Below, one piece after another: positions 1-52,353 of a stretch of DNA of 52,353 nt. This DNA is from Desulfobacterales bacterium (lineage in GTDB: Bacteria > Desulfobacterota > Desulfobacteria > Desulfobacterales > C00003060). Below the pieces are notes generated by a model that saw only the letters and a list, made by a program, of their open reading frames with translations, had not been told where the DNA came from and made no database searches. The DNA is taken from positions 1-52,353 of the forward strand of contig JAGMBW010000116.1 of assembly GCA_023129535.1 (NCBI GenBank). Reading direction: 5' to 3'. How positions within the stretch are numbered: the first letter of the stretch is position 1; each line of letters opens with the position of its first letter. The translations under genes and the position numbers were made by a program.

Positions 1-74
1 GGGATTTCCCTTTTTTATCCTCAAAACTGTCTTGTGTCCACAACCTGAGCACGCGAGAATCGTGAGACACTATT

Positions 75-335
75 CTTTTTGTGGCAGGTCTTCTGGCTCC
101 CCCGCCCTTTTAGCGGCCTTCCCATCCGCCAGATGCAGACAGTGGCACTAAATGCTAAAAGGGTTCCCTCTATTTTCGGGTTACCGGTTTGCCGGTTAAG
201 TCGGTTTGCCGGAGGCTTTCCCCAACGGCCAAAACTGGCCAACAGGTTAACCTTCATCAGAGGGCAGGGTTACAGCGGCGGGCCCGCTCCCGATTTTAAC
301 GGGATTCCCTATTAAGCCCATAAGGGCACCACGGA
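75..335 (-). promoter_or_regulatory. Cobalamin (B12) riboswitch; the regulated gene lies beyond the left edge of the window
   Basis: The reverse complement reads GGTGCC..AATAGGGAATCCCGTTAAAATCGGGAGCGGGCCCGCCGCTGTAA ... GCCACTG ... TGGGAAGGC ... GAGCCAGAAGACCTGCCAC (B12 box = plus 81-97). These match the conserved cores of the cobalamin riboswitch. The 78-aa ORFs at 21..257 and 79..315 are therefore spurious. Confidence 0.8.
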
Positions 336-387
336 CTTTTTTATTCGATAGTCTCTGCTGATGTCAAGGGAAAAATATTGGAGAGAC

Positions 388-585
388 TTAAGGAGTTGTT
401 ATCTCTTTTGCTTTCCATACGACTCCAAACTTCTGGATATAATTCTGAAGCGCCAACCATTCTTTTTCAACATAGCGAAGCCTCTGACAGGGAGAAAATT
501 TCAAAAAATGGCTGATTTCTTTTTCTAATTCTTCCTGCCTTTGGGATGGTATCTCTTCCATGCACTTCGGATAACGTATTTCCAT
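388..585 (-). CDS. Small hypothetical protein (65 aa from the ATG; the track ORF starts at a TTG at 594)
   Basis: Only an open frame (MEIRYPKCMEEIPSQRQEELEKEISHF...). The RBS is weak and I recognise no family. Confidence 0.25.
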   Translation of the reverse strand: MEIRYPKCMEEIPSQRQEELEKEISHFLKFSPCQRLRYVEKEWLALQNYIQKFGVVWKAKEITTP

Positions 586-749
586 CTTCCCCAAAATCTG
601 CTCTCTTATTAGCCCGCGAACAAGAAAGAAACAGTCGCAGCCCCCACGTCAACTCAAAAGTCTACAATATTATTATGGATTTCTAAATGATAATAAAGCA
701 TTTGTCAAGTTGTTGACCCCACGGCAACGTCAAAGTCAATCGAGTTTCC

Positions 750-3029
750 TCAAATTAACGTTTCCCGCAAGGCATTAGCCGCTACCACCATATTGTGCAA
801 AGCGGCGCGCACCTCGGGCCAGCCACGCGTCTTCAGTCCGCAGTCGGGATTGACCCACAAACGTTCAGGCCGAAAGACGTTGAGGGCTTTGCGCAACAGC
901 GCTTTTATTTCATCCACGGAAGGCACTCGCGGACTGTGGATGTCGTATATGCCCGGTCCGATCTCATTGGGGTATTGGAACCGGACAAAGGCATTTAGCA
1001 GTTCCATGTCTGAGCGCGATGCCTCTATGGAGATGACATCTGCGTCAAGGGCCGCAATCGCCTCGATGATGTCATTGAACTCCGAATAGCACATATGCGT
1101 GTGGATTTGCGTATCGTCTCGCACACCAGACGAGGCAAGAAGGAACACATCGATGGCCCATTTGAGATATTCCGGCCATTCATGCCTGCACAGTGGCAAC
1201 CCCTCCCGCAAGGCGGGTTCATCGATCTGGATGATGCGGATGCCGGCTGCCTCCAGGTCGGCGGCCTCATCACGGAGGGCCAGTGCGATCTGATACGCTG
1301 TCTCCCGACGTGGCTGGTCATCACGGACAAAAGACCACTGCAGTATAGTGATCGGGCCGGTGAGCATGCCCTTTAGCGGCCGGGTCGTCAACGACTGGGC
1401 GTACTTGATCCAATGGACTGTCATCGGCTCGCCACGCCTGACGTCGCCATAAATTACCGGAGGCTTGATGCAACGTGTGCCATAGCTCTGAACCCATCCA
1501 TTTTGCGTGAAGGCGATACCCTCTAATTGTTCCCCGAAATACTCCACCATGTCATTGCGCTCGAACTCGCCGTGAACGAGCACGTCCAGTCCAATTTCCT
1601 CCTGGAACCGGACGGCCTTTTCGATCTCCTCCTTGACGAAGGCTTCGTACCTTCCGGCGGGCCACTCTCCTTTTCTAAAGGCTGCGCGCGCCTTCCGGAC
1701 TTCCGCGGTTTGAGGAAATGAGCCGATGGTCGTGGTAGGAAGCAGCGGCAAATTCAGTCTGGCTCTTTGGATTTCCCGCCGGACACGGAATGGGCTTTTC
1801 CGCTTAAGCATCTTTTCATCCACATTGGCGACCCGGTCCTTGACCTGCGAATTATGAATTCGGCTGGACCGCCTCCGGCGTTCAGCCCAGGCACTGCTTT
1901 CCGCAATCGCCTCCGCAATCGCTCCACGTCCGTCGTTGACAGCGCGCGTGAGCATGACTATTTCTCCAAGCTTCTGGCGAGCGAAGGCCATCCATCCTTT
2001 CAGTTCTTCGTCCAATGTATCTTCGAGTTCCAGGTCGATCGGGCAGTGAAGAAGCGAGCAGGACGGCCCGATAAGGATGCGGTCAGGGCCTACCCTGGCT
2101 ACCGCCTTTTCAATCAGTTCCAGTGTGCTATCCAGATTCGTCCGCCAGACATTGCGGCCGTCGATCACGCCAAGCGAGAGGATTGAGTTTTCTGAAACCT
2201 GACGCACAGCCCGGTCGAGCTGGTGCGGTGCGCGAATAAGGTCCAGGTGGAGCACCGCCACGGGCATCCGCAACGCTGGTACAAGGTTCTCGCGCAGGTC
2301 TCCGAAGTAGGTCGCGAGGCAGATCTTGAGCTTATTCGTGGCCCCATTCAGACGGCCATACGCCATATCAAAGGCCGCTAATGCATTCTGATGCAGGTCA
2401 AGGGCAAGCACTGGCTCGTCGATCTGGACCCACTCGGCGCCGGAGTCCATGAGCCTGTAAAGGACATCCTCGTAGACGGGCAGCAAACCGTCAAGCAGGG
2501 TGAGGGGGTCCAGCTCTTCTTCACGGCTCTTGCCGAGAAGCAGGAACGAAACGGGCCCCAGGAGGACCGGACGCGTCCGGATGCCAAGCGCCCAGGCTTC
2601 TTTGAACTCATCCATGGGTTTGGTCGAAGCGAGCCGGAATTTCTGTCCGATTTCGAACTCGGGAACAATAAAGTGGTAGTTGCTATCGAACCATTTCGTC
2701 ATTTCCATTGCGGGGACTTCATCTGATCCACGTGCCATCGCGAAATAGGTGGCCAGGTCGACACTCTCGGCCCGCCAGCCGAAGCGTGCCGGGACCGCTC
2801 CTACCATCGCCGCCGTGTCGAGCACCTGGTCATAAAGTGAAAAGTCATTCGAAGGAATGTGTTCGATTCCGAGATCCTGCTGGAGTTTCCAGTGCTGTTG
2901 GCGCAACGCTCTTGCGGTGGATTCCAGTTCCTCCGGACCAATTTTATCCGCCCAGAAACTTTCAACGGCTCGCTTCAGTTCACGTTTTGTTCCGATTCGG
3001 GGAAAGCCCAGATTGGTTGCAATTGCCAT
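750..3029 (-). CDS. metE: Cobalamin-independent methionine synthase (5-methyltetrahydropteroyltriglutamate-homocysteine S-methyltransferase)
   Basis: N-terminus MAIATNLGFPRIGTKRELKRAVESFW is typical of MetE, as are the ~760-aa two-domain length and the C-terminal HTHMCYSEFNDII zinc-site region. The ATG at 3029 is preceded by AAGGAAGG. The track start at 3068 is a TTG with no RBS. Confidence 0.93.
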   Translation of the reverse strand: MAIATNLGFPRIGTKRELKRAVESFWADKIGPEELESTARALRQQHWKLQQDLGIEHIPSNDFSLYDQVLDTAAMVGAVPARFGWRAESVDLATYFAMARGSDEVPAMEMTKWFDSNYHFIVPEFEIGQKFRLASTKPMDEFKEAWALGIRTRPVLLGPVSFLLLGKSREEELDPLTLLDGLLPVYEDVLYRLMDSGAEWVQIDEPVLALDLHQNALAAFDMAYGRLNGATNKLKICLATYFGDLRENLVPALRMPVAVLHLDLIRAPHQLDRAVRQVSENSILSLGVIDGRNVWRTNLDSTLELIEKAVARVGPDRILIGPSCSLLHCPIDLELEDTLDEELKGWMAFARQKLGEIVMLTRAVNDGRGAIAEAIAESSAWAERRRRSSRIHNSQVKDRVANVDEKMLKRKSPFRVRREIQRARLNLPLLPTTTIGSFPQTAEVRKARAAFRKGEWPAGRYEAFVKEEIEKAVRFQEEIGLDVLVHGEFERNDMVEYFGEQLEGIAFTQNGWVQSYGTRCIKPPVIYGDVRRGEPMTVHWIKYAQSLTTRPLKGMLTGPITILQWSFVRDDQPRRETAYQIALALRDEAADLEAAGIRIIQIDEPALREGLPLCRHEWPEYLKWAIDVFLLASSGVRDDTQIHTHMCYSEFNDIIEAIAALDADVISIEASRSDMELLNAFVRFQYPNEIGPGIYDIHSPRVPSVDEIKALLRKALNVFRPERLWVNPDCGLKTRGWPEVRAALHNMVVAANALRETLI

Positions 3030-3097
3030 GACGTATTGCCTTCCTTTATTAAAGAATACGTTTGTCAAGAGAAAAGGGACGGCAAGGCAGTGTGGTG

Positions 3098-3901
3098 TTA
3101 GTGTACCGTTGGGCGTTCCTTTTTTAGGGCCTCCTGTTTCAGGAACCGGAAGACTTCATATCCTTCTGCATCCGGTTCTATTTCGCCCAGAGCAACTCCC
3201 GCGAGAGTCTCCGCTGCGAGAGGATCGTCTACAGACACTGTTGCCTTGATTAGTCTAATGATGTTCGTTCTATCGTTGTACATGATGATGGGGCCAAAAC
3301 TTTCCCTTTCGTCTTCTGCCTCATGGTGCGAACCGAACATCACATAATCATTCACCAATGCTGCCGCCGGAACCGGCTCGTAACCCATAAATTCTATAAA
3401 GAGGTCAAGGGCTTCCATGACCGCCTCGGAATCTCCCCTGGCAAGGGCGTCAATCCCGTCACTGGCCATTTCTTCCAGGTCCCCTTCCTCAAAGCGAAAG
3501 TCCAGCAAATCCAGAGCGCGGTCGTACACGTGGCGGACAGCATCCCGACCTTTGCACATGAGAACATCGGAGTCACTTAAGATTTTGATGATGTTTCGAA
3601 TGCTGATCATTTCCTTCAATTCAGGGCTCTTGCGCAGCGTCACATCATCAAGGGTGGTTTTGCCGTAAAGAGGAAGCTCATTGTCCAGCACAAGGATCTC
3701 TCCTATGTCCGGCTCAAGTTCTCGAAAATAGAGCTCAAGGTCTCTTTGTTTTTCCAGGACAAAAGGACTCAACGAAAGAAGTCTCCGCATGTTTTCTTTA
3801 TCCACCTTCCGAGGCCTCCCAGGCAATCCAGTGGACTGTAATACGGTCCTTGAAAGGCTGTCCAATAAGATCTTTTTCTTCAGATTTTCTTTCAACGACA
3901 T
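3098..3901 (-). CDS. Hypothetical acidic protein, family not recognised
   Basis: 272-aa ORF. The best start is the ATG at 3901, preceded by GGAGGATGAT (MSLKENLKKK...). The track start at 3916 is a TTG. Confidence 0.6.
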   Translation of the reverse strand: MSLKENLKKKILLDSLSRTVLQSTGLPGRPRKVDKENMRRLLSLSPFVLEKQRDLELYFRELEPDIGEILVLDNELPLYGKTTLDDVTLRKSPELKEMISIRNIIKILSDSDVLMCKGRDAVRHVYDRALDLLDFRFEEGDLEEMASDGIDALARGDSEAVMEALDLFIEFMGYEPVPAAALVNDYVMFGSHHEAEDERESFGPIIMYNDRTNIIRLIKATVSVDDPLAAETLAGVALGEIEPDAEGYEVFRFLKQEALKKERPTVH

Positions 3902-4032
3902 ATCATCCTCCATCAAATGAAGTGCCTAAAGCCCGCCCTGGCGCTACGTGCTCAGATCAGCTCAAGCCTATAGGACGCCAGGTGCCCGAATCAGCCTATT
4001 ATGCCTATAAGCCAGGTCTGGGCCAGGGTGGA

Positions 4033-4166
4033 CTAAAGTGCCTAAAGTTAAGGCGATTAAGGGATTAGGGAATTAAGGAATTAAGGAATTGATTGGTTTC
4101 AGTCTTTTAATTCCTAAATCCCTGAATTCGCAATTCCTAAATTCTAGCTCATTTTAGGCACTTTAG
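4033..4166. repeat. Long imperfect hairpin built from tandem words (TTAAGGA / AATTCCT arms; outer CTAAAGTGCCTAAAG / TTTTAGGCACTTTAG)
   Basis: The left arm (4033-4090) and right arm (4107-4166) are reverse complements around a ~16-nt loop. Confidence 0.75.
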
Positions 4167-4603
4167 CTCACTTCTTAAAAACGATATCACAACAATCGCG
4201 TCACGTAAACTAGAAATGGCCTTGCCCTTGACTCGAACTCCCTATTCTGGTAAAAAAATTTGGTAACTGTTCACGGGTTCAGAGGTTCAGGGTTCAAAGG
4301 TTCATTCTCATTCCCACGCTCTGCGTGGGAACGCACCCGATGGGCGCTCTGCGCCCAGGAAGTAGCAACACTGATTGGACGCAGAGCGTCCAGCCATTTG
4401 GCCTGCCCTGGCGCGACCCGCTTCAATCAGTTTCCTAAGGCCATAGTCCAGGTCTGGGCCAGGGTTACAACGCAGAGCATTGTAACCAGTATATCCTGGT
4501 GCTGTCCAAAAGTATGACCGAAGCCGCACTATTCAACCGCAGAAGTTGAAAAATTTGTAACTACGTCGGGTCGTGTACAAAGGGTTGTAGGGTAGGGGTT
4601 ATA

Positions 4604-5248
4604 GTGAAGTTTAAGCGCATCCGGGAAAAGATGGTGGCTACACAAATCGAGGCCCGTGGCATCCATGACCAGAGGGTCCTTGAGGCAATGCGCAAGATTC
4701 CCCGGCATCTTTTTGTAAGTGAAGCCCTGCAGGACCAGGCGTACGGAGATTTTCCCCTTCCCATTGGTGAAGGCCAGACCATATCTCAGCCGTATATTGT
4801 AGCGGAGATGACTCAAGCCCTTGAATTGGCCAAGGATGATCGCGTCCTTGAACTTGGAACCGGGTCAGGGTACCAGGCAGCCATACTGGCTGAGCTGGCC
4901 TTTCGGGTCTATACGATTGAACGGATCAGGGAGCTGTTTATGAGAGCTCGCAAGCTCCTTGATCAGCTCGGTTACCATAACGTGGTCGCCAGGTGTTCCG
5001 ATGGCACCTTAGGCTGGCCTGATGAGAGTCCCTTTGATGCAATCATCGTAACAGCCGGGGCACCGGAGGTGCCGGAGAAACTTGTACAACAGTTGACGAT
5101 GGGTGGCCGCCTGGTCATCCCTGTGGGGAACAGGTTCTCCCAAAGACTCCTCAAGATCCACAGAGATGAAGATGGCGTCCACACGACCGACCTGGGGGGC
5201 TGCCGGTTTGTAAAGCTCATTGGAAACCACGGCTGGAAAGAAGGCTAA
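4604..5248 (+). CDS. pcm: Protein-L-isoaspartate O-methyltransferase
   Basis: Contains [21 protein letters not shown], the SAM motif [16 protein letters not shown], and the typical RMV..QI..RGI..RVL.AM..IPRH.FV N-terminus. GTG start. Confidence 0.9.
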
Positions 5249-5251
5249 GCC

Positions 5252-5833
5252 GTGTTGCGGAGACTCTATGGGTGGATCTTGCACTGGGCCGAAACCCCGT
5301 ACGGAACATGGGCGTTGTTTGCCTTAGCCTTTTGCGAGTCCTCCTTTTTCCCGGTTCCACCTGATGTACTTCTGATTATTCTGTCGGTTGCCCTGCCAGG
5401 AAAATCGCTCCAATATGCCCTGGTCTGTTCGGGCGGATCCATATTGGGTGGGTGTTTTGGCTATCTCATCGGATGGCAATTGATGGCCACTATTGGCGAT
5501 GCCATTATCCGGTTTTACGGATTGATAGACAGATATGAATATATGCGGCAGCTCTATTCGCTTTATGGTGCCTGGGCGGTGGGGATCGCAGGTTTTACCC
5601 CGATTCCTTATAAAGTTTTCACGATTACGGCTGGCGCCTTCCGGCTCGATTTTACGGTTTTTCTCTTTGCTTCTGCTATTTCCAGATCAGCTCGTTTCTT
5701 TATGGTCGGTGGCCTAATCTATCTTTTTGGGCCGAAGATTCAGTCAGTTATCGAAAGGTACTTCAATGTACTTGCCACGGCTTTTGTGATATTGTTGATT
5801 TTAGGATTTGTGGTAATCAAATTCTTGATTTAA
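5252..5833 (+). CDS. YqaA/DedA-type (SNARE-associated) inner-membrane protein
   Basis: 193 aa and multi-TM. FALAFCESSFFPVPPDVLLI and GFTPIPYKVFTITAGAF resemble YqaA-family motifs. Confidence 0.7.
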   Translation: MLRRLYGWILHWAETPYGTWALFALAFCESSFFPVPPDVLLIILSVALPGKSLQYALVCSGGSILGGCFGYLIGWQLMATIGDAIIRFYGLIDRYEYMRQLYSLYGAWAVGIAGFTPIPYKVFTITAGAFRLDFTVFLFASAISRSARFFMVGGLIYLFGPKIQSVIERYFNVLATAFVILLILGFVVIKFLI

Positions 5834-5834
5834 T

Positions 5835-6725
5835 TCACGTTTCACGATTCAGAAACTTGATAAAGGTTCGACACAAAGGAGACTGTGTGCGATGTCTGTG
5901 AAACGTCAGATAAAAAGCCCTCTTAAATGACAATCCCTTAATCTTCACTTTCTTAAGGCTTCCGGTGGCCAGCTCTTCGGCCACAGCGCATTCAGACAGG
6001 ATGGAGACCCCCACACCTGCCTTGATGCCCTGGCGAATGGCTTCTGTACTTCCCATCTCGGCTACAACATTCAGGGCGCCAAGGGAATGACCCGATTTGT
6101 CCAACACCTGTTCAATGGACTTGCGAGTGCCGGAGCCTTGCTCACGCATTACGAAGGGTTCTCTGATAAGTTCATCCATCACAATATGGCGCTTGGCTGC
6201 CCACCTATGCTTCTGCGGCACGATGAGAAACATCTGATCATCTATGATCTTCTTCTGAAAAAGTTGAGCTTCCCTGGCCTTAGCACCCACAATTCCGAGC
6301 TCCACATTCCCTTCAAGCGTATCCCGGATGATCCTTTGCGTATCGTTTTGTACGAGGCTCACCACGACGTCGGGGTAGTATTCCTTGAATCTTCCTAACA
6401 AAGGAGGGAGGATATAACCGGCAGGTATGGTGCTTCCGCCAATGGTCAGACGTCCTTTGATTTTGCCTTGAAACTCGGCCAGGGCATTTTCCGCTTCTTG
6501 CTTCAGGGCAATAATTTTTTTCGCATAACCGTAAAGAAGAGCGCCTGCCCTGGTGGGAACGACTTCCCTTCCCAGGCGATCGACGAGTTTACATTCGAAA
6601 TGATCTTCCAGATCTTTAACATGGCTGCTTACCGTGGGTTGAGAAAGATATACCGCCTTCGCCGCCCTGGAAAAGCTTTTCAGCTCAACCACACTACAGA
6701 ATATTTGGAGCCTCCATAGATCCAT
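5835..6725 (-). CDS. LysR-family transcriptional regulator
   Basis: N-terminal wHTH FSRAAKAVYLSQPTVSSHVKDLEDHFECKLVDR, followed by a ~200-aa substrate-binding domain. Confidence 0.9.
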   Translation of the reverse strand: MDLWRLQIFCSVVELKSFSRAAKAVYLSQPTVSSHVKDLEDHFECKLVDRLGREVVPTRAGALLYGYAKKIIALKQEAENALAEFQGKIKGRLTIGGSTIPAGYILPPLLGRFKEYYPDVVVSLVQNDTQRIIRDTLEGNVELGIVGAKAREAQLFQKKIIDDQMFLIVPQKHRWAAKRHIVMDELIREPFVMREQGSGTRKSIEQVLDKSGHSLGALNVVAEMGSTEAIRQGIKAGVGVSILSECAVAEELATGSLKKVKIKGLSFKRAFYLTFHRHRTQSPLCRTFIKFLNRET

Positions 6726-6736
6726 CGCAACCGTTC

Positions 6737-6840
6737 ATGGAGTACTGGAGCATTGGAGTGTTGGAAAATACGTGAAACCCCGGAGGTCCTCTGCGTGTTG
6801 TTTTTCCATCACTCCAGTACTCCATCACTCCGGTACTCCG
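6737..6840. repeat. Word-repeat hairpin (GGAGTACT-type arm versus ACTCCA-type arm)
   Basis: ATGGAGTACTGGAGCATTGGAGTGTTGGAAAA ... TTTTCCATCACTCCAGTACTCCATCACTCCGGTACTCC. It lies between the coaD stop and the LysR start. Confidence 0.75.
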
Positions 6841-6856
6841 AGGCCAGTAACTTTTC

Positions 6857-7354
6857 TCATGCATCAGGCTTAAGACTTGCAAACTTTTCCTTTAACTTTT
6901 CACAAACAATATCCGGGACCATGCCGCGGGTCTCTCCTCCGAACCGTGCGGCTTCCTTAATAATCGAGGAGCTGATGTAGATCCACCGCAACCCTGTCAT
7001 GAGGAAAACTGTTTGGACATCTCTATTGAGCTTCCGGTTCATGAGGGCCATCTGAAATTCATATTCAAAGTCAGACACGGCCCTAAGACCCCGCAAAATG
7101 GCATTCGCCTCACGCCTGACAACATAATCGACCAGGAGCCCGTCAAATGCATCCACCTCAACACCCGGGATGTCCTTAAAACTTTCGTTCAGCATCTCCA
7201 GGCGCTCCTCAATAGTAAAAAGCGGGTCCTTGGTTCCGTTTCTGGCTATGGCAACAATGACCTTGTCAAAAAGTCTAAGCCCCCGCATAACCAAATCGCA
7301 ATGTCCATTGGTTACCGGATCAAAGGATCCAGGATATACAGCTATTTTTCCCAT
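6857..7354 (-). CDS. coaD: Phosphopantetheine adenylyltransferase
   Basis: MGKIAVYPGSFDPVTNGHCDLV (T/HxGH motif) and ISSSIIKE. The ATG at 7354 has GGAG 7 nt upstream. Confidence 0.93.
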   Translation of the reverse strand: MGKIAVYPGSFDPVTNGHCDLVMRGLRLFDKVIVAIARNGTKDPLFTIEERLEMLNESFKDIPGVEVDAFDGLLVDYVVRREANAILRGLRAVSDFEYEFQMALMNRKLNRDVQTVFLMTGLRWIYISSSIIKEAARFGGETRGMVPDIVCEKLKEKFASLKPDA

Positions 7355-7397
7355 ATGCACTCCAGTAAAGCCATAACTCGTTTGTTGTGTTTAAGGA

Positions 7398-7527
7398 GCA
7401 TAGCGCATAGCGCATGGCGCATAGCGTTCATATCTTTTGCCCTCTGCGCTCTGCCCTCTGTGCTTTGCCCTCTGCGCTATGCGCTATGCGGGAAACCCAA
7501 TAAACTCAATAAACCCAATAAACTCTT
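7398..7527. repeat. Word-repeat hairpin plus tandem words inside the rsmD-coaD spacer
   Basis: GCATAGCGCATAGCGCATGGCGCATAGCG pairs with CGCTATGCGCTATGCG (7475-7490). Between them is CCCTCTGCGCT-type x3, followed by AATAAAC(T/C)C x3. Confidence 0.7.
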
Positions 7528-8082
7528 TTATAACACAGGCCTGTAAAAGGAGACAAGGATTTTCCCGTGATGTCTCTGGTCACTGAGGATAAAGCGTGCC
7601 ACCTCTTCTGGTAGTGTCTCGCGCCTGCTGTGCTCGACAACGATAGAGACGCCATCCGATGTCACTTCGGCACGATCCAGCAGTTGCATTGTTCGTCCGA
7701 CAAAACCCTTATCATAAGGAGGATCGATAAACACCAAGTCAAAGGCACGCTCCGTTGACTTCAAAAATCGCAATCCCCGCATTATGTCCCGTTTCAATAT
7801 AGTGCTTCGCGCTTCGAGGCAGCAGGCGGAAATGTTTTGAGTGAGCAATTTTATGGATCGGGAATCTTTGTCAACAAAAACGGCCGTTGCAGCTCCACGG
7901 CTGAGCGCCTCTATCCCGAGACTACCGGTACCGGCAAACAGATCAAGCACAACCGCATCTTCAACCCTGCTTCCGAGGATGTTAAAGATGGACTCACGTA
8001 AGTAGTCTGAGGTAGGTCGGATTGTCAAACCGCGCAAGGGATGAAGCCGTTTCCCTCTTAATGCTCCGCCGATAACCCTCAC
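7528..8082 (-). CDS. rsmD: 16S rRNA (guanine966-N2)-methyltransferase
   Basis: MRVIGGALRGKRL..RPTSDYLRESIFNIL, LDLFAGTGSLGIEALSRGA, and FIDPPY. Conserved rsmD-coaD gene pairing. Confidence 0.88.
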   Translation of the reverse strand: MRVIGGALRGKRLHPLRGLTIRPTSDYLRESIFNILGSRVEDAVVLDLFAGTGSLGIEALSRGAATAVFVDKDSRSIKLLTQNISACCLEARSTILKRDIMRGLRFLKSTERAFDLVFIDPPYDKGFVGRTMQLLDRAEVTSDGVSIVVEHSRRETLPEEVARFILSDQRHHGKILVSFYRPVL

Positions 8083-8100
8083 GCATGCCCCACAGTGCGG

Positions 8101-8236
8101 CTACCAACTTAAGGCGGGACAGCCGCTCCAGAAAGTGCGCAGGTGAGAAAGTGGGAAAGTGAGCGAATTCACACCTGCACACCTGCTCACCCGCACACCT
8201 GCTTTATTCTGGAGGAGTCCCGCTTTAGGTTGGTAG
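8101..8236. repeat. Nested long hairpin
   Basis: Outer 20-nt stem CTACCAACTTAAGGCGGGAC / GTCCCGCTTTAGGTTGGTAG. Inner arms are GCAGGTGAG-type words versus CACCTGC-type words. Confidence 0.8.
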
Positions 8237-8264
8237 CGCACAATGCTATCCTCTGCCCTCTTGG

Positions 8265-9620
8265 TCATAATTTAATACCGAGGAACTTTATCTTCTTGTG
8301 GAGATGGCTCCTCTCAATGCCAATTGCGTCTGCGGTTTGAGAAATATTGTTTTCATTTTCAGAAAGTTTCCGCAAGATATACGTCTTTTCGAATTGTTTC
8401 TTGGCCTCTTTCAAGAAATCGACGTCAAAAATCCCCACGTCGGCAGGCATGGCGTCCTTACCTTTATATGAGGAAGGGATATCGTCTTCGTCGATCACTT
8501 TCGATTCAGTCATGATGGCCAGTCTCTCCACCAGGTTCTTGAGCTCCCGAACATTGCCTGGCCAGCGATAAACCTTGAGATGCTCGATGGCTTGAGGCGT
8601 TATAGTTTTTAAACCGCAGTGTCCATCTGCGGCAGACTCTTTCAGAAAGGTTTCTATCAGCAATGGAATGTCTTCGGTGCGGTTACGCAAAGGGGGCACC
8701 TCGATGGGAATGACGTTTAATCGGTAGTACAGGTCTTCTCGAAAGGTTCCTTTCTCGATTTCTCTTTCCAGGTCCTTGTTGCTTGCTGCTATAACCCGCA
8801 CATCCACAGTTAGCGTGCGAGTACCGCCGAGCCGTTCAAATTTTTGCTCCTGCAAAAGTCGAAGGATCTTGGCCTGTGTCTTAAGGCTCATGTCTCCAAT
8901 CTCATCCAAAAATATCGTACCGCCGTTGGCAACCTCGAATTTGCCTCGCTTTCTGCTGGTGGCGTCAGTGAACGCGCCCTTCTCATGGCCAAAAAGCTCG
9001 CTTTCAATCAACTGATCTGGTATCGCAGCGCAGTTCACATCGATCAAGGGCTTGTCTGCACGGTGGCTCATTTGATGAATGGTGCGGGCCACGAGTTCTT
9101 TTCCGGTTCCGTTCTCGCCCGTGATCAATATCCATGCCCTGGTAGGTGCGGCAACAGCAATTTGCTTCTTCACGGCCTGAATCGGTGGGCTGTTTCCGGT
9201 GATTGAATGTTTTTCAAGGGTCTTCTTGCGAAGAAAACGATTTTCCTCTTCCAGTTGCCGGAAGTTGAGGGCGTTGTTAATCGTTACCACAACTTTTTCA
9301 ATGGAAAGCGGTTTTTCGATAAAGTCGTAAGCCCCCAGTTTCGTGGCCTTAACAGCCGTTTCAATGGTTCCGTGGCCTGAGATAATGACTACCTGAAGAA
9401 ACGGGTTCGTCCTCTTGATTTCCTGAAGCGTTTCTATGCCGTCAATGCCTGGCATCCAGATATCCAGAAGGACCAGGTCTGGAGATTCCTCCTCTATAAT
9501 CTTCAAGGCTTCGTATCCATTAGAAGCGGTCAGGACTACAAAACCTTCATCAGAAAGGATGCCGCTTAGCGACTGCAGTATGGTAACTTCATCATCAACA
9601 GCTAATATGGTTGGAAACAC
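8265..9620 (-). CDS. Sigma-54-dependent response regulator (NtrC family; NtrX-like by context)
   Basis: Receiver domain (ILAVDDE..DLVLLDIWMPG), AAA+ domain with GENGTGKE and the GAFTDA (GAFTGA-like) loop, and a C-terminal Fis-type HTH. Confidence 0.9.
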   Translation of the reverse strand: MFPTILAVDDEVTILQSLSGILSDEGFVVLTASNGYEALKIIEEESPDLVLLDIWMPGIDGIETLQEIKRTNPFLQVVIISGHGTIETAVKATKLGAYDFIEKPLSIEKVVVTINNALNFRQLEEENRFLRKKTLEKHSITGNSPPIQAVKKQIAVAAPTRAWILITGENGTGKELVARTIHQMSHRADKPLIDVNCAAIPDQLIESELFGHEKGAFTDATSRKRGKFEVANGGTIFLDEIGDMSLKTQAKILRLLQEQKFERLGGTRTLTVDVRVIAASNKDLEREIEKGTFREDLYYRLNVIPIEVPPLRNRTEDIPLLIETFLKESAADGHCGLKTITPQAIEHLKVYRWPGNVRELKNLVERLAIMTESKVIDEDDIPSSYKGKDAMPADVGIFDVDFLKEAKKQFEKTYILRKLSENENNISQTADAIGIERSHLHKKIKFLGIKL

Positions 9621-9633
9621 TGGTTTACCCCTT

Positions 9634-9717
9634 GGATTGTTGATTGTTGATTGTCGATTGAATATTGAAGATTGTCATTCTTCATTCTTCATTCTTCAAT
9701 ATTCAATATTCAATCGG
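9634..9717. repeat. Word-repeat hairpin in the kinase/regulator spacer
   Basis: GATTGTT x3 then CGATTGAATATTGAAG pairs with CTTCAATATTCAATATTCAATCG. CATTCTT x3 sits in between. Confidence 0.7.
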
Positions 9718-11931
9718 TTATGCCGGCAATTCCACAATAAATTTTGTTCCCCTTGGTTGATTGTCGTGCACTCGGATAAATCCATTGTGGTCTTCAATAA
9801 TGGTGCTGACAATAGAGAGTCCCAATCCCATACCGGTCTTCTTGGTAGAAAAATAGGGTTCAAAGAGTTGCATCTTGTCTTCTGCTGAGATCCCGGTTCC
9901 TGTATCACTTATCTCCAGTCGCACAATTTTGAGAATCGGATCAAAGCTCAATGCCACCTCAATGAATCCCTTCCCGTCCATGGCTGCAATGGCATTATCA
10001 ATCAGATTGATCATGACACGTTTGATCTGCTGTTGGTCTAAATTAAGCTGCGGTATGTCCGGCTTTGAATTGACCTTAAACAAAATGTCAGGCCGTGCTT
10101 CCCGGTAAAGTGCCATAGCATCTTCTACGATTTCGGGCAACTGGCAGGGCTCAGGGTTTGATGCGGGAAGCCTTGCAAAGGAGGAAAACTCGTTCACAAG
10201 GTTTTTTATCTGATCTACTTGATCGATGATGGTCTGTGTGCATTCCACGAAAACAGAATTATCCCTTACAATTTGATCACCATATTTGCGCCTGAGTCTT
10301 TGCGCAGAGAGCTTAATAGGGGTGAGGGGATTTTTTACCTCATGGGCAATCCGCCGTGCCACCTCACGCCAGGCTGCCATCCTTTGGGCCTTTTCGATCT
10401 CCGTAAGGTCATCAAAAACAACGACCATCCCCATGTAACGATCTTTATCGTCTTTGAGGGCTGTGACGTAAACCATGAAGGTGCGGGCGGTCTCATCGAT
10501 GGTGACTCTCACAGGCCTTTCCACCGAGTTCTCAGGGCTACTTTCCACTTCCTCCAGAAGGTCTCTGCTCAATTCCAGGTATTGAGGACTTAGAATCTTT
10601 TTGTAGCTTCGATTCAGCACCTGTTCCCCTTTGAACCCAAGCATCTTTTCCGCTGACTTGTTGACAGTAGAAATAAACCCCGCAGCATCGATTGAAATAA
10701 CACCAGTGGAGACATTCCTTAAAACTGTCTCCATGTAAAGGCGCCTTTGTTCAATTTCAAGGTTTCGTATCCTGAGTTCCCGGGCTACGAGTTCAAGTTG
10801 TTGCTTGCCTGCTCTCAGATCGCGGGTCATCCTGTTGAAGGCATGGACCAGCGTGCCCATTTCATCATCGGTGACCTCGTTTATGGTAAAGTTAAGGTCT
10901 CCTTCAGCCACGCGCCGTGTTCCCTCGGCCAATTCCTGGATAGGAATCGTCAGGGTCCTTGCTAAGTAAAATCCAAACCACGTGGCGCAGAATATAATCA
11001 GCAGGGCCACAATGGAGAGTGTTATCAGGTGACTTACCTGGATGGGCCATTTCATCATCTTCATTTGTTGGTATTGATCAAACCCCCGGGAAATAGCGCC
11101 CATATTTTCTGAAAGACTAACAGGGATAACGGTGGTGACAGTCACCACACCAATGGCTTCATCCGGACCGGCATTGAATGGAATGCATCCAAGTGTTCTG
11201 ACTGTCTCACCTGAAGGGAGGTGGCCTGTCAGCGTGGTAAAGCTGACCCGGTGAATTTCCTTTTGTATTGCATCTGCTGAGACCGCATCAAACGGTGTTC
11301 CTTCCAGATTTGCATCGAGGGATAGTGCCAACCGCTCCGAGCGGGTAGAATAGACCTCGATCGCGTCGATGTTGAAAGCCCTCTGGGCAACCTGAATATA
11401 ACGGGTGAGGGCTTTTCTATTCCCTTTGTTCAGCAAATTCCTGTGTGCAATCTGATAGGCGATTCGTTCCAGATAGAAACGGTTGTTCTCCGCACACTGC
11501 TTATACATATATTTGCCAACGTCCAGGGATCTTTCCAGAGACTGTTCCACGGGCAAATTGAACCAGAACGCCACGCTGGAAGTTATGAATTGGATCGAAA
11601 AGAAAAAAAGAAGGATGGTCGGAATCAGGGAAAGGCTGGCAAACGCCACCACAAGCTTGGTTCGCAGCTTGGCCCCCATGACCTTTCGCTTTCGGTCGTA
11701 GAGAAGCTTCACCACGTTTCTAAAGACAAGAAAAATCAACAACAGCAACACAAGCATGTTGACGTTGATGAGGATGAACATGACAACCGTATTGGAGATA
11801 GGCAGGCCTGCTCCAAAGCGGATGACCCTGCTTTCTGCATAGAACAGGAGGCCAACCACCACGAGAAGAAGCAGCATGATGATTCGTTCACGCTTGCGGC
11901 GTTTGACTTCTTCTTCTGATATTCTTGCCAT
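9718..11931 (-). CDS. Sensor histidine kinase, NtrY-like (multi-TM, HAMP, PAS, HisKA, HATPase_c)
   Basis: H-box RIAHEVKNPLTPI, N-box LIDNAIAAM, and G-boxes DTGTGI / GMGLGLSIV. N-terminal TM helices and a HAMP after the second TM block. Confidence 0.88.
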   Translation of the reverse strand: MARISEEEVKRRKRERIIMLLLLVVVGLLFYAESRVIRFGAGLPISNTVVMFILINVNMLVLLLLIFLVFRNVVKLLYDRKRKVMGAKLRTKLVVAFASLSLIPTILLFFFSIQFITSSVAFWFNLPVEQSLERSLDVGKYMYKQCAENNRFYLERIAYQIAHRNLLNKGNRKALTRYIQVAQRAFNIDAIEVYSTRSERLALSLDANLEGTPFDAVSADAIQKEIHRVSFTTLTGHLPSGETVRTLGCIPFNAGPDEAIGVVTVTTVIPVSLSENMGAISRGFDQYQQMKMMKWPIQVSHLITLSIVALLIIFCATWFGFYLARTLTIPIQELAEGTRRVAEGDLNFTINEVTDDEMGTLVHAFNRMTRDLRAGKQQLELVARELRIRNLEIEQRRLYMETVLRNVSTGVISIDAAGFISTVNKSAEKMLGFKGEQVLNRSYKKILSPQYLELSRDLLEEVESSPENSVERPVRVTIDETARTFMVYVTALKDDKDRYMGMVVVFDDLTEIEKAQRMAAWREVARRIAHEVKNPLTPIKLSAQRLRRKYGDQIVRDNSVFVECTQTIIDQVDQIKNLVNEFSSFARLPASNPEPCQLPEIVEDAMALYREARPDILFKVNSKPDIPQLNLDQQQIKRVMINLIDNAIAAMDGKGFIEVALSFDPILKIVRLEISDTGTGISAEDKMQLFEPYFSTKKTGMGLGLSIVSTIIEDHNGFIRVHDNQPRGTKFIVELPA

Positions 11932-12013
11932 ATATATCTATGTCTCCGAGATTCTACAACTTGGTGAAATGACAACGCTTTGGTTTTCTATTTGCAATTG
12001 CAAGATAACGAAT

Positions 12014-12124
12014 GACGGAGTGTTGGAGTACTGGAGTAGTGGAAGATGTAAAATCCCGTATTAGATCGATCAGTCCATTACTCCATTACTCCATTACTCC
12101 ATTGCTCCATTACTCCATTGCTCC
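12014..12124. repeat. Word-repeat hairpin (GGAGT-type arm versus CCATTACT x6 arm)
   Basis: GACGGAGTGTTGGAGTACTGGAGTAGTGGAAG ... CCATTACTCCATTACTCCATTACTCCATTGCTCCATTACTCCATTGCTCC. Confidence 0.7.
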
Positions 12125-12150
12125 AATTGGGCGAAGCCCTGGGTTCGGTC

Positions 12151-12711
12151 TTAGTATATAAAATCGGTTGTGTACCAGTCAGTTTCAAAATCCCACAGAA
12201 ACAGGAAGAACCGAAATACATAATGCAGATAAAACGGGAGGGTGATCTTGCTGAGTTCCGCCTTTACCCTGACCTGGTAGCGGTGGTTCCTTTCAAGGGA
12301 TTCAAGCTTGGCAATTTTGAGATTCTCAACCTCGGCCATGATTCTTCTCGCCTCAGACAGCGTATTCACAATAACGGGTTTGTCACTCTGTTCGTTGCGA
12401 GTAATCAGAAACTCATTCTTCAGGCTATTGTATTTGACGGTGTGGCGGATCTCCAGGGTGGCAAGATTCTTGTCCTTCCAAAAACTCCGAACCTGACCAA
12501 GAGAGACCAGAAAAGTAAAGGTGGTGGGAACACCGTTCAAGATGGCCTGCTGGAGTTCTTCAGTGAAACAGCCCTGAACCCTGAAATACAATATGAGATC
12601 ATCCCTGGTGTTTGTGACGATGACGTCGGTTATCCTGGCATCTTGACCCCAGGCCACGCCCGAAACCAACAGAAGCAGCCAGAGTCCGAATATCAGAATC
12701 CTTTTCTGCAT
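12151..12711 (-). CDS. DUF4390-family periplasmic protein (usual partner of NtrY/NtrX operons)
   Basis: Signal peptide. ITDVIVTNTRDDLILYFRVQG...TFTFLVSL...RHTVKYNSL matches my memory of DUF4390. Sits directly upstream of the NtrY-like kinase. Confidence 0.7.
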   Translation of the reverse strand: MQKRILIFGLWLLLLVSGVAWGQDARITDVIVTNTRDDLILYFRVQGCFTEELQQAILNGVPTTFTFLVSLGQVRSFWKDKNLATLEIRHTVKYNSLKNEFLITRNEQSDKPVIVNTLSEARRIMAEVENLKIAKLESLERNHRYQVRVKAELSKITLPFYLHYVFRFFLFLWDFETDWYTTDFIY

Positions 12712-12734
12712 GTAAATTTACACCTAAAGTGATT

Positions 12735-12880
12735 GGTTCACGGTTCAAATGACTTTAGACAGGATTTACAAGATAAACAGGATATTTATTTGCCCCGCCG
12801 TTGGCGGGGCAGAAAAATCATGTAAATCCTGTTCATCCTGTCAAAATATCTTTTTAATGTTATGCCGTGAACGTTGAACC
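12735..12880. repeat. Three-tier nested hairpin
   Basis: GGTTCACGGTTCAA / CCGTGAACGTTGAACC; GACAGGATTTACA..AACAGGAT / ATGTAAATCCTGTTCATCCTGTC; GC core TGCCCCGCCGTTGGCGGGGCA. No U-tract on either strand. Confidence 0.8.
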
Positions 12881-12964
12881 GCTCAACCCAGGTTACAATA
12901 ACCAACCGGATTTCAAATTGCAAGGGATTTAGAGGGGACAGGACCAAGGTGAGACAACAGGGGT

Positions 12965-13816
12965 CTATACGGTTTCCCAGCAGGACTTTTGGTCGATGAA
13001 TCTTTTCAACAGGGCATGATTGAGGGCGTGCCCGGATTTGTAGGCGACAATGTGACCGATAAACGGCATCCCAAGCAACGAAAGGTCACCAATACAGTCG
13101 AGTACCTTGTGGCGCACAAATTCGTCTTCATAGCGAAGACCTTCCTGGTTCAATATCCTATCCTGGTCGATCACCACTGCATTTTCCAGGGAGCCACCCC
13201 TGGCAAATCCATTCCGCTTCAGATAATTAACCTCGTGCAAGAACCCAAAGGTTCTGGCCCGGCTGATCTCTTTTTCAAAAAGGGTATCGGTTAGCGAAAT
13301 GGTATATGACTGACGCCTTACAAGTGGATGGTCGAACTCTATGGTGTAAGAAATCTTAAGGGTGTCTGAGGGGTAAAGCCCGACTTTTTTGTCTTCATCT
13401 GCCATCTCAATCGGTTTCTTTACCACAAGAGTACAGCGCCTTCCTGACTGGGCCCTGATTCCGGCCTCTCTTAACATACACGTAAACGGCCCAGCGCTGC
13501 CGTCCATAATAGGGGCTTCGTATGCGTCCATCTCCACCAGGGCGTTATCAATGCAGAGGCCGGCAATGGCGGCCATCAAGTGCTCAATGGTGGAAATAAT
13601 CACGCCATCGGTTCCAAGAGTCGTTGCAAGGCTGGTGTCAATTACGTTTCGGAAATGGGCACTGATAACAGGTTTGTGGGGCAGATCGGTTCGAACGAAT
13701 TTAATGCCATGGTTGACTGGCGCGGGTCTGATAGTCAAATTGACACTTTTGCCTGAGTGAAGTCCGATGCCGACACATTGAACGGGCCGGGCCAGGGTCT
13801 GTTGATGGGGATGCAT
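12965..13816 (-). CDS. lpxC: UDP-3-O-acyl-N-acetylglucosamine deacetylase
   Basis: QQTLARPVQCVGIGLHSGKSVNLTIRPAP.NHGIKF.RTDL, HLMAAIAGLCIDN, and the C-terminal FVRHKVLDCIGDL..GH are typical LpxC blocks. Confidence 0.93.
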   Translation of the reverse strand: MHPHQQTLARPVQCVGIGLHSGKSVNLTIRPAPVNHGIKFVRTDLPHKPVISAHFRNVIDTSLATTLGTDGVIISTIEHLMAAIAGLCIDNALVEMDAYEAPIMDGSAGPFTCMLREAGIRAQSGRRCTLVVKKPIEMADEDKKVGLYPSDTLKISYTIEFDHPLVRRQSYTISLTDTLFEKEISRARTFGFLHEVNYLKRNGFARGGSLENAVVIDQDRILNQEGLRYEDEFVRHKVLDCIGDLSLLGMPFIGHIVAYKSGHALNHALLKRFIDQKSCWETV

Positions 13817-13900
13817 ATGACCTCTCCTTTTATGTCTCGGAATTTCTACAACCTATTGAACTTACAGGTCTTTTCGTTGTACTCAATATATGCCATCTAT

Positions 13901-13952
13901 GTGGAGTGATGGAGTATTGGAGTACCAGCACTCCATTTCTCCAATACTCCAG
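13901..13952. repeat. Word-repeat hairpin
   Basis: GTGGAGTGATGGAGTATTGGAGTACC / AGCACTCCATTTCTCCAATACTCCAG. Confidence 0.7.
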
Positions 13953-14380
13953 TTCATAGTTTCAGCAATAGACATACCACATCACAAGACATCATTGGAC
14001 CGACACCGGGTTCAAGAAATAACCCATTGAATATATTATAGGAAGTAGCATCGTGAGCTTCGACTTTTTTCAAACCTTGGCGCCATACCACACCCCGTGG
14101 TGTGTAGAAAAATACGCGTGCCAGGTGAAAGTTGTGTCATTTTTGCAACAAGTACCCTCCACCCACAATCATGCAGAATCACGGCTATCCTCACGTTTAT
14201 TCCACGGATGCGCAAAAATACTTGCCTTGTTGGTGGGTCTTTGCTAAACACAAAAAAATCGAGGTGTTATAAAACGGAACCGCTCGATTCCTTGACTTTA
14301 TTGCGTTTATCGGGTTAGGACAACAAACACAATGAACTCAACAAACACAAGAAACACAAAAGACACGAAGGGGGGTTACT

Positions 14381-15916
14381 TTGCTTTCCAGGGTTTTGAG
14401 CAGCGCCGTCCTTGGAGTTGATGCCTATACCGTGGAGGTGGAGGTTGATATTAGGCGAGGACTTCCAACCTTTGCCACCGTGGGCCTGCCAGAGGCTGCT
14501 GTAAAGGAAAGTAAAGACCGGGTCAAGTCTGCAATCAACAATTCTGGCTACAGGTTTCCAGATGATCGCATCACGGTTAACCTGGCACCCGCTGATATCA
14601 AGAAGGAGGGAACAGGTTTTGACCTTCCTATTGCACTGGGCATTTTGGCGGCCACAGGGGTCGTACCTCAAGGCCGACTCACCGAGTACCTGATCCTGGG
14701 TGAACTTTCTCTTGATGGACGGATCAAACCGGTGCGTGGCTCCCTCCCTGTGGCCTTGTTGGCTAAGAATTCCGGTTTTCGGGGCATGATTCTCCCAAAG
14801 GAGAATGCCCGTGAAGCTGCTGTGGTAGATGGCATAGAAGTTCTCTCTGTTCCTACACTGGGTGAGCTGGTAGAGTTTCTGTGTGGCCTGAGATTCATAC
14901 AGCCGGAATCTGTCGATGTCCAAACCGTTTTTCAGGGTGAATACCCAGATGAGATCGACTTTTGTGACGTTAAAGGCCAGGAGCATGTTAAGCGGGCTTT
15001 GGAGGTAGCAGCGGCAGGGGGTCATAACGTTATCATGACCGGCCCACCCGGGGCAGGCAAGACCATGCTGGCGAAACGCCTGGCAACGATTTTACCCCCC
15101 ATCACCTTTAAAGAGGCCATCGAAACAACCAAGGTATACAGCGTACTGGGGATGCTCAAAGAGTCTCAGGCATTGATTACAAATCGGCCCTTTCGTTCTC
15201 CACACCATACCATATCCGACGCAGGTCTCATCGGCGGCGGGCATATCCCGAGACCTGGCGAAGTGAGTTTAGCGCACAACGGGGTGCTTTTCCTGGATGA
15301 ACTGCCGGAGTTCAAGAAGAATGTGCTTGAGGTGCTGCGTCAGCCCATGGAAGACGGCTTTGTGACCATTGCACGAGCCCTTACCAGTATAACCTATCCT
15401 GCCACGTTCATGCTGGTGGCTGCCATGAACCCCTGTCCCTGCGGATATTTCTCTGACCCTAATCACGAGTGCACATGCACCTATACAAAGATTCAACGGT
15501 ACCGGTCAAAGGTCTCCGGTCCCCTGATGGACCGCATTGATATCCATGTAGAGGTGCCCGCGGTTCGCTATAAGGATCTGACCAGTCAACATGAGGCGGA
15601 AACGTCTGCTGATATCAGAGAGCGCATGAATCGGGCCCGTACAATACAATCGGAGAGGCTGAAGCGGACCAAGATTTACTGCAATGCACAGATGAACAAC
15701 CGCCATATCAAAAGATACTGTCCTATTGACGAAGAGTGCCACAGCCTCCTTGAAGCGGCTATCGACAAACTGGGGCTTTCCGCCCGGGCCTTTACCCGCA
15801 TCCTGCGAATCGCCAGAACCATTGCGGATCTCGAGCAGGCTCCAGACATCGCCGTGCACCACGTCTCAGAGGCCATCCAATACCGGAGCCTTGACCGGAG
15901 CAACCTATTTGCGTGA
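14381..15916 (+). CDS. comM: YifB/ComM-family Mg-chelatase-like AAA+ ATPase
   Basis: N-terminal Lon-protease-like domain ([29 protein letters not shown]), Walker [20 protein letters not shown], and a CPCGY zinc motif. TTG start. Confidence 0.9.
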
Positions 15917-15959
15917 ACACTATTTCCCACCATCTCCTCGCCAACACTTTTAGGGGTGG

Positions 15960-17369
15960 TCATTGATCCATGAGGAGCAAGAAGACGGGTGCTGGAATCC
16001 CAAGGATTTGGTTATCGCGGAAGAACATATCCTTGGTAACCAGGATGCCCCGCCCAAAGGTTCTCTTCATAGTAGAATAATCACTGCGCATGATACTGCT
16101 CTGGAACTTGACTTCAACCGGAAAGAATGTGTCTTCATGAAGGGCCACGAAATCAATTTCTTTTCCTTTAGTAGATCTCCAGTAGAAGACTTTTTCTATA
16201 TTGCCCAGCCCTTCAAAAATCCGTTTTTCGAACTTCCGAATTAGATGGATGCCCACTGCAGCTTCCACGGCCTTCGCCTCGCCCCGGAGCATAGGAAGGC
16301 CTGCCTCGCGAGCAGCGAGATTTAGGATCAACGGGTCGGAAAAATAGAATTTCTTACCCTTGTTAGGGTTGGCCAGTTTCTTGTTCTTTTCCAGGAAATA
16401 GAGTACAGCCATCAAAAAGGAATCGGCCAACAGTTCAGTGTATTCCCTTACGGTTTTGTAAGATGGGGTATCAATTGGTCTGGCCAAGCTCTGCCAACTG
16501 GCCGGGGTTCCTGAAATCGACAGGATTCTGATCAGGACCTGTCGGAGAAGGATGCGGCTTTTTTTCATCTTTTCAAAATCGGAGCGAATTACCGTCAAGT
16601 AGGTTTCAAGTACATCCTCAGAAAGGGATCCTGCTCTCAGGAATTGCTCCACAGCCAAAGGAAATCCCCCCACAGCCAGGAAATTTGTTAGAAGAGACGA
16701 GAGTTTTGGGAGAAAAACATCGGTCTGGGACTTGAGTTTCTCAATCTCTTCCGGGAGTTCTAACAGGTCCTGGAACGAAGTCTTGGCTATAGAAACGGAT
16801 AAATCAGAACATTTTTCAACAAAATCGGCAAAACTCATGGGCAGTAGAACCTTGTCTGGGAAGATGGTTCTTCCCCGACGGCCGGGAAGTCTCTCTGCAC
16901 CCCGTTTGATATCTACTGCAGAAGAACCTGTAAGCAAAAAGGTAGTCGACTGGTCCCATCCAAGGTCAATGGCCTGTTTGACAGCAAGCTGCCAGTCACG
17001 TACCAGGGAAACTTCATCCAGAAAAACATATCGCCTCTTGAAGCTGAGTGGCTGGGAGAATTCCTGGTATTGCCTGACGAGCTGGAATGTCTCCTGTGCG
17101 CCCGGAATCAGGTCACAGGAATAGTAAAAAATGGCCCTTGGAGACACACCAGATTTCAAGAGATTGCGTATGATAAGCTTAATCAACGTGGTCTTGCCCA
17201 CCTGACGAGGGCCTCGAAGGGTGTACACAGCGTCTTGATTCAAATCAAATTCATTCAAAACGTCCGGCTGCCACCGAATCAGGGATTGCTCATAGGCCGA
17301 AACATATCGGTCTAATTCAATGCTTCCCGGGTTTTCCCACCAGGGATTAAACAACAATAGGTCGGGCAT
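15960..17369 (-). CDS. AAA_14 / DUF4143-type ATP-binding protein
   Basis: NPWWENP opening, Walker A GPRQVGKTT, Walker B VFLDEV, and a C-terminal DUF4143-like EIDFV..PVEVKF block. Confidence 0.8.
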   Translation of the reverse strand: MPDLLLFNPWWENPGSIELDRYVSAYEQSLIRWQPDVLNEFDLNQDAVYTLRGPRQVGKTTLIKLIIRNLLKSGVSPRAIFYYSCDLIPGAQETFQLVRQYQEFSQPLSFKRRYVFLDEVSLVRDWQLAVKQAIDLGWDQSTTFLLTGSSAVDIKRGAERLPGRRGRTIFPDKVLLPMSFADFVEKCSDLSVSIAKTSFQDLLELPEEIEKLKSQTDVFLPKLSSLLTNFLAVGGFPLAVEQFLRAGSLSEDVLETYLTVIRSDFEKMKKSRILLRQVLIRILSISGTPASWQSLARPIDTPSYKTVREYTELLADSFLMAVLYFLEKNKKLANPNKGKKFYFSDPLILNLAAREAGLPMLRGEAKAVEAAVGIHLIRKFEKRIFEGLGNIEKVFYWRSTKGKEIDFVALHEDTFFPVEVKFQSSIMRSDYSTMKRTFGRGILVTKDMFFRDNQILGIPAPVFLLLMDQ

Positions 17370-17716
17370 AGATTTTTCTGCAAATATTAGTTTCAGTAGT
17401 AATCAATTTGATACCATAATCAGTTACTCAGGTCCTCAAATAGCACCTTTGCACCATAAAAGTAAAGGAAAAAATTTTGCCATTTGCAAAAGCAATAGCA
17501 ATGGAAACAGCAACAACAAGGAAACAAGGAGCCTTCACAGGCTGTTTTTCCTTGTGCCTCAAGAAAAACATTAACCCTGTTAAATAGGGTTCCCTTTGGG
17601 ACACGAAGTGTATGTTTACAAGCCGTCAGGCGCAACCTTGCGCCAAATTCAACAGGGTCAACTGGGTTGTCTTCAAACAGTGGAAGGAAACGGCTTCTCC
17701 TGCCATTACCAATCAG

Positions 17717-17752
17717 ACCCGCCTGCCATTGCAAGGCACGAGCGGGCAGGTC
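17717..17752 (+). repeat. ACCCGCCTGCC..CGGGCAGGTC hairpin repeat, copy 1
   Basis: ACCCGCCTGCCATTGCAAGGCACGAGCGGGCAGGTC aligns base-for-base at both ends with 52307-52341. Confidence 0.65.
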
Positions 17753-18022
17753 GCCAGAGACTTTCCCCCTTTTATCAAAAACCACTTGACTGCTTAACCA
17801 CAGCCCCAGCGTCGGCCAAGAGAGGCCCCGTTACTGCACCTACGATCTCGCTCAGGCAATATCACGATATACAGCAATTCCATTCATCCCCGCATTTGCA
17901 CAAAGGAAGGACAAAAAATACCACGGCCGCTTTGCCAGCCTCACATCAAAGCCACCAAAGCTCCTGAAATCATGGCCTCCGGCTCGTAGAGCCTACGGCT
18001 CGGAGAGAACATCAGAAACAGC

Positions 18023-18124
18023 CCTGCCCGCTCGTGCCCCTGGTCTCCTCGCTCCGCGTACCCGACCGTCTGTTGTAATGGCACGGAGATTCGGCAGGCG
18101 GCTGGCTCGTAGTGGCAGGCGGGT
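18023..18124 (-). repeat. Inverted, expanded copy of the same repeat family
   Basis: CCTGCCCGCTCGTG (18023-18036) is the exact reverse complement of 17737-17750. GGCAGGCGGGT (18114-18124) is the reverse complement of 17717-17727. Confidence 0.6.
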
Positions 18125-18240
18125 CTATCCTGTTTATCGATGATTGTATAATGTCAGGCATGACTTCGAAACTTTGCTATGAAACGCTGGGCGCTTTAGA
18201 CAACCATGTCGATGGCCTTATATGGGTAAGCGCGGGGTGA
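18079..18240 (+). pseudogene. 3'-terminal remnant of a type-I phosphoribosyltransferase-fold gene (ComF-like?)
   Basis: The frame reads ..GGSILFIDDCIMSGMTSKLCYETLGALDNHVDGLIWVSAG*. ILFIDDCIMSGMT fits the PRPP-binding motif (hydrophobic x4-DD-x2-S/T-G-x-T). A stop lies at 18076 and I could find no plausible upstream continuation in any frame. Confidence 0.4.
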
Positions 18241-18397
18241 CAATCATGAGCCAATTATCCTTGCTTTTTTGGGATTTCTGAAATATTTTTTAATTGTTAA
18301 TAATTCCTTAGGCGAGACGATGGAAAAGAGGCCGGTGATCCCCCAAAAATGCCGTTCCTGTTTTTAATTGAGTCTATGCGGAAAGGAGAATGGTCTC

Positions 18398-18634
18398 ATG
18401 TGTACTTCCGTAAATGAACAGTATGTGATAGACGACAAAGGTAATCCCACCGCGGTAATCCTTCCCATAAAGGATTTTGAAAAGATCCTTGCCATTCTAC
18501 AGGAAGTGGAAGACCACAAGGAAACAAAAATACTTTCACAATCTGTAGAATTCAAAAAATTGGTCAAAAAGGGATTAGAGGACATCAAAAAAGACAGAAT
18601 CAAGCCCTGGAAGGAAGTCTGGAATGAGCTATGA
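18398..18634 (+). CDS. Type II antitoxin (Phd/YefM-like N-terminus)
   Basis: 78 aa. The ATG at 18398 follows AAGGAG. Contains PTAVILPIKDFEKILAIL. Overlaps the toxin gene by 11 nt. Confidence 0.7.
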   Translation: MCTSVNEQYVIDDKGNPTAVILPIKDFEKILAILQEVEDHKETKILSQSVEFKKLVKKGLEDIKKDRIKPWKEVWNEL

Positions 18635-18971
18635 GGCTTATTTGACTGAGACCTTCCAGAAGTCCGTAAAAATCCCGAGAAAGAAATACCGTAGTGTCAA
18701 AGACGACCTGTCAGATACGATCCAAATCTTGGAGCAAGAGCCGACTATGGGAGATCCGATTCCTGGCTGGAACAAGGAGATATGGAAAATAAAGGTCGCA
18801 AGCTCTGATGTCAGGAAGGGAAAACGGGGTGGCTTCCGATTGATCTACCTCTGGAGGGCTGGAGAACTTAGGATTTATTTTTTGGTGGCATATTTTAAGG
18901 GAGAAAAGGTCGATATTTCTAAGAGAGAGATAGAGGAGTTGCTCAAAAAGCTGAATCAGGAATTGGCGTAA
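18624..18971 (+). CDS. RelE/ParE-superfamily type II toxin
   Basis: 115 aa. KGKRGGFRLIYLW..IYFLVAYFKGEKVDIS is the typical RelE/HigB-like core. Confidence 0.8.
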   Translation: MSYEAYLTETFQKSVKIPRKKYRSVKDDLSDTIQILEQEPTMGDPIPGWNKEIWKIKVASSDVRKGKRGGFRLIYLWRAGELRIYFLVAYFKGEKVDISKREIEELLKKLNQELA

Positions 18972-19010
18972 AGATTCTTACCCCTATCGAGACGACACGA
19001 ACGATACCAA

Positions 19011-19070
19011 ACGCTCGTAGCTCTGGACAATCACGTGGATGGTTTGATATGGCTAAGTGCGGGCAACTAA
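19011..19070 (+). repeat. Second, diverged copy of the PRTase gene 3' end
   Basis: Reads TLVALDNHVDGLIWLSAGN*, against TLGALDNHVDGLIWVSAG* at 18184-18240. 39/54 nt identical but 16/18 aa identical. Confidence 0.6.
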
Positions 19071-19103
19071 AGCATATCAGATCCTCAATCCTTTTTATCG
19101 GAA

Positions 19104-19769
19104 CTAAACTTTTTCCTCTTGTCCGTAGATCGTTGATAGTTGATATGGCCAGAACTGGCATAGAGCGGTCTGGTTGACATTTATGTGTAAACTATTTAAT
19201 TTCGGATTGCCGAGTTGGAAAGCCGGGCATTTGATTTGTGTGATGCATGTGCGCTTGTAATACATTGACATCACTAATTTATTACCATTCCACTCTATGA
19301 TCTGTTGCACGCAAAACGAAATTAAAACGTTGACACTTAGCCGTCTTTGTACATTACCCAATTGGTCTGATCGACAACGATATGGGGACAGCAGGAACTT
19401 TTTGTACATGCGGTAATACTGAATCACCTTCTTCACATACTTTCTTGTTTCCTTCGGGACTTTTAGCTCCTTGCTTACGACATGCGGGCCGGCATTATAG
19501 GCTATCAGGGAGCGTTTCAAGGAGCCAAATTCATCTATATGGCTTCTGAGTAGCCGTGTGCCGCCAAAGATGTTTGCTTTGGGGTCAAACGGATCGAGAA
19601 TACCAATGGCCTTAGCAGTTTCCGGCATGATCTGCATCAATTCACAGGTACCCACCCTATAAACAGAGAGTAATAGAGGGTCAGGGCTCAACATTTGACA
19701 CTTTCGTTGAATGTTGAGACCTGACCCTTTGTCTTTTTCTGCGAACCCGCCCTCTGCCTTCATATCCAA
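19104..19769 (-). CDS. Lytic transglycosylase (SLT) domain ORF, probably degenerate
   Basis: ELMQIMPETAKAIG...AYNAGP are SLT motifs II-IV. No catalytic E-S motif is visible upstream (the position reads ML). No ATG+RBS start. The last ~100 aa look non-protein-like. AT-rich context. Confidence 0.45.
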   Translation of the reverse strand: MDMKAEGGFAEKDKGSGLNIQRKCQMLSPDPLLLSVYRVGTCELMQIMPETAKAIGILDPFDPKANIFGGTRLLRSHIDEFGSLKRSLIAYNAGPHVVSKELKVPKETRKYVKKVIQYYRMYKKFLLSPYRCRSDQLGNVQRRLSVNVLISFCVQQIIEWNGNKLVMSMYYKRTCITQIKCPAFQLGNPKLNSLHINVNQTALCQFWPYQLSTIYGQEEKV

Positions 19770-19835
19770 AAGGGTAACTGATATGATAAGATTTTTTCAC
19801 GTTACTAGATAACAGTCTCGTGACCTCGTGCATAT

Positions 19836-20510
19836 TTATGATGTAATCCTCTGCTCTTTACGACGGCAGGTTGCTATATAAGTTACAATGCTACCTATCA
19901 TTGACATGTAAAATCCAGTCCCCAAATGTTTAAATAATACAAGGATGTTTTTTCCTGCATTAACTTGTTTTTTATCAAGTTGCTCATAGAATTTATCAAA
20001 ATCCTTTGAGTGCTCTGAAAGTAATTTTTCGAAAAACGTCTTTGTGGCTCCTGCTAAGTCCTCTACCGTTGTAATTTCAACGATAAATATACATAAGAAG
20101 AGTACTGACAATACTGGAAGAAGCGTCTCAAGGCGTCTTATTGTCTTGCTGATGGTATAGTCTTCTGTATCTCTATTAAAGATTTGATAAACACGCAGTG
20201 CCACTAAAATCACCGCAGATAATAAAACTATCACTCCGTAAGGTATCTTTATGAAAAATATATGGTAGTTAAAACCATTACAGGTATAAGCTAGGTAATT
20301 AGTGAAAAAAGACTCCCTCAAATATACCCACGGTAGAAAACATCCAATAATCATAAGCAAAATGCCAACCCCTATAGTTATATCCTTTTTATCTAAATAG
20401 GGTTTTAGTTTCGAGCCATCTAACATACTTGCACAATGTTTACATTTAATGGCATTTTCCTTTATTATCTCTCCACAAAAGGGACATTCCTTATAGCCTT
20501 CTTTTAACAT
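19836..20510 (-). CDS. Zinc-ribbon membrane protein
   Basis: CPFCGEIIKENAIKCKHCAS, then 4-5 TM helices. Strong RBS AAGGAGG. AT-rich. Confidence 0.7.
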   Translation of the reverse strand: MLKEGYKECPFCGEIIKENAIKCKHCASMLDGSKLKPYLDKKDITIGVGILLMIIGCFLPWVYLRESFFTNYLAYTCNGFNYHIFFIKIPYGVIVLLSAVILVALRVYQIFNRDTEDYTISKTIRRLETLLPVLSVLFLCIFIVEITTVEDLAGATKTFFEKLLSEHSKDFDKFYEQLDKKQVNAGKNILVLFKHLGTGFYMSMIGSIVTYIATCRRKEQRITS

Positions 20511-21156
20511 AGTAAATACCTCCTTAATACTTAGATGTCATGCATATTTTCAGCTAAAATGTTTATGCTTTCAATCTATGAAAGCATAAGCGAAACAACT
20601 AAGCTGCCTAACCTATGTTTCACGCAGTCAGATTTCTACGAATATTTCTAATTATAACAAATCATTAGGGATTTCCCCAAAAAAATGTTGCGTGAGCCTT
20701 TTCTTTTTAACCGCTGTTATTTCTTAATAATTACAACTTGTTAAATCACAGAAAAGGTATTCGCCCTCAATTTCAACTGCGCGGTTTGCTTGAATTCAGC
20801 GGCCGCTGTAAGCGGTCGGCTGAAATGAGGGTTAGGCTAACTCGCTACTATTATAGAAAAACCCGTTGCTGAAAAACAGTTTGCAAAAAGGTCATAATGT
20901 GAGGCACGACGCGCTCAGCCACTGTTTCTGTCAAGAATGAAGACCTGAACCCGATGTCTTTCCCCGGTCCACCGGTGAATAGGGCAAAGTTATTCAACTC
21001 AGTCAACGACGTCCCGAAAGTTCTCAATCTCTCTGCTTTTTCGGTGTGCTCGGATACACTACCGGACGCGAAGCTTTCTGGAAAAATAAATCTGTCCCAT
21101 CTTTCCGAATCCGTCCGCTTTTCCAGTGAGGTCTAAACGTCAACTTCGGAATGCTT

Positions 21157-22008
21157 CTATTCTGGAATCGAACGCTCAATAGGTAATTCCAGACTTGCCA
21201 TGCTGGATATATCATTCTTGGAGTGAGGGCTGTTCCGCGGGGTCAGGTAATACTTCACCAGTTTCCTTCTGTTGTCCTTATCCGCTACAAACAGATAAAG
21301 TGTCCCTTCCAAGCCGATATCCGCGGGACGTCCCAGAACAAGGCTCAACTCCCACGGTGCAATCCATTCCTTGCCTGCTTGCGAAAAGCTCAGCCTACGG
21401 GAATCTTGGCGGTAATATTTGTCTGTCTTAATGACGCTGTAAATATACATGGGACCAAAGGGTTCCACCCTGCTGATCACTCTTCCGGTTGCGACAAAGC
21501 TTGCCCGTGGGATTAAATCCGCTCTCTCTGGATATTCCACTTGGATACTCATCACCACATTCCCGCGCGGTTCCGTTGCGGATGGCGTTTCGGTTGCACG
21601 TGACAATATGTCCTGGAAGCTGCTTCTCACCGAACCAATGTGCCTCTCCTTCCAGGTTTTATAAATGGCCTGCTTTATCAGACCAAGGTCATCGTACCTA
21701 TCTGCTGTAACATAGTCATTGTACCTTACCCCCAACAATGCCTTAAACTTTCCGTTTATGACCTCCAATGGAATCGGATCGATAATTCTGCTGCTGCCAA
21801 TCACCCTTAATACGCCGTCCGCTAATGCCCTGTAAGCGGGATCACTCAATAGCCACTCCCGAACGTGCATGGTATGGCCAGGCACTTCGGTTAATACTAC
21901 GTTCGCGCGTTTCAATCTGTCTTCGATGGCCAGTGGCTGGCCATGAGTCGGGACGGAACTAGCAAGTACGACAGCTACCAACGCGAAAAACAAATGGTAT
22001 TTTTTCAT
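21157..22008 (-). CDS. Secreted hypothetical protein
   Basis: The ATG at 22008 is preceded by AAGGAGGG. Signal peptide MKKYHLFFALVAVVLASSVPTHG. Family not recognised. Confidence 0.65.
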   Translation of the reverse strand: MKKYHLFFALVAVVLASSVPTHGQPLAIEDRLKRANVVLTEVPGHTMHVREWLLSDPAYRALADGVLRVIGSSRIIDPIPLEVINGKFKALLGVRYNDYVTADRYDDLGLIKQAIYKTWKERHIGSVRSSFQDILSRATETPSATEPRGNVVMSIQVEYPERADLIPRASFVATGRVISRVEPFGPMYIYSVIKTDKYYRQDSRRLSFSQAGKEWIAPWELSLVLGRPADIGLEGTLYLFVADKDNRRKLVKYYLTPRNSPHSKNDISSMASLELPIERSIPE

Positions 22009-22019
22009 CTCAGCCCTCC

Positions 22020-22622
22020 TTATTGGGATAGTTCGTGAAAAACAAGGCACCTGATCTGTTGAACCGCTAACTCTTGCGTAATCTCACCTCGCAACTTCAC
22101 GGTTCGATTTGAAAAGAAATCGGCATCCACATTATGTCTGTACATATTATTGTGTATTGTGTTGATCATCAATACTGCGTTCCCCTCGACTATTCCGAAA
22201 CAAATGGATTGAATACTCTCAAGCGGGTACAGGCTGTTGTTGAAAGACAGATTTTGTCCTTTCAGTTCAGGCCAAAGCGATATATCGATTTGGCCATAGT
22301 ACGTATTCTCATACTTGTCTATGATTCGTTGCGCTTCAGGAGACGGCAACGGTCTATCATCGGGAGATCGACTATCTGTGATGCGCTTCGCAAGTTCCGT
22401 ATTCTCGTTGTATAAAGCAACCAACTGGGTCGTTAGATCATTTATCGACTCCTCCATAGAATGTATCGTTTCTACATAGATCCTGAGTTTCTTATCGTAA
22501 TCCGCGCTTGCACTGAGAAACGAATGCCAGATAAAGGCCGCTATTATTCCCAATATGATGGCAAGCGCTTGAGCCAGGACTGTTATCCAGAATTGCTTAC
22601 GAGTATTTTTGTCATCGCTCAT
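22020..22622 (-). CDS. N-terminally membrane-anchored hypothetical protein with a coiled-coil segment
   Basis: RBS AAAGGAG. TM helix FWITVLAQALAIILGIIAAFIW. Family not recognised. Confidence 0.6.
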   Translation of the reverse strand: MSDDKNTRKQFWITVLAQALAIILGIIAAFIWHSFLSASADYDKKLRIYVETIHSMEESINDLTTQLVALYNENTELAKRITDSRSPDDRPLPSPEAQRIIDKYENTYYGQIDISLWPELKGQNLSFNNSLYPLESIQSICFGIVEGNAVLMINTIHNNMYRHNVDADFFSNRTVKLRGEITQELAVQQIRCLVFHELSQ

Positions 22623-22948
22623 GTCACACTCCTTTCCCGTACTGCCATCTTAAGACTTGATATCTCTTGTTCCATCTTAATTTCCTCGTTTGACAACGCT
22701 TTTTAGGTTTCTCTCCGGCCCAAGATGGAGGTCCCTCGAAATGACCGCCCTGCTGCTCATTAAGCAACTCTTTCAACAGAAGCTCCGCTGCCCAGAATCC
22801 CCTCATCCCCTTTGATTGAAAATACAAAACTCAAAATGTCACGGATGTGCCACCTTCCCATCTGATCTTTCAACGGAACTGTCGGAACCATCTCCCCCTT
22901 TTCGACTCTCTTTATCATCAATTACTGTTTGGAGATATTTGCAAACAA

Positions 22949-22997
22949 GGGTGCTTCATTCTTCACAGGCTTCGGTTTGTTGTCAAGAATGAAGACC
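22949..22997. repeat. Hairpin carrying the 16-mer GTCAAGAATGAAGACC
   Basis: GGTGCTTCATTCTTCACA / TGTCAAGAATGAAGACC. The same 16-mer recurs at 20930-20945. Confidence 0.6.
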
Positions 22998-23131
22998 CCA
23001 AAAGTTCAAATGACACTTCCCGAAAGGAGGTGTTCCTAATGCCAATGCCCTTTTTTCTTAGGGTGGGAACGAAGGCGCCCCGTTGTGAACGAGGTGAAGA
23101 ATATTCACATCTGATCTGAGAAGCTGAATTG

Positions 23132-24463
23132 TTATCTATATCCCAATCTTTCAATCCACATGGCCGGAAAGTCCCAATAAAGGGCATCAGGCGAGGGTCT
23201 GGCCTTCAATACGTTGGCCTTAACCTCAGCAAGCCTTCCCGTTTTGTTCTTAACAAAATTCTCGCCGCTAATCCTTATATCTATGGACACCCCGCCACAG
23301 CTTGGAAGAGACAACTTGGCTATCTGGTAGCCTCCTGGGTAATCACGACGGTGCTCAAATCCCTTGACATGGGACAGGCCGGGCAGGGTGCGGTTGACAT
23401 GGGTTCTCTTAACGGGGTATCGATTTAGCAGATAATTTAGGTTGAGTCCTGCTTCCGAGAGCGCATCCTGGTATTTCATGATCTTTGCCAGCGCTACAAA
23501 CTTGAAAAGTGACTCAAGCTCGGTGTAGATTGGCTTTGTTCGAGATATTTGTTCGTACTTTACGGTAAAATTCTCCGAAAATGTCTGGGCTAAGGGGTTT
23601 GCTCTACCACTACCAGCTACTTGTCCCCTTTTGGTGAGAAACTCTTCCTCAGTTAAAAGCTTCACCTGACATCTCTTAATCAGAACTACACCCTTGTCTT
23701 CCACATATCGGTTCTCACCTGGGAAGAACCAGAATCTGTTTAGACAACTAAGAGGGATAGAGATAGGCCGATTTTGGATTACATCCTCTTTGGCCTTACT
23801 TAATGTCATGTCGGTAAGGCTTTCAAATCCGTCAATTGCAAGAGAGACAGAGCCGTTAACAAGCCTCTTCATATAGTAGTCTGCATCCACTGTGATTTTG
23901 GCAAAGCGGGAATCAAAGGGAATGCCCAAAACCCTTACTTTCTGGTGCTCACCACAGATGGTATGCCACTTTCGAAGAGTGTTTTGCATTTTCCCTGAAC
24001 CTGACAAAATGCCTCTGCCTACCTGTTGAAGCCTTTGAATTGTCTTTGGATTAGGGTCAATAGAGCAGCCTGGAGCAGAATAGTAGTAGGTGTTTCCCTT
24101 TAAGGGTGCATATTTCCACCAGGCATTTCTGAGGGCAATGACAAAACCTTCAAGATATAGGGGAGGGGAGGAGGTGGTATCAACCTTTCCCACCAGGATA
24201 AGGTCTTGGTTTTTCTCATCTATAACAAAGCCGCATATCTTCTTCAAACCACAGAGTTCAAGGATGTTTTCAGGGCATTTCCTTTTAGCCATACACCGTT
24301 TGGCTCTTTCCTGAAGCACCTTAAGAGAGACAGCCCGACCCTTGAAGGGCTGACTTGGCTGCTGCTTATGATCAGTAGCCAAGGTGACTGTGGCCATAAA
24401 GAGCGCCAGCAGTAAAGTAACCAAACACATCCCAAATCTTCTCATCAATCCTCTGCTTTGCAT
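23132..24463 (-). CDS. Secreted DUF1598-like protein
   Basis: Signal/TM GMCLVTLLLALFMATVTLA. The blocks LILVGKVD...PLYLEGFVIALRNAW, VRVLGIPFDSRFAKITVDADYYMKRL and RFWFFPGE resemble DUF1598 as I remember it. Start taken at the ATG at 24463, which abuts the upstream stop. Confidence 0.5.
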   Translation of the reverse strand: MQSRGLMRRFGMCLVTLLLALFMATVTLATDHKQQPSQPFKGRAVSLKVLQERAKRCMAKRKCPENILELCGLKKICGFVIDEKNQDLILVGKVDTTSSPPLYLEGFVIALRNAWWKYAPLKGNTYYYSAPGCSIDPNPKTIQRLQQVGRGILSGSGKMQNTLRKWHTICGEHQKVRVLGIPFDSRFAKITVDADYYMKRLVNGSVSLAIDGFESLTDMTLSKAKEDVIQNRPISIPLSCLNRFWFFPGENRYVEDKGVVLIKRCQVKLLTEEEFLTKRGQVAGSGRANPLAQTFSENFTVKYEQISRTKPIYTELESLFKFVALAKIMKYQDALSEAGLNLNYLLNRYPVKRTHVNRTLPGLSHVKGFEHRRDYPGGYQIAKLSLPSCGGVSIDIRISGENFVKNKTGRLAEVKANVLKARPSPDALYWDFPAMWIERLGYR

Positions 24464-24465
24464 CT

Positions 24466-25311
24466 CTATTCCCCCGTTTCCGGAATATCTACAGGCCACG
24501 AGAGGGTATCTTCTGAAGGACGTGAGTCTAATACCCTCTCCTTCACCTCACTACCCCCTTTTCCCCCCATGGTTGAGGTAGGGGCAATGTAGACGCCGCC
24601 AGGGCTTTGAGCGGAAATTTGAGGAGGACCAACCTCAGGAAGCCAGCCAGGAAGACGGGAGGGGTCTGTGGTTCCCCACAAAACCTCAGCATAATCCTTC
24701 AATTCTCTGTGACTTCCTGGAAATTTGTGAGACATTACTTGAACCCCTTCATTGGTTAAAGCCTTGTTGTATAAGTCCAGTACCCAGTCACCACAATTTA
24801 CAGAATGTCCTTTAGGAAATTGAGAAAATTCATATTTTCCATAAGTGCTCCCTAAATCCTTCTCCGCCATTTTACATACGTTTTCACGAATTCCATTCTT
24901 TACCCCTTCAGGAAGGGCAGAAAGGGTGGTTATTTCCCCATTGTGGCGAACAGGTATTTGGCTCTCAAGCAAAGAGTAGAAACCAGGATCTTTGAACCTG
25001 CTTTCGTCTGTCGAGTGGGAGGGTCTAACAACACCATTACCTTTTTTGATTCCCAGGTCGATAACATCATATGATGTTCCGACCTTTGTTCTGTTACCAG
25101 TGTATACCCCAATGTGGGGAATCCCTCCAATGGGACCCAAGGTTTTTCCCTTATGGCGAATAATAAGGTCACCTGGTTTAGCTGGAAATTTCGGCGGAGC
25201 AGGACGCCAAATGGTATCCTCCCAAGTCTCCTGTCCGCTAACCGTAAGAGGCTTGATGGAAAGAAAGGTCAGGACAATAAGAAACATGGTAATTGCTTTC
25301 CAGATCCTCAT
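24466..25311 (-). CDS. Secreted LRAT / NlpC-P60-superfamily (permuted papain-like) protein
   Basis: The ATG at 25311 follows GGGGTGGGA. Signal peptide present. His block HIGVYTGN lies upstream of the Cys block NCGDWVLDLY, the circularly permuted H...C order of the LRAT-like clade. Confidence 0.55.
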   Translation of the reverse strand: MRIWKAITMFLIVLTFLSIKPLTVSGQETWEDTIWRPAPPKFPAKPGDLIIRHKGKTLGPIGGIPHIGVYTGNRTKVGTSYDVIDLGIKKGNGVVRPSHSTDESRFKDPGFYSLLESQIPVRHNGEITTLSALPEGVKNGIRENVCKMAEKDLGSTYGKYEFSQFPKGHSVNCGDWVLDLYNKALTNEGVQVMSHKFPGSHRELKDYAEVLWGTTDPSRLPGWLPEVGPPQISAQSPGGVYIAPTSTMGGKGGSEVKERVLDSRPSEDTLSWPVDIPETGE

Positions 25312-25621
25312 GTGATTCCCACCCCTCTTGACTAAAAAATTCACCGCTTGCTGCTAAAGCCCAGCTTCCCGGCAAAGGCTGTTGCCATCTCAACAAGTTC
25401 CCACACCGCCCAATAGCAAAATAGCCTTGGCGGATGGACTATTTGTGCCTTCTTGCATTGGCAATATATGTCCTCGGACTTCATTATAGCCGGTGACAAG
25501 TCATCTCATTACAGTGGCTATGGGGATAGTGCCCGTTCTGAGCATATGATGGAGAATGCCTGGTGAGTCGATGCGTGCTTTATGTGGTTACAGAGAATGT
25601 ATGCAAAAGCGCTTCCCACTG

Positions 25622-26521
25622 TCAATTTATAATTTTGTGGATCTGCCCCTTTCCCTTCACTATAAAGTACAAGCGAATCTTTTCAAGTTTTTTGCGGCCA
25701 ATTCCTTTTACTTTGAGCAAGTCATCGACGCTTTTGTAAGGCCGTCCAGCAATGATTCTCGCGGCAAGAACAGGGCCGATTCCTTTAATAGACTGGAGTT
25801 CCTTTTCAGTGGCGGTATTCAGGTCAAGCAAGCTTCGTGGGAGTTGGGCTTTTTTTACCTGGGTTTGTAGCTCCTGTAATTCGCGCTCTTCTCTGCGTTG
25901 TTTGTCGCGGAGCTCCACAATCCGATCCGGGTCACTCTCCGACCAAATGCCGGCACGTTTCAACATAGCCGAAATCTCCAGATCGTGGAGTCTTTCGAAT
26001 ATTTGGTTGCGCGGTATTCCATCGGGCGTTTTCCTGCCTACCCCATGAGTACGAGCCCAACCATTCTTGACGAGTAGACTTGCCAAATCATTTCCGTCGG
26101 CTGTGGTAATGAATCCATATACCCGGCCTTTTGACGACCTTCCCAATGCACTTGCGAAGGCCGTATGTAGAGTAAAAGATTTAGCAAGAATGCGCTGAAC
26201 GAAAGTTTTCGCCTCATTGCCGAAATGAATGGTGCGGGCCGCGTTGCATAATCCAAAATAGCGTGTTTGTTCCCGCACCCGGCGAGCATCGCTTTTGGAG
26301 CCAGTGGAGGTTTCGGGACAGTCAACAAAATAAAGTCTCACACGGAGTTGTTTTCCAGCAGCAACCACAAGGAAGCTATCACCATCGTTTTCAGGATTGT
26401 CCACCAGTTGAATGTTGGAAAACATTTGCAAATCAGCGGCAAATAATGGAAAAATACCACTAAACATCAATAGGGCTGTTGCGAATAAAAACGTGATGAC
26501 AAATTTTATGAATCTACTCAT
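25622..26521 (-). CDS. Exported staphylococcal-nuclease (SNase)-like nuclease fused to a ComEA-type helix-hairpin-helix DNA-binding domain
   Basis: N-terminal TM/signal. LRVRLYFVDCPE and KGRVYGFITTADGNDLASLLVKNGWA are SNase blocks. C-terminal LDLNTATEKELQSIKGIGPVLAARIIAGRPYKSVDDLLKVKGIGRKKLEKI is a ComEA-like (HhH)2. Confidence 0.7.
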   Translation of the reverse strand: MSRFIKFVITFLFATALLMFSGIFPLFAADLQMFSNIQLVDNPENDGDSFLVVAAGKQLRVRLYFVDCPETSTGSKSDARRVREQTRYFGLCNAARTIHFGNEAKTFVQRILAKSFTLHTAFASALGRSSKGRVYGFITTADGNDLASLLVKNGWARTHGVGRKTPDGIPRNQIFERLHDLEISAMLKRAGIWSESDPDRIVELRDKQRREERELQELQTQVKKAQLPRSLLDLNTATEKELQSIKGIGPVLAARIIAGRPYKSVDDLLKVKGIGRKKLEKIRLYFIVKGKGQIHKIIN

Positions 26522-26575
26522 AATCGAACGTCGTGCTCTGTTTGGAGCGTAAACATGAGTTGTAAAAGTGGAACC

Positions 26576-27250
26576 TTATATTTCCCTGATCTTTTCTATC
26601 TGAATTTCCAGAGGCTCCAATTCTTCCTCCCGCCCGAGCTTCCGCAACCGTTCTCGAAGCTTTTCAATTGCCTCTTCGAGCTGGGGCAATAATTCCTTCC
26701 GTATCTTTTCCCGCGCCAACTTGCCAGATCGCTTCATCTCTTCTGCCAGACGCTCCAATTCCTTTTCAAGCTTTTTGAACTCCTCACTTTCAGGAACTCT
26801 TCTTAAGTCCTCGAAGAATTGCTCGAACTGTTTTTTAAGATCCTCAAGCCCTTTTTCAAAGTCCGCCGAGATCTTACTGAAAATAGCTAAAAACTTGGTG
26901 GAGCCTTCAACAATCGCACCGTCCTGTAGAGGTGTTCCCCCTCTTCCGGTTTGGATCATTTGAATGGCCTTGCTTCCCTTATTTCGGAGATCCGCTATGA
27001 TGAAAAACTTGGAGTTCTCTGTAGCAGCGTTTGCAAAATGGTTTTTGATTTGCAAGTCTGCCACGTAATAGCCATCTACCGAATATGACACGCCTGTCAC
27101 TTTGCCTATGTGATTGTGCTCAAAAATTAGCCGGTCGCCTTCTTTAAGCCCTTGAATCTGATCATATCGGATCTTGATATTGAGGGCACTGTCTCCGCAC
27201 CCCCAAAATGCCAAAGCTAACATGAACAGAATCAAAATTCTTTTAAGCAT
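26576..27250 (-). CDS. MlaD/MCE-domain lipoprotein with a charged helical tail
   Basis: Lipobox LALAFWGCG (start ATG 27250). GLKEGDRLIFEHNHIGKVTGV..ADLQI is an MlaD-like beta-barrel block. E/K/R-rich C-terminal helix. Confidence 0.6.
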   Translation of the reverse strand: MLKRILILFMLALAFWGCGDSALNIKIRYDQIQGLKEGDRLIFEHNHIGKVTGVSYSVDGYYVADLQIKNHFANAATENSKFFIIADLRNKGSKAIQMIQTGRGGTPLQDGAIVEGSTKFLAIFSKISADFEKGLEDLKKQFEQFFEDLRRVPESEEFKKLEKELERLAEEMKRSGKLAREKIRKELLPQLEEAIEKLRERLRKLGREEELEPLEIQIEKIREI

Positions 27251-27710
27251 ACTCTGCCCACGCTCAGTAACTTGAGAGTCCAAAGTTCCCCGAAACGTTT
27301 CGGGCATGATTCTCTAAAGACCTGAAATCATTGATTCTGGTATTTCAAAGGTATTTTTTTCGGTTCTAACAATTTCAATGGGTTACGAGAACTTTAGACT
27401 GTCCAGTTATTTATGCCAATTTATTTTATAGCCAGTCAATATGGGAACACTGTCTTTGGTAATTATGTGCGTATGGACAACAAAAGACGTAATCTCTTTG
27501 AATCCATCCATAATCATGAGAACTTTGCTTGCAAAGGATGGTGGTGGTTTGTAAGCACATCAGCATATAAAATATAGAAGAAAATCATGGGTGAATATCG
27601 CAAATAAAAGCTACTCATAAAAATACCTCACAATCCTTTTTTGCGATTGAAGGACAATCAGCTAAAAAGGAACGCTCAGAATGAATCCGTGTCGAGTTCG
27701 AATTTTGCCG

Positions 27711-28376
27711 TTACCTCTCTGAGTATACCAATAATATCTCAATCCTACGATTGGCCGCCTTCCCCTCCTCTGTGTCGTTGGGCATGATGTAATTATACTC
27801 ACCGTAACCGGCTGCGCCCAGGAATCTCTTATCGGACAGGGAAGGCAGCAAGATTTTGTGCTTCAGGAAATACTTGGTTATGTAAACTGCACGTGCTGTA
27901 GATAGCTCCCAGTTAGAAGGATAACGTTTTGAATAAATTGGAGTCGTGTCTGTGTGTCCTTCGATATAGATTTGATCAAACAACCTGTTTTCATAGTAAG
28001 TCCGGTGCAGTATTTCCCCTAAGGCGTCAAGGAATTTGAAGCTTTCCATTCTGTCGGGTGGGATTTCCGCCTTGCCCAAAGGAAACAACAAGGCACTGCT
28101 AAATCGCAACTTTTGGTGGTCGCCAATGGTTTCACACTGAATAGTATCCTTTGGTATCTTTCCTGTTGTCTCCATATCCTTAATCATTTGGACAAGGCGG
28201 CCCTGACGGTTCTTGATCTCGATTCTCTTTAGCGCATCACTAAGAAAAAAGCTTATGTGTTGTATAATCATGAAAAGTAGCAAAATCATCAGAGTGGCGA
28301 TGATGACATCAACCAGGGCCGGCCAGATATTCGGCATGGTGTTGCGGCTTTGATAGTATACATTTTTACGGTTCAT
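27711..28376 (-). CDS. MotB/OmpA-family stator subunit (ZorB-like)
   Basis: TM helix with a conserved Asp (IWPALVDVIIATLMILLLF). C-terminal OmpA-like peptidoglycan-binding domain IEGHTDTTP...NWELSTARA...NRRIEILL. The start is uncertain (TTG 28448, ATG 28376 or ATG 28337). Confidence 0.8.
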   Translation of the reverse strand: MNRKNVYYQSRNTMPNIWPALVDVIIATLMILLLFMIIQHISFFLSDALKRIEIKNRQGRLVQMIKDMETTGKIPKDTIQCETIGDHQKLRFSSALLFPLGKAEIPPDRMESFKFLDALGEILHRTYYENRLFDQIYIEGHTDTTPIYSKRYPSNWELSTARAVYITKYFLKHKILLPSLSDKRFLGAAGYGEYNYIMPNDTEEGKAANRRIEILLVYSER

Positions 28377-28423
28377 TGTTGAAATTTTTTGAAAGATAAC
28401 TAAGCATTTGGGGTCAAATGGTA

Positions 28424-30211
28424 TTAATAGCGTTTGAACGTAAACCAATTTAAAAAGGCCTTGAGTTTCCCTTTTTTCTCCACCTTAGATATCAAATTGG
28501 AATCAAAAGCATGACCCAATAAACTGAGTAAAGCCTGGTTAACTTCATTGGAATTTTTTAACGTGTTTTCGGTGTGTTTCAGCGTTTTTTCCATAACGGC
28601 AACGGAAGGAATGATTTTCTGGCTGAAAAAATCTCGCTGTTCTGAAGAAGCGGCTTCGAAACATTGCACAGTTCTTTCGATCAATTGTTCGCTGGATTGA
28701 TTATGGGCTTCGGTCTGATTCTCGATGGCCACTGTAAGTTTAGGCAGGACCTGTGAAAAAATATCATCCAGCTTGGTCGTAATCTTCGTGACCTGATTGT
28801 CGAATCGGGTTTCAAGACGGCCCTGTTGTGCGGCTATCTCCTCGCGTACACCCTCAAACCCTCGAGTGAGGTGGTCATTAAACACCTGATGGATCTCTTT
28901 TAACGAGTCCACGACCTTGACGTGTGATTCCGTAACAGCTTTCAGGTTTTCTATGTTAAGTTTTTGCTGGTCTTTGAGCATTGATTCGGTTTTATCCAGC
29001 AATTGTATCATTTTGTTGTTGGTATTGGTCAGAAAGCTGTTGTGATCCGCTTCTATACGCTGAATTTGTTGGTTCTGGAAATCAACCGCGTGAATGATAT
29101 TGCTCGAAGCCTCAAGCAGGCCTTCCTTAAAGTTTTTATCCATGTTTTGAATCGAAGTCTCTAGGCGGGCATATAGATTCTCTATTTCGCTTTTTTGCCC
29201 TCCCAACCCGTCAAATAGCTTTTCAATGGATGCCTGGCTGTTTTCCAAATGCCGTGCAAGGCCCTGCGAAAGTTTTACAAACGTCTCGTTTGCGTCAGAG
29301 ATCTTCAGGTAGTGGGCTTCAAGATCTGTCTGGGAGCGTGTGATCCCATCAACCGTGTGATAAAGCGTGTCGGCCATCCGGCTATGGACGTCCTGGTTGT
29401 CTGTAATCAGCGTCATGAGATCCGCGATACCGCTGGAGATTTCCACAAGTCCCGACCCGGACAGTTTCATCACATTTGCGATGGTGTCCAGACTGTCTTC
29501 CACTTTTTTGGGTGTAAAGAAAGGGATGAGAATATTCAGAGTAAAGCTCTCGAATTCCTCACCAAATGTTTCTTTGGCCCGCTCGTACACATGATTGACA
29601 AAGGAGAGCAGCAGGAATGCGAAAAAGCCGCACAAAGTGGAGGAAAATGCCGTTTCCATAAACCCCAGGCTGCCGAGCATATCTGAAATAATCCGCTGAA
29701 ATGCGTCGCGAGAAACCACACTGCCCATTCCCATCAGAATTCCACGCAGGTTGATGACCGCCTGGCTCAACCCCAGTATCGTCCCGATCAAACCGAGAAT
29801 GATCAAATTACCAGCAATATACCGGCCCCAGGATGAACGATATATATATGCCGCTTTTAGTGCGTCGGCAATAATCTCAACGTTCCCGTCCAGGCGTTTA
29901 ACCGCCTGTATGTCCTTGACCGCCTGTATGGTGAAACTTTTCCTGGAAAGCCCGGCATTCTCGATCTTGTCTAGCAACTCCCTGGGTTGTTGTTTGTCCG
30001 CCTCAAGAAATAGCTCGCGTATTTCCTTTAAGGCTCGGTTTTCTCGCCAGATCCGTATACGCCCCCAAACCACGATTAGGGTGCCTCCGGCAAAAAGAAG
30101 GATGATCAACCCGTTGACGATACAGGAAATAGCGGTACCGAAAAAGAAATGATATAGATATTCAGTCGGAATTTCCGGGTTGTCATTGAATAGCTGCAAC
30201 AAAAAATTCAT
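28424..30211 (-). CDS. MotA/ExbB/TolQ-family proton-channel protein with a ~350-aa C-terminal helical tail (ZorA-like architecture)
   Basis: TM helices flank LIILGLIGTILGLSQA (the GLxGTxxG channel motif) and LCGFFAFLLLSF. Residues ~240-595 are continuous heptad-like helix with no TM. Confidence 0.75.
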   Translation of the reverse strand: MNFLLQLFNDNPEIPTEYLYHFFFGTAISCIVNGLIILLFAGGTLIVVWGRIRIWRENRALKEIRELFLEADKQQPRELLDKIENAGLSRKSFTIQAVKDIQAVKRLDGNVEIIADALKAAYIYRSSWGRYIAGNLIILGLIGTILGLSQAVINLRGILMGMGSVVSRDAFQRIISDMLGSLGFMETAFSSTLCGFFAFLLLSFVNHVYERAKETFGEEFESFTLNILIPFFTPKKVEDSLDTIANVMKLSGSGLVEISSGIADLMTLITDNQDVHSRMADTLYHTVDGITRSQTDLEAHYLKISDANETFVKLSQGLARHLENSQASIEKLFDGLGGQKSEIENLYARLETSIQNMDKNFKEGLLEASSNIIHAVDFQNQQIQRIEADHNSFLTNTNNKMIQLLDKTESMLKDQQKLNIENLKAVTESHVKVVDSLKEIHQVFNDHLTRGFEGVREEIAAQQGRLETRFDNQVTKITTKLDDIFSQVLPKLTVAIENQTEAHNQSSEQLIERTVQCFEAASSEQRDFFSQKIIPSVAVMEKTLKHTENTLKNSNEVNQALLSLLGHAFDSNLISKVEKKGKLKAFLNWFTFKRY

Positions 30212-30394
30212 CTGCGCTCTCGTAGCGTTAGATGGAATTTGATTTCATTTTCAACTGCCATGAATTCTCCGAATCAATTTATGATTTAAGCATATTGTGA
30301 CTAGCAAATAAAATATTATAATCATCTGACTTTTATGGTCCAGACTCCTTGCCTGTCAATCAAACACACTGCCATCTGCCTTTCACAGTAAACT

Positions 30395-32191
30395 CTATAC
30401 TGATAAACCCTTTAGCTTATATTTATACAGAATTCGGAAAACAGACAGGACTCTGGGAGCCATCCAGACGCGCGCATCATAGGAAAGATCCGGCGTCCGG
30501 CTGCAGTTCATTTTAATGTGGATCCGATCCGAAATCCAGCGCGGCAGAAACCACATGGCCCTCACGTTGGGTGTATAAGACAATAAAACAGTTTCATCAG
30601 GAGAAAGACGCGGCAAACCGGATTTCCCCATTTGCCACAGCGTGTGTGCCCGGCTAAACTTGTTGTTTTCCCAACGTATGGAAAAAATACTCAGGGGCTC
30701 TGATCCCGTGTTTTTCAATCGGATCGTAAGGCAAGTACTTGTCCGGCTCCAGCACCACTTTCGGCTATCGAAAATGGAATCACATCTACTTTCGACAGTG
30801 CCGGCATGAACCGGGATCACATCTTTTATCACCAGTCCGTTATTCGCTCTGGCTCGGATCGTGATGGCTGTACTGATTGTTTTTCCGGGCGGCAAAGACT
30901 TTGATTCGAAAGTAAGCTGGGCTGCGTTAGGTGCCAGGATCGCCCCCGGGGCCACCACAATCCCCCTTAACGCCTCGGGAATGTCCACCTCGATATTGGA
31001 TACAGGCTGCATGGTATCGCTCTGGAAAAACTCCAATGTTTCCGTCTCCCGGCTTCCATAAGACACACGGCGCCAGTCAAGAGTCATTTTCCGGGGATAC
31101 CGGATCAAACGAACCAGATGCATTTTTACCTTCAGCCGGTGGCATCTGCGGTTGGCCACCCTGGAATCGGTCAAAATCAGGGCACTCAGGTTTTCAGCCT
31201 GAATGGGCCGCATTCTGGACGTATCGACACGCAGCGTAATTTGGTGTATTTGGCTTACCTTGATGTTCTTAATTTCTTCTTCATGTGAAATTCCGTTTCC
31301 GATACATTTCACTTTTAGCGTGCCGATCCCGTTCACGCTCAAGGGGATGACCAGTTTGAATGATTCACCCCATGACAAAGCCCGATCAACATTTATGGTA
31401 TTTTCTTTTAATTCCGAGCACACCAGATCACGGTTCCATACGAACTCCACCGGAATTTTTATCTCCCGCGTCTCTCCGTCTTCGCTTTTTAGCACCAGGA
31501 CCTCCATCTTATCCTGATCCGGCAGTTCCGGCCTTGAAACGGAAAAGCCCAGTTGAACCGGTCTGCCTGGTCGTATCTGAATGCTTTCAAAGTCCGGCAG
31601 GAGCCAGCCAGGGCAAGCGGCAACCCGATATTTTTTTAGCTCGATTGCTGATTTACGATGTCTGTCGTCCGGTTTGCCTCCGGGGAAAAACGTATAGTAT
31701 TCTTTCTGTGCCATGTTGGGATCGAATACTTGACAAACGCCTACGCCCGGAAGAACAGATATCGCTTCCCGTCGGTTATCGATGAGCGTTCGCTTCCCGT
31801 CGACGATTCTGTATACAAATTCCACTTCCGACTCGGTCAAGTCCATCCAGATTTGATAGGTTGCATCGGCCCCGGGCATCATTTCCCAGTTTTGGGAGAC
31901 GTCAGCCCCCCACCGGTTGAATTCTCCCTCTATTTTTGCAGAATGAAGCTCTTTTCTATCGATAACAAATTTATAAAAATGCTCTTGGCCAACCCGGATT
32001 CGAAACGGCGGCAATGGATCGAAATCCGTGTCCCCCCCTTCACGCCGGGCTTCATGTTCCACAAGTTGATAACAGGCGTTCTGATCTGTCAGTGCCAGCC
32101 GAGTACCCTCAACCTGTTGCCCTCCCCCGGCTTTCAGGGCCTGGGCAGCTTCCAAGTAAAGCCGTATGTGCTCTAATTTCGACAGGTCCAT
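30395..32191 (-). CDS. Cytoplasmic CBM48/AMPK-beta-like domain protein followed by several Ig-like beta-sandwich domains
   Basis: FRIRVGQEHFYKFVIDRKELHSAKIEGEFNRWG...WEMMPG..YQIWMDL..EFVYRIVDGKRTLID fits the GxFNxW..YKF.vDG pattern. No signal peptide. RBS AGGA. Confidence 0.5.
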   Translation of the reverse strand: MDLSKLEHIRLYLEAAQALKAGGGQQVEGTRLALTDQNACYQLVEHEARREGGDTDFDPLPPFRIRVGQEHFYKFVIDRKELHSAKIEGEFNRWGADVSQNWEMMPGADATYQIWMDLTESEVEFVYRIVDGKRTLIDNRREAISVLPGVGVCQVFDPNMAQKEYYTFFPGGKPDDRHRKSAIELKKYRVAACPGWLLPDFESIQIRPGRPVQLGFSVSRPELPDQDKMEVLVLKSEDGETREIKIPVEFVWNRDLVCSELKENTINVDRALSWGESFKLVIPLSVNGIGTLKVKCIGNGISHEEEIKNIKVSQIHQITLRVDTSRMRPIQAENLSALILTDSRVANRRCHRLKVKMHLVRLIRYPRKMTLDWRRVSYGSRETETLEFFQSDTMQPVSNIEVDIPEALRGIVVAPGAILAPNAAQLTFESKSLPPGKTISTAITIRARANNGLVIKDVIPVHAGTVESRCDSIFDSRKWCWSRTSTCLTIRLKNTGSEPLSIFSIRWENNKFSRAHTLWQMGKSGLPRLSPDETVLLSYTPNVRAMWFLPRWISDRIHIKMNCSRTPDLSYDARVWMAPRVLSVFRILYKYKLKGLSV

Positions 32192-32220
32192 TCTATATCC
32201 TGGATATAGTCACTTCCGCG

Positions 32221-33900
32221 TCAAATATGGTTAACGCGGACAAAGCATTTTCTGACCACTTTTCCGGTCCAGGTAATTTTATACCCCAGCTCCAGTACTT
32301 TTAAAATCATATGATCAGGATGCCGTGATTCATACCCTATGTCGAGCTCACAATGAACATCTGGGTCGAACTTCGACTTATATACTTCGGGTTCGATGGT
32401 CTGGATGCCGCAAAGGTCCAGCATGCGGGATCTGACCTGCTCAAGGTGATGCCTGTCAAATCCCCTGCCTTCGGCTTGCAATTTTTCATGCAATTGAAAT
32501 ATAGCATGAAAGGTCGAATCCAAAAAATGAAAAACCGAGTGAGCGACAAACTTTTCCAGATCGGGCCGCAGTTCATCCAAAGACGAATAGGCTTGAGACG
32601 AAAAACGATCAATCTTTTCAAGGTACCGGTCTTTGACCTTGTTAAGATACTTATCTGCGACCTCGCGGTAAAATACATCGGGGTCAGGCAATTCCAGATC
32701 GTCGCTCAAGGACAAGGATTCATCTGAAAAAATCTCAAAGCTCTCGAGATGGCTGTACACACTGGAAGCCTCAAGGGCAGATATGTCCTCTTTTAAAAAC
32801 GTATCAGGGTCCGAATATATTCGTTTACATATCGGCTTAATGTCTTGGAAAAGCGGTGTAAATAGGTCGATCATATCTTCTAATTCCTCTACGCTTCTGT
32901 CTTCCGGAAACAGGTTGTTACTCTCTTGAAACATAAACTTTTGAATTCCGTCATAAACCGGCATCAACTCTTTGAGTTCCAAGAGCTGTCTATCTCGTTC
33001 CTTGTTGTAATGATCCAATATCAGCTTTTCGAGGGTCCGGGTCTTAAACTCAACTAACGGCCAAACCGATTGCAAAAAGTCATCTTGTGGCGGGCGGGCC
33101 TTAGGGAAAAGTTCTTTTATTTTTTCATCTATATTCTCAGCAGCTTCTATTCTACGACTGAGCTCTATGTAATCTTTTTTAATTTGCCTTATATCTTCTC
33201 TAAAAGTATTATGTTGTTTTTCAAGAGACATGACAGAGAAATGATGTTGCTTTTCAAGGGACTTGATAGAGGTAGTAATTTCATCAATCTTTTTTGTTAG
33301 CGGTCTGGCGAAATCCTTTTTGAGATAAGAATCCTCTTTTAAATTTCGTAAAACATCAAGTACCGGAATGACCTGCTTCCATAGATTGTTTACTCTTTCG
33401 TTCAAGCTATCCTCTTTGTTCATCGATTCATCGAGGTCCCGGAGCTCTGATTGAAGCGCTTCGATTTTCTCATAGATATCATTTTGGAACATGTCGGAGG
33501 GGATAGATTTTACTGGTTTTTCCTCTTCAGGAGTGAAACGGAAACTGTCCGATTCTCGGAAGTTAATCGTTTTTCTAAAAAATATCTTTTCGAGCCCACC
33601 TCGTTGTCTTTGAAGTTCAATGTTCATCGTGTATAATTGGTCCGACGAAATGTTTTTTGGAAGCATGTATGTTTTTTCGCCATCTTTTTTTATTACAGAT
33701 GTCAGGTTGTTTAGGTCCATCTCTGGAAAATCAATTCTCAATATACGATCCGTCATCCCCGGTTTGGCTTTCCATTTGAAAATGAATTTGCGTCCCTTTT
33801 TTTCGACTACAAAAGACCGGATGTCTAGCTTTTCCAGGTTGGAGAGGTCATCTAAGTTTTGAGTATCAGGAGATTGTCTGTTATTTTTTTTGTGATCCAT
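32221..33900 (-). CDS. GrpE-like protein, paralog 1 (unique ~470-aa N-terminal region plus GrpE C-terminal beta-domain)
   Basis: C-terminus LDLCGIQTIEPEVYKSKFDPDVHCEL...ILKVLELGYKITWTGKVVRKCFVRVN follows the GrpE pattern G[VI]..I...G..FDP..H.A...V...GY...G..lR.A.V.V. Confidence 0.65.
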   Translation of the reverse strand: MDHKKNNRQSPDTQNLDDLSNLEKLDIRSFVVEKKGRKFIFKWKAKPGMTDRILRIDFPEMDLNNLTSVIKKDGEKTYMLPKNISSDQLYTMNIELQRQRGGLEKIFFRKTINFRESDSFRFTPEEEKPVKSIPSDMFQNDIYEKIEALQSELRDLDESMNKEDSLNERVNNLWKQVIPVLDVLRNLKEDSYLKKDFARPLTKKIDEITTSIKSLEKQHHFSVMSLEKQHNTFREDIRQIKKDYIELSRRIEAAENIDEKIKELFPKARPPQDDFLQSVWPLVEFKTRTLEKLILDHYNKERDRQLLELKELMPVYDGIQKFMFQESNNLFPEDRSVEELEDMIDLFTPLFQDIKPICKRIYSDPDTFLKEDISALEASSVYSHLESFEIFSDESLSLSDDLELPDPDVFYREVADKYLNKVKDRYLEKIDRFSSQAYSSLDELRPDLEKFVAHSVFHFLDSTFHAIFQLHEKLQAEGRGFDRHHLEQVRSRMLDLCGIQTIEPEVYKSKFDPDVHCELDIGYESRHPDHMILKVLELGYKITWTGKVVRKCFVRVNHI

Positions 33901-33926
33901 TGTATGCTATCAAAATCCTCTAATTA

Positions 33927-34069
33927 GTGCCTGAACGAAAACCGGTCAATTTCCTTACAAGTCCCCCTTTCGTAAAGGGGGATTTAGGGGGATTTCAATC
34001 GATTGCCAAAATCCCCCCCGGCCCCCCTTTTTCAAAGGGGGGAGATTTGGAGGGTTTTCGTTCAGGCAC
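33927..34069. mobile_element. 143-bp MITE-like element with 17-nt terminal inverted repeats and a TAATTA target-site duplication
   Basis: GTGCCTGAACGAAAACC...GGTTTTCGTTCAGGCAC, flanked by TAATTA (33921-33926 and 34070-34075). The paralogous spacer at 35842-35896 reads ..CTCTAATTATAAAGATAA.. uninterrupted, i.e. an empty site. Confidence 0.8.
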
Positions 34070-34182
34070 TAATTATAAAGATAACGCCTTGCTAATTGTA
34101 CCGGATACAATTCATCAAGATTTACTGTCGGTGGTGATAAGGCATGCAGGATTTGAAAAGTCTACTTCCACAAAGCAAATGA

Positions 34183-35841
34183 TTACCCGGTTGTATTATA
34201 ATTTACTTTAACACCACACTTTCTGAGCACCTTTCCGGTCCATTTAATTTGATACCCTGGCTCATGCTCATCTATTATTTTTAAAATGACGTGATCAGAA
34301 TACCGTGCTTCATTCCCCTGGTCGAGTTCTTTATGAACATCCGGGTCGAACTTCGACTTATATACTTCGGGTTCGATGGTCTGAATGCCGCAAAGCTCCA
34401 GCATGCGGGATCTGACCTGCTCAAGGTGATGCCTGTCAAATCCCCTGCCATTGGATTGCAATTTTTCATGCCATTGAAATATATCGTGAAAGGTCGAATC
34501 CAAAAAATGAAAAATTGAGTGAGCGACAATCTTTTCCAGATCGGGCCGCAGTTCATCCAAAGACGAATAGGCTTGAGACGAAAAATTATGCATTTTTTCA
34601 AGGTACCTTTTTTTGACCTCGTTAAGATACTTATCTGCGACCTCACGGTAGAACCTGTCGGGGTCCGGTATTTCCGTGTCGCTGCTCAAGGATTCTCCTG
34701 AAAAAATCTCAAAGCTCTTGAGATGGCTGTGCACACTGGAAGCCTCAAGGGCAGATATGTCCGCTTTTAAAAACGTATCAGGGTCCGAATATATTCGTTT
34801 ATATATCGGCTTAATGTCTTGGGCAAGCGGTGTAAATAGGTTGGTCATATCTTCTAATTCCTTTTTGCTTCTGTCTTCCGGAAGCAGCCTGTTGCTTTCT
34901 TGATCCAGAATTTGCTGAATTCCGTCATAAACCGGCATCAACTCTTTGAGTTCCAAGAGCTGTCTATCTCGTTCGTTGTTGTAATGATCCAATATCAGCT
35001 TTTCGAGGGTCCTAACCTTAAACTCAACTAACGGCCAAACCGATTGTAAAAAGTCTTCTTGCGGCGGGCGGGCCTTAGGGAAAAGTTCTTTTATTTTTTC
35101 ATCTATATTCTCAGCAGCTTCTATTCTATGACTGAGCTCTATGTAATCTTTTTTAATTTGCCTTACATCTTCTCTAAAAGTATTATGTTGTTTTTCAAGG
35201 GACTTGATAAAAGCATTAATGTTATGTATTTCTGTGTTACACTGTTCGGCGAAATCCTTCTTGAGATAAGAATCCTCTTGAAAATTTCGTAAAACATCAA
35301 GTACCGGACTGACCTTATTCCATAGATTGTTTACTCTTTCGTTCAGTCCCCCTTTTCCGTTCAGCAATTCATCGATATCTGTGATCTTTGATACAAGCGT
35401 TTCGATTTTCCCATGGGTATCATCTTGAGGCATGTCGGCGGTGGAAGATTTTACTGGTTTTTCCTCTTCAAAAGAGAAACGGAAACTTTTCGATTCTCGG
35501 AAGTTAATCGTTTTTCTAAAAAATACCTCTTTGAGCGCACCTCGTTTTCTTTGAAGTTCAATGTTCATCGTGTATAATTGGTCCGACGAAATGTTTTCCT
35601 CAGGCGTGAATGTGCTTTCGTCATCTTCAGCTATTAAAATATATTTCGGCTTTGGGCTTATCTCCGGGAAATCAATTCTCAACATACGATCCGTCATCCC
35701 CGATTTAGCTTTCCATTTGAAAATGAATTCACGTCCCTTTTTTTCGACTACAAAAGACTGGATGTCTATCTTTGCCAGGTTGGAGGGGTCATCTAAGTTT
35801 TGAGTATCAGGAGTTTGCCTGTTATTTTCTAGGAGATCCAT
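34183..35841 (-). CDS. GrpE-like protein, paralog 2
   Basis: About 80% aa identity to 32221..33900 over the full length. The same C-terminal GIQTIEPEVYKSKFDPDVH...GYQIKWTGKVLRKCGVKVN block. Confidence 0.65.
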   Translation of the reverse strand: MDLLENNRQTPDTQNLDDPSNLAKIDIQSFVVEKKGREFIFKWKAKSGMTDRMLRIDFPEISPKPKYILIAEDDESTFTPEENISSDQLYTMNIELQRKRGALKEVFFRKTINFRESKSFRFSFEEEKPVKSSTADMPQDDTHGKIETLVSKITDIDELLNGKGGLNERVNNLWNKVSPVLDVLRNFQEDSYLKKDFAEQCNTEIHNINAFIKSLEKQHNTFREDVRQIKKDYIELSHRIEAAENIDEKIKELFPKARPPQEDFLQSVWPLVEFKVRTLEKLILDHYNNERDRQLLELKELMPVYDGIQQILDQESNRLLPEDRSKKELEDMTNLFTPLAQDIKPIYKRIYSDPDTFLKADISALEASSVHSHLKSFEIFSGESLSSDTEIPDPDRFYREVADKYLNEVKKRYLEKMHNFSSQAYSSLDELRPDLEKIVAHSIFHFLDSTFHDIFQWHEKLQSNGRGFDRHHLEQVRSRMLELCGIQTIEPEVYKSKFDPDVHKELDQGNEARYSDHVILKIIDEHEPGYQIKWTGKVLRKCGVKVNYNTTG

Positions 35842-35896
35842 TGTGTGCTATCAAAATCCTCTAATTATAAAGATAATGCCATGCTAATTGTACCGG

Positions 35897-37396
35897 CTAC
35901 AGATCATCCAAATTAAACTTAATTTTCATCGGATCTTTTTTTTCTTCTGTCTTTGGAAGCGGCCCGTTTCTTTGTCGGCTGCTGGCTTTAGCGCTTTCGG
36001 AAACGGTGCGGTCGGATTTTTCCGGGGGCGATAATGCTGTTGCCGTAGATACCCTGTTTTGAAGAAACACGACTGCCTTCCTGACTTCCTCCACTCTTTC
36101 CAATACCGTCATAACCGCTGGGTCTTCTTTTTCGCCAATAACTAAAGTCTTACGGAGCTTCTGTGTTTTTTTGTCCAACCTATTAATATCTTCATTTAAT
36201 GCCTCCATCATTATTTTCTGGTTTTCCAATAGTGATTCAATTTTCTGGTTACCAGTTGAAGTGTCTCCAACTGAATCCAGGATGTGTCTAAAGTTTTCAG
36301 ACTGTGTCTCTAAATCTCTCAATACAGAATTTATATTAGAAGGTATATGCTGGTTCAATTGTTCAGAAACCTTTCTGATTATATCATCACGGTATCGTGA
36401 TAGATTATTCCTGCTATCGCTTTCATGTTTTCGGAAGGCGAAAAAAATCTGAAGGATAATAAAAAGAAACACTACTCCTAAAATGATTACTACTCCTAAA
36501 AGTAGTCGCACCGTTAAAAATGATGTCGTACCGCCATTTGGGGAAAATCCAGAAGTCTTGTTCTTCAAGCTTTCTATTTCAGATTTAATATCATCAATTT
36601 TTTTGGGCAGATCTTGTGCAAACTTTTCATCAATAGTTGACTTCAAGCTTGTAATGCTTTTGGACAAAGTGTCTGGTTTTGTCGCAAGGGCAGTGCGCTC
36701 AATATCAATGTTTTCTTCTTTCTTAACAATTTCAGTGGTAAGCGACTTGCCTTTTCCTGGGGATCGGATTATTCTTTTAAATTTATCAGGTAATGCGCTG
36801 ATAATATCACTTGCCGGCAATTCATTTTCTTCCGCTGAAGTTACACGAACCTTTGTTAATTTATCTTGAATGCCCAGTTTCCTGACATTAATTATAAAAA
36901 ACCATCTCTTATTCAACTCAAAAAGGGTTCCATGGTGGCCTTCAATATACTCAAAAAGTTTACACCATGTTTTATCTCTCCAATCGCCATCAACATCAGC
37001 AGTTCCTATTGCCCTCTGTAAAGCCTTTATGTTGTCTTCATTGACAACAGAACCGATCAGTGCAGATTTTAAATTTTTAATTCCATTTTCATCTTTCGAC
37101 TTAACTTTTTTACTTGGACTTGTAATATAAAACTTCACTGCTACTTCTAAATCAGGAGGGCCATTCTTGAACCCGTTAAGGATGTTAATAATCCGGTACT
37201 CCTTAGCATCGAAGGACTCCTTGTCTAGTTGAAACGCATCGTACAAAAGCAATTTGACTTCCTCGCTGTTATCGGCGCATATAGCTTTGAATAGATACAA
37301 TAGAAAAAAAAGGCATATAACGATCGTCAACAGTAACAGAAAATTGATTCGTTTATGCCTCATAGATCTTCGCTGCCTTTGAAATTGCATATCCAT
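35897..37396 (-). CDS. Bitopic/two-TM membrane protein with a PG_binding_1-like motif and a coiled-coil C-terminus
   Basis: Start taken at ATG 37396 (MDMQFQRQRR). TM1 INFLLLLTIVICLFFLLYLF and TM2 LLLGVVIILGVVFLFIILQIFFAF. Between them, IKALQRAIGTADVDGDWRDKTWCKLFEY resembles the LQ..L...vDG.fG..T peptidoglycan-binding motif. Confidence 0.55.
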   Translation of the reverse strand: MDMQFQRQRRSMRHKRINFLLLLTIVICLFFLLYLFKAICADNSEEVKLLLYDAFQLDKESFDAKEYRIINILNGFKNGPPDLEVAVKFYITSPSKKVKSKDENGIKNLKSALIGSVVNEDNIKALQRAIGTADVDGDWRDKTWCKLFEYIEGHHGTLFELNKRWFFIINVRKLGIQDKLTKVRVTSAEENELPASDIISALPDKFKRIIRSPGKGKSLTTEIVKKEENIDIERTALATKPDTLSKSITSLKSTIDEKFAQDLPKKIDDIKSEIESLKNKTSGFSPNGGTTSFLTVRLLLGVVIILGVVFLFIILQIFFAFRKHESDSRNNLSRYRDDIIRKVSEQLNQHIPSNINSVLRDLETQSENFRHILDSVGDTSTGNQKIESLLENQKIMMEALNEDINRLDKKTQKLRKTLVIGEKEDPAVMTVLERVEEVRKAVVFLQNRVSTATALSPPEKSDRTVSESAKASSRQRNGPLPKTEEKKDPMKIKFNLDDL

Positions 37397-37460
37397 AGCT
37401 GTGTTTATTTCCTTCACTTTTAATGCTTGATCATAAAGCTTCACTGAATTCGTCCCCAGT

Positions 37461-38555
37461 TCAATGGTAAAGTCTCGGCAAAGGGAACTCAACCACATGA
37501 GCAATTACAAGGCCTTGGTTTACCACTGCAAACCGAGCCTTTGCCAGACCATAATCCACTTTTTGGATATTGAGTTGCAAGTTACAGGGATTCTGCCGTT
37601 TGAACCCTTTTTCATCCAGGGAGGCAGTAAACCTTGCCATCGGAAAAAAACGCCCCTTATCTTTGAACCAGCAAGCCAAAGGGACGTCAAGATGTCGCGC
37701 GTCATCGAGTATGTCAAATACCTGTATCATGCTTTTGCCCGGCAGATCCGAAGGACCCAAAAGCGGGAAAAAATCATTCTCACCGGCGATCAGGCCCAGT
37801 GTTGTCTCCATGTTGAAATCCACCCGTGGCATGTCTCGCCGATTCATATACTCCTGAAAGTAGAAGTAACCTGAAGCGGCAGGGGTGTGCTGCGAATGGT
37901 TAGGCAAATCGAGAGGGTCGGTATCTGATAATGCCTGCCATCCAACCAGTCTGGCCTCCAATCTGTTGGGTCTCTTGATGACGGAAAATCGGAAAGCGCT
38001 TCCCGTGTTGGACGACGTTTTGATGGTAACGGCTATGGAGTCTGTTTCAGGCAAATCGATGATCTGTATCAGCCTTTGGGATTCAAACAGTTTTCTGAAA
38101 AATAATGCGAATGCCTCCGTGCACACTTCCACGACACAGCCGGGCAAGACCGTTGCCAGGGCGCGGATAATAGCCCGGCTTGCCTGTGGTTCCCATGCCA
38201 TGGGAACAAGACATACCATGGGCATTGACAGACGCAATCGGCTGAAAATTTGATTATTTTTCTTAAAAAAGAATCGCCAGATCGTTTCAAGCAGTTCATT
38301 CTCCCCGGCAATAAGCGGCATGATATGGTGGAATTGATGCAAACTAAACGTCTCATCCTCTTCAAGCTGATTTTCGTAAAACTGTCGATGCTCCGGGCTC
38401 TCTTTGCCGTTCGCTTCCGGTTTCAGGATGACATGAAACGGGACAGAAGCGGTCTGGTCGTATTCACTGCCACCATCAGTATAAACTGCCATCTCTTCGC
38501 CCGTTAAATCCAAAACCGCTGACGGGCGATAGTAATTAACCATGCCTTTTTGCAT
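37461..38555 (-). CDS. Hypothetical protein (~365 aa), translationally overlapped with the kinase-Hsp70 gene
   Basis: The track ORF runs to 38837, but its first ~94 aa overlap the upstream gene in another frame. ATG 38555 (MQKGMVNYYRPSAVLDLTGEEMAVY) gives a 20-nt overlap. Family not recognised. Confidence 0.55.
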   Translation of the reverse strand: MQKGMVNYYRPSAVLDLTGEEMAVYTDGGSEYDQTASVPFHVILKPEANGKESPEHRQFYENQLEEDETFSLHQFHHIMPLIAGENELLETIWRFFFKKNNQIFSRLRLSMPMVCLVPMAWEPQASRAIIRALATVLPGCVVEVCTEAFALFFRKLFESQRLIQIIDLPETDSIAVTIKTSSNTGSAFRFSVIKRPNRLEARLVGWQALSDTDPLDLPNHSQHTPAASGYFYFQEYMNRRDMPRVDFNMETTLGLIAGENDFFPLLGPSDLPGKSMIQVFDILDDARHLDVPLACWFKDKGRFFPMARFTASLDEKGFKRQNPCNLQLNIQKVDYGLAKARFAVVNQGLVIAHVVEFPLPRLYH

Positions 38556-41500
38556 CGATCCACACACCGTAAATTTGAACCCGCAGCCGAAGCTCAAAAT
38601 CCTTGGTAATCGCCATCCTAATAATACCCTGAACGTGTTTTTCGTCACAGCAGTCAGGCTTGGAAACGTCATACCGACCGACCTCCACGCACTTTGTATC
38701 GCTATACTCATCGTCACGGCCCGTATGTTCATAGACAATGATCTTCCACAACAACTTTCCGTCATTATCAAAATCAAAGTTCCGCACCCTTTCAGCGACG
38801 GCGTATGTTTGGGGATCAATAACCTTGCTTTTTTCAAATGCTTCCGTACTTACAAACCGTCTGTTCCTGGCAATCCATTCCACAAATCTTGTTTTGCTGC
38901 CGCCGACAGGTTTGGTCGTACCGATACGCCACCAATTCTTTCCGGATATGCTCCGGATGTCGATTTTTTGTTCGCCTGTCTGGATCCCGGCTATTTCTTC
39001 GGAACGATACAGGGCCGCACCCAATGCCACACCGGCTTTGGGCCGATCGGCAAATATGAGCTGGTCGTAGTCAAGCGACGTAGAGCTGGTTGGGTCATCA
39101 CGGAAAATCACTTCTTGTTTCTCATCACTCCACACGGGACGCTTCCCCTCTTTGAAAGCCTCAAACATTTGCTTTACCAGCGGAATTTTTGAAGATCTGC
39201 CTGAAAGGAGGATATGGCGGGGGGAACTTTCTGTTTCACTGTTGTTGTTATCGAGATCGAACATGGTTTGAATCATTGATACGCTCTCCTCGATTCGGGT
39301 AAAAATACAGCGCCGGATTTCGCTTCGCCTGATAGAAACAGGGGCGCTCCGCCGGTCTTCAATAAGGCCATTCACAAGGTTTTCATATTGGAGCAGAAAG
39401 GTGGCAGTCACCTCTTTTTGTTCTTTTTCCGGGCTAAAAAGTTCATCTGTTTTAATCTGTTCACAGCGACCCATCAGGATTCGAGCATTGGAGCCAGCTT
39501 GCCGCTCATGAACGGTAACGGTCCGACGCCCTGGTTCCGGCGGGAGTAAGGGCATATCGTCGTTTTTCTCGAATGACCCAATCACAATATTTCGTATTTC
39601 CCTCGTAACATCATCACCGCCGAAATCCTGCATACCGTCCACATCCAACACCTCGATTTTGATAAAGTTGCTAAGTTCATTATGGATGACCTGAAGGTAA
39701 GTAATATCAATAGTTCCGCCCCCAAAATCGTATACCAGCAAGCGATAGGCGCCCTGATTTTGGTAAATATGATGCAGCGCTGCCGCCGTGGCTTCGTCAA
39801 TCAGGGAATATCTGGACCTGTCAATGCCTGCCATTTTCAGAATGCGTCGGAGTGCCCGGACCCTGAGAAGCGTTAATTTGCTGGGATGGGTAAAAACATA
39901 GGCCGGAAAGGTCAGGCCCAGTTTCGCGCTGATTTGGGAAATTAAACGCTTTAAATAGTCCGCAATCATGTTCTCAACCGGAATTCTTTGGGTCCCTCCC
40001 CGAGGCAAAAAAACAAGTTCCGACTTTCTCCGATTTCCCAATTGACTTTTTAAAGAAGTAAAAGCATTCGGTTCGCCCGCGATCAAGTTGTAACTTGGTT
40101 GCCTCCCAATTTCGTAATCCTGAATTTTAAAAAAATATTGGATCACACTGGGGATAACCCGATCCTTTGGGCTGTTGTAAAGATCCAGCTCCAAAGGTTT
40201 GCTCCGGTCGGCTACACTCCGATAAGCAACGCAGTAACTGTACGTGGTGCCAAAATCGATGGCGCAAACATAGCCTTCTTCATGAGACAGAAGGGTAACC
40301 GTCAAATGCCGGACAAGCTTTTTAGGATGCCAACGACCATCCCTGAACACGTCATATTTGAAGATCAGGTTAAAGTTCATGTCGATTAGTTCCTGATCAT
40401 TTGCATCATCCTGATTTGTCTGCCAATTATCTATTGGATGAATGGTGTATTTCAAAGCAATTGGACGCCCGCTGCCGCCATCGAGAATGTCGTCGGAATC
40501 GACTTGATCGAACTCGATGACAGCGGAAAAATCGACTTCCGGATCACTACAGCTTTCGGCGACTGCTTCGATTTCCCTTATCCGCAACTTCCCTCCGCCT
40601 CCGTTGATCACGCTGAGGGATTTTCCCACGGGATCGTTTTGCTGATATAACCTGATGTGAATCGGACCGCGTTGGGGAAAAACAACCAGCCGCGGGGGAT
40701 TAATCATTTGCAGTTTGAATTCGTGGTCCAAAAAATAGGTATTGACTGGAAGCGGCTTTTTCCGGTTTTTCAGATACAAGAGCAATGTCAGATTGTAAGG
40801 TTGGTTTTCTTTGAGATGCTTGGTGTTAATCGACATCTGAACCGGCACCGATCCGGTTGTGCGGTCCAGCGTAATGTGCTCAACAGGGGTTTTGACTTGA
40901 ACACCTGCTGTCAGAAGTTCTTCGAGTCTGGCCTCGATTTTCTCTATAACAGCTTTACTGTTCAATAGTTCGAGATTTACCTGAAAATCGGCAAACTGGT
41001 TTTCGGGATCGAATTCTACTTCTATTAATCCTGGGGTAGCATCGAAACGGGGAACCGGCAAAAGCTCCACTGTGAGGGGCTCATCACAATCTTTGAAGGC
41101 CACATTGAATATCAACCCTGTGCGTTTTAACTTCTGATAATCAGGATGGCGCGAGGGTGTCACCTCCAGATAGAATTGCTGTGATTCGTTAACCGCCAAG
41201 GATTGAGGAAGGGGCGTGTGTCGAAGCCACTCATTCTGGACCACCCAATTTATATCATCCTCTTGCACGAACGTCAACCCGCATCCGGGATGCACACAGA
41301 CAAGGGCATTGTATTCGTTCAGGTGATCATTTGAGCACCGTTTTACAAATTCGGCTTCTTGAATATCTCTTGCCAGTTTTTCAACCGTGCGTATTCGCTG
41401 ATCGCAATTTTTTCTGAGGCAGCCGTCCAGAATCCGATTCAGTGTTGCCGGAAGGCCTTCGATACGGTTTCGGCTGACACCGTCGATGGTGATGTTGCCT

Positions 41501-42267
41501 AGCGTGTTTTCAACGGTTTTCCCCTTATAGGGGTGTTCCCCTCGCATGAATTGATACATCATAACGCCCAGTGACCATATATCCACCCACGTTCCAATGC
41601 TGCCGGTATGCCTCACGATTTGTTCGGGAGCAGCCCACACCGGTGCCATTAGAATGTCATTGTCCATACCGGGCGATAGATCATTTCCGTGAAATTCGAT
41701 CAGGGCGGGGACAGCAAGCTTTATCTTTTCGTCATCACCAATAAGAAGGTTTTGAGGCTTCAAATCGCCATGAATAATGGCATTGGAATTGCCGTCCGTG
41801 TCCATATGGCCATGCAAAGTAGCCAACCCGTCGCATATCTGAAGCAGCAGCCCTTTTAACTCTTCTCCCGGTACCACATCGTTGACGATATGTCCGTCGG
41901 CTGCGTGAAAATTATACTTGTCTGCAATAGAACCGTTTTCAAAATAGTCTGTGATTACACAGAAAAATTTGGCGTATTCCGTTTCTTCAACGAACCAGTC
42001 CAACGGGATGACAAGATGATTGGAATTCATGGTGGAAAGGGCTTCAAGCTTTTTCTCGATCATTTTGATTTGATGAGGAGCCGAATCGTCAGGCGAGAGC
42101 CCGGTCATTTTGACGGCATAGATTTCATCCGGTTTTTGTGTTTTCTCCACTTTGAAAGCGGGTCCGCGGCCGTCTTCTCCGATGGCATCAAGAATATGGT
42201 ATTCCTGTTTGTTGATCCATTTTCCGGAAAATATATAACCCAGGCCGTTGATTTTTCCCTCTTCCAT
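38536..42267 (-). CDS. Fusion protein: Ser/Thr-kinase-like domain + beta-rich middle region + Hsp70/actin-fold ATPase domain (no canonical Hsp70 substrate-binding domain)
   Basis: Kinase motifs: IGEDGRGPAF, YAVKM, IIHGDLKPQN, WAAPEQ, DIWSLGVMMY. Hsp70 NBD motifs: CAIDFGTTYSYCVAY, LIDEATAAAL, LLVYDFGGGTIDITYLQV, DFGGDDVTREI, ILLSGRSSKIPLVKQ, DRPKAGVALGAALY. ATG 42267 follows AGAGGA; the track start at 42288 is a TTG. Confidence 0.85.
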   Translation of the reverse strand: MEEGKINGLGYIFSGKWINKQEYHILDAIGEDGRGPAFKVEKTQKPDEIYAVKMTGLSPDDSAPHQIKMIEKKLEALSTMNSNHLVIPLDWFVEETEYAKFFCVITDYFENGSIADKYNFHAADGHIVNDVVPGEELKGLLLQICDGLATLHGHMDTDGNSNAIIHGDLKPQNLLIGDDEKIKLAVPALIEFHGNDLSPGMDNDILMAPVWAAPEQIVRHTGSIGTWVDIWSLGVMMYQFMRGEHPYKGKTVENTLGNITIDGVSRNRIEGLPATLNRILDGCLRKNCDQRIRTVEKLARDIQEAEFVKRCSNDHLNEYNALVCVHPGCGLTFVQEDDINWVVQNEWLRHTPLPQSLAVNESQQFYLEVTPSRHPDYQKLKRTGLIFNVAFKDCDEPLTVELLPVPRFDATPGLIEVEFDPENQFADFQVNLELLNSKAVIEKIEARLEELLTAGVQVKTPVEHITLDRTTGSVPVQMSINTKHLKENQPYNLTLLLYLKNRKKPLPVNTYFLDHEFKLQMINPPRLVVFPQRGPIHIRLYQQNDPVGKSLSVINGGGGKLRIREIEAVAESCSDPEVDFSAVIEFDQVDSDDILDGGSGRPIALKYTIHPIDNWQTNQDDANDQELIDMNFNLIFKYDVFRDGRWHPKKLVRHLTVTLLSHEEGYVCAIDFGTTYSYCVAYRSVADRSKPLELDLYNSPKDRVIPSVIQYFFKIQDYEIGRQPSYNLIAGEPNAFTSLKSQLGNRRKSELVFLPRGGTQRIPVENMIADYLKRLISQISAKLGLTFPAYVFTHPSKLTLLRVRALRRILKMAGIDRSRYSLIDEATAAALHHIYQNQGAYRLLVYDFGGGTIDITYLQVIHNELSNFIKIEVLDVDGMQDFGGDDVTREIRNIVIGSFEKNDDMPLLPPEPGRRTVTVHERQAGSNARILMGRCEQIKTDELFSPEKEQKEVTATFLLQYENLVNGLIEDRRSAPVSIRRSEIRRCIFTRIEESVSMIQTMFDLDNNNSETESSPRHILLSGRSSKIPLVKQMFEAFKEGKRPVWSDEKQEVIFRDDPTSSTSLDYDQLIFADRPKAGVALGAALYRSEEIAGIQTGEQKIDIRSISGKNWWRIGTTKPVGGSKTRFVEWIARNRRFVSTEAFEKSKVIDPQTYAVAERVRNFDFDNDGKLLWKIIVYEHTGRDDEYSDTKCVEVGRYDVSKPDCCDEKHVQGIIRMAITKDFELRLRVQIYGVWIDAKRHG

Positions 42268-42439
42268 TCTATTTGATCCTCTACGCAAATTTATAACAAC
42301 CGAAGTGAGGCAGCAGCTCCCTCCTGCTGCAGGGGTGCAGTCCGATTACCCGCTCATTCTTTAAATATGTAACCATAAAATGACGCCATCACGGCCGGTT
42401 CCTGGTTCAAGGGAAAAGCTTAGGTTGGCGATTTTAGTC

Positions 42440-43095
42440 CAGCATAGAAACCCTTACCCTCCGGGTAAGGTCAGAGTTCAGTTGGCTTTGCCTTCTGAAC
42501 AGCTCATCTGTTACATCCACACCTGAGTTGTCCCCACAACGTCAGGAAAGGAGTAACAAATGAGCCATTTTCGGAAATTATCACATACAATATGGCATTG
42601 CCAGTACCATATAGTCTGGACCCCGAAATACAGATATCGAGTGCTTTCAGGGGAAATAGCTGATGAAGTCGATGGCTGTATTCGGGTATTTTCGGAACAA
42701 CAAAAGTGCGAGATAGACGAAATGAATATTCAAGTAGACCACGTGCACCTTCTTGTAATGATACCGCCGAAGATATCGGTTTCGAACTATGTTGGAACGG
42801 TGAAGGGCCGGACAGCGATACGAGTATTGAATAGGTTCCGGCACCTAAAACAGAAACCCTATTGGGGTAATCATTTTTGGACCAAAGGGTACTGTGTCGA
42901 TACAGTAGGCCTTGATTCAGAAATGATTCGCAAGTACATAAAGTATCAAGAAGCCAAAGAACGCAGAGAAGAACAACAGCGAAGCTTGTTCTAATTCGTC
43001 TACAGGGGACAACTCAACCTTGCCTCCTCTGGGGGCAAGGCAAATTACCCCCTTCCAGGGATTATATCAAAGCCACGTCCTCTGGGCGTGGATCT
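42440..43095 (+). mobile_element. IS200/IS605-family insertion sequence (approximate limits)
   Basis: A single Y1-transposase gene flanked by subterminal hairpins: CCTTACCCTCCGGGTAAGG (42452-42470), CCTTGCCTCCTCTGGGGGCAAGG (43019-43040) and CCACGTCCTCTGGGCGTGG (43073-43091). The 5' UTR GAGTTGTCCCC is complementary to GGGGACAACTC after the stop. The ~650-bp size is IS200-like. Confidence 0.7.
42560..42994 (+). CDS. tnpA: IS200/IS605-family Y1 (HUH) transposase TnpA
   Basis: 144 aa. WHCQYHIVWTPKYRYRVL, HUH motif DHVHLLV, catalytic Tyr region WTKGYCVDTVG. RBS AAAGGAG. Confidence 0.92.
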   Translation: MSHFRKLSHTIWHCQYHIVWTPKYRYRVLSGEIADEVDGCIRVFSEQQKCEIDEMNIQVDHVHLLVMIPPKISVSNYVGTVKGRTAIRVLNRFRHLKQKPYWGNHFWTKGYCVDTVGLDSEMIRKYIKYQEAKERREEQQRSLF

Positions 43096-43136
43096 TTACT
43101 TCTTTGAAAAAAATGGCCCTCGACATCCACCATTAA

Positions 43137-43367
43137 TCAATCCAGCAGAAGTCGGCCGACTTCGTCGATATCCACTAGACCTCTGTTTTCCAGACGGATC
43201 TTCAATTTTACAGGCCCGCCCTGGCCAATATATATCGGTCCGGTATGCTCTATCCTGTCTTGAAGGAAGACTCGGATCGATTTCAAACGGGCTCCGCAAA
43301 ACCCACAGTACTTGTCGCCGGCGGCAGGATCAACACTGTACCCGCTGCAGCAGTAATTACATTTCAT
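43137..43367 (-). CDS. Zinc-ribbon ORF (76 aa), possibly truncated by the IS200 insertion
   Basis: CNYCCSG...KYCGFCG, then the beginning of an Ig-like strand pattern (PVKLKIRLENRGLVDIDEV). The stop lies at or next to the inferred IS right end. Confidence 0.45.
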   Translation of the reverse strand: MKCNYCCSGYSVDPAAGDKYCGFCGARLKSIRVFLQDRIEHTGPIYIGQGGPVKLKIRLENRGLVDIDEVGRLLLD

Positions 43368-43403
43368 ACCGTTTCCGCCTGCTCATATTAGAAAAAGGGT
43401 ACC

Positions 43404-46400
43404 CTATTCCCATGTGCCCATACTCTCGCTTTTATTCTCTTTTTCACTATTTTCGGAAATATCATTATCACTGCCTGGAGTTGCTTTTTTCGGTAGTTCG
43501 GCCGTTTCCGCCTCCCTTTGTCCTTCCCAGGCCAGCTCTAAAATGTACTCCGGTATCTTCCAGGGCTTTGATTCATCCCAACCTTCCTGGGTTTTTCTTT
43601 CCGTGGAAGCATTCTTGGCATCCATCAGGTATCTATACAACTGGTTGCCGTACTTTTCCGCGCCCCTCTCTTCAGGGGGTGAAAAAACAGAATTGTGCCA
43701 GCTAAGCGCAAACTTGGAATGATCCGAATTCCAGCATCGCATGAGCACCGGAAACCAGTCCCTGTCCGGCCGGGTCTTATCTGCCGACGCCAGCGACGGC
43801 ACAATTTCACAGAAGGCATGCATCCAACTGCAAAGGGTATCCGAATCCTGATTGAGGGCCTGAATCTCTTCACTGGTCAGCACCATATGTTTGATCGCTA
43901 CTTTCCTACGATCCTGAAGTTCCTTAATAATAAAATAGTGTGACGACTGTTTTTCAACCTTCTCCTGCATTTGATCCTTAAAATAATAATTTTCGTAATA
44001 GATCACCAAAGGCCAGATCTTGCGAAGCGTCGTGGTAGAATTCAATAAATCCTGATTTTTCTCCCGCAAACGCTGAAAGGGCTGGGTATAGTTATCCGAT
44101 ACCGGCCCGTAAAAGAAAGATATAATTTGACTGACCGATTGGCCGAGTGAAACCATTTGTGGAACCCCTTCCAATCCCTTTCGTTCCAGTACCATTTTGT
44201 AATCGCCGGTAGCTCGATCAAACCAGATGGCGCCAAGCAAAATACCCAGGAACAGTTCCGTTTCAACGTCTACTCCATTCTCAAGGGCAAGAAGCTCCCG
44301 AGTGTCTTCACCGCGGGTCCAAACGGCTTCTTTCCACGAGAAAACTTTATGCTGCTCCTTGAGGTTTTTCACAATATCCAAAATAAGCAGCGGAACGCCG
44401 TCGTCGATGGTGAGTATGATTAACTCCTTGCCTTGATAGCCTGACGGTTCGGCCTCGATCCCCATTTCCTTTATGACTTTTTGGGAAAGGTCTAAAATAT
44501 CAAACGGTGCAAACACCCATTGTTTTTTAATGGTACTTTTTGCTTTGCCGAATCGATCGGAACGGTACGTCAGGTAGGAATCGCTGGTTGACAGGCAATG
44601 TTTGATATCGGTTCGAAATTTACTTTCTTTTTCGGAGCCCAATTTTTTATAATAATCCTTGAGCGTCGGTTCTATTTCGAGTTCGGTAACTCCTCTATCG
44701 ATCAGGATCGCGGTCCACTGGCCGGTACCTTCTCTAAAGCTTCCGGCTCGGGAAATATCCCAGACACAGTTCAGTGATTTATATGTTCCGTCTTGCAGAA
44801 GCTCTCCAAATCCTTCCTTCAAGGTCTCCAGCATCAACATCTGAGAAGGTAACGGATTTGTAAGGGCCTCGGGCGTTTGGTAGGAAGCGCCGCAGTAAAT
44901 ATTTCTGGAGCGCATATGCTGGAACCGCGAGAGGTCGGCAAGCTCGATTCTGATTCCCTCCTTATTGGACCCATCTTCACGCTCAAGCAAATCCTTCAGA
45001 CTTCTTTCCAGGGTTCTGGGGGCAGCCCCTCGATATCGGGCGCTGATCATACCTCCCCGGTTTTCCAGAAGCTTGACGATCTCATTCTGAGCCTGGGCCA
45101 CACGTTCCAGGACTTTTTTAATCGCTATCACAAGCCCTCTAGCAATTTCATCCAGAGCGCTTCTAATTTTTGTGATTGACGTTGTTTTTATGAAGTCACG
45201 CCATTCATCAAAACAGTCTTCGCTCAAAAAACACTCCTGAAAACGACGGTATAAATCTCCGCGCACTTTATTGGCGAAATTTATCGGGATTTCATTCAAC
45301 TCGTCAATATAACCCAACGTTCTCAGAGGCTCTGCGAAGCATGCGGCCCAGCGCTGCACGGTGGAAGGCACATTTTTAAGGCCCATCCAATCCAGCTTGG
45401 CACTCTGGCTGACAACCCACTCCTGACACTCTGCCGTAAAATCCCCGGGTAGAGATTTATCATCGGCCGTATTGGCATTAACAAGTCTTTTCTCCCCTTC
45501 GGCTTTTTCAATCAAAGCGTCAATAAACGCAACCGTCGACTTAAGACCGTGCTCTGCAATCCAATACTCAAGCAGTTTGTTCACGCTCACGCCGGTCTCA
45601 CTATTCAATTTCTTTCTCCATTTGTTCAGGGCGGCATCAATGAGACCTTCATTGCCGTAGCAACCGGTTCCAGACTCGAAATTGACACCGGTAGAAACCT
45701 TTTTGAAAAAACTTTCAGGGGTACGGAGATTTTGAAAATCTTCCCGGACGGCCTGCAACATGGCATTGGAAAATGCCTGAAATATTTCCTGAACGCCCCA
45801 GCCGAATTGTTTCCATGCTTTCTGGGCATTATCGGCCACTTCCGCGGATGAGAGTGCTTCTTTTTCAAGAATCGTGGTAATAAATTGGTCCATCAGATAA
45901 AATGCAGCCCAGCGCTGAATCAGGGTTTCGCCGATGAATATTTTCGACAGACCGAATCCGCCATAATGCCGGGCATAGTCCCTGCTGCTGATGCTGTCCG
46001 TACTCTGAAAAACTTCGGTTGGCAGCGTGAACATCTCCTTGTTTTGCCGATAAGCATTGATCAGTTTGCCCTGCTCGCGCTCGACAAATTGGGTATACAC
46101 CATATCTGCCGTCATTTCCGTGGCATCCTCAGCACCCCAAAGAGAGTTCCCTCCCCGGTTGCGGGCACCAATAAGATAAGCCCAGTCAAAGGCCCGGGTA
46201 TGATTAAAAATGTCGTTGGGTTCTTTAATCAAACCGGTTGCCTCCTTATAGGGACTCCAGTCGGGGACAAAAAAATCGGCTTTTTCAAAACCGCGGTCAA
46301 AACAAAAATCGCTGGGTTGGTTCAACTGATACCTTTCCAGTTCGGAAAGCGCTGCATATGAGCCGGCCATCACGAGCTGCTGGGGTGAAAGATCTTCATC

Positions 46401-47165
46401 GACCAGTACTTTCGGCGGTTTAAAAGTTGATATAGCTGTCGAATCTTCGAGGATAATATCAGGAAGATAAAGAAAAAGCTTAATCCCTTTCAACCCGACC
46501 TCAGTGTAAATAATTCGATCTCTCAAGAAAAGTTCGTGAATTAGATAGGCCACATCCAGGAATATCCCTGATCCGGTGCCTCCTGCCGTTGAGCAAAAAA
46601 TAAGCACTTCAATATCGCGTTGCTCATGATCCAATGTAAACTGCCCATCGACGTTATCCCAGGCAGGATCAGGTGGGGCGTTAAGATCATGAAGGCGCCG
46701 GAACTTGTGCTGAAATGCCTCAACCAGATAGCGCTTCCTCCCCATCATTGCCAGCATGAACGCCAACTTACCAAATGCGCGAATCCCCGAAGCACCTTCT
46801 CTCAGCCTGACATGATCGAATCTCCTCAAGCGCGGATGAAACCATTTCAGGGCATCGACAACCTGGGGAACCACTTTCCCCTGATACAAATCTCTTAAAT
46901 CGTGTTCTTTCCAGGACAAATTGATGAACTCACCTTCTCCACCCGCTGTCACCGGAGAAAAGGAGACCTTTCGATCAATGGAGTCGTAAGTGGTTTTGTA
47001 CATCCTGGCACTTGGATCATTATCGGTGTCCAGAACAAGATATTCCAGAGCGGGAATTTTGATTAAACCGTAATTTTCATAAATTTTACGACGAAAAGCG
47101 CGGAGGGTTGCCTTGCCGAACCCGCCCAAGCCTACCATTAGTGTTTTTGGGATTGGAATTGCCAT
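43404..47165 (-). CDS. Giant tubulin/FtsZ-superfamily GTPase-like protein (1253 aa; N-terminal GTPase domain plus a ~850-aa unknown extension)
   Basis: T1-like LMVGLGGFGKATL (aa 9-21). Exact tubulin-signature-type T4 loop STAGGTGSG (aa 192-200). GASGIRAFGKLAF block. RBS GAGGT 6 nt upstream of the ATG. Confidence 0.75.
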   Translation of the reverse strand: MAIPIPKTLMVGLGGFGKATLRAFRRKIYENYGLIKIPALEYLVLDTDNDPSARMYKTTYDSIDRKVSFSPVTAGGEGEFINLSWKEHDLRDLYQGKVVPQVVDALKWFHPRLRRFDHVRLREGASGIRAFGKLAFMLAMMGRKRYLVEAFQHKFRRLHDLNAPPDPAWDNVDGQFTLDHEQRDIEVLIFCSTAGGTGSGIFLDVAYLIHELFLRDRIIYTEVGLKGIKLFLYLPDIILEDSTAISTFKPPKVLVDEDLSPQQLVMAGSYAALSELERYQLNQPSDFCFDRGFEKADFFVPDWSPYKEATGLIKEPNDIFNHTRAFDWAYLIGARNRGGNSLWGAEDATEMTADMVYTQFVEREQGKLINAYRQNKEMFTLPTEVFQSTDSISSRDYARHYGGFGLSKIFIGETLIQRWAAFYLMDQFITTILEKEALSSAEVADNAQKAWKQFGWGVQEIFQAFSNAMLQAVREDFQNLRTPESFFKKVSTGVNFESGTGCYGNEGLIDAALNKWRKKLNSETGVSVNKLLEYWIAEHGLKSTVAFIDALIEKAEGEKRLVNANTADDKSLPGDFTAECQEWVVSQSAKLDWMGLKNVPSTVQRWAACFAEPLRTLGYIDELNEIPINFANKVRGDLYRRFQECFLSEDCFDEWRDFIKTTSITKIRSALDEIARGLVIAIKKVLERVAQAQNEIVKLLENRGGMISARYRGAAPRTLERSLKDLLEREDGSNKEGIRIELADLSRFQHMRSRNIYCGASYQTPEALTNPLPSQMLMLETLKEGFGELLQDGTYKSLNCVWDISRAGSFREGTGQWTAILIDRGVTELEIEPTLKDYYKKLGSEKESKFRTDIKHCLSTSDSYLTYRSDRFGKAKSTIKKQWVFAPFDILDLSQKVIKEMGIEAEPSGYQGKELIILTIDDGVPLLILDIVKNLKEQHKVFSWKEAVWTRGEDTRELLALENGVDVETELFLGILLGAIWFDRATGDYKMVLERKGLEGVPQMVSLGQSVSQIISFFYGPVSDNYTQPFQRLREKNQDLLNSTTTLRKIWPLVIYYENYYFKDQMQEKVEKQSSHYFIIKELQDRRKVAIKHMVLTSEEIQALNQDSDTLCSWMHAFCEIVPSLASADKTRPDRDWFPVLMRCWNSDHSKFALSWHNSVFSPPEERGAEKYGNQLYRYLMDAKNASTERKTQEGWDESKPWKIPEYILELAWEGQREAETAELPKKATPGSDNDISENSEKENKSESMGTWE

Positions 47166-47223
47166 TTTTCTACCTCAATTATTTAATTTCATTGCCAATG
47201 CTTTGGTATCGGGCATCAATGAT

Positions 47224-47580
47224 TTAACCGCCCAAAAGCCAAAACGCCATATAAGTGACACCGAGAGCGATGATGAAAGATATTATGCCCGAAACGACTC
47301 TAGGTCCCTGTCCCCATGAACTCTCATAAGCCGCTTTGGGGCCCAAGGTGCCTTGTCTAACCACCCTGGTAAATCTCATGGTCCTCACTCGAAAACAGAT
47401 ATAAAAAGCAAACAAGCCCAAAAGAACACCGACGACTATGGCGACTGTCAAGTTGACAGGGCTCGGGTTGCTGAAGTCTACCACGGCTTCCACGATGCCG
47501 GCGCATGCTAAGAAAAATGTAAGGAAGCTGCCTATACCGACTGCCCAACTCATGCTAGATGGTGCATTGTTAAAATTCAT
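47224..47580 (-). CDS. Small three-TM membrane protein
   Basis: ATG 47580 overlaps the upstream stop (ATGA coupling). Hydrophobic helices WAVGIGSFLTFFLACAGIV, LTVAIVVGVLLGLFAFYICF and VVSGIISFIIALGVTYMAFWLL. Confidence 0.6.
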   Translation of the reverse strand: MNFNNAPSSMSWAVGIGSFLTFFLACAGIVEAVVDFSNPSPVNLTVAIVVGVLLGLFAFYICFRVRTMRFTRVVRQGTLGPKAAYESSWGQGPRVVSGIISFIIALGVTYMAFWLLGG

Positions 47581-48953
47581 GAGACACACTCCATTTGAAA
47601 ATTATCGTTGGTGTTAAGTTCCGCCTCTATTCTTCTTAAGAAAAATATTTTCCCCCTGGAAATGACCGGCTGAGAGCAAATTTTCCCGGCTTTATTCTGA
47701 ACTTTTCCAGAACGGGAATTAATAAAAGTTTCGCGAATATTGCTTGCTTCAATATCGTAACGGACAAGGTCTCGACAGGTATCTTCGATTGTCCACAAGC
47801 TATTGTTAAGCGATGTAAAGGGTACGATTCGATCCACCTTGACCGGGGTTAAATAGTGCCCCATGCGCTTACCGGACGTCTTAATCGCGCCGAACTGATT
47901 GCTGCCGTCTATAAATAAAAGACAATTCTCACCCTGGCTGTTTATTACAGCGGTCAGGGGACCTGACTGTCCCAGTTGAACATCCCTGGTCCAATATCGG
48001 AGACGCTCTTTGAGTGGTTTGTCGCTGTTATGTTTAATCTCCAGAATGTCGAAAATATCGCCTACCTTACTCGCATTACAGACCCACAAATATATGCTGT
48101 TCGGGGTGCGCGTCTGGTAAAACTGGGCGGGTCCAATGAGTTTCAATCCTGAAACGGGAAAAAGGATTTCTTTTACTGATTGCCCTTGCGACCCGATTGT
48201 TAAAAGCCTTGCCTTTGGACCGGAATCAGACCCTTTGTAAGCGATAAAAACAGAGTAACTTTCTTCTGTCGCTATTATAAAAGGCTCTGAAACTATGAAA
48301 GCCTTGGCTAATGACAGATTATTCTTAATAAAACGTGATGCTTCGATTTCCCATCCATCCCAGACCGGATCCGCATTGTCTATACTTTTGTTATAAACAA
48401 GATCAAACTCCCTAAATTCAATAAAATTACCGTTTCGGATAATAAGCGGAACCCTAATTCCCGACCTTTTTTTATCGTTCCTTAAAGGTAAAACGCACGG
48501 TAGGCGAAAACATTCTTCATCATCGTTTTGGGCCTCCCAAAGTGTTAGATATTTTTGAAGAAAGCCGTTAAAAATGATTACGGCTCTTTGCCAAATCAAC
48601 AAAGCCCACGGAGACGATTGTAAATTCGTAATAATGCCGAGCAGCGGCCCCATGTTGATGTTGAACAAAATTCGGGATGTGTGTGTAACGCTTTCATCGA
48701 AATCAGGGTTGATGTTAAAATAACAGTACTGTCCGGAAGAACTCAAAAAGAAAGGATTGGATGCCACCTCCGCCCCTAAAATCCGCTCTACGTCTTTAAC
48801 AGGCCATTGTAATTCGGCGGAGCTTTTAGAAAATTTACTTGTCGGCGGCCCCCATTCAGTGAGATCAAGCTTCTGCCCACAGTGCACACAATATCGGCTG
48901 CTGTTTTTGTTTTGATGGCCGCATTGGCATTTTAGTTTGTAATTTATATACAT
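47577..48953 (-). CDS. Zinc-ribbon protein with a beta-rich (propeller-like?) body
   Basis: CQCGHQNKNSSRYCVHCG at the N-terminus. RBS TGGAGG. The rest is not recognised. Confidence 0.6.
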   Translation of the reverse strand: MYINYKLKCQCGHQNKNSSRYCVHCGQKLDLTEWGPPTSKFSKSSAELQWPVKDVERILGAEVASNPFFLSSSGQYCYFNINPDFDESVTHTSRILFNINMGPLLGIITNLQSSPWALLIWQRAVIIFNGFLQKYLTLWEAQNDDEECFRLPCVLPLRNDKKRSGIRVPLIIRNGNFIEFREFDLVYNKSIDNADPVWDGWEIEASRFIKNNLSLAKAFIVSEPFIIATEESYSVFIAYKGSDSGPKARLLTIGSQGQSVKEILFPVSGLKLIGPAQFYQTRTPNSIYLWVCNASKVGDIFDILEIKHNSDKPLKERLRYWTRDVQLGQSGPLTAVINSQGENCLLFIDGSNQFGAIKTSGKRMGHYLTPVKVDRIVPFTSLNNSLWTIEDTCRDLVRYDIEASNIRETFINSRSGKVQNKAGKICSQPVISRGKIFFLRRIEAELNTNDNFQMECVS

Positions 48954-48988
48954 GAACGACGGCCTCCAGTCGTAAAAGCGTACAGTTA

Positions 48989-51253
48989 TTAAGGCCTTAA
49001 TTTTATCCGGTAGTAAAGAAAAGGCACCTCGAAATCTTTGCTTATGCTTTTGGATTCCAGTTCAACAAGTATCTTCCCAGCCTCCTTTTTAGAACCAATA
49101 AACGGCTTTTGATCTTCATCGACAATCAAAGTAACGTTCGGATTGGCGAGGAATTGTGAAATGCGGCATGTCGGCTGGTTAGTTGCATTAAAAATTACAT
49201 CCTTGACCAGCCGCTTGGACGTACCGGGTTTCGGCAGACAAACCACTTTTATAGTCTGTCCCATAATTTCTTCTACATTTGTATTGATCATTGACTTAAC
49301 CGCAAACCCTCTATCGAAAAGCCCTCTGTCGTTGGTTGTAACGTCCTCGCCCCTGGATATAAACCGTAGCGGCGTCTTCTCACTGGCCCCAAGTTTTTCA
49401 CCTGTTTGGTTATGGGCAATTTCCCATTCAAGCTTCGGAGATACCATGTGAAGCCGAATCTGATGGCTGAGTTTCGAGGATGACTTGCCATCATATTGGA
49501 TAACACCATTTTTAACACTCACCAGGAGGTTAACAGTTCTATCTCCATAAGTAGTTGCCTTTATTTTATAATTCAACCACTTCGGACTTGCAATGGTTGT
49601 TTTGACAATGCCACCGTTCATAGGAATTTCGAATCCGGAATCAAAAGAATCCGTGATGGTGAACTTTACATCCTTACATTTTTCGCCCTTGCATCCTTTT
49701 AGCAAAAACTCGGTATTAAGGGAAAGTCCTGTTGCAACGGGCTCTATTAATACTGCATCCTGAATTTCATGCGAATAACCTGTTAATGGTATTTGGATGT
49801 CACCCGCCTTAAAACTAATTGCCACGGAAGGTGGCAGGGTTTGAACATTAAGAGGTATTTCCGCTTTTGCCGATGTCCCCTGGATGCGAAAAGCAATCTT
49901 CTGGTTTTGGATTGTTTTTATTTTATCCATCCGAAAGACAATTGTTCGGCTCAGAAGATCACTCAATCGGAAGGGTATTTCTATAGGATCTTTCCCGCCA
50001 GGTATAGTAAAATAGCCGATGGAATTGCCGCTCCTGGGTCTTTCTTCCAATATAACCGTCTTGCCGACCGCACCATAATTCCAAGCAAGCTCGATGGGTT
50101 CTATGATAGTTGACCCTTCGAACAAACCTTTACGAAAATATTTTTTGCCGACCGGATAATTTTTGATATAAAGAAAAGCAGCGCTCGCAAAATAAAAAGA
50201 TGTCTTTGTTGCCTGGGGCAAAAAGGCTTTTTGTAGGTCTGCAACCTTTAGTGGATCTAATTCAGGCTCAAAATATATTAAATGGGGTTGATTAAAAAAG
50301 ACATCATCCATCTGCTCCAACCGCTCTTTTGCATTCCTGAAACTGATTTTTACATTTTTTATATCAAATTTGCCGGTTATCCGATCTGCATATTGGGTGA
50401 GATCAAATTCATCCATACCATTTATTAAAATATTCGATCCGGGAATATCCTTGCAGGACGCCCTCACTTTCATCGTAATATTTTTGGAAAGCAGCCGGGG
50501 AGCAATCAAACCGCGTATTCGGGTATCGCCATCACTCATCTCAACAATCTTCCCCTCCCGATCTTTTAAGGTTACAACGAAAGGATCAGGAGGGTGTATA
50601 AGCGCCCTTAAAGGCACTTTGTTTATCGGAGTGGGGATAACGCCTGGCAAGGACAGGATGCTAAGGACCTCTTCTGGAGTGATGACCTTATATTCATCCC
50701 CTTTGTCTGTAACGGCACTCCATGTATAGCAGTATAAGGTCCACTCAACATTTTTAAGATCAACTTTCAGATAGGTGTTCAGTCTTTGTACAGCATCTTT
50801 AAGTGAAATCTTGCCTGGTGATGTCTCTTGTAAATCACTGAATAAGTGCACCTCTACAGATTTTAATCCGCCTCCAATGATTTGCTGTATTACTTCATCA
50901 AGCCGATCTCCGATAGTTGTCAGCCCGCCGGGCTTGTATGGTTGTAACAACTCCCTCGCTTTTTCTATACTAATGATTTCCTGGGAGAAACTGGTTTTGA
51001 GCCGACTGTCAAATAAAATGATGGTAACCCTTCTCCTCCCCGGCTCCGGAGGAATATTATTTAAAAGGTCATATATTCTTTCCTTTGCCACCTCAAAAAC
51101 CGGCTTTTTGCTTTCCTGCTCCCTTGCCCACATCGATGCGGATTTGTCCAGCAGGATGAACAGATGCTCACTGGCAAATGCAGAATATCCTGCCCCCATA
51201 AAAAATGTTAAAAATATAAGGAAAAGAATAATTTTGTAGCAGTATTTTTTCAT
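48989..51253 (-). CDS. Secreted/anchored von Willebrand factor A (vWA) domain protein with a long beta-rich C-terminal region
   Basis: Signal/TM IILFLIFLTFFMGAGYSAFA. MIDAS-type LFILLDKSASM, later GGLTTIG and HLFSDLQET. ATG 51253 follows AGGTGG. Confidence 0.75.
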   Translation of the reverse strand: MKKYCYKIILFLIFLTFFMGAGYSAFASEHLFILLDKSASMWAREQESKKPVFEVAKERIYDLLNNIPPEPGRRRVTIILFDSRLKTSFSQEIISIEKARELLQPYKPGGLTTIGDRLDEVIQQIIGGGLKSVEVHLFSDLQETSPGKISLKDAVQRLNTYLKVDLKNVEWTLYCYTWSAVTDKGDEYKVITPEEVLSILSLPGVIPTPINKVPLRALIHPPDPFVVTLKDREGKIVEMSDGDTRIRGLIAPRLLSKNITMKVRASCKDIPGSNILINGMDEFDLTQYADRITGKFDIKNVKISFRNAKERLEQMDDVFFNQPHLIYFEPELDPLKVADLQKAFLPQATKTSFYFASAAFLYIKNYPVGKKYFRKGLFEGSTIIEPIELAWNYGAVGKTVILEERPRSGNSIGYFTIPGGKDPIEIPFRLSDLLSRTIVFRMDKIKTIQNQKIAFRIQGTSAKAEIPLNVQTLPPSVAISFKAGDIQIPLTGYSHEIQDAVLIEPVATGLSLNTEFLLKGCKGEKCKDVKFTITDSFDSGFEIPMNGGIVKTTIASPKWLNYKIKATTYGDRTVNLLVSVKNGVIQYDGKSSSKLSHQIRLHMVSPKLEWEIAHNQTGEKLGASEKTPLRFISRGEDVTTNDRGLFDRGFAVKSMINTNVEEIMGQTIKVVCLPKPGTSKRLVKDVIFNATNQPTCRISQFLANPNVTLIVDEDQKPFIGSKKEAGKILVELESKSISKDFEVPFLYYRIKLRP

Positions 51254-51335
51254 ATTCACACCCACCTACTATGCGACAAATGTTGACGGTGTCTGTCCCC
51301 CCAACAAGTAACCAAATATTGTATTAGTCATAAAA

Positions 51336-51364
51336 AAAATAAAGGAATATCTGTTGATTGTCAA
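51336..51364 (-). promoter_or_regulatory. Candidate sigma70-type promoter for the minus-strand array
   Basis: The minus strand reads TTGACA-17 nt-TATTTT within an AT-rich leader, ~85 nt upstream of the vWA start. Confidence 0.3.
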
Positions 51365-52261
51365 TAAAATAGATAATGGACTGAAATTCCTATATAAGGA
51401 TTAAACAAAGAAATTCTGATCCCCTGAAAATATTTTTAAATTTTTGCCTACCAATTGTCAGCAGGCGGCATGCCGGTGTATTTGGTATAAATTTGTGTCA
51501 AGGTTTGTAAGCTCTTCTTTCATTGTATTTTCAGCCCATTAAGAGGATTACGCATTACCGTCCTACGTGAAGACCAATCGCTGGATTCAAAACGAAAAAG
51601 GCCTTTCAGAATCTATTGTTCCAAAAGGCACTTTAAAGAGGTTTCCATTTTTAGTCTTCCTAATCTAACAACTTAAAATCACATAGAAAAAGCGAATTGG
51701 TTTAGCAAAGAAACTTAACGATATCGAAGCTGCGCATAGTCCCGGATGATCCCAGTGGACATTCCAGAACAGGATAAGAAATTTGAGGCCCATTTATTCC
51801 ATCCAAGATTTATACAGTCTATTATCGAATACATTGATGATGGTAGGACCTTTTTTTGTCTTTAACACTTAATTGCCCAGTTTTCAAGGAATTTGTGCTG
51901 CCAAATCGCAGATATTCTCCTCAAATGCCAAGGCGAAATGTCCCCATGAGACGGGGGACCATATTGCTGAGTGAAGGCCAGTTACAGCCGTGGCATTTAA
52001 TGGGCCTGGTAAAGGTTAAGTGACATTACTCTGAAGTAGGGGGGAGGAATGAAAACACAGGGAATTTCGGGTTGTAACCACCTGACTCCCATGATAAAAA
52101 ATTTATGATTCTTAATCGTGGAGGCCGAAGAGATGACCGTATTTGAGTTGGCGCGGCACAACAGCCAGACCCTGTCATAAGGCCCTGGTAACTTTGGGAA
52201 ACCACGTGGATGATATTGACCTCAAGCTAGAATCCTGATAATCTGTGTTTACTTGCCCGCC

Positions 52262-52341
52262 ACCCGCCTGCCAACGCCTGAAACAGCATTGAGCTTATGT
52301 GCCGGCACCCGCCTGCCGTCGCCACGTACACCGGGCAGGTC
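52262..52341 (+). repeat. Two further copies of the ACCCGCCTGCC repeat family
   Basis: ACCCGCCTGCCAACGCC (52262-) and ACCCGCCTGCCGTCGCCACGTACACCGGGCAGGTC (52307-52341). The latter is collinear with 17717-17752. Confidence 0.6.
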
Positions 52342-52353
52342 AAATGCTAGCAT

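Follow-up and report, generated by a model that had tools for sequence, protein, structure and literature searches.

FtsZl1 operons containing vWA, kinase and OmpA genes were defined by Makarova and Koonin in 2010 (PMC2875224), and the supplement of that study also records MotA, GrpE or DnaK neighbours, each in single genomes. Tubulin, HSP70 plus GrpE and kinase plus Zn-ribbon themes were described by Kaur et al. (2020, PMC7159879) in conflict systems centred on GTPases. The locus considered here, some 12 genes of a Desulfobacterales genome that are conserved as a set, is chromosomal and belongs to the FtsZl1 (Pfam Tubulin_2) class. The initial annotation, made from the letters alone, had proposed an undescribed system; this is too strong, since some of its parts appear in the two studies above, although the full combination looks new, in that all of these themes are joined with a long-tailed ZorAB-like motor while a P-loop GTPase is lacking.

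The window, i.e., the whole stretch of 52,353 nucleotides that was analysed, carries the system on its minus strand (Table 1). Long minus-strand ORFs tile positions 25622-51265, so that the one-strand array is real, whereas 15 coding sequences can be supported and not the 17 called earlier, namely 14 ORFs with a length of 80 aa or more and the conserved 76-aa gene s76. The ATGA overlap at 47577-47580 is consistent with a 118-aa orf3 homologue, and the 20-nt overlap at the start of orf6 with alignments that begin at residue 1 in close relatives and with overlapping gene pairs in distant ones.

Table 1. Coordinates of the genes and other features of the locus.
Feature	Position	Strand	Remarks
promoter-like site	51336..51364	-	TTGACA-17-TATTTT; leader 5' of first gene; 10/12 consensus matches
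orf1	48989..51253	-	exported vWA protein, 754 aa; signal peptide or anchor; MIDAS DKSAS motif
orf2	47577..48953	-	cytoplasmic, 458 aa; N-terminal Zn ribbon, remainder without known family
orf3	47224..47580	-	small 3-TM membrane protein, 118 aa; start overlaps orf2 stop (ATGA)
orf4	43404..47165	-	FtsZl1/Tubulin_2 tubulin-like GTPase, 1253 aa; N-terminal tubulin/FtsZ fold
s76	43140..43367	-	Zn-ribbon protein, 76 aa; CxxC...CxxC; between tubulin-like gene and Hsp70 fusion
IS200-type transposase gene	42560..42994	+	Pfam Y1_Tnp E 1.2e-40; in s76-orf5 spacer
orf5	38536..42267	-	kinase-like::Hsp70-NBD fusion, 1250 aa; Pkinase E 3e-27; HSP70 NBD E 3e-12
orf6	37464..38555	-	~360 aa; start overlaps orf5 end; no known family
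orf7	35897..37504	-	2-TM protein; periplasmic stretch of ~250 aa and cytoplasmic coiled coil
orf8	34183..35841	-	GrpE-like protein, 552 aa; Pfam GrpE E 1.3e-7, residues 410-547
MITE-like insertion	33921..34075		~155 bp; 23-bp terminal inverted repeats; spacer between GrpE-like genes orf8 and orf9
orf9	32221..33900	-	second GrpE-like protein, 559 aa; Pfam GrpE E 2.7e-7
orf10	30395..32191	-	598 aa; no known family; always immediately 5' of ZorA-like gene
orf11	28424..30211	-	putative ZorA-like MotA/ExbB/TolQ-type motor subunit, 595 aa; PADLOC ZorA3 E 1.9e-5
orf12	27711..28448	-	ZorB/MotB-like subunit; PADLOC ZorB1 E 1e-22; last conserved gene
orf13 and orf14	25622..27307	-	strand shared with the system, conservation not

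We are highly confident that the genes from 51253 to 27711 form one conserved system, with the order secreted vWA, Zn-ribbon protein, 3-TM protein, FtsZl1/Tubulin_2, 76-aa Zn-ribbon protein, kinase-like::Hsp70-NBD fusion, 360-aa protein, 2-TM coiled-coil protein, GrpE-like, 600-aa protein, ZorA-like and ZorB-like. This order recurs at just 20-48% protein identity, in relatives including Desulfobacter latus, which is beyond chance, and a fortuitous juxtaposition of modules is accordingly very improbable; the genes are passed on as a unit. The gene order is identical in loci L001, L003 and L007, where the tubulin-like proteins are 40-42% and the other proteins 20-33% identical, and D. latus (L092) and L093 retain it between the Hsp70 fusion and the ZorB-like gene, with 38% identity for the ZorA-like protein. 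A distant comparison set comprised 82 Tubulin_2 loci of other phyla. In 24 of these the tubulin-like gene has ZorAB-like stator genes at its side (in cyanobacteria mostly immediately 3' of it) and in 18 it has Hsp70-NBD genes, ten of the latter loci also having GrpE-like genes; the two kinds occur together in Cloacimonadota (L009, L039). Furthermore, leave-one-out HMMs from the distant loci recognise proteins of the window. Gene-neighbourhood conservation, initially named as the decisive check, is thus positive in close and in very distant relatives. In L001, a toxin-antitoxin pair is inserted within the system.

The reading as one system does not extend to orf13 and orf14, which are separated from orf12 by an AT-rich gap of 400-460 nt and are missing from the system even in relatives of 82-93% identity, so that the conserved array ends at 27711. 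The former encodes a lipoprotein-like coiled-coil protein with no match in any relative examined. The latter, with a signal peptide, SNase and two HhH, finds its sole match in L091, where the gene has the opposite orientation and lies some 9 kb past the ZorB-like gene and beyond an IS21-type element; the nuclease, once counted as a component, therefore drops out.

In the tubulin-like GTPase, residues 9-428 of orf4 match Pfam Tubulin_2 (E 6.8e-37), followed by a C-terminal region of about 800 aa that is typical of the family, and the T1 glycines and the GGTGSG motif (195-200) are invariant among 24 homologues. The top Foldseek matches of its AF2 model (pLDDT 77.6, pTM 0.65) are all CetZ, tubulin or FtsZ. 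The kinase-like domain of orf5 is followed by a Cys/His motif (C, H, C, C) that is conserved, a middle part rich in beta structure, an Hsp70 nucleotide-binding domain that is complete, and a C-terminal domain of some 150 aa. The family profile matches the DnaK NBD with E 1e-43, hhalign to E. coli DnaK aligned residues 2-378 only (probability 99.75%) and found no SBD, and the phosphate-1, phosphate-2, Lys and Glu residues of Hsp70 are invariant in the family. With these residues and tubulin T1 and T4 all invariant, the proposed dependence on NTP is supported. The kinase domain, in contrast, is probably a pseudokinase, because conserved catalytic residues are lost: four of five family members have Asn in place of the catalytic Asp (HRD), and neither the DFG Asp nor the VAIK Lys is conserved. 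The count of three NTPase classes first given is therefore doubtful.

Both GrpE-like proteins (each about 555 aa) confine the GrpE domain to their C-termini, and the N-terminal ~400 aa of orf8 belong to no known family; a leave-one-out HMM of GrpE-like genes adjoining distant tubulin-like genes recognises orf8 (E ~1e-10). To judge from direct repeats that lie about 1.95 kb apart and are 79-91% identical in nucleotides, orf9 is a recent tandem duplicate of orf8; one copy is present in the close relatives L005 and L095 and two in L093.

The ZorB/MotB-like orf12 has a single TM helix, in which an Asp is conserved (LVDVI), and an OmpA-like peptidoglycan-binding domain (Pfam OmpA E 1.9e-10) with GHTD and NWELSTARA motifs, the latter retaining the NxxLSxxRA peptidoglycan motif; it matches MotB in the PDB (E 2.5e-19) and, over its full length, the solved ZorB chain 8vvn_B (E 2.4e-11). 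The ZorA-like call for orf11, which has three TM segments and a cytoplasmic tail of some 360 aa that is helical throughout, draws on weak sequence scores and on an AF2 model of low confidence (pLDDT 58). A leave-one-out HMM of tubulin-linked MotA-like proteins recognises orf11 with 36 bits, and among the Foldseek matches listed for the AF2 model, all are ExbB, TolQ or ZorA, with TM ≤0.67. ZorA models are the only ones of MotA/ExbB type in PADLOC, so that ZorA matches may mean just membership of the MotA superfamily. The ZorA and ZorB HMMs also match stator pairs adjoining Tubulin_2 genes in cyanobacteria, Cloacimonadota and D. latus. On the profile scores of Table 1, the earlier suggestion of a ZorAB-like stator is upheld.

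The vWA domain of orf1 gives a weak match (Pfam VWA_2, E 9e-5, under the curated cut-off), yet its DxSxS motif is intact at residue 36; the protein has a single, N-terminal hydrophobic segment and about 540 beta-rich C-terminal aa, and its homologues in L001 and L003 (30-33% identity) lie upstream of the tubulin-like gene. For orf2, matches to Pfam DZR and Zn_Ribbon_1 are weak, NCBIfam and PADLOC profiles gave none, and a Walker A motif was looked for and is absent; its homologues in L001, L003 and L007 (24-26% identity) lie two genes 5' of the tubulin-like gene, directly ahead of the small TM gene. The latter, orf3, has three hydrophobic segments and homologues of 107-118 aa in equivalent position in L001-L008, and many distant loci have a protein of ~110-170 aa ahead of the tubulin-like gene, as has D. 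radiodurans (DR_0539). Homologues of s76 (73-86 aa, 35-82% identical) keep its position in L001, L003, L005 and L007. Homologues of orf6, which has no match in PDB, Pfam or NCBIfam, are 339-359 aa long and lie immediately 3' of the Hsp70 gene, mostly overlapping it (L001, L003, L007, L092, L093). The start codon of orf7 is uncertain, possibly near 37348; it has two strong hydrophobic segments, weak profile matches of coiled-coil type only, and homologues in equivalent position at ~55% identity in L005 and L095 and 25% in L092 and L093. Finally, orf10 has no match in Pfam, PADLOC or NCBIfam, and its homologues in L092, L093 and L097 (24% identity) are equivalently placed. The anchoring in the envelope suggested earlier is borne out by the signal-peptide vWA protein, by the proteins with three and with two TM segments, and by a MotAB/ZorAB-type pair in which the TM Asp and the NxxLSxxRA motif are conserved.

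Our best guess is a machine for sensing and assembly that is anchored in the envelope. The ZorA/ZorB-like pair would form a peptidoglycan-anchored, ion-driven 5:2 motor whose tail might relay envelope disturbance to the cytoplasm, as in Zorya (PMC11946911), with ligand or wall contacts supplied by the periplasmic vWA protein and orf7. Orf3 and the Zn-ribbon proteins would hold the FtsZl1 GTPase on the inner side of the membrane; its GTP-dependent assembly would be switched by the Hsp70-NBD ATPase, itself reset by a dedicated GrpE-like exchange factor, and the dead kinase domain may serve as a non-enzymatic binding or decoy module. Since no classical toxin or nuclease, nor any other recognisable effector, is present among the core genes, the effector could be the assembly itself or an ion leak through the motor. 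We infer contacts among all of these parts.

We take defence to be the most likely role, exerted on invading phage or DNA via a local, threshold-controlled assembly at the membrane, and several traits are of the defence type. Homologues of orf4, mostly aligned over their full length, form 8,786 clusters (50% identity, E ≤0.001) among 1.84 billion representatives, a sparse and patchy distribution over many phyla; to this are added the inactive enzyme domain of orf5, the recent duplication and the IS/MITE insertions, the toxin-antitoxin pair of L001, and the fact that tubulin, HSP70, GrpE and kinase modules have been placed in conflict systems (PMC7159879). Membrane remodelling is nevertheless a serious rival. 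Makarova and Koonin observed that FtsZl1 is largely vertically inherited in cyanobacteria, actinobacteria and planctomycetes (PMC2875224), a pattern more in line with a cellular function than with defence. The window is flanked by housekeeping genes (metE, lpxC, coaD and an ntrC-type regulator) and not by a defence island; PADLOC models matching the window are limited to ZorA, ZorB and kinase; and a phage collection yielded no homologue and a plasmid collection only four, of which three are on Thermaceae megaplasmids and one is in a Bacillus record of 5.5 Mb. The defence proposal as a whole, comprising one FtsZl1-class system, its mechanism and its role, is consequently tentative, and we place it somewhat short of an even chance.

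Two mobile elements noticed at the outset are indeed present, and neither is part of the system. The opposite-strand IS200-type gene expands the s76-orf5 spacer to 851 nt, compared with 24 nt in L005, and may be polar on the genes downstream; the other is the MITE-like insertion. Upstream, the leader (51266-52353, 1.1 kb) is AT-rich as previously stated, with a GC content of ~0.35-0.39 and no ORF above 59 aa, and contains the TTGACA-17-TATTTT site, a putative promoter by its match to the consensus.

When the neighbourhoods of related loci are compared, the stretch running from the vWA gene orf1 to the ZorB-like gene orf12 (27711–51253) is one real system. Gene-neighbourhood conservation had been named as decisive in the initial annotation, and its outcome is positive: relatives whose tubulin-like protein is 40–42% identical to that of the window (orf4) keep the same gene order, namely a vWA gene, variable inserts, a Zn-ribbon gene, a small transmembrane (TM) gene, Tubulin_2, a small Zn-ribbon gene, a kinase::Hsp70 fusion, an overlapping gene of ~350 aa and a gene for a membrane/coiled-coil protein, their partner proteins being 20–33% identical to those of the window. 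One of these loci, L003, has a GrpE-like protein in addition, and the vWA gene is kept upstream in L001, L003 and L005. Loci retrieved through the ZorA-like protein (38% identity), whose carriers include Desulfobacter latus (GCA_013389365.1), show the order kinase::Hsp70, orf6-like, orf7-like, one or two GrpE-like, orf10-like, ZorA-like and ZorB-like. Three distinct systems of the window type, whose tubulin-like proteins all share ~40% identity with that of the window, occur in a single metagenome (ENA ERZ27252164 / JGI 3300028595; loci L001–L004, L007 and L008), an indication that this community includes several carriers or that the systems are paralogous.

On the 3' side of the ZorB-like gene, the contexts diverge completely among relatives. 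No relative, not even one at 93% identity, has a counterpart of orf13, and the SNase-HhH gene (orf14) recurs in one close relative only, on the opposite strand and beyond an IS21-type element. Because of this divergence and of the non-conservation of orf13 and orf14, the limits of the system exclude the nuclease, which had at first been listed among its parts; as a gene not conserved with the system, it is also ruled out as an effector. The excluded proteins have features of their own: orf13 shows a lipoprotein-type leader, a weak PqiB/MCE-like match and a coiled coil, and orf14 combines a signal peptide, an SNase domain and two HhH motifs, resembling an extracellular or competence-type nuclease. 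A SNase gene also lies near the system on the other strand in the Cloacimonadota locus L009, which may be coincidence. Further genes, of mobile or defence type, beside or inside the relatives' systems are listed in the table together with the features of the window.

Coordinates of features in the window and in related loci
Sequence	Position	Strand	Feature	Details
Window	66–348	−	Cobalamin riboswitch	Rfam RF00174, 68 bits, E 9e-15
Window	750–3068		metE	
Window	15960–17369	−	AAA_14/DUF4143 ATPase gene	Near the system
Window	19104–25344	−	Six same-strand genes	292 aa; DUF1598, 455 aa; 200 aa; 297 aa; Zn-ribbon, 224 aa; SLT lytic transglycosylase, 221 aa
Window	25622–51265	−	Array covered by long ORFs	
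Window	27711–51253	−	Conserved system	
Window	32221–35914	−	orf8/orf9 duplication	Tandem, 79–91% nucleotide identity, period ~1.95 kb
Window	33921–34075		MITE-like element	~155 bp, 23-bp terminal inverted repeats
Window	38555	−	Start of orf6	20-nt overlap
Window	42289–43139		Spacer between the 76-aa gene and orf5	851 nt; terminator-like hairpins on both strands
Window	42560–42994	+	IS200 transposase	Pfam Y1_Tnp, E 1e-40
Window	43140–43367	−	76-aa gene	Zn ribbon
Window	47577–47580	−	ATGA overlap	Yields 118-aa orf3
L001	17836–18578		UPF0175/PIN toxin-antitoxin pair	Inside the system
L092 (D. latus)	13143–21164		AAA, DUF2997, DUF3150, SSB, PDDEXK, UvrD block	Directly after the ZorB-like gene
L093	12851–21699		vWA protein, DHH-DHHA1-CBS protein, Peptidase_S74 protein	Beside/in the system
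L009 (Cloacimonadota)	892–4164		AAA_14/DUF4143 ATPase gene	Near the system

The initial annotation counted 17 coding sequences in the array; 15 are supported, namely 14 ORFs of at least 80 aa and the conserved 76-aa gene, which was recovered by comparison with relatives. The tight junctions that it reported stand up to this comparison: the orf3 obtained with the ATGA overlap agrees with its homologues, and the start of orf6 in the 20-nt overlap fits residue-1 alignments in close relatives as well as overlapping gene pairs in distant ones. Also confirmed are the leader upstream of 51265, which is AT-rich, contains no ORF longer than 59 aa and carries the TTGACA-17-TATTTT match, and the two insertions, an IS200 on the opposite strand and a MITE-like element, the latter being located in the spacer made by the GrpE-like duplication. 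The IS200 has widened the spacer in front of orf5, which measures only 24 nt in the closest relative, and a polar effect on the nine genes that follow is possible, in which case the system could be partly silenced in this genome. As judged from their nucleotide identity, orf8 and orf9 are a recent tandem duplication; two GrpE-like copies are likewise present in L093. The window is chromosomal, and its other half contains metE, pcm, coaD, rsmD, an NtrC/NtrY-type pair, lpxC and comM.

The central component, orf4, belongs to Pfam Tubulin_2 (E 6.8e-37), the family known as FtsZl1, and has an N-terminal diverged FtsZ/tubulin GTPase domain in which the T1 glycines and the T4 loop GGTGSG (AGGTGSG at residues 194–200) are invariant in 24 homologues. 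The AlphaFold2 model of residues 1–1200 (mean pLDDT 77.6) is mostly helical from about residue 413, with a pLDDT of ~90 over much of 400–950, and its best PDB matches by Foldseek are all CetZ, tubulins and FtsZ. The extra residues of this protein, first put at ~850 and here at ~800, are typical of the family, and not peculiar to orf4. This family is large: a profile search against 1.84 billion representatives gave 8,786 orf4 relatives at E ≤0.001 and 2,630 at E ≤1e-30, counted as clusters at 50% identity, thus ~8,800 clusters spread over many bacterial phyla, and the alignment is nearly full-length in most of the best 150 relatives listed. Close relatives (>1,200 bits) comprise five such clusters (P0004, P0005, P0008, P0010 and P0012), which are 40–82% identical to orf4 over the full length. 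Within the tubulin/FtsZ superfamily, FtsZl1 counts as one of the most diverged branches, and we know of no member with a tested function.

The fusion protein orf5 (1250 aa) consists of a kinase-like domain, a conserved Cys/His motif (C, H, C, C), a β-rich middle region, an Hsp70 nucleotide-binding domain (NBD) close to the end of the protein and a C-terminal domain of ~150 aa. The profile of its family matches the whole NBD of DnaK (E 1e-43), and the invariant residues of the Hsp70 part include D15, K84, E169, D191, G193–T196 and D198; this set covers the Asp of phosphate loop 1, the DxGGGTxD loop and, in K84 and E169, the residues that hhalign aligns with the catalytic Lys and Glu of DnaK. 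The initial claim that this module lacks a substrate-binding domain holds, since the hhalign alignment to E. coli DnaK spans residues 2–378 only, the PDB profile matches of the family stop at the NBD, and neither method detects a substrate-binding domain or lid. The by-eye idea that the C-terminal 150 aa are a lidless Hsp70 substrate-binding domain found no support from hhalign or the PDB profile search. The kinase domain of the window, recognised by Pfam Pkinase at E 3e-27, has AVK and HGD, the Asp of DFG being absent (AVP instead), and its four homologues have HGN for HRD in all four cases and lack the Lys in two. As the VAIK Lys, the HRD Asp and the DFG Asp are not conserved, this domain is probably a pseudokinase. 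In orf8 and orf9, the match to GrpE is confined to the last 70–140 residues, and the novel N-termini pointed out previously are confirmed as regions of at least 400 aa unrelated to GrpE; both proteins lack ~155 N-terminal residues found in a 704-aa homologue from L005. When set against the DnaK–GrpE cycle, the system therefore shares a complete Hsp70 NBD, with its catalytic residues and both phosphate loops, and a partner with a GrpE C-terminal domain, but it differs in the missing substrate-binding domain and lid, in the placement of the NBD within a large fusion, in the long N-termini of the GrpE-like proteins and in that no J-domain protein was found with the system.

As regards the remaining components, orf1 has one N-terminal hydrophobic segment, a MIDAS motif (DKSAS) and weak vWA matches below the Pfam cut-off, and is a predicted exported vWA protein. 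orf2 carries an N-terminal Zn ribbon followed by a region with no recognisable family; its homologue search returned near-identical proteins only, so that no useful alignment was possible, and the idea that it is a homologue of the 520–630-aa protein preceding the tubulin-like gene in other phyla was dropped at an hhalign probability of 0.1%. Three TM segments are predicted in orf3, and in orf7 two TM segments flank a periplasmic stretch of ~250 aa, followed by a cytoplasmic coiled coil. No recognisable family was found for orf6 and orf10 in Pfam and NCBIfam, nor for orf6 in a PDB profile search, and a by-eye reading of orf6 as a degenerate Hsp70/actin-fold domain was rejected (hhalign against the Hsp70 profile 0.3%, PDB profile search empty). 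Among ten proteins scanned against NCBIfam, eight gave no match, and the matches of orf7, orf11 and orf13 were sub-threshold only. A Walker A motif is absent from all 15 proteins.

The last two genes of the system encode a pair resembling the stator of Zorya, an anti-phage defence system formed by ZorAB together with ZorC/D, ZorE or ZorF/G, the structure of which is described in Hu et al. 2024 (PMC11946911). orf12 is of the MotB/ZorB type (PADLOC ZorB1, E 1e-22; MotB chains in the PDB, E 2.5e-19) and aligns over its full length with ZorB chain B of the ZorAB complex 8vvn (E 2.4e-11). It has a single TM helix with an Asp (LVDVI), a Pfam OmpA match (E 1.9e-10) and the motifs GHTD and NxxLSxxRA (here NWELSTARA), which are those of OmpA-like peptidoglycan binders. 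For orf11, the putative A subunit, three TM segments plus a helical tail are predicted, and its matches to ZorA models are weak (PADLOC ZorA3, E 1.9e-5; 17 bits in NCBIfam against a curated cut-off of 190); a PDB sequence search returned nothing relevant, and its low-confidence AlphaFold2 model (pLDDT 58) gave listed Foldseek matches that are all ExbB, TolQ or ZorA. The likeness to Zorya is that of a MotAB-type pair, with a candidate A subunit predicted to carry a long helical tail and a B subunit with one TM helix, its Asp and a peptidoglycan-binding domain. In contrast, the tail is shorter (~360 residues in orf11, ~500 in ZorA), the soluble partners of Zorya (ZorC and ZorD, ZorE, or ZorF and ZorG) have no PADLOC match among the 14 window proteins scanned, and the stator is accompanied by a tubulin-like GTPase and an Hsp70/GrpE pair instead of DNA-binding or nuclease proteins. 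Since PADLOC detects none of these type-defining partners, the system is not classed as Zorya. A literature search of incomplete coverage, in which absence is not proof, found nothing linking Zorya or MotA to tubulin-like or Hsp70 proteins.

The association of these modules extends beyond the close relatives. A scan of genome contigs with a single tubulin-like protein found no relative and showed that an alignment query was needed; with a Tubulin_2 alignment, one genome per GTDB species (185,579 species genomes) yielded at least 397 confirmed Tubulin_2 loci. The best 80 of these were kept, all of them at most 31% identical to orf4; the lineages represented are Cyanobacteria, Melainabacteria/Obscuribacterales, Acidobacteriota, Planctomycetota, Cloacimonadota, Desulfonema, Parabeggiatoa and others; together with L009 and L010 they make up 82 distant loci. 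Single-sequence phmmer missed most partner genes in these loci, and iterated HMMs were used for their detection; the Hsp70 count from BLAST single-linkage clustering was left unused because the fusion protein had merged kinases with Hsp70s. Within this set of 82, a MotA-like gene occurs in 24 loci, nearly always with a MotB-like gene, and in 21 loci from cyanobacteria the pair follows closely after the tubulin-like gene. An Hsp70-NBD gene is present in 18 of the same 82, and in ten of these 18, from Acidobacteriota, it is accompanied by a GrpE-like gene whose N-terminal region is long. MotA-family or Hsp70 genes number few per genome by our estimate, and their frequencies beside Tubulin_2 are therefore far above chance. 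The Cloacimonadota loci bring together Tubulin_2, Hsp70, three unknown genes, MotA_ExbB and OmpA, and HMMs built solely from distant loci detect orf5, orf8, orf9, orf11 and orf12 of the window. In cyanobacteria, Cloacimonadota and D. latus, all the stator pairs beside Tubulin_2 genes match ZorA and ZorB models, and their A subunits are long (470–740 aa). In the phage collection no homologue was found, and a JGI metagenome scan with a ZorA-like alignment returned three loci only. The loci of Melainabacteria/Obscuribacterales (L012–L036 and L084) are a different sub-architecture of the Tubulin_2 family: there, Tubulin_2 is followed by an ORF of ~206 aa that clustered with the tubulin-like family (BLAST single-linkage), and is preceded by a vWA protein, with an LmeA-like protein further upstream and neither stator nor Hsp70.

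The system had initially been put forward as undescribed, which needs to be revised, since its class is already found in Makarova & Koonin 2010 (PMC2875224) and its building-block themes in Kaur, Burroughs, Iyer & Aravind 2020 (PMC7159879). The former defined FtsZl1 and its operons with vWA proteins, kinases, a diverged GTPase and OmpA-family proteins, and proposed a membrane-remodelling machine, a function that is predicted only. The window shares with these operons the N-terminal diverged GTPase with the T4 signature of GGGTG(S/T)G type, the long helical and globular C-terminal region that brings the protein to ~1000–1250 aa in total, a vWA protein with intact MIDAS, a kinase domain (here fused to Hsp70), an OmpA-family protein and several membrane proteins, and on these likenesses of sequence it is assigned to the FtsZl1 class, known computationally. 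The frequent, though not obligatory, diverged P-loop GTPase (Walker A and B, TxKD) was not found among the 15 proteins, which show neither a Walker A motif nor a match to a GTPase family of this kind in Pfam or NCBIfam. Further components of the window are the fusion of the kinase-like domain to Hsp70, three Zn-ribbon modules, orf6, orf7 and orf10; moreover, the OmpA proteins are read as outer-membrane barrels in PMC2875224, as opposed to stator B subunits here. Hsp70, GrpE and MotA-type partners are not mentioned in the text of PMC2875224, but its supplementary tables list, in single genomes beside FtsZl1, MotA/TolQ/ExbB with OmpA (D. radiodurans DR_0537/0536), GrpE (Cagg_1315) and DnaK (amb2961), the order in D. 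radiodurans being a 478-aa protein, a 109-aa protein, FtsZl1, MotA/TolQ/ExbB, OmpA, an 'LLR' protein and a kinase.

The second study describes GAP1-N2 GTPase-centric conflict systems with three variable, non-overlapping themes, namely tubulin with vWA, HSP70 with GrpE (some of the HSP70s lacking the peptide-binding domain) and kinase with Zn ribbon (PMC7159879). All three are recognisable in the window, and the building blocks of those systems are of the same kinds: tubulin homologues with helical C-termini together with vWA proteins, HSP70 with GrpE, and a protein kinase fused to a Zn ribbon and a β-rich region. Inactive enzyme domains are shared as well, and so are components near the membrane that carry peptidoglycan-binding domains. 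However, the core of those systems is a TRAFAC GTPase with N-terminal Zn ribbons plus GAP1, neither of which was found in the window, GAP1 having no model in the libraries used; orf2 has an N-terminal Zn ribbon like that GTPase but no GTPase motifs. As no GTPase of this kind was found, the system is not counted among GAP1-N2 systems, a decision for which only the GTPase half is covered by the libraries. The themes are mutually exclusive and mostly found in Actinobacteria and Firmicutes according to PMC7159879, in which MotA/ZorA-type stators are not mentioned (0 occurrences of MotA), whereas all three are present in one Desulfobacterales operon here. What appears new from the predicted domains is thus the architecture, in which tubulin, Hsp70/GrpE and kinase themes are merged with a ZorAB-like motor.

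By analogy with Zorya (PMC11946911) and the DnaK–GrpE cycle, a scheme can be proposed in which orf11 and orf12 would form a wall-anchored, ion-driven 5:2 motor, whose tail, up to ~50 nm long if extended as in ZorA, would relay an envelope signal to a cytoplasmic FtsZl1-GTPase assembly. The small TM and Zn-ribbon proteins would tether this assembly, the Hsp70-NBD switch would control it, and the GrpE-like proteins would reset the switch, with the exported vWA protein and orf7 supplying periplasmic contacts.

With regard to function, a role in defence or conflict is the favoured reading, held at a little short of even confidence. It draws on the likeness to Zorya, the patchy distribution, the dead enzyme domain, the lineage-specific inserts, including the toxin-antitoxin pair inside the L001 system, and the 2020 classification of the building blocks (PMC7159879). 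Against these points stand a core with no recognisable effector, the housekeeping genes flanking the system in the window, the absence of phage-borne copies from the phage collection and, in some phyla, a partly vertical inheritance (PMC2875224). Several of these latter observations fit the main rival, a possible though clearly tentative reading, which follows the Makarova–Koonin proposal of a membrane-remodelling or envelope-maintenance apparatus, a kind of small accessory divisome: a tubulin-like polymer and an actin-fold ATPase (the Hsp70 NBD) would act like FtsZ and FtsA, and a TolQR/Pal-like peptidoglycan-binding motor would couple them to the wall, so that the membrane is bent, constricted or repaired, or vesicles are formed. 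The parts do parallel FtsZ, FtsA and Tol-Pal (tubulin fold, actin-fold ATPase, ExbB/TolQ-like fold and OmpA-like domain), several components are membrane or periplasmic proteins, no toxin-type effector is seen, the flanks are housekeeping genes, inheritance is lineage-wide and partly vertical (PMC2875224), and a minimal four-gene form (vWA, tubulin-like, MotA-like and MotB-like) is widespread in cyanobacteria. Such an apparatus is harder to reconcile with the sparse distribution (185,579 species genomes scanned, with at least 397 loci confirmed), with a gene content around the tubulin-like gene that differs strongly between lineages, with traits that conflict systems typically show, such as the apparently dead kinase domain, the Zn ribbons and the lineage-specific inserts, or with the long ZorA-type tail of the stator, which TolQ and ExbB lack.

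A machine for surface adhesion or gliding is quite improbable. Its analogue would be the Agl-Glt apparatus of Myxococcus, where contacts travel along the cell by means of a TolQR-like motor, a cytoskeletal track and a vWA adhesin. The system does bring together a stator, a cytoskeletal NTPase and an exported vWA protein, and Tubulin_2 loci are found in the filamentous gliders Desulfonema magnum, Parabeggiatoa and Oscillochloris and in many filamentous cyanobacteria; nevertheless, no outer-membrane barrel or secretin-like component was recognised with Pfam, the family is also present in Microcystis, Deinococcus, Bacillus anthracis and Thermus, which are not known to glide, and the full window-type cluster occurs in Desulfobacter latus. 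Finally, a chance juxtaposition of tubulin–vWA, Hsp70–GrpE and ZorAB-like modules on one strand, to which the IS200 and larger gaps breaking up the array and the separation of the modules elsewhere (tubulin with stator only in cyanobacteria, tubulin with Hsp70/GrpE only in Acidobacteriota) might lend some credit, is largely refuted by synteny, as the complete order is kept at 20–48% protein identity in at least six independent contigs/genomes, identities that exclude near-identical strains, with tight or overlapping junctions, and all three modules are combined again in Cloacimonadota.

In more general terms, the tubulin-like protein is repeatedly wired to two well-understood machines, the MotAB/ZorAB-type ion-driven motor and the Hsp70–GrpE nucleotide cycle. 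It is possible, although doubtful enough to be offered only as a suggestion, that FtsZl1 proteins, as tubulin-like GTPases in the place of nucleases, are a second widespread partner class of long-tailed ZorAB-like motors, joined in some lineages by a dedicated Hsp70-NBD/GrpE switch, and that the tail gates or mechanically drives the assembly of a tubulin-type polymer at the membrane. If so, this would be a new prokaryotic machine coupling ion flow to cytoskeletal assembly, one that could act in immunity, with the window as its most elaborate known form. A defence role would mean that the Zorya principle, in which a rotary motor senses the envelope, extends to an output that forms polymers and involves no nuclease, and a remodelling role would reveal an accessory divisome-like system; either bears on the role of ZorA-type tails and of tubulin-family polymers outside cell division. 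The general link of these motors to FtsZl1 merits experiments, for which the stator Asp, the T4 loop, the Hsp70 Lys and Glu and the ZorA-like tail are mutable handles.

Some elements of the window outside the system are also worth recording. The six same-strand genes next to the array, which include a lytic transglycosylase and a Zn-ribbon protein, have no match beside the system in relatives, and AAA_14/DUF4143 ATPase genes are located near the system both here and in a Cloacimonadota locus. At the beginning of the window, the cobalamin riboswitch lies downstream of metE on the minus strand, and thus presumably controls a gene beyond the window start.

Follow-up and report, generated by a model that had tools for sequence, protein, structure and literature searches.

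A ZorAB-like tailed stator pair at the end of a rare tubulin-Hsp70 gene cluster in a Desulfobacterales bacterium

Within the window (the whole stretch of 52,353 nucleotides analysed here), two genes for stator-type subunits (hereafter genes A and B) constitute the conserved last two genes of a ~24-kb cluster, the remainder of which encodes tubulin-like, Hsp70, GrpE-like exchange-factor, zinc-ribbon and membrane proteins (Table 1). The cluster opens with a vWA gene, upstream of which no long minus-strand ORF was found; its product carries a DxSxS MIDAS motif (DKSAS), and its VWA_2 match (23.5 bits) falls just under the Pfam cut-off of 27. The tubulin-like protein reached 128 bits with PF13809 (cut-off 27). 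The tubulin-like, Hsp70 and GrpE-like neighbours named by a first-pass annotation of the sequence were all recovered by Pfam (the GrpE-like ones as two genes), while its ‘CBM48/Ig’ label for the 598-aa protein directly upstream of gene A found no backing, as this protein had no Pfam, NCBIfam or PDB match and the search of its own profile against the PDB came back equally empty. Judged from its residues, the kinase domain of the kinase-Hsp70 fusion looks degenerate (the DFG Asp is missing, and orthologues are without other catalytic residues). No cluster protein has a Walker A/P-loop motif or a Pfam match to a GTPase, and no recognisable toxic effector, nuclease or toxin is conserved in the cluster core. 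The GC content of the cluster is lower than that of the housekeeping flank, and an IS200-type transposase stands where the tubulin half meets the Hsp70 half, for which reason this particular copy of the operon may be impaired. The window has no tRNA genes, and its only Rfam match is a cobalamin riboswitch unrelated to the cluster.

Table 1. Features of the cluster and its flank in the window (coordinates in window positions; E-values refer to Pfam domains)
Feature	Position	Strand	Description
vWA protein	48989..51265	-	758 aa, exported, first gene of cluster; VWA_2 9e-5
N-terminal zinc-ribbon protein	47577..48953	-	458 aa
Membrane protein	47224..47589	-	121 aa; ~110-aa genes in equal position in orthologues and Deinococcus
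Tubulin-like FtsZl1 / Pfam Tubulin_2	43404..47165	-	1253 aa; PF13809 6.8e-37; GGTGSG intact
Zinc-ribbon protein	43137..43367	-	76 aa; 84-86-aa gene in equal position in orthologous loci
Kinase-Hsp70 fusion	38536..42288	-	1250 aa; protein kinase + middle region + Hsp70 ATPase; Pkinase 3.2e-27, HSP70 2.9e-12
Conserved protein	37461..38555	-	~364 aa; start set from homologue length; overlaps Hsp70 gene end, likewise in orthologous loci; no Pfam match
Membrane protein with coiled-coil region	35897..37504	-	535 aa; weak coiled-coil-type matches only; D. latus homologue
GrpE-like paralogue	34183..35841	-	552 aa; PF01025 1.3e-7
GrpE-like protein	32221..33900	-	559 aa; C-terminal GrpE domain; PF01025 2.7e-7, above cut-off
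Beta-rich protein directly upstream of gene A	30395..32191	-	598 aa; with A-B in every close-family locus (phmmer table)
Gene A: ZorA-like stator protein	28424..30211	-	595 aa; 3 TM helices + helical membrane-proximal domain + ~360-aa cytoplasmic helical tail
Gene B: ZorB/MotB-like	27711..28376	-	221 aa; TM helix with invariant Asp23 + OmpA-type peptidoglycan-binding domain
SNase + helix-hairpin-helix nuclease	25622..26521	-	exported; variable neighbour, not core part

The three transmembrane (TM) segments of the gene A product were placed by hydropathy at residues 19-54, 130-155 and 187-206, and both channel motifs (GLxGT and TAFSxT) are present. The LGLIGTILGL stretch, named earlier together with MotA/ExbB-type TM helices, was located at residues 139-148, with G140, L141, G143, T144 and G147 invariant across relatives; the polar positions kept on the second and third TM helix are those of GLxGT144 and T187/S190/T192. 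Two AF2 runs (the full-length monomer from 8 sequences, with a low-confidence pLDDT of 53 and weak fold matches, and the membrane domain from 29 sequences, with a pLDDT of 86) predicted the protein to be all-helical, the tail helices spanning residues 237-335, 341-484 and 490-573. In agreement with the long helical, heptad-like tail proposed at first reading, this region has only 2 prolines in 360 residues and is amphipathic with a period of 3.5-3.67 residues (z = 7.6-13 against shuffles), as was found in 8 of 8 homologues.

As listed, the ORF of gene B starts with TTG and spans 27711-28448 (245 aa), overlapping gene A; because the homologues are 215-223 aa long, we preferred the 221-aa form, whose probable start is the first in-frame ATG at 28376. 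The description of this protein as having a MotB-type TM helix with a conserved Asp and an OmpA-like domain proved correct: the Asp of the PALVDVII motif (D23 when counted in the 221-aa form) does not vary among 8 homologues, the Pfam OmpA match (1.9e-10) is above cut-off, and the peptidoglycan-binding signature (EGHTD...NWELSxARA...NRRIEI) is conserved. By sequence, the peptidoglycan-binding domain is closest to those of MotB, MotS and PomB (E ~1e-19), flagellar MotB aligning over this domain only; an alignment from the TM helix onward was obtained only with the ZorB models (PADLOC ZorB1: 1e-22, full-length) and with the ZorB structure 8VVN_B, which covers residues 28-240 of the 245-aa form, TM helix included. 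The position of gene B, directly after gene A, is likewise that of a ZorB-type subunit.

The own family of gene A is very rare, and neither gene A alone (phmmer) nor the family-only profile (A2) retrieved a solved structure from the PDB sequences, the output being coiled-coil noise only. A profile extended to the next relatives gave ZorA 8VVN as best match (1.9e-7, over the whole membrane domain), followed by E. coli ZorA (about 1e-5 to 1e-4), with TolQ/ExbB (0.1-0.2) and MotA (9.7) not significant. Gene A matched PADLOC ZorA3 at 1.9e-5 (best PADLOC ZorA score 21.6 bits), missed the NCBIfam antiphage_ZorA_1 threshold (17.4 bits, curated cut-off 190) and had no match to Pfam MotA_ExbB; since these direct ZorA scores are weak and the MotA_ExbB match is lacking, its link to ZorA is a transitive one. 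The membrane-domain profile collected 1530 cluster representatives at E <= 0.001, and among 90 relatives sampled from the 150 best, PADLOC ZorA models matched 68 and Pfam MotA_ExbB 47. A word-indexed protein search with profile A5 yielded short MotA_ExbB fragments only, and tblastn of the membrane domain against plasmids gave no match. In a Foldseek search with the pLDDT-86 model, the best 50 matches were all ExbB, TolQ or ZorA (probability 1.0), with no MotA or PomA among them; ExbB and TolQ ranked first (TM-score up to 0.67), the ExbB TM-scores being slightly above those of ZorA in a search that has no power to separate these two. Taken together, the architecture of both proteins and the homology of the pair to the ZorA/ExbB/TolQ clade are clear, and the evidence supports its reading as a ZorAB-like tailed stator.

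The likeness to ZorAB (E. coli type I, 8QYD; Shewanella type I, 8VVN; PMC11946911, PMC11890865), which provided the best sequence-profile matches among solved structures, extends to a subunit A with three TM helices, the third of which runs into a long cytoplasmic helical tail, and to a subunit B encoded directly after it, with an N-terminal TM Asp and an OmpA-type peptidoglycan-binding domain. The tail is shorter here (~360-385 aa versus ~500 aa in E. coli ZorA), and the membrane-proximal domain, where ZorA has a beta-hairpin together with a Ca2+ site (E86/E89 in E. coli), is predicted to be purely helical: residues 47-129 have zero strands in the pLDDT-86 model (a monomer prediction), and the alignment with ZorA is too weak for assigning Ca2+ ligands. 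The partners differ as well, with tubulin, Hsp70, GrpE-like and vWA proteins in place of ZorC/D, ZorE or ZorF/G. A check with PADLOC returned the two stator subunits (ZorA3 and ZorB1, see above) and none of the other Zorya components: no ZorC/D, ZorE or ZorF/G was found in scans of the neighbours and of window ORFs of at least 110 aa (best 25 of 49 families listed), in keeping with the earlier impression that ZorC/D/E partners are absent near the pair, and the Pfam scans of ORFs reported neither a helicase nor an HNH domain. The locus is not a Zorya system nor, strictly speaking, a new Zorya subtype, as gene A misses the curated ZorA threshold and its monomer model is without the ZorA beta-hairpin. 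Between the two options left by the first-pass annotation, the strict form of a ‘new Zorya-like subtype’ is accordingly dropped, and a stator recruited to a larger apparatus is favoured, given that A-B always follow the same gene block, with homologues that are 36-48% identical. A limited literature search returned no relevant account of ZorAB-like variants, or of Zorya combined with tubulin/Hsp70.

A survey of homologue neighbourhoods tied A-B to the kinase-Hsp70/GrpE-like/~600-aa block, and this block to vWA and Tubulin_2. Close-family loci of D. latus and of two metagenome lineages (36-48% identity) repeat the gene order kinase-Hsp70 / ~360 / ~550 / GrpE-like / ~600 / A / B (approximate lengths in aa), and no lineage whose contig reaches far enough lacks the Hsp70/GrpE/600-aa block. 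The loci of tubulin orthologues read vWA / ~445 / ~113 / Tubulin_2 / ~85 / kinase-Hsp70 / ~350 / ~500, with VWA_2 proteins upstream of Tubulin_2; in one lineage (L002) the vWA gene has moved to directly after B. The linkage of A-B with the cluster genes is thereby a conserved one, within a cluster that tolerates toxin-antitoxin and IS insertions. The family motifs were found in 1 of 185,579 species genomes (D. latus), the scan being confined to this hit by search patterns that are family-specific.

Among more distant relatives, from Deinococcus and from metagenomes (a small sample of six informative loci), A-like genes are again neighbours of Tubulin_2, of large Hsp70 genes or of both. In D. 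deserti, two genes come after Tubulin_2, one for a 411-aa protein that scored 100 bits with profile A5 and 41 bits with the family-only profile A2, and one for an OmpA protein; with the Deinococcus A-like protein as query, Deinococcus plasmids only were retrieved. One further locus (L019) combines A-like, OmpA, Tubulin_2 and Hsp70 genes, and in two others (L020 and L021) the A-like and OmpA genes are accompanied by one gene for a CHAT-ClpB protein and one for a large Hsp70; L021 has, besides, caspase and kinase genes and a weak GrpE match, and L017/18 show the gene order of L021 in a locus that ends before any Hsp70. Furthermore, plasmid-borne Tubulin_2 loci adjoin BREX BrxL, WYL, CHAT and caspase genes.

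Parts of this assemblage have been described before. The FtsZl1/vWA operons of Makarova and Koonin 2010 (PMC2875224) share with the present cluster a ~1100-1250-aa Tubulin_2 gene after a vWA gene and components of the OmpA-like and Ser/Thr-kinase kind; that account names a diverged GTPase besides these last two as accessory parts that are frequent, not obligatory, whereas here there is no GTPase, the kinase domain forms part of an Hsp70 fusion, and GrpE-like genes are an additional component. The supplement of the same study lists FtsZl1-MotA/TolQ/ExbB-OmpA in Deinococcus (in D. radiodurans arranged as in D. deserti) and, for cyanobacteria, vWA-FtsZl1-‘B7’ (524-549 aa)-MotB (215-230 aa); at that time, the OmpA-like component was taken for a beta-barrel protein of membrane transport, and that its partner is a tailed stator went unrecognised. 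Moreover, tubulin/HSP70/GrpE/kinase themes were predicted by Kaur et al. 2020 (PMC7159879) in NTP-dependent conflict systems, which are defined by GAP1-type GTPases, occur mainly in Firmicutes and Actinobacteria, and are described there without mention of MotA. Common to these GTPase-centric systems and the present cluster are tubulin, vWA, HSP70 with GrpE, a protein kinase, frequent catalytic degeneration and a role in biological conflict that is predicted for both, whereas the GAP1/TRAFAC-type GTPase core is absent here (no P-loop in the cluster proteins).

We consider it rather probable that the pair is a ZorAB-type envelope-anchored motor acting as sensor or transducer for a tubulin/Hsp70 conflict-type system. 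By analogy with what is published on ZorAB, the complex would sit in the inner membrane with five A subunits surrounding two B subunits; its ion path would run via Asp23 of B and a ring of Thr/Ser residues in A (T144, T187, S190 and T192), presumably driving rotation, B would be anchored to peptidoglycan by its OmpA-like domain, and the ~360-residue tails of A would be bundled as a long rod in the cytoplasm. Such a motor may report or relay an envelope event (a peptidoglycan or membrane perturbation, as by phage entry) through the tail, which would pass the signal to the cytoplasmic NTP-driven assembly machines, i.e. Hsp70/GrpE and tubulin. The stoichiometry, the rotation, the tail signalling and the defence role are, in this scheme, all inferred from the ZorAB studies. 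Hints of a conflict system are provided by the neighbours of plasmid Tubulin_2 genes, the lower GC content, the patchy distribution and the themes shared with PMC7159879.

The cluster could instead encode a cytoskeletal or membrane-remodelling apparatus with a housekeeping or developmental role outside immunity, along the lines proposed by Makarova and Koonin for FtsZl1 operons, in which the stator would supply proton-motive energy or a peptidoglycan anchor, much as Tol-Pal or the AglRQS gliding motor relate to their partners. The mostly membrane-associated components of FtsZl1 operons (PMC2875224), the exported vWA protein and two further membrane proteins of the cluster, and a core without conserved nuclease or toxin all fit such an apparatus; the extremely patchy distribution, the plasmid location of relatives, the CHAT, caspase and BREX genes beside related Tubulin_2 and stator loci, the tolerated toxin-antitoxin and IS insertions, and the fact that, by sequence, the nearest relatives of solved structure belong to defence systems speak against it, and we regard it as unlikely. 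Still less credit is given to a new kind of Zorya in which ZorAB-like sensing would activate the exported SNase-HhH protein (perhaps with the MCE-like lipoprotein), so that incoming DNA is destroyed in the periplasm and tubulin/Hsp70 are merely adjacent. Nucleases do end the known Zorya types, the SNase neighbour called at first reading was confirmed as SNase-HhH, and SNase genes lie within 1-2 kb of B in three of five lineages (the window, L003 and L006/7). Against this, L006 has its SNase gene on the other strand, neither D. latus nor L002 has an SNase or MCE-like gene at this place, and an MCE-like gene stands beside A-B in one other lineage only, whereas the Hsp70/GrpE/600-aa block accompanies the pair throughout, wherever contigs suffice. 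In the window, a 400-nt gap separates gene B from the MCE-like gene, whose earlier designation as an ‘MCE lipoprotein’ was not confirmed, its sole basis being an 18-bit PqiB match far below cut-off. Not being kept across lineages, SNase and MCE-like lipoprotein were ruled out as conserved effectors, and the SNase, having a signal peptide, is not a Zorya-style cytoplasmic effector.

The reading to which we assign hardly any probability is that of an ordinary ExbBD/TolQR energiser, or flagellar or gliding stator, located here by chance. Gene A does share the membrane fold of ExbB/TolQ (three TM helices, GLxGT and TxxG channel motifs), and these proteins top the fold search; the partner subunits ExbD/TolR, however, have no OmpA-type domain, a long tail (~360 aa in gene A) is foreign to these systems, and they work with TonB/TolA partners, whereas no TonB, TolA, Pal, flagellar or gliding domains were reported among the scanned ORFs or in related loci. 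MotA of MotAB/PomAB has four TM helices and a torque-generating cytoplasmic domain, as opposed to three TM helices in gene A, which had no MotA/PomA fold match and only insignificant TolQ, ExbB and MotA profile scores. On the OmpA domain, the tail, the profile scores and the context, an ordinary ExbB/TolQ or flagellar stator was ruled out.

To our knowledge, Zorya is so far the only system with a stator-type motor thought to translate events at the envelope into an immune response in the cytoplasm, and the known Zorya outputs are nucleases. Here, the same kind of tailed, peptidoglycan-anchored motor is tied by conserved gene order to tubulin and Hsp70/GrpE in a rare and uncharacterised cluster, and in other lineages to CHAT-ClpB proteins and, in some of these, caspases, which suggests that motors of this kind feed signals into more machines than Zorya. 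More speculatively, and with considerable doubt on our part, peptidoglycan-anchored motors of the ZorAB-like kind may serve generally, and exchangeably, as the envelope-sensing input of chaperone/cytoskeleton immune or cell-suicide systems beyond nuclease-based Zorya, the rotating tail mechanically triggering Hsp70 cycling or local tubulin polymerisation at an envelope breach; Hsp70/GrpE with Tubulin_2 in the present cluster, and Hsp70 with CHAT-ClpB (with or without caspase) in relatives, are examples of the systems meant. The findings also suggest that the ~1500 sequence clusters of ZorA-like proteins fall largely outside the three recognised Zorya types. For the FtsZl1/Tubulin_2 systems, unexplained since 2010, the pair provides a concrete component in the membrane, one for which a structural analogue has been solved, and with it testable mutants (point mutants of the Asp in B, tail truncations in A).

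The last two genes of the tubulin-Hsp70 cluster, A (ZorA-like) and B (ZorB/MotB-like), encode a putative stator pair, and all cluster genes under discussion lie on the minus strand. By hydropathy the A protein has three hydrophobic segments (residues 19-54, 130-155 and 187-206), and the family alignment shows an invariant G140-L-x-G-T144-x-x-G147 in TM2 and an invariant M-E-T187-A-F-S190-x-T192-L-C-G in TM3. Residues ~237-573 are predicted (AlphaFold) to be a succession of three very long helices, interrupted only briefly at two points; this tail contains 2 prolines per 360 residues and has a hydrophobic periodicity of 3.5-3.67 residues, 7.6-13 SD above shuffled tails in 8/8 homologues. Read from its first in-frame ATG, 47 nt past the A stop, B has 221 aa (215-223 aa in all homologues), with a single TM helix bearing the Asp of PALVDVII (invariant in 8 homologues, down to 26% identity) and an OmpA-type peptidoglycan-binding signature (EGHTD / NWELSxARA / NRRIEI). 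Since these features are all present, the first-pass annotation was correct in describing a 595-aa protein with MotA/ExbB-type TM helices, a channel motif (the invariant GLxGT144) and a long helical tail, next to a ~220-aa protein with a membrane Asp and an OmpA-like domain.

Features of the window, with the cluster genes in transcription order
Feature	Position (nt)	Strand	Size or match
Exported vWA protein	48989-51265	-	
Zn-ribbon protein	47577-48953	-	458 aa
Membrane protein	47224-47589	-	121 aa
Tubulin_2/FtsZl1	43404-47165	-	1253 aa; 6.8e-37
Zn-ribbon protein	43137-43367	-	76 aa
IS200-type Y1 transposase	42560-42994	+ (opposite strand)	PF01797, 1.2e-40
Kinase-Hsp70 fusion	38536-42288	-	1250 aa
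Conserved protein	37461-38555	-	~364 aa
Membrane/coiled-coil protein	35897-37504	-	535 aa
GrpE-like paralogue	34183-35841	-	
GrpE-like paralogue	32221-33900	-	
Protein of no assigned family	30395-32191	-	598 aa
A	28424-30211	-	595 aa
B	27711-28376 (ORF open from TTG at 28448)	-	221 aa from ATG at 28376
SNase-HhH nuclease	25622-26521	-	
SLT lytic transglycosylase domain ORF	19104-19769	-	
RelE-like toxin ORF (weak)	18624-18971	+	
MetE (cobalamin-independent methionine synthase)	750-3068	-	
Cobalamin riboswitch	66-348	-	68 bits

A itself has no match to Pfam MotA_ExbB, scores 17 bits against NCBIfam ZorA_1 (cut-off 190) and 1.9e-5 against PADLOC ZorA3, and matches no PDB sequence, whether searched singly or through a family-only profile. 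Its close family comprises 13 clusters in 5.8 billion proteins, and among 185,579 species genomes the family motifs were found only in Desulfobacter latus, a species represented in culture by AcRS2. A search of 1.84 billion cluster representatives with the family-only profile of the membrane domain (A2) recovered 1530 proteins at E <= 0.001, of which 272 reached E <= 1e-10; almost all were 300-780 aa long, with the membrane domain N-terminal. Among 90 sampled from the 150 best matches, PADLOC ZorA models matched 68 (best E 1e-15 to 1e-21, far below true-member scores) and Pfam MotA_ExbB matched 47. When PDB sequences were searched with A5 (a profile of 29 sequences of the wider clade), the best match was Shewanella ZorA (8VVN; E 1.9e-7, from TM1 to where the tail begins), followed by E. 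coli ZorA (1e-5 to 1e-4), TolQ/ExbB (0.1-0.2) and MotA (9.7); as A5 covers the membrane domain only, these matches are not driven by coiled-coil composition. PADLOC ZorB1 covers B from the TM helix to the C-terminus (1e-22), and Shewanella ZorB (8VVN_B) aligns with residues 28-240, numbered in the 245-aa ORF form and with the TM helix included, at about 3e-11; flagellar MotB, MotS and PomB give stronger matches, but in the peptidoglycan-binding domain only. The AlphaFold model of A residues 1-245, built on the 29-sequence alignment, is confident (pLDDT 86, pTM 0.76), and every one of its top 50 PDB matches is an ExbB, a TolQ or a ZorA (probability 1.0; TM-scores up to 0.67 for ExbB and 0.47-0.55 for ZorA), with neither MotA nor PomA among them. 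The fold alone gives no separation from ExbB/TolQ, whereas the partner subunit and the tail of A set the pair clearly apart and rule out this identity. Taken together, these results uphold the ZorAB-like assignment made at first pass: A-B is a ZorAB-type stator with three TM helices and a tail in A and a peptidoglycan anchor in B.

The pair was rejected as a Zorya system. PADLOC was run on the neighbouring genes and on all 35 other window ORFs of at least 110 aa and revealed no ZorC, D, E, F or G (within the best 25 of 49 families), in agreement with the earlier remark that ZorC/D/E partners were not recognisable; of the window ORFs scanned against Pfam, none was reported to carry a helicase or HNH domain. 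Moreover, the membrane-proximal domain of A is purely helical in the AlphaFold model, whereas beta structure in this domain marks Zorya proteins according to a published comparison (PMC12505986, PMC11946911). Between the two explanations first offered (a new Zorya subtype, or a stator recruited by a larger apparatus), the evidence favours the latter, and membership in a larger apparatus is borne out by the close family: as in the window, a kinase-Hsp70 / ~360 / ~550 / GrpE-like / ~600-aa series precedes the A homologues (36-48% identity) of D. latus (L001) and of the metagenome lineages L002 and L006. Tubulin orthologues (40-42% identity; L010 and L011) lie in the order vWA / ~445 / ~113 / Tubulin_2 / ~85 / kinase-Hsp70 / ~350 / ~500, and in L002 the vWA gene is relocated directly behind B; a rearrangement of this sort leaves the components linked and favours a single functional unit.

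Within the cluster, the IS200-type transposase separates the tubulin/Zn-ribbon genes from the kinase-Hsp70 gene, all of which are almost contiguous in orthologous loci, and may split the operon in the window copy; in L010 a UPF0175 / PIN-like (DUF3368) toxin-antitoxin pair (17836-18578 of that metagenome contig) is inserted inside the orthologous cluster. The kinase domain (residues ~165-205 of the fusion) keeps HGDLKPQN and misses the DFG aspartate (IKLAVPALIEF), and its orthologues miss other catalytic residues (HLGLNPYS in D. latus, HGN in L010 and L011); throughout the family, the domain is thus likely to be either an atypical kinase or a pseudokinase. The GrpE-like pair stems from a recent tandem duplication, and the N- and C-terminal stretches of the two proteins are nearly identical; elsewhere each lineage has one or two copies, whose lengths differ (491-752 aa).

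The region 3' of B varies between lineages. The MCE-like lipoprotein and SNase genes noted after the pair do follow it in the window, but are not constant: an SNase-HhH nuclease occurs near B in 3/5 lineages (once on the opposite strand), an MCE-like lipoprotein in two, window included, and D. latus has AAA / DUF2997 / DUF3150 / SSB / PD-(D/E)XK / UvrD genes instead. The window SNase is fused to a ComEA-like helix-hairpin-helix domain and bears an unmistakable signal peptide. Next come genes for an exported protein of 292 aa and a DUF1598 protein, both recurring in a further locus (L003). The SLT and weak RelE-like ORFs sit where the housekeeping genes give way to the low-GC cluster block. The cobalamin riboswitch lies downstream of the metE stop on the same strand and therefore does not control that gene; it probably serves a gene beyond the window start. 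Riboswitch and metE are ordinary housekeeping context, marking the left flank as chromosomal.

Tubulin_2 and unusually large Hsp70 genes are rare in genomes. Their linkage to stator genes is nevertheless seen again well beyond the close family of A. Of seven remote ZorA-like representatives examined, four had enough flanking DNA: L019 (A-like / OmpA / ... / Tubulin_2 / 582 aa / Hsp70 of 908 aa), L020 (CHAT-ClpB / A-like / OmpA / ClpB-like / TPR / ... / Hsp70 of 890 aa), L021 (CHAT-ClpB / caspase / HEAT / A-like / OmpA / TPR / ClpB-like / kinase / ... / weak GrpE / Hsp70 of 874 aa) and L017/18 (the L021 order as far as the kinase, the locus ending before any Hsp70). Tubulin_2 and/or an unusually large Hsp70 lay within 10 kb in 4/6 informative remote contexts, Deinococcus counted, in what is a small sample (L008, L015, L017/18, L019, L020 and L021, with L017/18 ending before the position of L021's Hsp70). 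L017, L018, L020 and L021 share a second recurrent ZorAB-like setting (~1350-aa CHAT-ClpB fusion, A-like, OmpA, ~1070-aa TPR and ClpB-like AAA+ proteins, with a caspase, a HEAT protein and a kinase-TPR protein additionally in L017/18 and L021), which is followed by the large Hsp70 in L020 and L021 and looks like a distinct, undescribed conflict-type system.

The stator type is already known, and FtsZl1-OmpA/MotA co-occurrence was tabulated in 2010 (PMC2875224): that operon survey named vWA, 'OmpA-like' proteins, kinases and GTPases as partners, and its supplementary table holds FtsZl1 / 'MotA/TolQ/ExbB membrane protein' (411 aa) / OmpA (200 aa) in two Deinococcus species and vWA / FtsZl1 / 'B7' (524-549 aa) / COG1360 MotB (215-230 aa) in cyanobacteria. 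Across its entire membrane domain, the 411-aa protein of a D. deserti plasmid matches A5 with 100 bits and A2 with 41 bits. Our literature search found no paper recognising FtsZl1-linked proteins as ZorAB-like tailed motors, or tying such motors to tubulin, Hsp70 and GrpE.

As for function, the original idea that FtsZl1 systems are a membrane-remodelling apparatus is the main rival to the predicted defence or conflict role, which we favour. Hints of the latter are the rarity and patchiness of the A family, a cluster GC below that of the housekeeping flank, plasmid-borne relatives adjoining BREX, WYL, CHAT and caspase genes, and a catalytic degeneration of the kinase domain that differs between orthologues. 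The component themes also match the predicted conflict systems of Kaur et al. 2020, although those are defined by a GTPase, which the cluster lacks. By analogy with ZorAB structures (PMC11946911, PMC11890865), two B helices would be enclosed by five A subunits, with B anchoring the complex to peptidoglycan; ion flow via B Asp23 and the Thr/Ser ring would drive rotation of A together with its bundled tail, and the tail would communicate with cytoplasmic partners. Since conservation among cytoplasmic partners is limited here to the tubulin, the kinase-Hsp70 fusion, the GrpE-like proteins and the 598-aa protein, we propose that the motor may serve this NTP-driven assembly system as its sensor or transducer on the envelope side.

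Follow-up and report, generated by a model that had tools for sequence, protein, structure and literature searches.

Tandem genes for fast-evolving proteins with a divergent GrpE core in a rare Hsp70-, tubulin- and ZorAB-like gene cluster from a Desulfobacterales bacterium

Described systems and the gene cluster

GrpE is the partner which resets Hsp70 chaperones and is the nucleotide exchange factor of DnaK. A GrpE-type factor also cycles the membrane-anchored Hsp70 of the mitochondrial import motor (mtHsp70, Tim44 and Mge1/GrpEL1). The Zorya anti-phage systems consist of ZorA and ZorB with effectors, their type-defining sets being ZorC plus ZorD, ZorE, or ZorF plus ZorG. A theme combining Hsp70 with GrpE is described for the GAP1-N2 double-GTPase conflict systems, which are defined by DO-GTPases and GAP1, were described from Actinobacteria and Firmicutes, and sometimes contain a second Hsp70 without peptide-binding domain; their sister systems feature homologues of tubulin, vWA proteins, kinases and variable modules of the beta-sandwich (FNIII) type, and within DO-GTPase systems no overlap is said to exist between the tubulin theme and the Hsp70/GrpE theme (Kaur, Burroughs, Iyer & Aravind 2020, PMC7159879). 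In the FtsZl1 operons, for which a role in membrane remodelling was proposed, the Tubulin_2/FtsZl1 gene is linked to genes for vWA, OmpA-family, Ser/Thr-kinase and lineage-specific membrane proteins, and Hsp70, DnaK, GrpE and MotA-type proteins have 0 occurrences in the paper describing them (Makarova & Koonin 2010, PMC2875224).

The window analysed here (the whole stretch of 52,353 nucleotides from a Desulfobacterales bacterium, GCA_023129535.1 JAGMBW010000116.1) resembles the GAP1-N2 systems in having dedicated Hsp70 and GrpE genes within a multi-gene, NTPase-centred system (Table 1), but differs from them in uniting tubulin, Hsp70/GrpE and a ZorAB-like pair, and in coming from the Desulfobacterota; none of the window proteins scanned gave a DO-GTPase or GAP1 family match. 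As in the FtsZl1 operons, a Tubulin_2 protein (6.8e-37) is accompanied by weak vWA and by OmpA (1.9e-10) matches, with the same linkage found in L001, L002 and L010, whereas the window also has Hsp70, GrpE and MotA-type genes. With regard to Zorya, a possible likeness lies in a MotA-like protein whose helical tail is long (PADLOC ZorA3, weak at 1.9e-5; Pfam MotA_ExbB, 0.069), followed by a MotB/OmpA-like peptidoglycan anchor (PADLOC ZorB1, 1e-22, although the NCBIfam MotD/MotB models score equally well). Unlike in Zorya, a PADLOC scan of eight operon proteins, beginning with the kinase/Hsp70 fusion and ending with the ZorB-like protein, gave no match to ZorC, ZorD, ZorE, ZorF or ZorG, and the accompanying genes are of the Hsp70/GrpE/tubulin type. 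The mitochondrial import motor would offer a functional analogy only, with GrpEL1 among the fold matches; we know of no homology to its anchor protein and of no sign of protein translocation here.

Table 1. Features of the gene cluster in the window, in order of transcription
Feature	Coordinates	Strand	Basis
vWA-domain protein (758 aa), zinc-ribbon protein (458 aa) and small membrane protein (121 aa)	47224..51265	-	Weak Pfam VWA_2/VWA, zinc-ribbon
Tubulin/FtsZ-like protein of FtsZl1 family, 1253 aa	43404..47165	-	Pfam Tubulin_2
Kinase-like/Hsp70 fusion, 1250 aa, presumed partner of GrpE-like proteins	38536..42288	-	Pfam Pkinase 3e-27, HSP70 2.9e-12
Predicted miniature, sequence-degenerate Hsp70-like protein, ~360 aa	37461..38543	-	AF2 and PDB fold matches
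Membrane protein, two hydrophobic segments and C-terminal coiled coil	35897..37504	-	ORF, sequence
Upstream GrpE-like paralog, 552 aa, "A-type"	34183..35841	-	ORF, Pfam GrpE, AlphaFold model
GrpE core of upstream paralog (preceding helix, two bundle helices, beta-domain)	34201..34662	-	AF2, Foldseek, profile
Palindromic MITE-like insertion, 143 bp, 17-bp terminal inverted repeats, TAATTA flanks	33927..34069	.	Leaders of both paralogs compared
Downstream GrpE-like paralog, 559 aa, mosaic of B-type and upstream-converted sequence	32221..33900	-	ORF, Pfam GrpE, sliding-window identities
Imperfect internal repeat SLEKQH-HFSVM-SLEKQH of downstream paralog	33211..33261	-	33-nt insertion versus other copy
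GrpE core of downstream paralog, aa ~407-557	32230..32682	-	Alignments
Conserved 598-aa protein, no family match	30395..32191	-	29 nt downstream of GrpE-like pair
ZorA-like (MotA-type, long helical tail) and ZorB-like (MotB/OmpA peptidoglycan-binding) pair	27711..30211	-	PADLOC, Pfam, NCBIfam

With 49 clusters in 1.84 billion representatives, the GrpE-like family is very rare; it was found in the same operon at every locus with enough flank read. The gene order runs from FtsZl1 via the kinase-like/Hsp70 fusion, the ~360-aa predicted Hsp70-like protein, the variable coiled-coil protein of the membrane, the GrpE-like proteins (one to three) and a ~600-aa protein to the ZorA/ZorB-like pair. The FtsZl1-like gene heads this order and has the same position in L001, L002, L008 and L010; in the window the vWA, zinc-ribbon and small membrane protein genes lie upstream of it, and the zinc-ribbon protein (47577-48953) has no P-loop by eye. 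The stretch from the Hsp70 fusion via the ~360-aa protein and the membrane protein to the GrpE-like genes is shared by the window, L001, L002, L006 and L008, while the same order is found with different small genes interposed in L010, and also in L004, where the contig end truncates the first gene, a putative Hsp70. An Hsp70-like gene is located upstream in six out of six loci with an identifiable upstream gene read (the window, L001, L002, L006, L008 and L010), and the GrpE domains of the distant syntenic loci are only 22-31% identical to those of the window. That the pair are dedicated exchange or adaptor factors, as put forward in the original prediction, fits this Hsp70-like synteny, which is conserved in close and distant relatives alike. 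The gene cluster is rare and undescribed, with the GrpE-like genes as its fast-evolving, repeatedly duplicated part.

The 598-aa protein has exactly this length in L001, L002 and L007, with 91-96% identity and a dN/dS of about 0.3, and gave no family match in Pfam, PADLOC and NCBIfam scans. The membrane coiled-coil gene next to the GrpE-like genes is the most variable of the operon (59-83% amino acid identity between loci, dN/dS 0.4-0.8, lengths of 308, 478 and 535 aa), and only weak coiled-coil-type matches were obtained for its product in family scans.

Hsp70-like neighbours and the GrpE core

The end of the Hsp70-like gene does lie 2.7 kb upstream, as had been noted, but what was taken for an orphan nucleotide-binding domain (NBD) comprises residues ~676-1110 of the 1250-aa fusion, in which it follows a kinase-like domain (aa 30-303) and a beta-rich middle part, and is itself followed by a 140-aa beta-rich tail. 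The NCBIfam DnaK and HscA models both match this protein, and Pfam HSP70 reaches only 46 bits, over the first half of the NBD. The ATP-binding motifs of the window NBD are intact (DFGTTYS, DFGGGTID and ILLSGRSSKIP), with DFGTT(N/Y)S and DFGGGTID present in all five loci checked and the adenosine motif of the ILLSGRSSKIP type in four of these five, it not being found in L010. In the kinase-like domain the DFG motif is replaced by AVP, so that judged by its sequence this domain is probably inactive, and no substrate-binding domain of the fusion is recognisable by sequence. With an Hsp70 this atypical, the classical chaperone cycle may not apply. The start of the next gene overlaps the stop of the fusion gene, and the AF2 model of its ~360-aa product (pLDDT 75, pTM 0.75) had full-length Hsp70/DnaK/BiP structures as all of its best 50 PDB fold matches (E down to 2.8e-8), while Pfam gave nothing above noise (best VanZ, E 0.24) and a PDB sequence search no match.

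The C-terminus of both GrpE-like proteins is a true but divergent GrpE homologue, in agreement with the original prediction. Both copies exceed the curated Pfam gathering threshold for GrpE (PF01025, 25.8 bits), with 30.8 bits for the 559-aa copy and 31.9 bits for the 552-aa copy, and 29 out of 43 remote relatives match this model as well (best E 4.5e-44). The C-terminal profile of the family matches residues 70-212 of the solved GrpE 4ANI_A (E 2.4e-10) and the GrpE chain 1DKG_A (E 6.7e-6), and in a Foldseek search with the AF2 model of the 552-aa paralog the best PDB match was again a GrpE (9a81_A, E 2.6e-4), with GrpEL1 (9bls_C) also among the matches. The model has a pLDDT of 81 overall and of >95 in the GrpE core, where helices at aa 394-423, 428-462 and 470-483 are followed by six strands up to aa 547. 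The homologous block is thus not limited to the C-terminal beta-domain first recognised, but includes the helical bundle: in the 552-aa copy the Pfam match spans profile positions 34-164 (aa 410-547), which sets the GrpE-homologous part at ~140-150 aa, about 150 rather than 80, and shortens the N-terminal part, indeed unrelated to GrpE, from ~470 to ~390-400 aa.

Like canonical GrpE (PF01025; 1DKG, 4ANI), the window proteins have two bundle helices and a six-stranded beta-domain, and an Hsp70-type ATPase is encoded nearby; unlike it, they have a length of ~550 aa instead of ~200 aa due to the 400-aa unrelated N-terminal part, come from a very rare family with one to three fast-evolving tandem copies, and their presumed partner is the kinase-like/Hsp70 fusion and not DnaK. 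In the AlphaFold model of the 552-aa paralog, the GrpE core (aa 394-547) is preceded by a beta-sandwich (aa 20-123), long helices (aa 142-253) and a helical domain (aa 261-375), with the beta-sandwich missing from the relatives P0005 and P0006, while the two copies in L010 are 86% identical in the GrpE domain versus 49% over their full length. The classical GrpE signature, a PROSITE-type pattern for which E. coli GrpE was the only control, is absent from 48 out of 49 family members, including both window proteins, the sole match being the canonical-looking 192-aa GrpE P0053. In the mismatches, the conserved His is followed by Glu instead of Ala and the conserved Arg by Lys instead of Pro/Ala, and two residues are inserted. 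The positions aligned to P151, I157, M174, R183 and V192 in the beta-domain of E. coli GrpE, which are DnaK contacts, read P, L, L/I, K and V and are hence kept or conservatively replaced, whereas in the alignment those corresponding to the helical contacts K82, F86, R104 and E107 are not conserved.

These features bear on which Hsp70 the GrpE-like proteins would serve. Since the beta-domain contact positions are kept and the operon Hsp70 is highly divergent, with its 46 bits to Pfam HSP70, the proteins could instead recruit the housekeeping DnaK to a membrane complex via their N-terminal part; this is unlikely, as an Hsp70-like gene adjoins in all six informative loci, and loss of the canonical signature and helical contact residues is expected if the core co-evolved with a different NBD. 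The same departures from canonical GrpE, in its signature as well as at several contact positions, could also mean that the GrpE-like domain has no exchange activity and is only a dimerisation or scaffold module for coiled-coil adaptors of a tubulin/ZorAB-like machine, and the inactive-looking kinase-like domain next door indicates that degenerate domains do occur in this operon. We consider this doubtful, although less so than recruitment of DnaK, because no other part of the protein is as well conserved or modelled with as much confidence as the GrpE core, in which H and G are invariant (I, F, V and N being almost invariant) among relatives of 22-30% identity, and because the NBD retains its ATP-binding motifs. 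The reading we favour, with some reserve, is that the pair serve the operon's own Hsp70-like ATPase, as exchange factors or adaptors dedicated to it, and not general folding.

Copy history and evolutionary rate

Both ORFs were recovered on the minus strand in agreement with the original prediction. The tandem 552-aa and 559-aa proteins had been put at ~80% identity, close enough to the measured values of 75% for protein (419/561 residues, BLASTP) and 86% for DNA (over 1638 nt of codon alignment). Homology between the copies at DNA level (32246-33926 vs 34217-35867) is far beyond chance and extends into the 5' leader, where 34069-34100 matches 35861-35892, and so the duplicated unit takes in the ribosome-binding region. 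The MITE-like insertion is located in the leader of the downstream paralog and its transcript would fold at -106.5 kcal/mol (z = -7); the 17-mer of its terminal repeat has two occurrences in the window, in opposite orientation, versus 0 expected, and is also found in >116 stretches, mostly from Desulfobacterota genomes.

Identity between the copies is indeed patchy, with regional DNA identities in the codon alignment ranging from 73% (near aa 41-100 and in the likewise divergent last 40 codons) and 78% (near aa 121-180) to 95-97% (around aa 221-320), but the N-terminus is not near-identical as had been thought, the first 60 aa being about 80% identical. The internal duplication noticed in one paralog is real: the 559-aa copy contains an 18-nt unit twice (tcccttgaaaagcaacat / tctcttgaaaaacaacat; 16/18 identical, 15 nt between), amounting to a 33-nt insertion relative to the 552-aa copy. 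The site of this repeat is an indel-prone spot of the coiled coil, where P0004 has a different small duplication.

The upstream copy groups with copies which are single or upstream at other metagenomic loci, and P0005, P0006 and P0007 are in its group; a second lineage contains the downstream copies of L001 and L007. The downstream copy of the window is a mosaic: in sliding-window comparisons its nt 640-940 are 94-98% identical to the tandem neighbour, whereas its nt 1120-1300 are 92-94% identical to downstream copies elsewhere and only 80-84% to the neighbour, and dS between the two copies varies along the gene from about 0 to 0.66. Together this mosaic, the shared lineages and the range of dS point to an older duplication with gene conversion. 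A recent duplication followed by localised diversification, as originally suggested, is not supported, given the lineages shared with other metagenomes and the mosaic downstream copy.

Tandem multiplication of the GrpE-like genes occurred independently in three lineages. Between close loci these genes have a dN of 0.10-0.18 and a dN/dS of 0.5-0.75, compared to 0.013-0.054 and 0.13-0.44 for five of six neighbouring genes (the exception being the equally variable membrane coiled-coil gene), and their protein evolution is 3-8 times faster than that of most neighbours. The dN/dS between the two window copies is 0.76 overall and 0.2-0.4 in core regions, and the overall value could partly result from relaxed constraint rather than from diversifying selection. 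L002 has a single copy, and in L001 the second copy is frameshifted, has an internal deletion and lacks the coiled coil, which shows that the second copy is dispensable; in distant lineages two or three copies recur, including paralogs with only 35-39% identity, a divergence indicating that copies were kept for a long time. The high overall dN/dS, the single or broken second copies in L002 and L001, and the tail of the downstream paralog, which reads RKCFVRVNHI and deviates in the last strands from the family consensus RKCGVKVNYN, would agree with a redundant duplicate of which one copy is decaying, its patchy divergence reflecting relaxed constraint without functional meaning. This is very unlikely given that both ORFs are intact over >550 codons with low dN/dS in their core, that B-type copies persist in other loci, and that the multiple copies of distant lineages recur independently.

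Proposed role of the GrpE-like proteins

If the GrpE-like pair are indeed factors dedicated to the operon's Hsp70-like ATPase, the two genes would encode cytoplasmic, modular GrpE-family proteins of which the GrpE core docks on the NBD of the 1250-aa kinase-like/Hsp70 fusion, where it may promote or gate ADP/ATP exchange, as GrpE does on DnaK. The ~400-aa N-terminal part, with its variably present beta-sandwich, long coiled coil and helical domain, would dimerise the protein and may also connect it with further components of the machine or with a variable ligand, and the likeliest local partner would be the product of the adjacent, equally variable membrane coiled-coil gene. With multiple copies, one constant GrpE module could then be combined with different adaptor specificities, as alternatives or in heterodimers. 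As a whole, the unit may be a membrane-anchored assembly of the FtsZl1 tubulin-like protein, the vWA protein(s), the split Hsp70 pair and the ZorAB-like stator; probably it is a regulated system of the conflict or defence type, with envelope remodelling as the alternative.

A further possibility, which we put forward tentatively, is that an undescribed immune-type machine, anchored in the membrane, has the GrpE-like proteins as its hypervariable specificity subunits. The variable N-terminal modules of these proteins and the variable membrane coiled-coil protein would sense an invader or envelope signal, and the constant GrpE core would switch the nucleotide state of the split, lidless, pseudokinase-fused Hsp70, thereby controlling FtsZl1 assembly, with the ZorAB-like stator powering or anchoring the machine. 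Should this be true, a nucleotide exchange factor would have been converted into a diversifying sensor.

Operon structure and putative Hsp70-derived proteins

With the exception of one IS200-type transposase, all genes from 51265 to 27711 are carried on the minus strand (see the table), and the operon is flanked by ordinary chromosomal genes, i.e. metE, lpxC, comM and a sigma-54 two-component pair. The 598-aa and ~360-aa proteins have no family in PADLOC or NCBIfam, and BLASTP detected no similarity of the 598-aa protein with either the Hsp70 fusion or the vWA protein. The gap between the tubulin-like and Hsp70 fusion genes contains the transposase in the window, a 77-aa ORF in the related metagenomic locus L001, and two small ORFs with a PIN-domain gene in the related locus L002, and may represent an insertion hot spot. 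Downstream of the ZorB-like gene, at a distance of approximately 1.2 kb, there is a nuclease/ComEA-like gene, the product of which has a hydrophobic N-terminus that is possibly a signal peptide, as read from the sequence.

Features of the operon and its surroundings (window positions unless a related locus is named)
Feature	Position	Strand	Size	Remarks
vWA protein		minus	758 aa	
Zinc-ribbon protein		minus	458 aa	
Small membrane protein		minus	121 aa	
Tubulin_2/FtsZl1 protein		minus	1253 aa	E 6.8e-37
IS200 TnpA	42560-42994	plus	144 aa	IS200/IS605-type Y1 transposase, between tubulin-like and Hsp70 fusion genes
Kinase-like + Hsp70 NBD fusion		minus	1250 aa	Pkinase 3e-27, HSP70 2.9e-12
Kinase-like domain of the fusion	41299-42288	minus		
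~360-aa protein	37461-38543	minus	~360 aa	start overlaps stop codon of Hsp70 fusion gene
Membrane coiled-coil protein	35897-37504	minus	up to 535 aa	
GrpE-like protein, upstream copy	34183-35841	minus	552 aa	intact ORF
GrpE-like protein, downstream copy	32221-33900	minus	559 aa	intact ORF
DNA repeat unit	32246-33926 and 34217-35867			matching segments of the tandem pair
MITE-like element	33927-34069		143 bp	palindromic, in leader of downstream GrpE-like gene
598-aa protein		minus	598 aa	without family match
ZorA-like protein		minus	595-aa ORF	PADLOC ZorA3 1.9e-5
ZorB/MotB/OmpA-like protein	27711-28448	minus	245-aa ORF	ZorB1 1e-22, OmpA 1.9e-10
Nuclease/ComEA-like protein	25622-26521	minus		staphylococcal-nuclease domain, ComEA-like helix-hairpin-helix motifs
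Toxin-antitoxin-type pairs	L010 13849-15115			DUF433/DUF5615 and DUF4160/DUF2442
RHS/YD-shell protein	L005 8301-13358		1685 aa	after OmpA-like gene

The original prediction described the Hsp70 nucleotide-binding domain (NBD) as an orphan, but this description was rejected, as the NBD is part of the 1250-aa kinase-like fusion. The NBD retains the ATP-binding motifs DFGTTYS, DFGGGTID and ILLSGRSSKIP. The kinase-like domain has AVP in the DFG position (VVP or DVD in homologues), while HGN is found for HGD in the related locus L008 and D for the catalytic-loop N in L001, and judging from these residues the domain is probably an inactive pseudokinase. From a motif resemblance, the 140-aa tail of the fusion might be an SBD-beta-like domain, but nothing was found with its profile in the PDB or in a profile-profile comparison with the ~360-aa protein. 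The latter has no meaningful family match by sequence (best Pfam E 0.24, none among PDB sequences), and its family comprises only five other clusters among 5.8 billion. Its AlphaFold model, based on an alignment of just 6 sequences (pLDDT 75, pTM 0.75), had full-length Hsp70, DnaK and BiP structures as all of its best 50 PDB matches, with E-values down to 2.8e-8. From its modelled fold the protein looks like a miniature, degenerate Hsp70, and hence the operon seems to hold two Hsp70-derived proteins.

The tandem GrpE-like proteins

The predicted tandem of GrpE-like paralogs is real, with 75% identical residues by BLASTP and a nucleotide identity of 86% when aligned by codons. The DNA repeat unit extends into the leader, so that both copies have the same ribosome-binding region. 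Identity along the codon alignment is as patchy as was originally proposed: 95–97% of DNA positions are identical near aa 221–320, 73% near aa 41–100, 78% near aa 121–180, and again 73% in the last 40 codons. The internal duplication in the 559-aa copy is likewise present, as a 33-nt insertion duplicating an 18-nt unit (SLEKQH...SLEKQH). The MITE-like element has 17-bp terminal inverted repeats (GTGCCTGAACGAAAACC) with TAATTA on its flanks, and is missing from the leader of the upstream copy, which is otherwise the same; the 17-mer at the end of the element was found in >116 stretches, mostly from Desulfobacterota genomes. The intergenic RNA containing this element is predicted to form a hairpin of very high stability (−106.5 kcal/mol, z = −7), with a possible influence on how the genes downstream are expressed.

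The C-terminus of both proteins is GrpE by four independent lines of evidence. Firstly, the two proteins score 30.8 and 31.9 bits with Pfam PF01025 (curated threshold 25.8), with the match in the 552-aa copy covering profile positions 34–164. Secondly, when 1.84 billion cluster representatives were searched exhaustively with HMMER, there were 49 relatives in all, which have mainly the final 120–160 residues in common, and the Pfam GrpE profile was matched by 29 of the 43 family members scanned (best E 4.5e-44). Thirdly, a profile cropped to the C-terminus matched two GrpE chains of known structure, 4ANI_A (E 2.4e-10, residues 70–212) and 1DKG_A (E 6.7e-6); GrpE was found solely with this cropped profile, the full-length family profile giving only coiled-coil noise against PDB sequences. 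Finally, the AlphaFold2 model, made from an alignment of the 49 sequences, has a mean pLDDT of 81, exceeding 95 over aa 394–547, and its closest PDB fold is the GrpE of a GrpE-DnaK model, and human GrpEL1 likewise ranks high among the matches. A Foldseek comparison with viral structures gave no meaningful match, with every TM-score ≤0.14 on the query. The GrpE assignment of the original prediction is thus confirmed, but not its extent, as the homologous part spans ~150 aa and includes helices as well as the beta-domain. As judged by sequence the family is divergent: the classical GrpE signature, verified here on E. coli GrpE only, was unmatched in 48/49 members, and the positions equivalent to the presumed DnaK contacts of E. 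coli GrpE are kept in the beta-domain and not kept in the helices.

In the AlphaFold2 model the remainder of the protein consists of a beta-sandwich (aa 20–123, with C2, FN3 and CBM21 domains as fold matches), a poorly ordered linker, very long helices (aa 142–253) and a helical domain (aa 261–375). The homologues P0005 and P0006 cleanly lack the beta-sandwich. Reading the sequences by eye, no signal peptide or membrane segment was apparent in the GrpE-like proteins.

Evolution of the pair and its operon

The upstream copy groups with copies whose loci were read, the upstream or single ones in L001 and L002, and also with the protein relative P0007, while the downstream copies of L001 and the related locus L007 form a second lineage. 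The downstream copy of the window is a mosaic: its nt 640–940 are 94–98% identical to the tandem neighbour, whereas nt 1120–1300 are 92–94% identical to the L007 and L001 downstream copies versus 80–84% to the neighbour. Along the gene, dS between the two copies varies between ~0 and 0.66. The shared lineages, the mosaic and the spread of dS place the duplication before the split of these populations. The pair has been partly homogenised by gene conversion and the duplication is not recent; the originally proposed scenario of a simple recent duplication with localised diversification was rejected, given the mosaic and the grouping of copies by lineage across loci.

Rates of evolution were computed for the window, L001, L002 and L007, where operon genes mostly have a dS of 0.07–0.17. 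The GrpE-like genes (dN 0.10–0.18, dN/dS 0.5–0.75, 69–80% amino acid identity) and the adjoining membrane coiled-coil gene (dN 0.09–0.29, dN/dS 0.4–0.8, 59–83%) contrast with the Hsp70 fusion, ~360-aa, 598-aa and ZorA-like genes (dN 0.013–0.054, dN/dS 0.13–0.44, 89–97%), and hence stand out as a variable island, with conserved operon genes around it; in this operon the GrpE-like genes are the fastest-evolving soluble part. Between the two copies, some windows in the beta-sandwich and linker have a dN/dS >1, values that are based on very few synonymous changes between two sequences and are no test of positive selection. The membrane coiled-coil gene is the most variable of the operon, with product lengths of 308, 478 and at most 535 aa among three close loci, and the protein might vary in concert with its GrpE-like neighbours. 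At the 3' end of the operon, the ZorB/OmpA-like protein is 71–72% identical to its L001, L002 and L007 counterparts with saturated dS, and the adjacent ZorA-like gene is 93–97% identical to the same loci; these sequences suggest a recombination breakpoint or allele replacement.

Relatives, proposed role and known systems

Only seven close relatives of the GrpE-like query (63–100% identical) were found among 5.8 billion clusters, and none in GTDB species genomes. The taxon was deduced from a single NCBI name, 'Deltaproteobacteria bacterium', and from the distribution of the MITE end sequence. Gene order is the same in the loci of close relatives (L001, L002/L003 and L007) and in L004, L005, L006, L008 and L010, the GrpE domains of which are 22–31% identical to those of the window. 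A Hsp70-like gene lies upstream in all six loci read with an identifiable upstream gene; in L004 the gene at this position is cut by the contig end. L006 has three GrpE-like copies. Two each are found in L004, L010, L001 (the second of L001 being frameshifted and lacking the coiled coil) and the window, and L002, L008 and apparently L005 have a single copy. In the tree of C-terminal domains, the gene multiplied independently in three lineages. The copies are 81% identical in the window clade and 35–39% identical in the L004/L006 clade, where they are therefore old and retained, while the L010 copies are 86% identical in the GrpE domain versus 49% over their full length. The toxin-antitoxin-type pairs of L010 are inserted directly after its two GrpE-like genes, and the RHS/YD-shell protein of L005 could represent a toxin-type effector associated with operons of this kind.

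In the interpretation with the best support, the proteins serve the Hsp70-like ATPase of the operon as dedicated GrpE-type factors, and we infer that they dimerise, bind the Hsp70 and have exchange activity. Less probable alternatives are that they recruit the housekeeping DnaK, that the GrpE-derived module is purely structural, or that one copy is a decaying duplicate; each agrees less well with the synteny, with core conservation or with the recurring multi-copy states. As dedicated factors, the proteins would couple a constant GrpE core to a variable part acting as adaptor or sensor, with copies that would differ in specificity or form heterodimers.

FtsZl1 operons with vWA, OmpA-family and kinase genes have been described, with a proposed function in membrane remodelling (Makarova & Koonin 2010, PMC2875224); Hsp70 and GrpE are not mentioned there. 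The double-GTPase/GAP1 conflict systems, mainly of Actinobacteria and Firmicutes, have neighbourhoods with either tubulins or Hsp70 and GrpE (Kaur et al. 2020, PMC7159879), and among the window proteins scanned we detected neither DO-GTPase nor GAP1. The stator pair is similar to ZorAB of Zorya, but no Zorya effector was matched among the eight operon proteins scanned. Full-text literature on Zorya/ZorAB, tubulin, GrpE and Hsp70, and on GrpE in anti-phage defence, gave no account of such a combination, and the whole operon is an undescribed combination of known modules. The finding is real and the arrangement unusual and testable, with its function being what we infer.

GrpE is normally encoded by a single, slowly evolving housekeeping gene. 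Here the GrpE core is fused to large variable modules and has multiplied independently in three lineages, within an otherwise conserved operon. The cluster is compact (about 11 genes) and small enough for cloning and assay, and provides the 2010 'FtsZl1 operon' and ZorAB-like stators with a concrete, testable set of partners. If our reading is true, the Hsp70/GrpE nucleotide switch would be separable from protein folding, and could be put to regulatory use in a tubulin/stator system bound to the membrane.

What the first reader, a model, noticed from the sequence alone, without database searches (positions are those of the whole stretch)
38536..42267. Ser/Thr-kinase-like domain fused to a complete Hsp70 nucleotide-binding domain; DFG motif apparently missing
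A single ORF contains both domains.

Kinase domain (aa ~30-310, nt ~41359-42216 in track numbering) has the glycine loop, VAIK-type Lys (YAVKM), catalytic loop IIHGDLKPQN, APE (WAAPEQ) and DIWSLG. Where DFG should sit, between KIKLA and APE, the sequence reads VPALIEF. No Mg-binding Asp is evident, so it may be a pseudokinase or an atypical kinase.

The Hsp70/actin-fold ATPase (aa ~673-1100, nt ~38989-40272) has all diagnostic motifs: phosphate-1 IDFGTTYS, connect DEATAAAL, phosphate-2 YDFGGGTID and adenosine LLSGRSSKIPLV.

Between them lie a CxxxC...CxxxGC-like segment and ~330 aa of beta-rich sequence. After the NBD there is only a ~150-aa beta tail, not a DnaK-type substrate-binding domain with lid.

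I do not recognise a kinase-Hsp70 fusion as a described architecture.
Basis: partly seen in the sequence, partly recalled or inferred. Interest (0 to 1): 0.85.

Follow-up and report, generated by a model that had tools for sequence, protein, structure and literature searches.

The report
Dead-kinase–Hsp70 fusion beside bacterial tubulin
This is one real gene that joins a probably inactive protein-kinase-like domain to a lid-less Hsp70 chaperone engine. It always sits next to a tubulin-like GTPase gene in a large, uncharacterised envelope-associated operon, so it is an undescribed variant of a gene system known only from computer predictions.

Summary
Window 38536-42267 (-) is one intact 1243-codon gene: a kinase-fold domain, a CHCC zinc ribbon, an all-beta region (about three sandwiches by strand pattern), and an Hsp70 ATPase domain with all catalytic residues. 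DFG is replaced by V186-P187-A188.

Two things change.
- The C-terminal "beta tail" is most likely a diverged Hsp70 substrate-binding beta domain without the helical lid.
- The kinase defect is family-wide. None of the 23 kinase-fused relatives aligned has both catalytic Asp residues. Most read HGN plus D-x-x; the window lineage reads HGD plus VPA.

The fusion is not an assembly artefact. About 24 clusters at 50% identity carry it, and it evolves under purifying selection.

The gene belongs to a 13-gene operon conserved down to 31-47% identity: vWA, Zn-ribbon protein, membrane protein, FtsZl1/Tubulin_2 GTPase, small Zn-ribbon protein, this gene, unknowns, two GrpE-like genes, and a ZorA/ZorB-like pair. 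A Tubulin_2 gene lies upstream, on the same strand, of the Ig-Hsp70 module in 27 of 28 informative loci. In sister proteins a TIR domain replaces the kinase-like domain.

Best reading: a GrpE-cycled Hsp70 clamp with a pseudokinase binding module, acting in an FtsZl1-vWA conflict or membrane-remodelling system. No experiment exists.

The parts
38536..42267 (-). Whole gene, 1243 codons plus stop: kinase-like, Zn ribbon, all-beta region, Hsp70 NBD, SBD-beta-like tail
   Evidence: Continuous ORF. Pfam finds Pkinase and HSP70. Collinear homologues at 27-91% identity.
41380..42201 (-). Kinase-fold domain (aa 23-296), predicted pseudokinase or non-canonical kinase
   Evidence: Pfam Pkinase E 3e-27. 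Alignment to PknB. Family motif table. dN/dS 0.26-0.35, so the domain is under constraint.
41749..41772 (-). Catalytic loop H166-G-D168-L-K-P-Q-N173. The HRD Asp is present here but is Asn in most relatives.
41704..41712 (-). V186-P187-A188 at the DFG position (Mg-binding Asp absent)
   Evidence: phmmer alignment to 4eqm and mafft family alignment.
41281..41337 (-). CHCC zinc-ribbon-like cluster (C311, H315, C324, C329)
   Evidence: Invariant in A1. Kinase-less relatives have a Pfam Zn_Ribbon_1 hit at their N-terminus, in front of their Ig-like domains (L036); equivalence of the two positions is inferred.
40288..41244 (-). All-beta region (aa ~342-660); about three sandwiches by my count from the strand pattern
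   Evidence: AF2 model residues 44-362 are all beta. Relatives hit HYDIN/VesB-like Ig and DUF1573 in their pre-NBD region.
38983..40275 (-). Hsp70 nucleotide-binding domain (aa ~665-1095) with intact catalytic residues
   Evidence: Pfam HSP70, DnaK alignments, Foldseek hits to DnaK/BiP at E 1e-28.
38539..38982 (-). C-terminal beta domain (aa ~1096-1243), probable diverged SBD-beta; no alpha-helical lid
   Evidence: Foldseek alignments of ~600 columns to NBD+SBD-beta structures. hhalign to DnaK/Hsc70 SBD-beta P 0.002. hmmsearch of the tail alone against PDB found nothing.
43404..47165 (-). FtsZl1/Tubulin_2-type GTPase (1253 aa) with a GGTGSG loop; the invariable upstream partner gene
   Evidence: Pfam Tubulin_2 E 7e-37. 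GGTGSG at residue 195. Upstream of the module gene, same strand, in 27 of 28 informative loci.
43137..43367 (-). Small Zn-ribbon protein (76 aa) between the tubulin-like gene and the kinase-Hsp70 gene
   Evidence: Orthologues in L003, L001 and L026 at the same position.
48989..51265 (-). vWA-domain protein (758 aa) with an N-terminal signal anchor and a DxSxS MIDAS motif; first gene of the operon
   Evidence: Pfam VWA_2/VWA, weak (E 9e-5). Hydrophobic segment at 12-30. DKSAS at residue 40. Orthologues in related loci.
47577..48953 (-). Zn-ribbon protein (458 aa) with a C-terminal part that looks beta-rich by eye; no P-loop
   Evidence: Pfam DZR/Zn_Ribbon_1, weak. No Walker A motif. Conserved in related loci.
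47224..47589 (-). Small protein (121 aa) with three hydrophobic segments
37461..38543 (-). Conserved 360-aa protein of unknown fold; its start overlaps the kinase-Hsp70 stop by 8 nt
   Evidence: Orthologues in 12 loci. Same overlap in L003.
35897..37504 (-). Protein of up to 535 aa (start uncertain) with two hydrophobic segments; only weak Pfam hits to coiled-coil-type families
34183..35841 (-). GrpE-like protein 1 (552 aa; GrpE domain at the C-terminus)
   Evidence: Pfam GrpE E 1.3e-7, aa 410-547.
32221..33900 (-). GrpE-like protein 2 (559 aa), tandem paralogue 75% identical to protein 1
   Evidence: Pfam GrpE E 2.7e-7. BLASTP 75% identity.
30395..32191 (-). Conserved 598-aa protein of unknown function that travels with the ZorA/ZorB-like pair
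   Evidence: Co-occurs with the ZorA-like and OmpA genes in L001, L003, L025, L027, L038 and L062.
28424..30211 (-). MotA/ZorA-like membrane protein (595 aa, three hydrophobic segments); weak assignment
   Evidence: PADLOC ZorA3 E 1.9e-5 over residues 131-527. NCBIfam ZorA E 1e-3. Hydrophobicity scan. No PDB sequence hit.
27711..28448 (-). MotB/ZorB-like protein with one hydrophobic segment and an OmpA peptidoglycan-binding domain; last gene of the operon
   Evidence: Pfam OmpA E 2e-10. PADLOC ZorB1 E 1e-22, full length.
42560..42994 (+). IS200-type Y1 transposase gene in an insertion specific to this window; not part of the system
   Evidence: Pfam Y1_Tnp E 1e-40. Absent from L003.

Best explanation
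Shown.
- The gene encodes one soluble protein: a Hanks-type kinase-fold domain, a CHCC zinc ribbon, an all-beta region (about three sandwiches), an Hsp70 ATPase domain with intact catalytic residues, and a C-terminal beta domain.
- It belongs to a family in which the Ig + Hsp70 module is strictly paired with an FtsZl1/Tubulin_2 GTPase gene.
- One clade of that family acquired the N-terminal kinase-like domain.
- The window's copy sits in a 13-gene operon that also encodes a vWA protein with a signal anchor, membrane proteins, two GrpE-like proteins and a ZorA/ZorB-like (MotAB-like) pair.

Inferred.
1. The kinase-like domain does not work as a canonical phosphotransferase. It is a pseudokinase kept as a binding, sensing or scaffolding module. 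This would resemble HER3, which from my own knowledge carries HRN. TIR domains occupy the same slot in sister proteins.
2. The C-terminal domain is a lid-less SBD-beta. The Hsp70 part therefore runs an ATP/ADP clamp cycle that the operon's own GrpE-like exchange factors reset. No J-protein is encoded.
3. The clamp holds or releases a segment of an operon partner, most plausibly the tubulin-like protein or its small Zn-ribbon neighbour. In doing so it gates assembly of a GTP-dependent polymer, or of the whole complex, at the inner membrane.
4. The complex responds to an envelope signal conveyed by the vWA and ZorAB-like components. It serves either biological conflict (phage or other invader containment, as Kaur et al. 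2020 proposed for tubulin/HSP70-containing systems) or membrane remodelling (Makarova and Koonin 2010).
For: Architecture.

Pseudokinase signature.
- DFG is VPA in the window.
- In the 23 kinase-fused family members aligned, HRD is HGN, HGA, HLG, FAN or HSF everywhere except the window/P0001 lineage.
- The DFG Gly is absent in all, and none has both Asp residues.
- P0001, 91% identical to the window protein, has also changed the catalytic-loop Asn to Asp.
- The Gly loop is degenerate.
- APE, DIWSLG and the VAIK Lys are conserved, and dN/dS is 0.26-0.35, no higher than in the NBD. The domain is functional, not decaying.

Hsp70 part.
- The D8, K70, E171, D194 and T199 equivalents are all present.
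- Foldseek's best hits are NBD+SBD-beta structures in the ATP-docked state, with ~600 aligned columns and TM to target up to 0.73.
- hhalign places the tail on SBD-beta in the expected register. The DnaK fragment used as query was verified against PDB 1bpr.
- Two GrpE-like genes are present. There is no J-domain: Pfam finds none, and neither HPD tripeptide lies in a J-domain-like context.

System.
- All 13 genes are conserved, in the same order where the related contigs are long enough, between lineages only 31-47% identical.
- A Tubulin_2 gene lies upstream, on the same strand (directly in most loci), in 27 of 28 informative loci. It is absent from loci with ordinary ~620-aa Hsp70 genes.
- TIR_2 replaces the kinase-like domain in P0024 and P0025.
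- ZorB-like E 1e-22; ZorA-like E 2e-5.
- The tubulin GGTGSG loop and the vWA DxSxS motif are intact.
- Published predictions for related operons: PMC2875224 and PMC7159879.
Against: - No experiment exists for any member. Everything beyond the domain anatomy is inference.
- The window protein keeps the HRD Asp, the catalytic Lys and the catalytic-loop Asn. An atypical activity, such as the Mg-independent activity of CASK (from my own knowledge), cannot be excluded for this lineage.
- SBD-beta homology rests on a predicted structure plus a weak profile match (hhalign probability 13%). An HMM of the tail alone finds nothing in PDB. I could not inspect the Foldseek residue ranges.
- The client of the clamp is a guess.
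- The ZorA-like assignment is weak (E 2e-5, no PDB hit).
- The locus lacks the defining DO-GTPase/GAP1 pair of the Kaur et al. systems, so carrying over their 'conflict system' reading is indirect.
- The window is an ordinary chromosomal region (MetE, LpxC, NtrC-type regulator). I did not test it for defence-island character.
Confidence: 0.5

Rival explanations
1. Active atypical kinase. In the window lineage the kinase domain is catalytically competent despite lacking DFG. It would use the regained HRD Asp, K53 and N173, or metal-independent chemistry. It would phosphorylate operon partners such as the tubulin-like protein or the GrpE-like proteins, or clients held by the Hsp70 part.
For: - HGD, the catalytic-loop Lys and Asn, the VAIK Lys, APE and helix F are present in the window protein.
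- The domain is under purifying selection.
- FtsZl1 operons often contain kinases (PMC2875224), and active kinases with a Zn ribbon and a beta-rich domain occur in related systems (PMC7159879).
- A lineage relative (L002) has an FHA-domain protein upstream of the vWA gene, which hints at phospho-signalling.
Against: - No Mg-binding Asp, and the Gly loop is degenerate.
- All closest outgroups have HGN, so the ancestor was already non-canonical.
- The 91%-identical P0001 has changed the catalytic-loop Asn.
- No PP2C phosphatase is detected in the operon, and no FHA protein lies upstream of the vWA gene in the window.
Confidence: 0.2
2. Housekeeping cytoskeletal or membrane-remodelling machine, not a conflict system. 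The tubulin-like polymer, the Hsp70/GrpE cycle and the MotAB-like stator would build or maintain an envelope or intracellular membrane structure. The pseudokinase would be a structural adaptor.
For: - Makarova and Koonin's original prediction for FtsZl1-vWA-OmpA operons.
- Many membrane components.
- Chromosomal housekeeping neighbourhood.
- All 13 genes are conserved, in the same order where contigs allow, between distant lineages. That is unlike the rapid shuffling typical of defence loci.
Against: - A TIR domain, a hallmark immune effector, swaps with the kinase-like domain in sister proteins.
- The last two genes are ZorA/ZorB-like.
- Distribution is rare and patchy: about 24 clusters at 50% identity among 1.8 billion representatives.
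- Whole-gene dN/dS is fairly high, 0.35-0.43.
- An IS element has inserted inside the operon.
Confidence: 0.25
3. Assembly or frameshift artefact, or a recent accidental fusion of two separate genes.
For: Some representatives contain only the NBD plus tail (P0016, P0021, P0022; ~560 aa). These could be separate genes or fragments.
Against: - The 1243-codon frame is uninterrupted.
- The same architecture occurs in about 24 clusters from unrelated metagenomes at 27-91% identity.
- All domains are under purifying selection.
Confidence: 0.01
4. An ordinary DnaK paralogue for general protein folding that happens to carry a regulatory kinase domain.
For: Intact ATPase residues and GrpE-like partners.
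Against: - No lid and no J-protein.
- Only 18-19% identity to DnaK in structural alignments, and far below the NCBIfam DnaK cut-off (64 vs 648 bits).
- Strict pairing with Tubulin_2, whereas ordinary Hsp70 loci lack it.
Confidence: 0.03

Closest known systems
FtsZl1-vWA operons (Makarova and Koonin 2010, Biol Direct 5:33; PMC2875224)
   Same: - FtsZl1/Tubulin_2 GTPase with a long C-terminal extension.
- vWA protein with an intact MIDAS motif.
- A protein-kinase-type gene, an OmpA-family protein and many lineage-specific membrane proteins.
- Predicted multicomponent, membrane-associated machine.
   Different: - No diverged P-loop GTPase here.
- That paper does not mention Hsp70 or DnaK at all (0 occurrences).
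- Here the 'kinase' is fused to an Hsp70 module and looks catalytically dead.
- The OmpA protein is MotB/ZorB-like and paired with a MotA/ZorA-like protein.
GAP1-N2 DO-GTPase conflict systems with tubulin, HSP70/GrpE and kinase themes (Kaur, Burroughs, Iyer, Aravind 2020, eLife 9:e52696; PMC7159879)
   Same: [quoted passage not shown]
- Inactive enzyme domains used as effector or sensor modules.
   Different: - The core DO-GTPase, GAP1 and FNIII components are not detected.
- The three themes, described there as non-overlapping and mostly in actinobacteria and firmicutes, are combined here in one operon, and two of them in one polypeptide.
- The kinase there is described as catalytically active and paired with PP2C. 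Here it is not canonical and no PP2C is present.
- The closest named homologue here comes from a deltaproteobacterial MAG.
Hsp70-like NBD/SBD units fused into CoCoNuT/McrBC systems (CnuD, CnuCD; Bell et al., bioRxiv 2023.07.31.551357; PMC10542128)
   Same: Precedent for a diverged Hsp70 NBD+SBD unit recruited by fusion into a predicted defence system, together with Ig-like and Zn-ribbon domains.
   Different: - Different partners (McrB GTPase, McrC N-terminal domain, HEPN).
- The ATPase motifs there are degenerate, and RNA binding is proposed.
- Here the ATPase residues are intact and dedicated GrpE-like factors are encoded.
Zorya ZorA/ZorB (MotAB-like) anti-phage module
   Same: The last two genes resemble ZorA (weakly) and ZorB (E 1e-22): a membrane protein with three hydrophobic segments, plus a protein with one hydrophobic segment and an OmpA-type peptidoglycan-binding domain.
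   Different: - No ZorC, ZorD, ZorE, ZorF or ZorG.
- The ZorA match is far below family cut-offs.
- The ZorB match may only reflect general MotB similarity.
Pseudokinases with an HRD Asp-to-Asn change, such as HER3/ErbB3 (comparison from my own knowledge, not tested here)
   Same: Kinase fold kept under selection, with the catalytic Asp replaced by Asn in most family members. The VAIK Lys is retained, which is compatible with nucleotide binding and an allosteric or scaffold role.
   Different: Unrelated lineage and context. The window lineage itself has HGD and lacks the DFG Asp instead.

Membership tests
Hanks-type (eukaryotic-like) Ser/Thr protein kinases, catalytically competent | Kinase fold recognised by profile | tested here: met
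   Pfam Pkinase E 3e-27, 96 bits against a cut-off of 31.7.
Hanks-type (eukaryotic-like) Ser/Thr protein kinases, catalytically competent | Gly-rich loop GxGxxG | tested here: not met
   G-E-D-G-R-G; the second Gly is Asp. Not conserved in the family.
Hanks-type (eukaryotic-like) Ser/Thr protein kinases, catalytically competent | VAIK Lys | tested here: met
   K53 in YAVKM aligns with the AIK Lys of PknB.
Hanks-type (eukaryotic-like) Ser/Thr protein kinases, catalytically competent | Helix C Glu pairing with the Lys | tested here: inconclusive
   The aligned position is Lys in the window and variable in the family, but alignment is uncertain in this region.
Hanks-type (eukaryotic-like) Ser/Thr protein kinases, catalytically competent | HRD catalytic Asp and catalytic-loop Asn | tested here: met
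   H166-G-D168...N173 in the window. Asn, Ala, Gly or other residues replace the Asp in all other lineages, and N173 is Asp in P0001.
Hanks-type (eukaryotic-like) Ser/Thr protein kinases, catalytically competent | DFG Mg-binding Asp | tested here: not met
   V186-P187-A188.
Hanks-type (eukaryotic-like) Ser/Thr protein kinases, catalytically competent | APE motif and helix F | tested here: met
   WAAPEQ and DIWSLG, conserved across the family.
Hsp70/DnaK family | Actin-fold NBD with phosphate-1, phosphate-2 and adenosine motifs and the catalytic residues (D8, K70, E171, D194, T199 equivalents) | tested here: met
   Alignment to DnaK, Pfam HSP70, Foldseek E 1e-28.
Hsp70/DnaK family | SBD-beta peptide-binding sandwich after the NBD | tested here: inconclusive
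   Foldseek alignments of ~600 columns to NBD+SBD-beta structures. hhalign P 0.002, probability 13%. Sequence HMM of the tail finds nothing.
Hsp70/DnaK family | SBD-alpha helical lid | tested here: not met
   The protein ends after the beta domain, and the last ~145 residues of the model contain no long helix.
Hsp70/DnaK family | Equivalog-level similarity to DnaK or HscA | tested here: not met
   NCBIfam DnaK 64 bits against a cut-off of 648; HscA 53 against 709.
Hsp70/DnaK family | Co-chaperones: GrpE exchange factor and a J-domain protein | tested here: inconclusive
   Two GrpE-like genes are in the operon. No J-domain is detected in any operon protein. A J-protein could be encoded elsewhere.
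FtsZl1-vWA operon (Makarova and Koonin 2010) | FtsZl1-type tubulin homologue | tested here: met
   Pfam Tubulin_2 E 7e-37; GGTGSG loop. Equating Tubulin_2 with FtsZl1 is my inference.
FtsZl1-vWA operon (Makarova and Koonin 2010) | vWA-domain protein in the same operon | tested here: met
   VWA_2 E 9e-5 (23.5 bits, below the 27-bit cut-off) plus a DxSxS motif.
FtsZl1-vWA operon (Makarova and Koonin 2010) | Frequent accessory genes: protein kinase, OmpA-family protein, diverged GTPase | tested here: inconclusive
   A kinase-like domain (fused) and an OmpA protein are present. No P-loop protein is present.
DO-GTPase / GAP1-N2 conflict systems (Kaur et al. 2020) | DO-GTPase (TRAFAC GTPase, often with N-terminal Zn ribbons) | tested here: not met
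   No Walker A motif in any of the 13 operon proteins. The Zn-ribbon protein at 47577-48953 has no P-loop.
DO-GTPase / GAP1-N2 conflict systems (Kaur et al. 2020) | GAP1 protein and FNIII-repeat protein | not testable with these tools
   No GAP1 models are in the libraries. Pfam finds no FNIII in the operon.
Zorya anti-phage system | ZorA and ZorB | tested here: inconclusive
   ZorB1 E 1e-22. ZorA3 E 1.9e-5, NCBIfam ZorA 17 bits against a cut-off of 190.
Zorya anti-phage system | Type-specific effectors ZorC/D, ZorE or ZorF/G | tested here: not met
   No PADLOC hits to these in the operon proteins.

The most novel reading that the evidence does not exclude
Bacteria possess a self-contained, cytoskeleton-based machine in which a dedicated lid-less Hsp70/GrpE cycle controls polymerisation of a tubulin-like GTPase at the membrane. 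Polymerisation would respond to an envelope signal sensed by a ZorAB-like stator and a vWA protein. The N-terminal slot of the Hsp70 protein would carry interchangeable output or sensor modules (pseudokinase, TIR). That would make this an immune, abortive-infection-type system of a kind not yet demonstrated experimentally, with the pseudokinase acting as a decoy or sensor for invader proteins.
Probability: 0.25. Interest if true: 0.85.

Novelty: new variant of a known kind. Interest (0 to 1): 0.58.

Why it matters
- FtsZl1/Tubulin_2 systems have been known from sequence analysis since 2010, but none has been studied experimentally.
- This analysis identifies the tubulin-like GTPase and an Ig-Hsp70 protein as a near-obligate gene pair.
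- The Hsp70 part keeps a working ATPase and probably a peptide clamp, and it has its own GrpE-like exchange factors.
- One clade of the family has added a kinase-fold domain that has lost canonical catalytic residues. A sister group carries a TIR domain in the same position.
- Together these give a concrete, testable model for how a chaperone cycle could regulate a bacterial tubulin polymer.
- They also provide a rare bacterial example of a conserved pseudokinase.
- If the system is defensive, it would link Zorya-like envelope sensing to a cytoskeletal output.

Tried and rejected
1. The genome-contig scan with the full-length alignment chose kinase motifs and returned only unrelated kinases. 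None had any other operon gene.
2. The word-indexed homologue search found only 3 relatives with the single protein and 3 with the 17-sequence profile. The exhaustive HMM search was needed to see the family.
3. AF2 with a 4-sequence alignment failed (pLDDT 37). The 17-sequence alignment gave pLDDT 84.
4. An HMM of the C-terminal tail against PDB sequences found nothing at E <= 10.
5. Pfam at E <= 1 on the beta-rich middle, the tail, p360, p598 and ZnR458 found nothing useful.
6. Membership in the DO-GTPase/GAP1 systems was rejected because no P-loop protein is present.
7. The supplement of Kaur et al. held as text has no HSP70, GrpE or tubulin entries.
8. Literature searches for a kinase-Hsp70 fusion, for Hsp70 plus pseudokinase, and for Zorya plus tubulin or Hsp70 found no description.
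9. The ZorA-like protein has no meaningful PDB sequence hit.
10. I looked for an FHA protein upstream of the vWA gene, as in L002. None is in the window.
11. I looked for a J-domain or HPD motif. There are two HPD tripeptides, neither in a J-domain-like context.
12. An iterative profile of the 76-aa Zn-ribbon protein collected 107 hits in 86 loci, which I took for profile drift, and I did not use it.

Full report

The minus-strand ORF 38536..42288 is uninterrupted. The ATG at 42267 gives a 1243-aa protein whose N-terminus matches its closest homologue.

Pfam places a protein-kinase domain at aa 23-296 (E 3e-27) and an Hsp70 domain at aa 669-905 (E 3e-12) in the same polypeptide.

- YAVK aligns with the VAIK Lys.
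- IIHGDLKPQN aligns with the catalytic loop.
- WAAPEQ aligns with APE, and DIWSLG with helix F.
- KIKL-AVP-ALIEF lies over LKIF-DFG-IAKA, so the DFG triplet is V186-P187-A188 and no Mg-binding Asp is present.

One correction: the glycine loop is degenerate (G-E-D-G-R-G).

In the Hsp70 part, the equivalents of DnaK D8, K70, E171, D194 and T199 are all present.

**2. Is it one gene?**

Yes. A word-indexed search found only three full-length relatives, at 91, 39 and 38% identity. An exhaustive HMM search of 1.8 billion cluster representatives, using aa 299-1243 as query, found 43 proteins at E < 1e-30.

About 20 of these are 1180-1390 aa long. They match the whole query and have a further ~290-aa N-terminal extension, which is a Pkinase domain. 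In all, 24 of the top 150 representatives carry the kinase-like domain.

Comparison of the window gene with two close relatives gives dN/dS of 0.26-0.35 for the kinase-like domain. The NBD gives 0.32-0.37 and the whole gene 0.35-0.43. Every domain is therefore maintained by selection. The frameshift or assembly explanation is refuted.

**3. The kinase-like domain is non-canonical across the whole family.**

- The HRD triplet is HGN in most members, and HGA, HLG, FAN or HSF/HSY in others. It is HGD only in the window protein and P0001.
- The DFG position is D-x-x without Gly (DFN, DVD, DFA, DPD, DID and others) in most members. It has no Asp at all in the window lineage, nor in P0010, P0041, P0048 and P0053.
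- No member combines both Asp residues.
- P0001, at 91% identity, has additionally changed the catalytic-loop Asn to Asp.
- The VAIK Lys is mostly kept. APE and DIWSLG are strongly conserved.

This is the signature of a pseudokinase kept for binding, possibly including nucleotide binding. The outgroups indicate that the window lineage regained Asp in HRD while losing the DFG Asp. A non-canonical activity in this lineage cannot be excluded.

**4. The rest of the protein.**

AF2 with a 4-sequence alignment failed (pLDDT 37). With a 17-sequence family alignment it gave pLDDT 84 and pTM 0.72. Model residue m corresponds to protein residue m + 298.
- Residues 44-362 of the model are all beta. I count about three sandwiches from the strand pattern.
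- Residues 367-797 form the Hsp70 NBD.
- Residues 800-945 form a beta domain.

Kinase-less relatives hit Zn_Ribbon_1, HYDIN/VesB-like Ig and DUF1573 in the region before their NBD. The middle of the window protein is therefore a Zn ribbon followed by Ig-like domains.

Foldseek against PDB returns full-length or lid-truncated DnaK and BiP in the ATP-bound, docked conformation:
- E is about 1e-28, with about 600 aligned columns.
- TM normalised to the target is 0.62-0.73.
- ADP-state structures, where the domains are undocked, align with rmsd above 25 Å.

That coverage exceeds the NBD alone. It implies that the C-terminal domain is modelled as an SBD-beta docked on the NBD.

Two sequence tests followed.
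- A sequence HMM of the tail finds nothing in PDB.
- hhalign against DnaK/Hsc70 SBD-beta gives a 68-column alignment in the expected register (IYEH.GR over V.EGER; vG.F over LG.F; LRiEIt over IEVTFDID) at P 0.002 and probability 13%.

I conclude that the tail is probably a diverged SBD-beta and that the helical lid is absent.

**5. Genomic context.**

The gene lies in a minus-strand operon of 13 genes:
1. vWA protein, 48989-51265 (N-terminal hydrophobic segment, DxSxS motif)
2. Zn-ribbon protein, 47577-48953
3. Small protein with three hydrophobic segments, 47224-47589
4. Tubulin_2/FtsZl1 GTPase, 43404-47165 (GGTGSG loop)
5. 76-aa Zn-ribbon protein, 43137-43367
6. The kinase-Hsp70 gene
7. 360-aa protein whose start overlaps the stop of gene 6
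8. Protein of up to 535 aa with two hydrophobic segments
9. and 10. Two GrpE-like genes, 75% identical to each other
11. 598-aa protein of unknown function
12. MotA/ZorA-like protein
13. MotB/ZorB-like OmpA protein

All 13 genes recur, in the same order where contigs are long enough, in contigs whose proteins are only 31-47% identical to the window's (L001, L002). They also recur in close relatives (L003, L004, L027).

No operon protein has a P-loop. The kinase-Hsp70 protein has no hydrophobic segment passing the scan threshold, which suggests it is soluble.

An IS200-type transposase gene (42560-42994, plus strand) lies in an insertion between genes 5 and 6. It is found only in the window.

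**6. The tubulin/Hsp70 pair.**

I fetched 80 metagenome loci through the Hsp70 motif. In these and the earlier loci I extracted ORFs, searched them with iterated profiles of each operon protein, and tabulated the hits per locus.
- Of the loci whose Hsp70 protein matches the Ig-like region as well as the NBD and tail, and which have enough upstream DNA, 27 of 28 have a Tubulin_2 gene upstream on the same strand. In most it is directly adjacent.
- Loci with ordinary ~620-aa Hsp70 genes have none.
- Kinase-less versions (~900 aa, Zn ribbon + Ig + Hsp70) are the commoner form. One example is L025, on a 4.25-Mb contig.
- The p598, ZorA-like and ZorB-like trio co-occurs with the pair in kinase-less loci too (L025, L038, L062).
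- Two representatives (P0024, P0025) have a TIR_2 domain where the kinase-like domain sits, and their phosphate-2 motif is degenerate.

**7. Comparison with the literature.**

- Makarova and Koonin (2010) defined FtsZl1. They described operons with vWA proteins, protein kinases, a diverged GTPase and OmpA proteins, and predicted membrane remodelling. Their paper does not mention Hsp70.
- Kaur et al. (2020) described DO-GTPase/GAP1 conflict systems 'with or without tubulin and HSP70 components'. Within the GAP1-N2 type they listed three non-overlapping themes: tubulin with vWA; HSP70 with GrpE, including an HSP70 without a peptide-binding domain; and an active kinase with a Zn ribbon and a beta-rich domain plus PP2C and vWA.
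- The window's operon combines all three themes and fuses two of them into one protein. It lacks the defining DO-GTPase, so it is not a member of that class as defined.
- Bell et al. (2023) provide a precedent for Hsp70 NBD/SBD units fused into predicted defence systems.
- I found no paper that describes a kinase-Hsp70 fusion. Automated annotation has already labelled one homologue with both names.

**8. Mechanism.**

Shown:
- the domain anatomy;
- the loss of canonical kinase residues across the family;
- intact ATPase residues;
- GrpE-like neighbours;
- the near-strict Tubulin_2 pairing;
- conservation of the operon;
- the kinase/TIR domain swap.

Inferred:
- The Hsp70 part runs an ATP/ADP clamp cycle reset by the operon's own exchange factors.
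- Through SBD-beta it holds or releases a segment of a partner, most plausibly the tubulin-like protein or the small Zn-ribbon protein, and so gates assembly.
- The pseudokinase is a binding, sensing or scaffold module in a slot that can also hold an effector (TIR).
- The vWA and ZorAB-like proteins couple the machine to the envelope.

Whether the system serves defence or membrane remodelling cannot be decided from sequence.
- For a conflict role: the TIR swap, the ZorAB-like pair, the rarity of the family, the moderate dN/dS and the IS insertion.
- For a structural role: the stable gene order and the housekeeping neighbourhood.

**9. Verdict.**

It is best filed as a new variant (a fusion with a family-wide pseudokinase) within a computationally known but experimentally untouched class of tubulin-like/vWA/Hsp70 systems.

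Noticed in passing
window 42500-43136 (transposase gene 42560-42994, + strand): An IS200/IS605-type Y1 transposase gene (Pfam Y1_Tnp E 1e-40) lies in an insertion of roughly 650-700 nt inside the operon, between the 76-aa Zn-ribbon gene and the kinase-Hsp70 gene. It is absent from the close relative L003, whose gene table and that of L004 show only a ~190-nt gap there. It may affect expression of the downstream genes.
   Followed up: partly
window 32221-33900 and 34183-35841 (-): The two GrpE-like genes are tandem duplicates, 75% identical. Each has a long N-terminal region (~400 aa) in front of the GrpE domain. In L003 the equivalent region is arranged differently (440-aa, 138-aa and 295-aa genes).
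   Followed up: partly
window 27711-28448 (-) versus L001 18799-19467: The OmpA/ZorB-like protein is 75% identical between the window and the distant locus L001. Every other operon protein is only 31-47% identical. This suggests either very strong constraint or a recent exchange of this one gene.
   Followed up: no
P0024, P0025 (representative proteins, no locus fetched): A TIR_2 domain replaces the kinase-like domain in front of the same Ig + Hsp70 + tail module. In these proteins the Hsp70 phosphate-2 motif is degenerate (YDFCRESID, YHFGSRAIE), so the ATPase may be inactive there.
   Followed up: partly
P0004, P0005, P0006 (representative proteins): These ~1150-1195-aa proteins are built of four tandem kinase-like domains. 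P0004 and P0006 have HGN catalytic loops, the same Asp-to-Asn change as in the fusion family. They have no Hsp70 part.
   Followed up: no
L051 2248-8885 and L052 2253-8885: L051 has two tandem Tubulin_2 paralogues (~1090 aa each) upstream of a kinase-less Ig-Hsp70 gene. In L052 the second copy is split into two ORFs (426 and 617 aa).
   Followed up: no
L002 1-1654: In the 39%-identity lineage, a protein with FHA and Clp_N-like domains lies immediately upstream of the vWA gene. The window has about 1 kb without any similar coding sequence at that position.
   Followed up: yes
window 23132-26521 (-): Downstream of the operon are genes for a DUF1598 protein (a family I recall as mostly planctomycete), a protein without Pfam hits, and a staphylococcal-nuclease + helix-hairpin-helix (ComEA-like) protein. 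I did not examine whether they relate to the operon.
   Followed up: no
metagenome Ga0272440 (loci L028-L032, L034): Six different members of the module family (27-31% identical to the window protein) come from one metagenome. Three are kinase-fused and three are kinase-less or truncated. Several diverged versions therefore coexist in one community.
   Followed up: no
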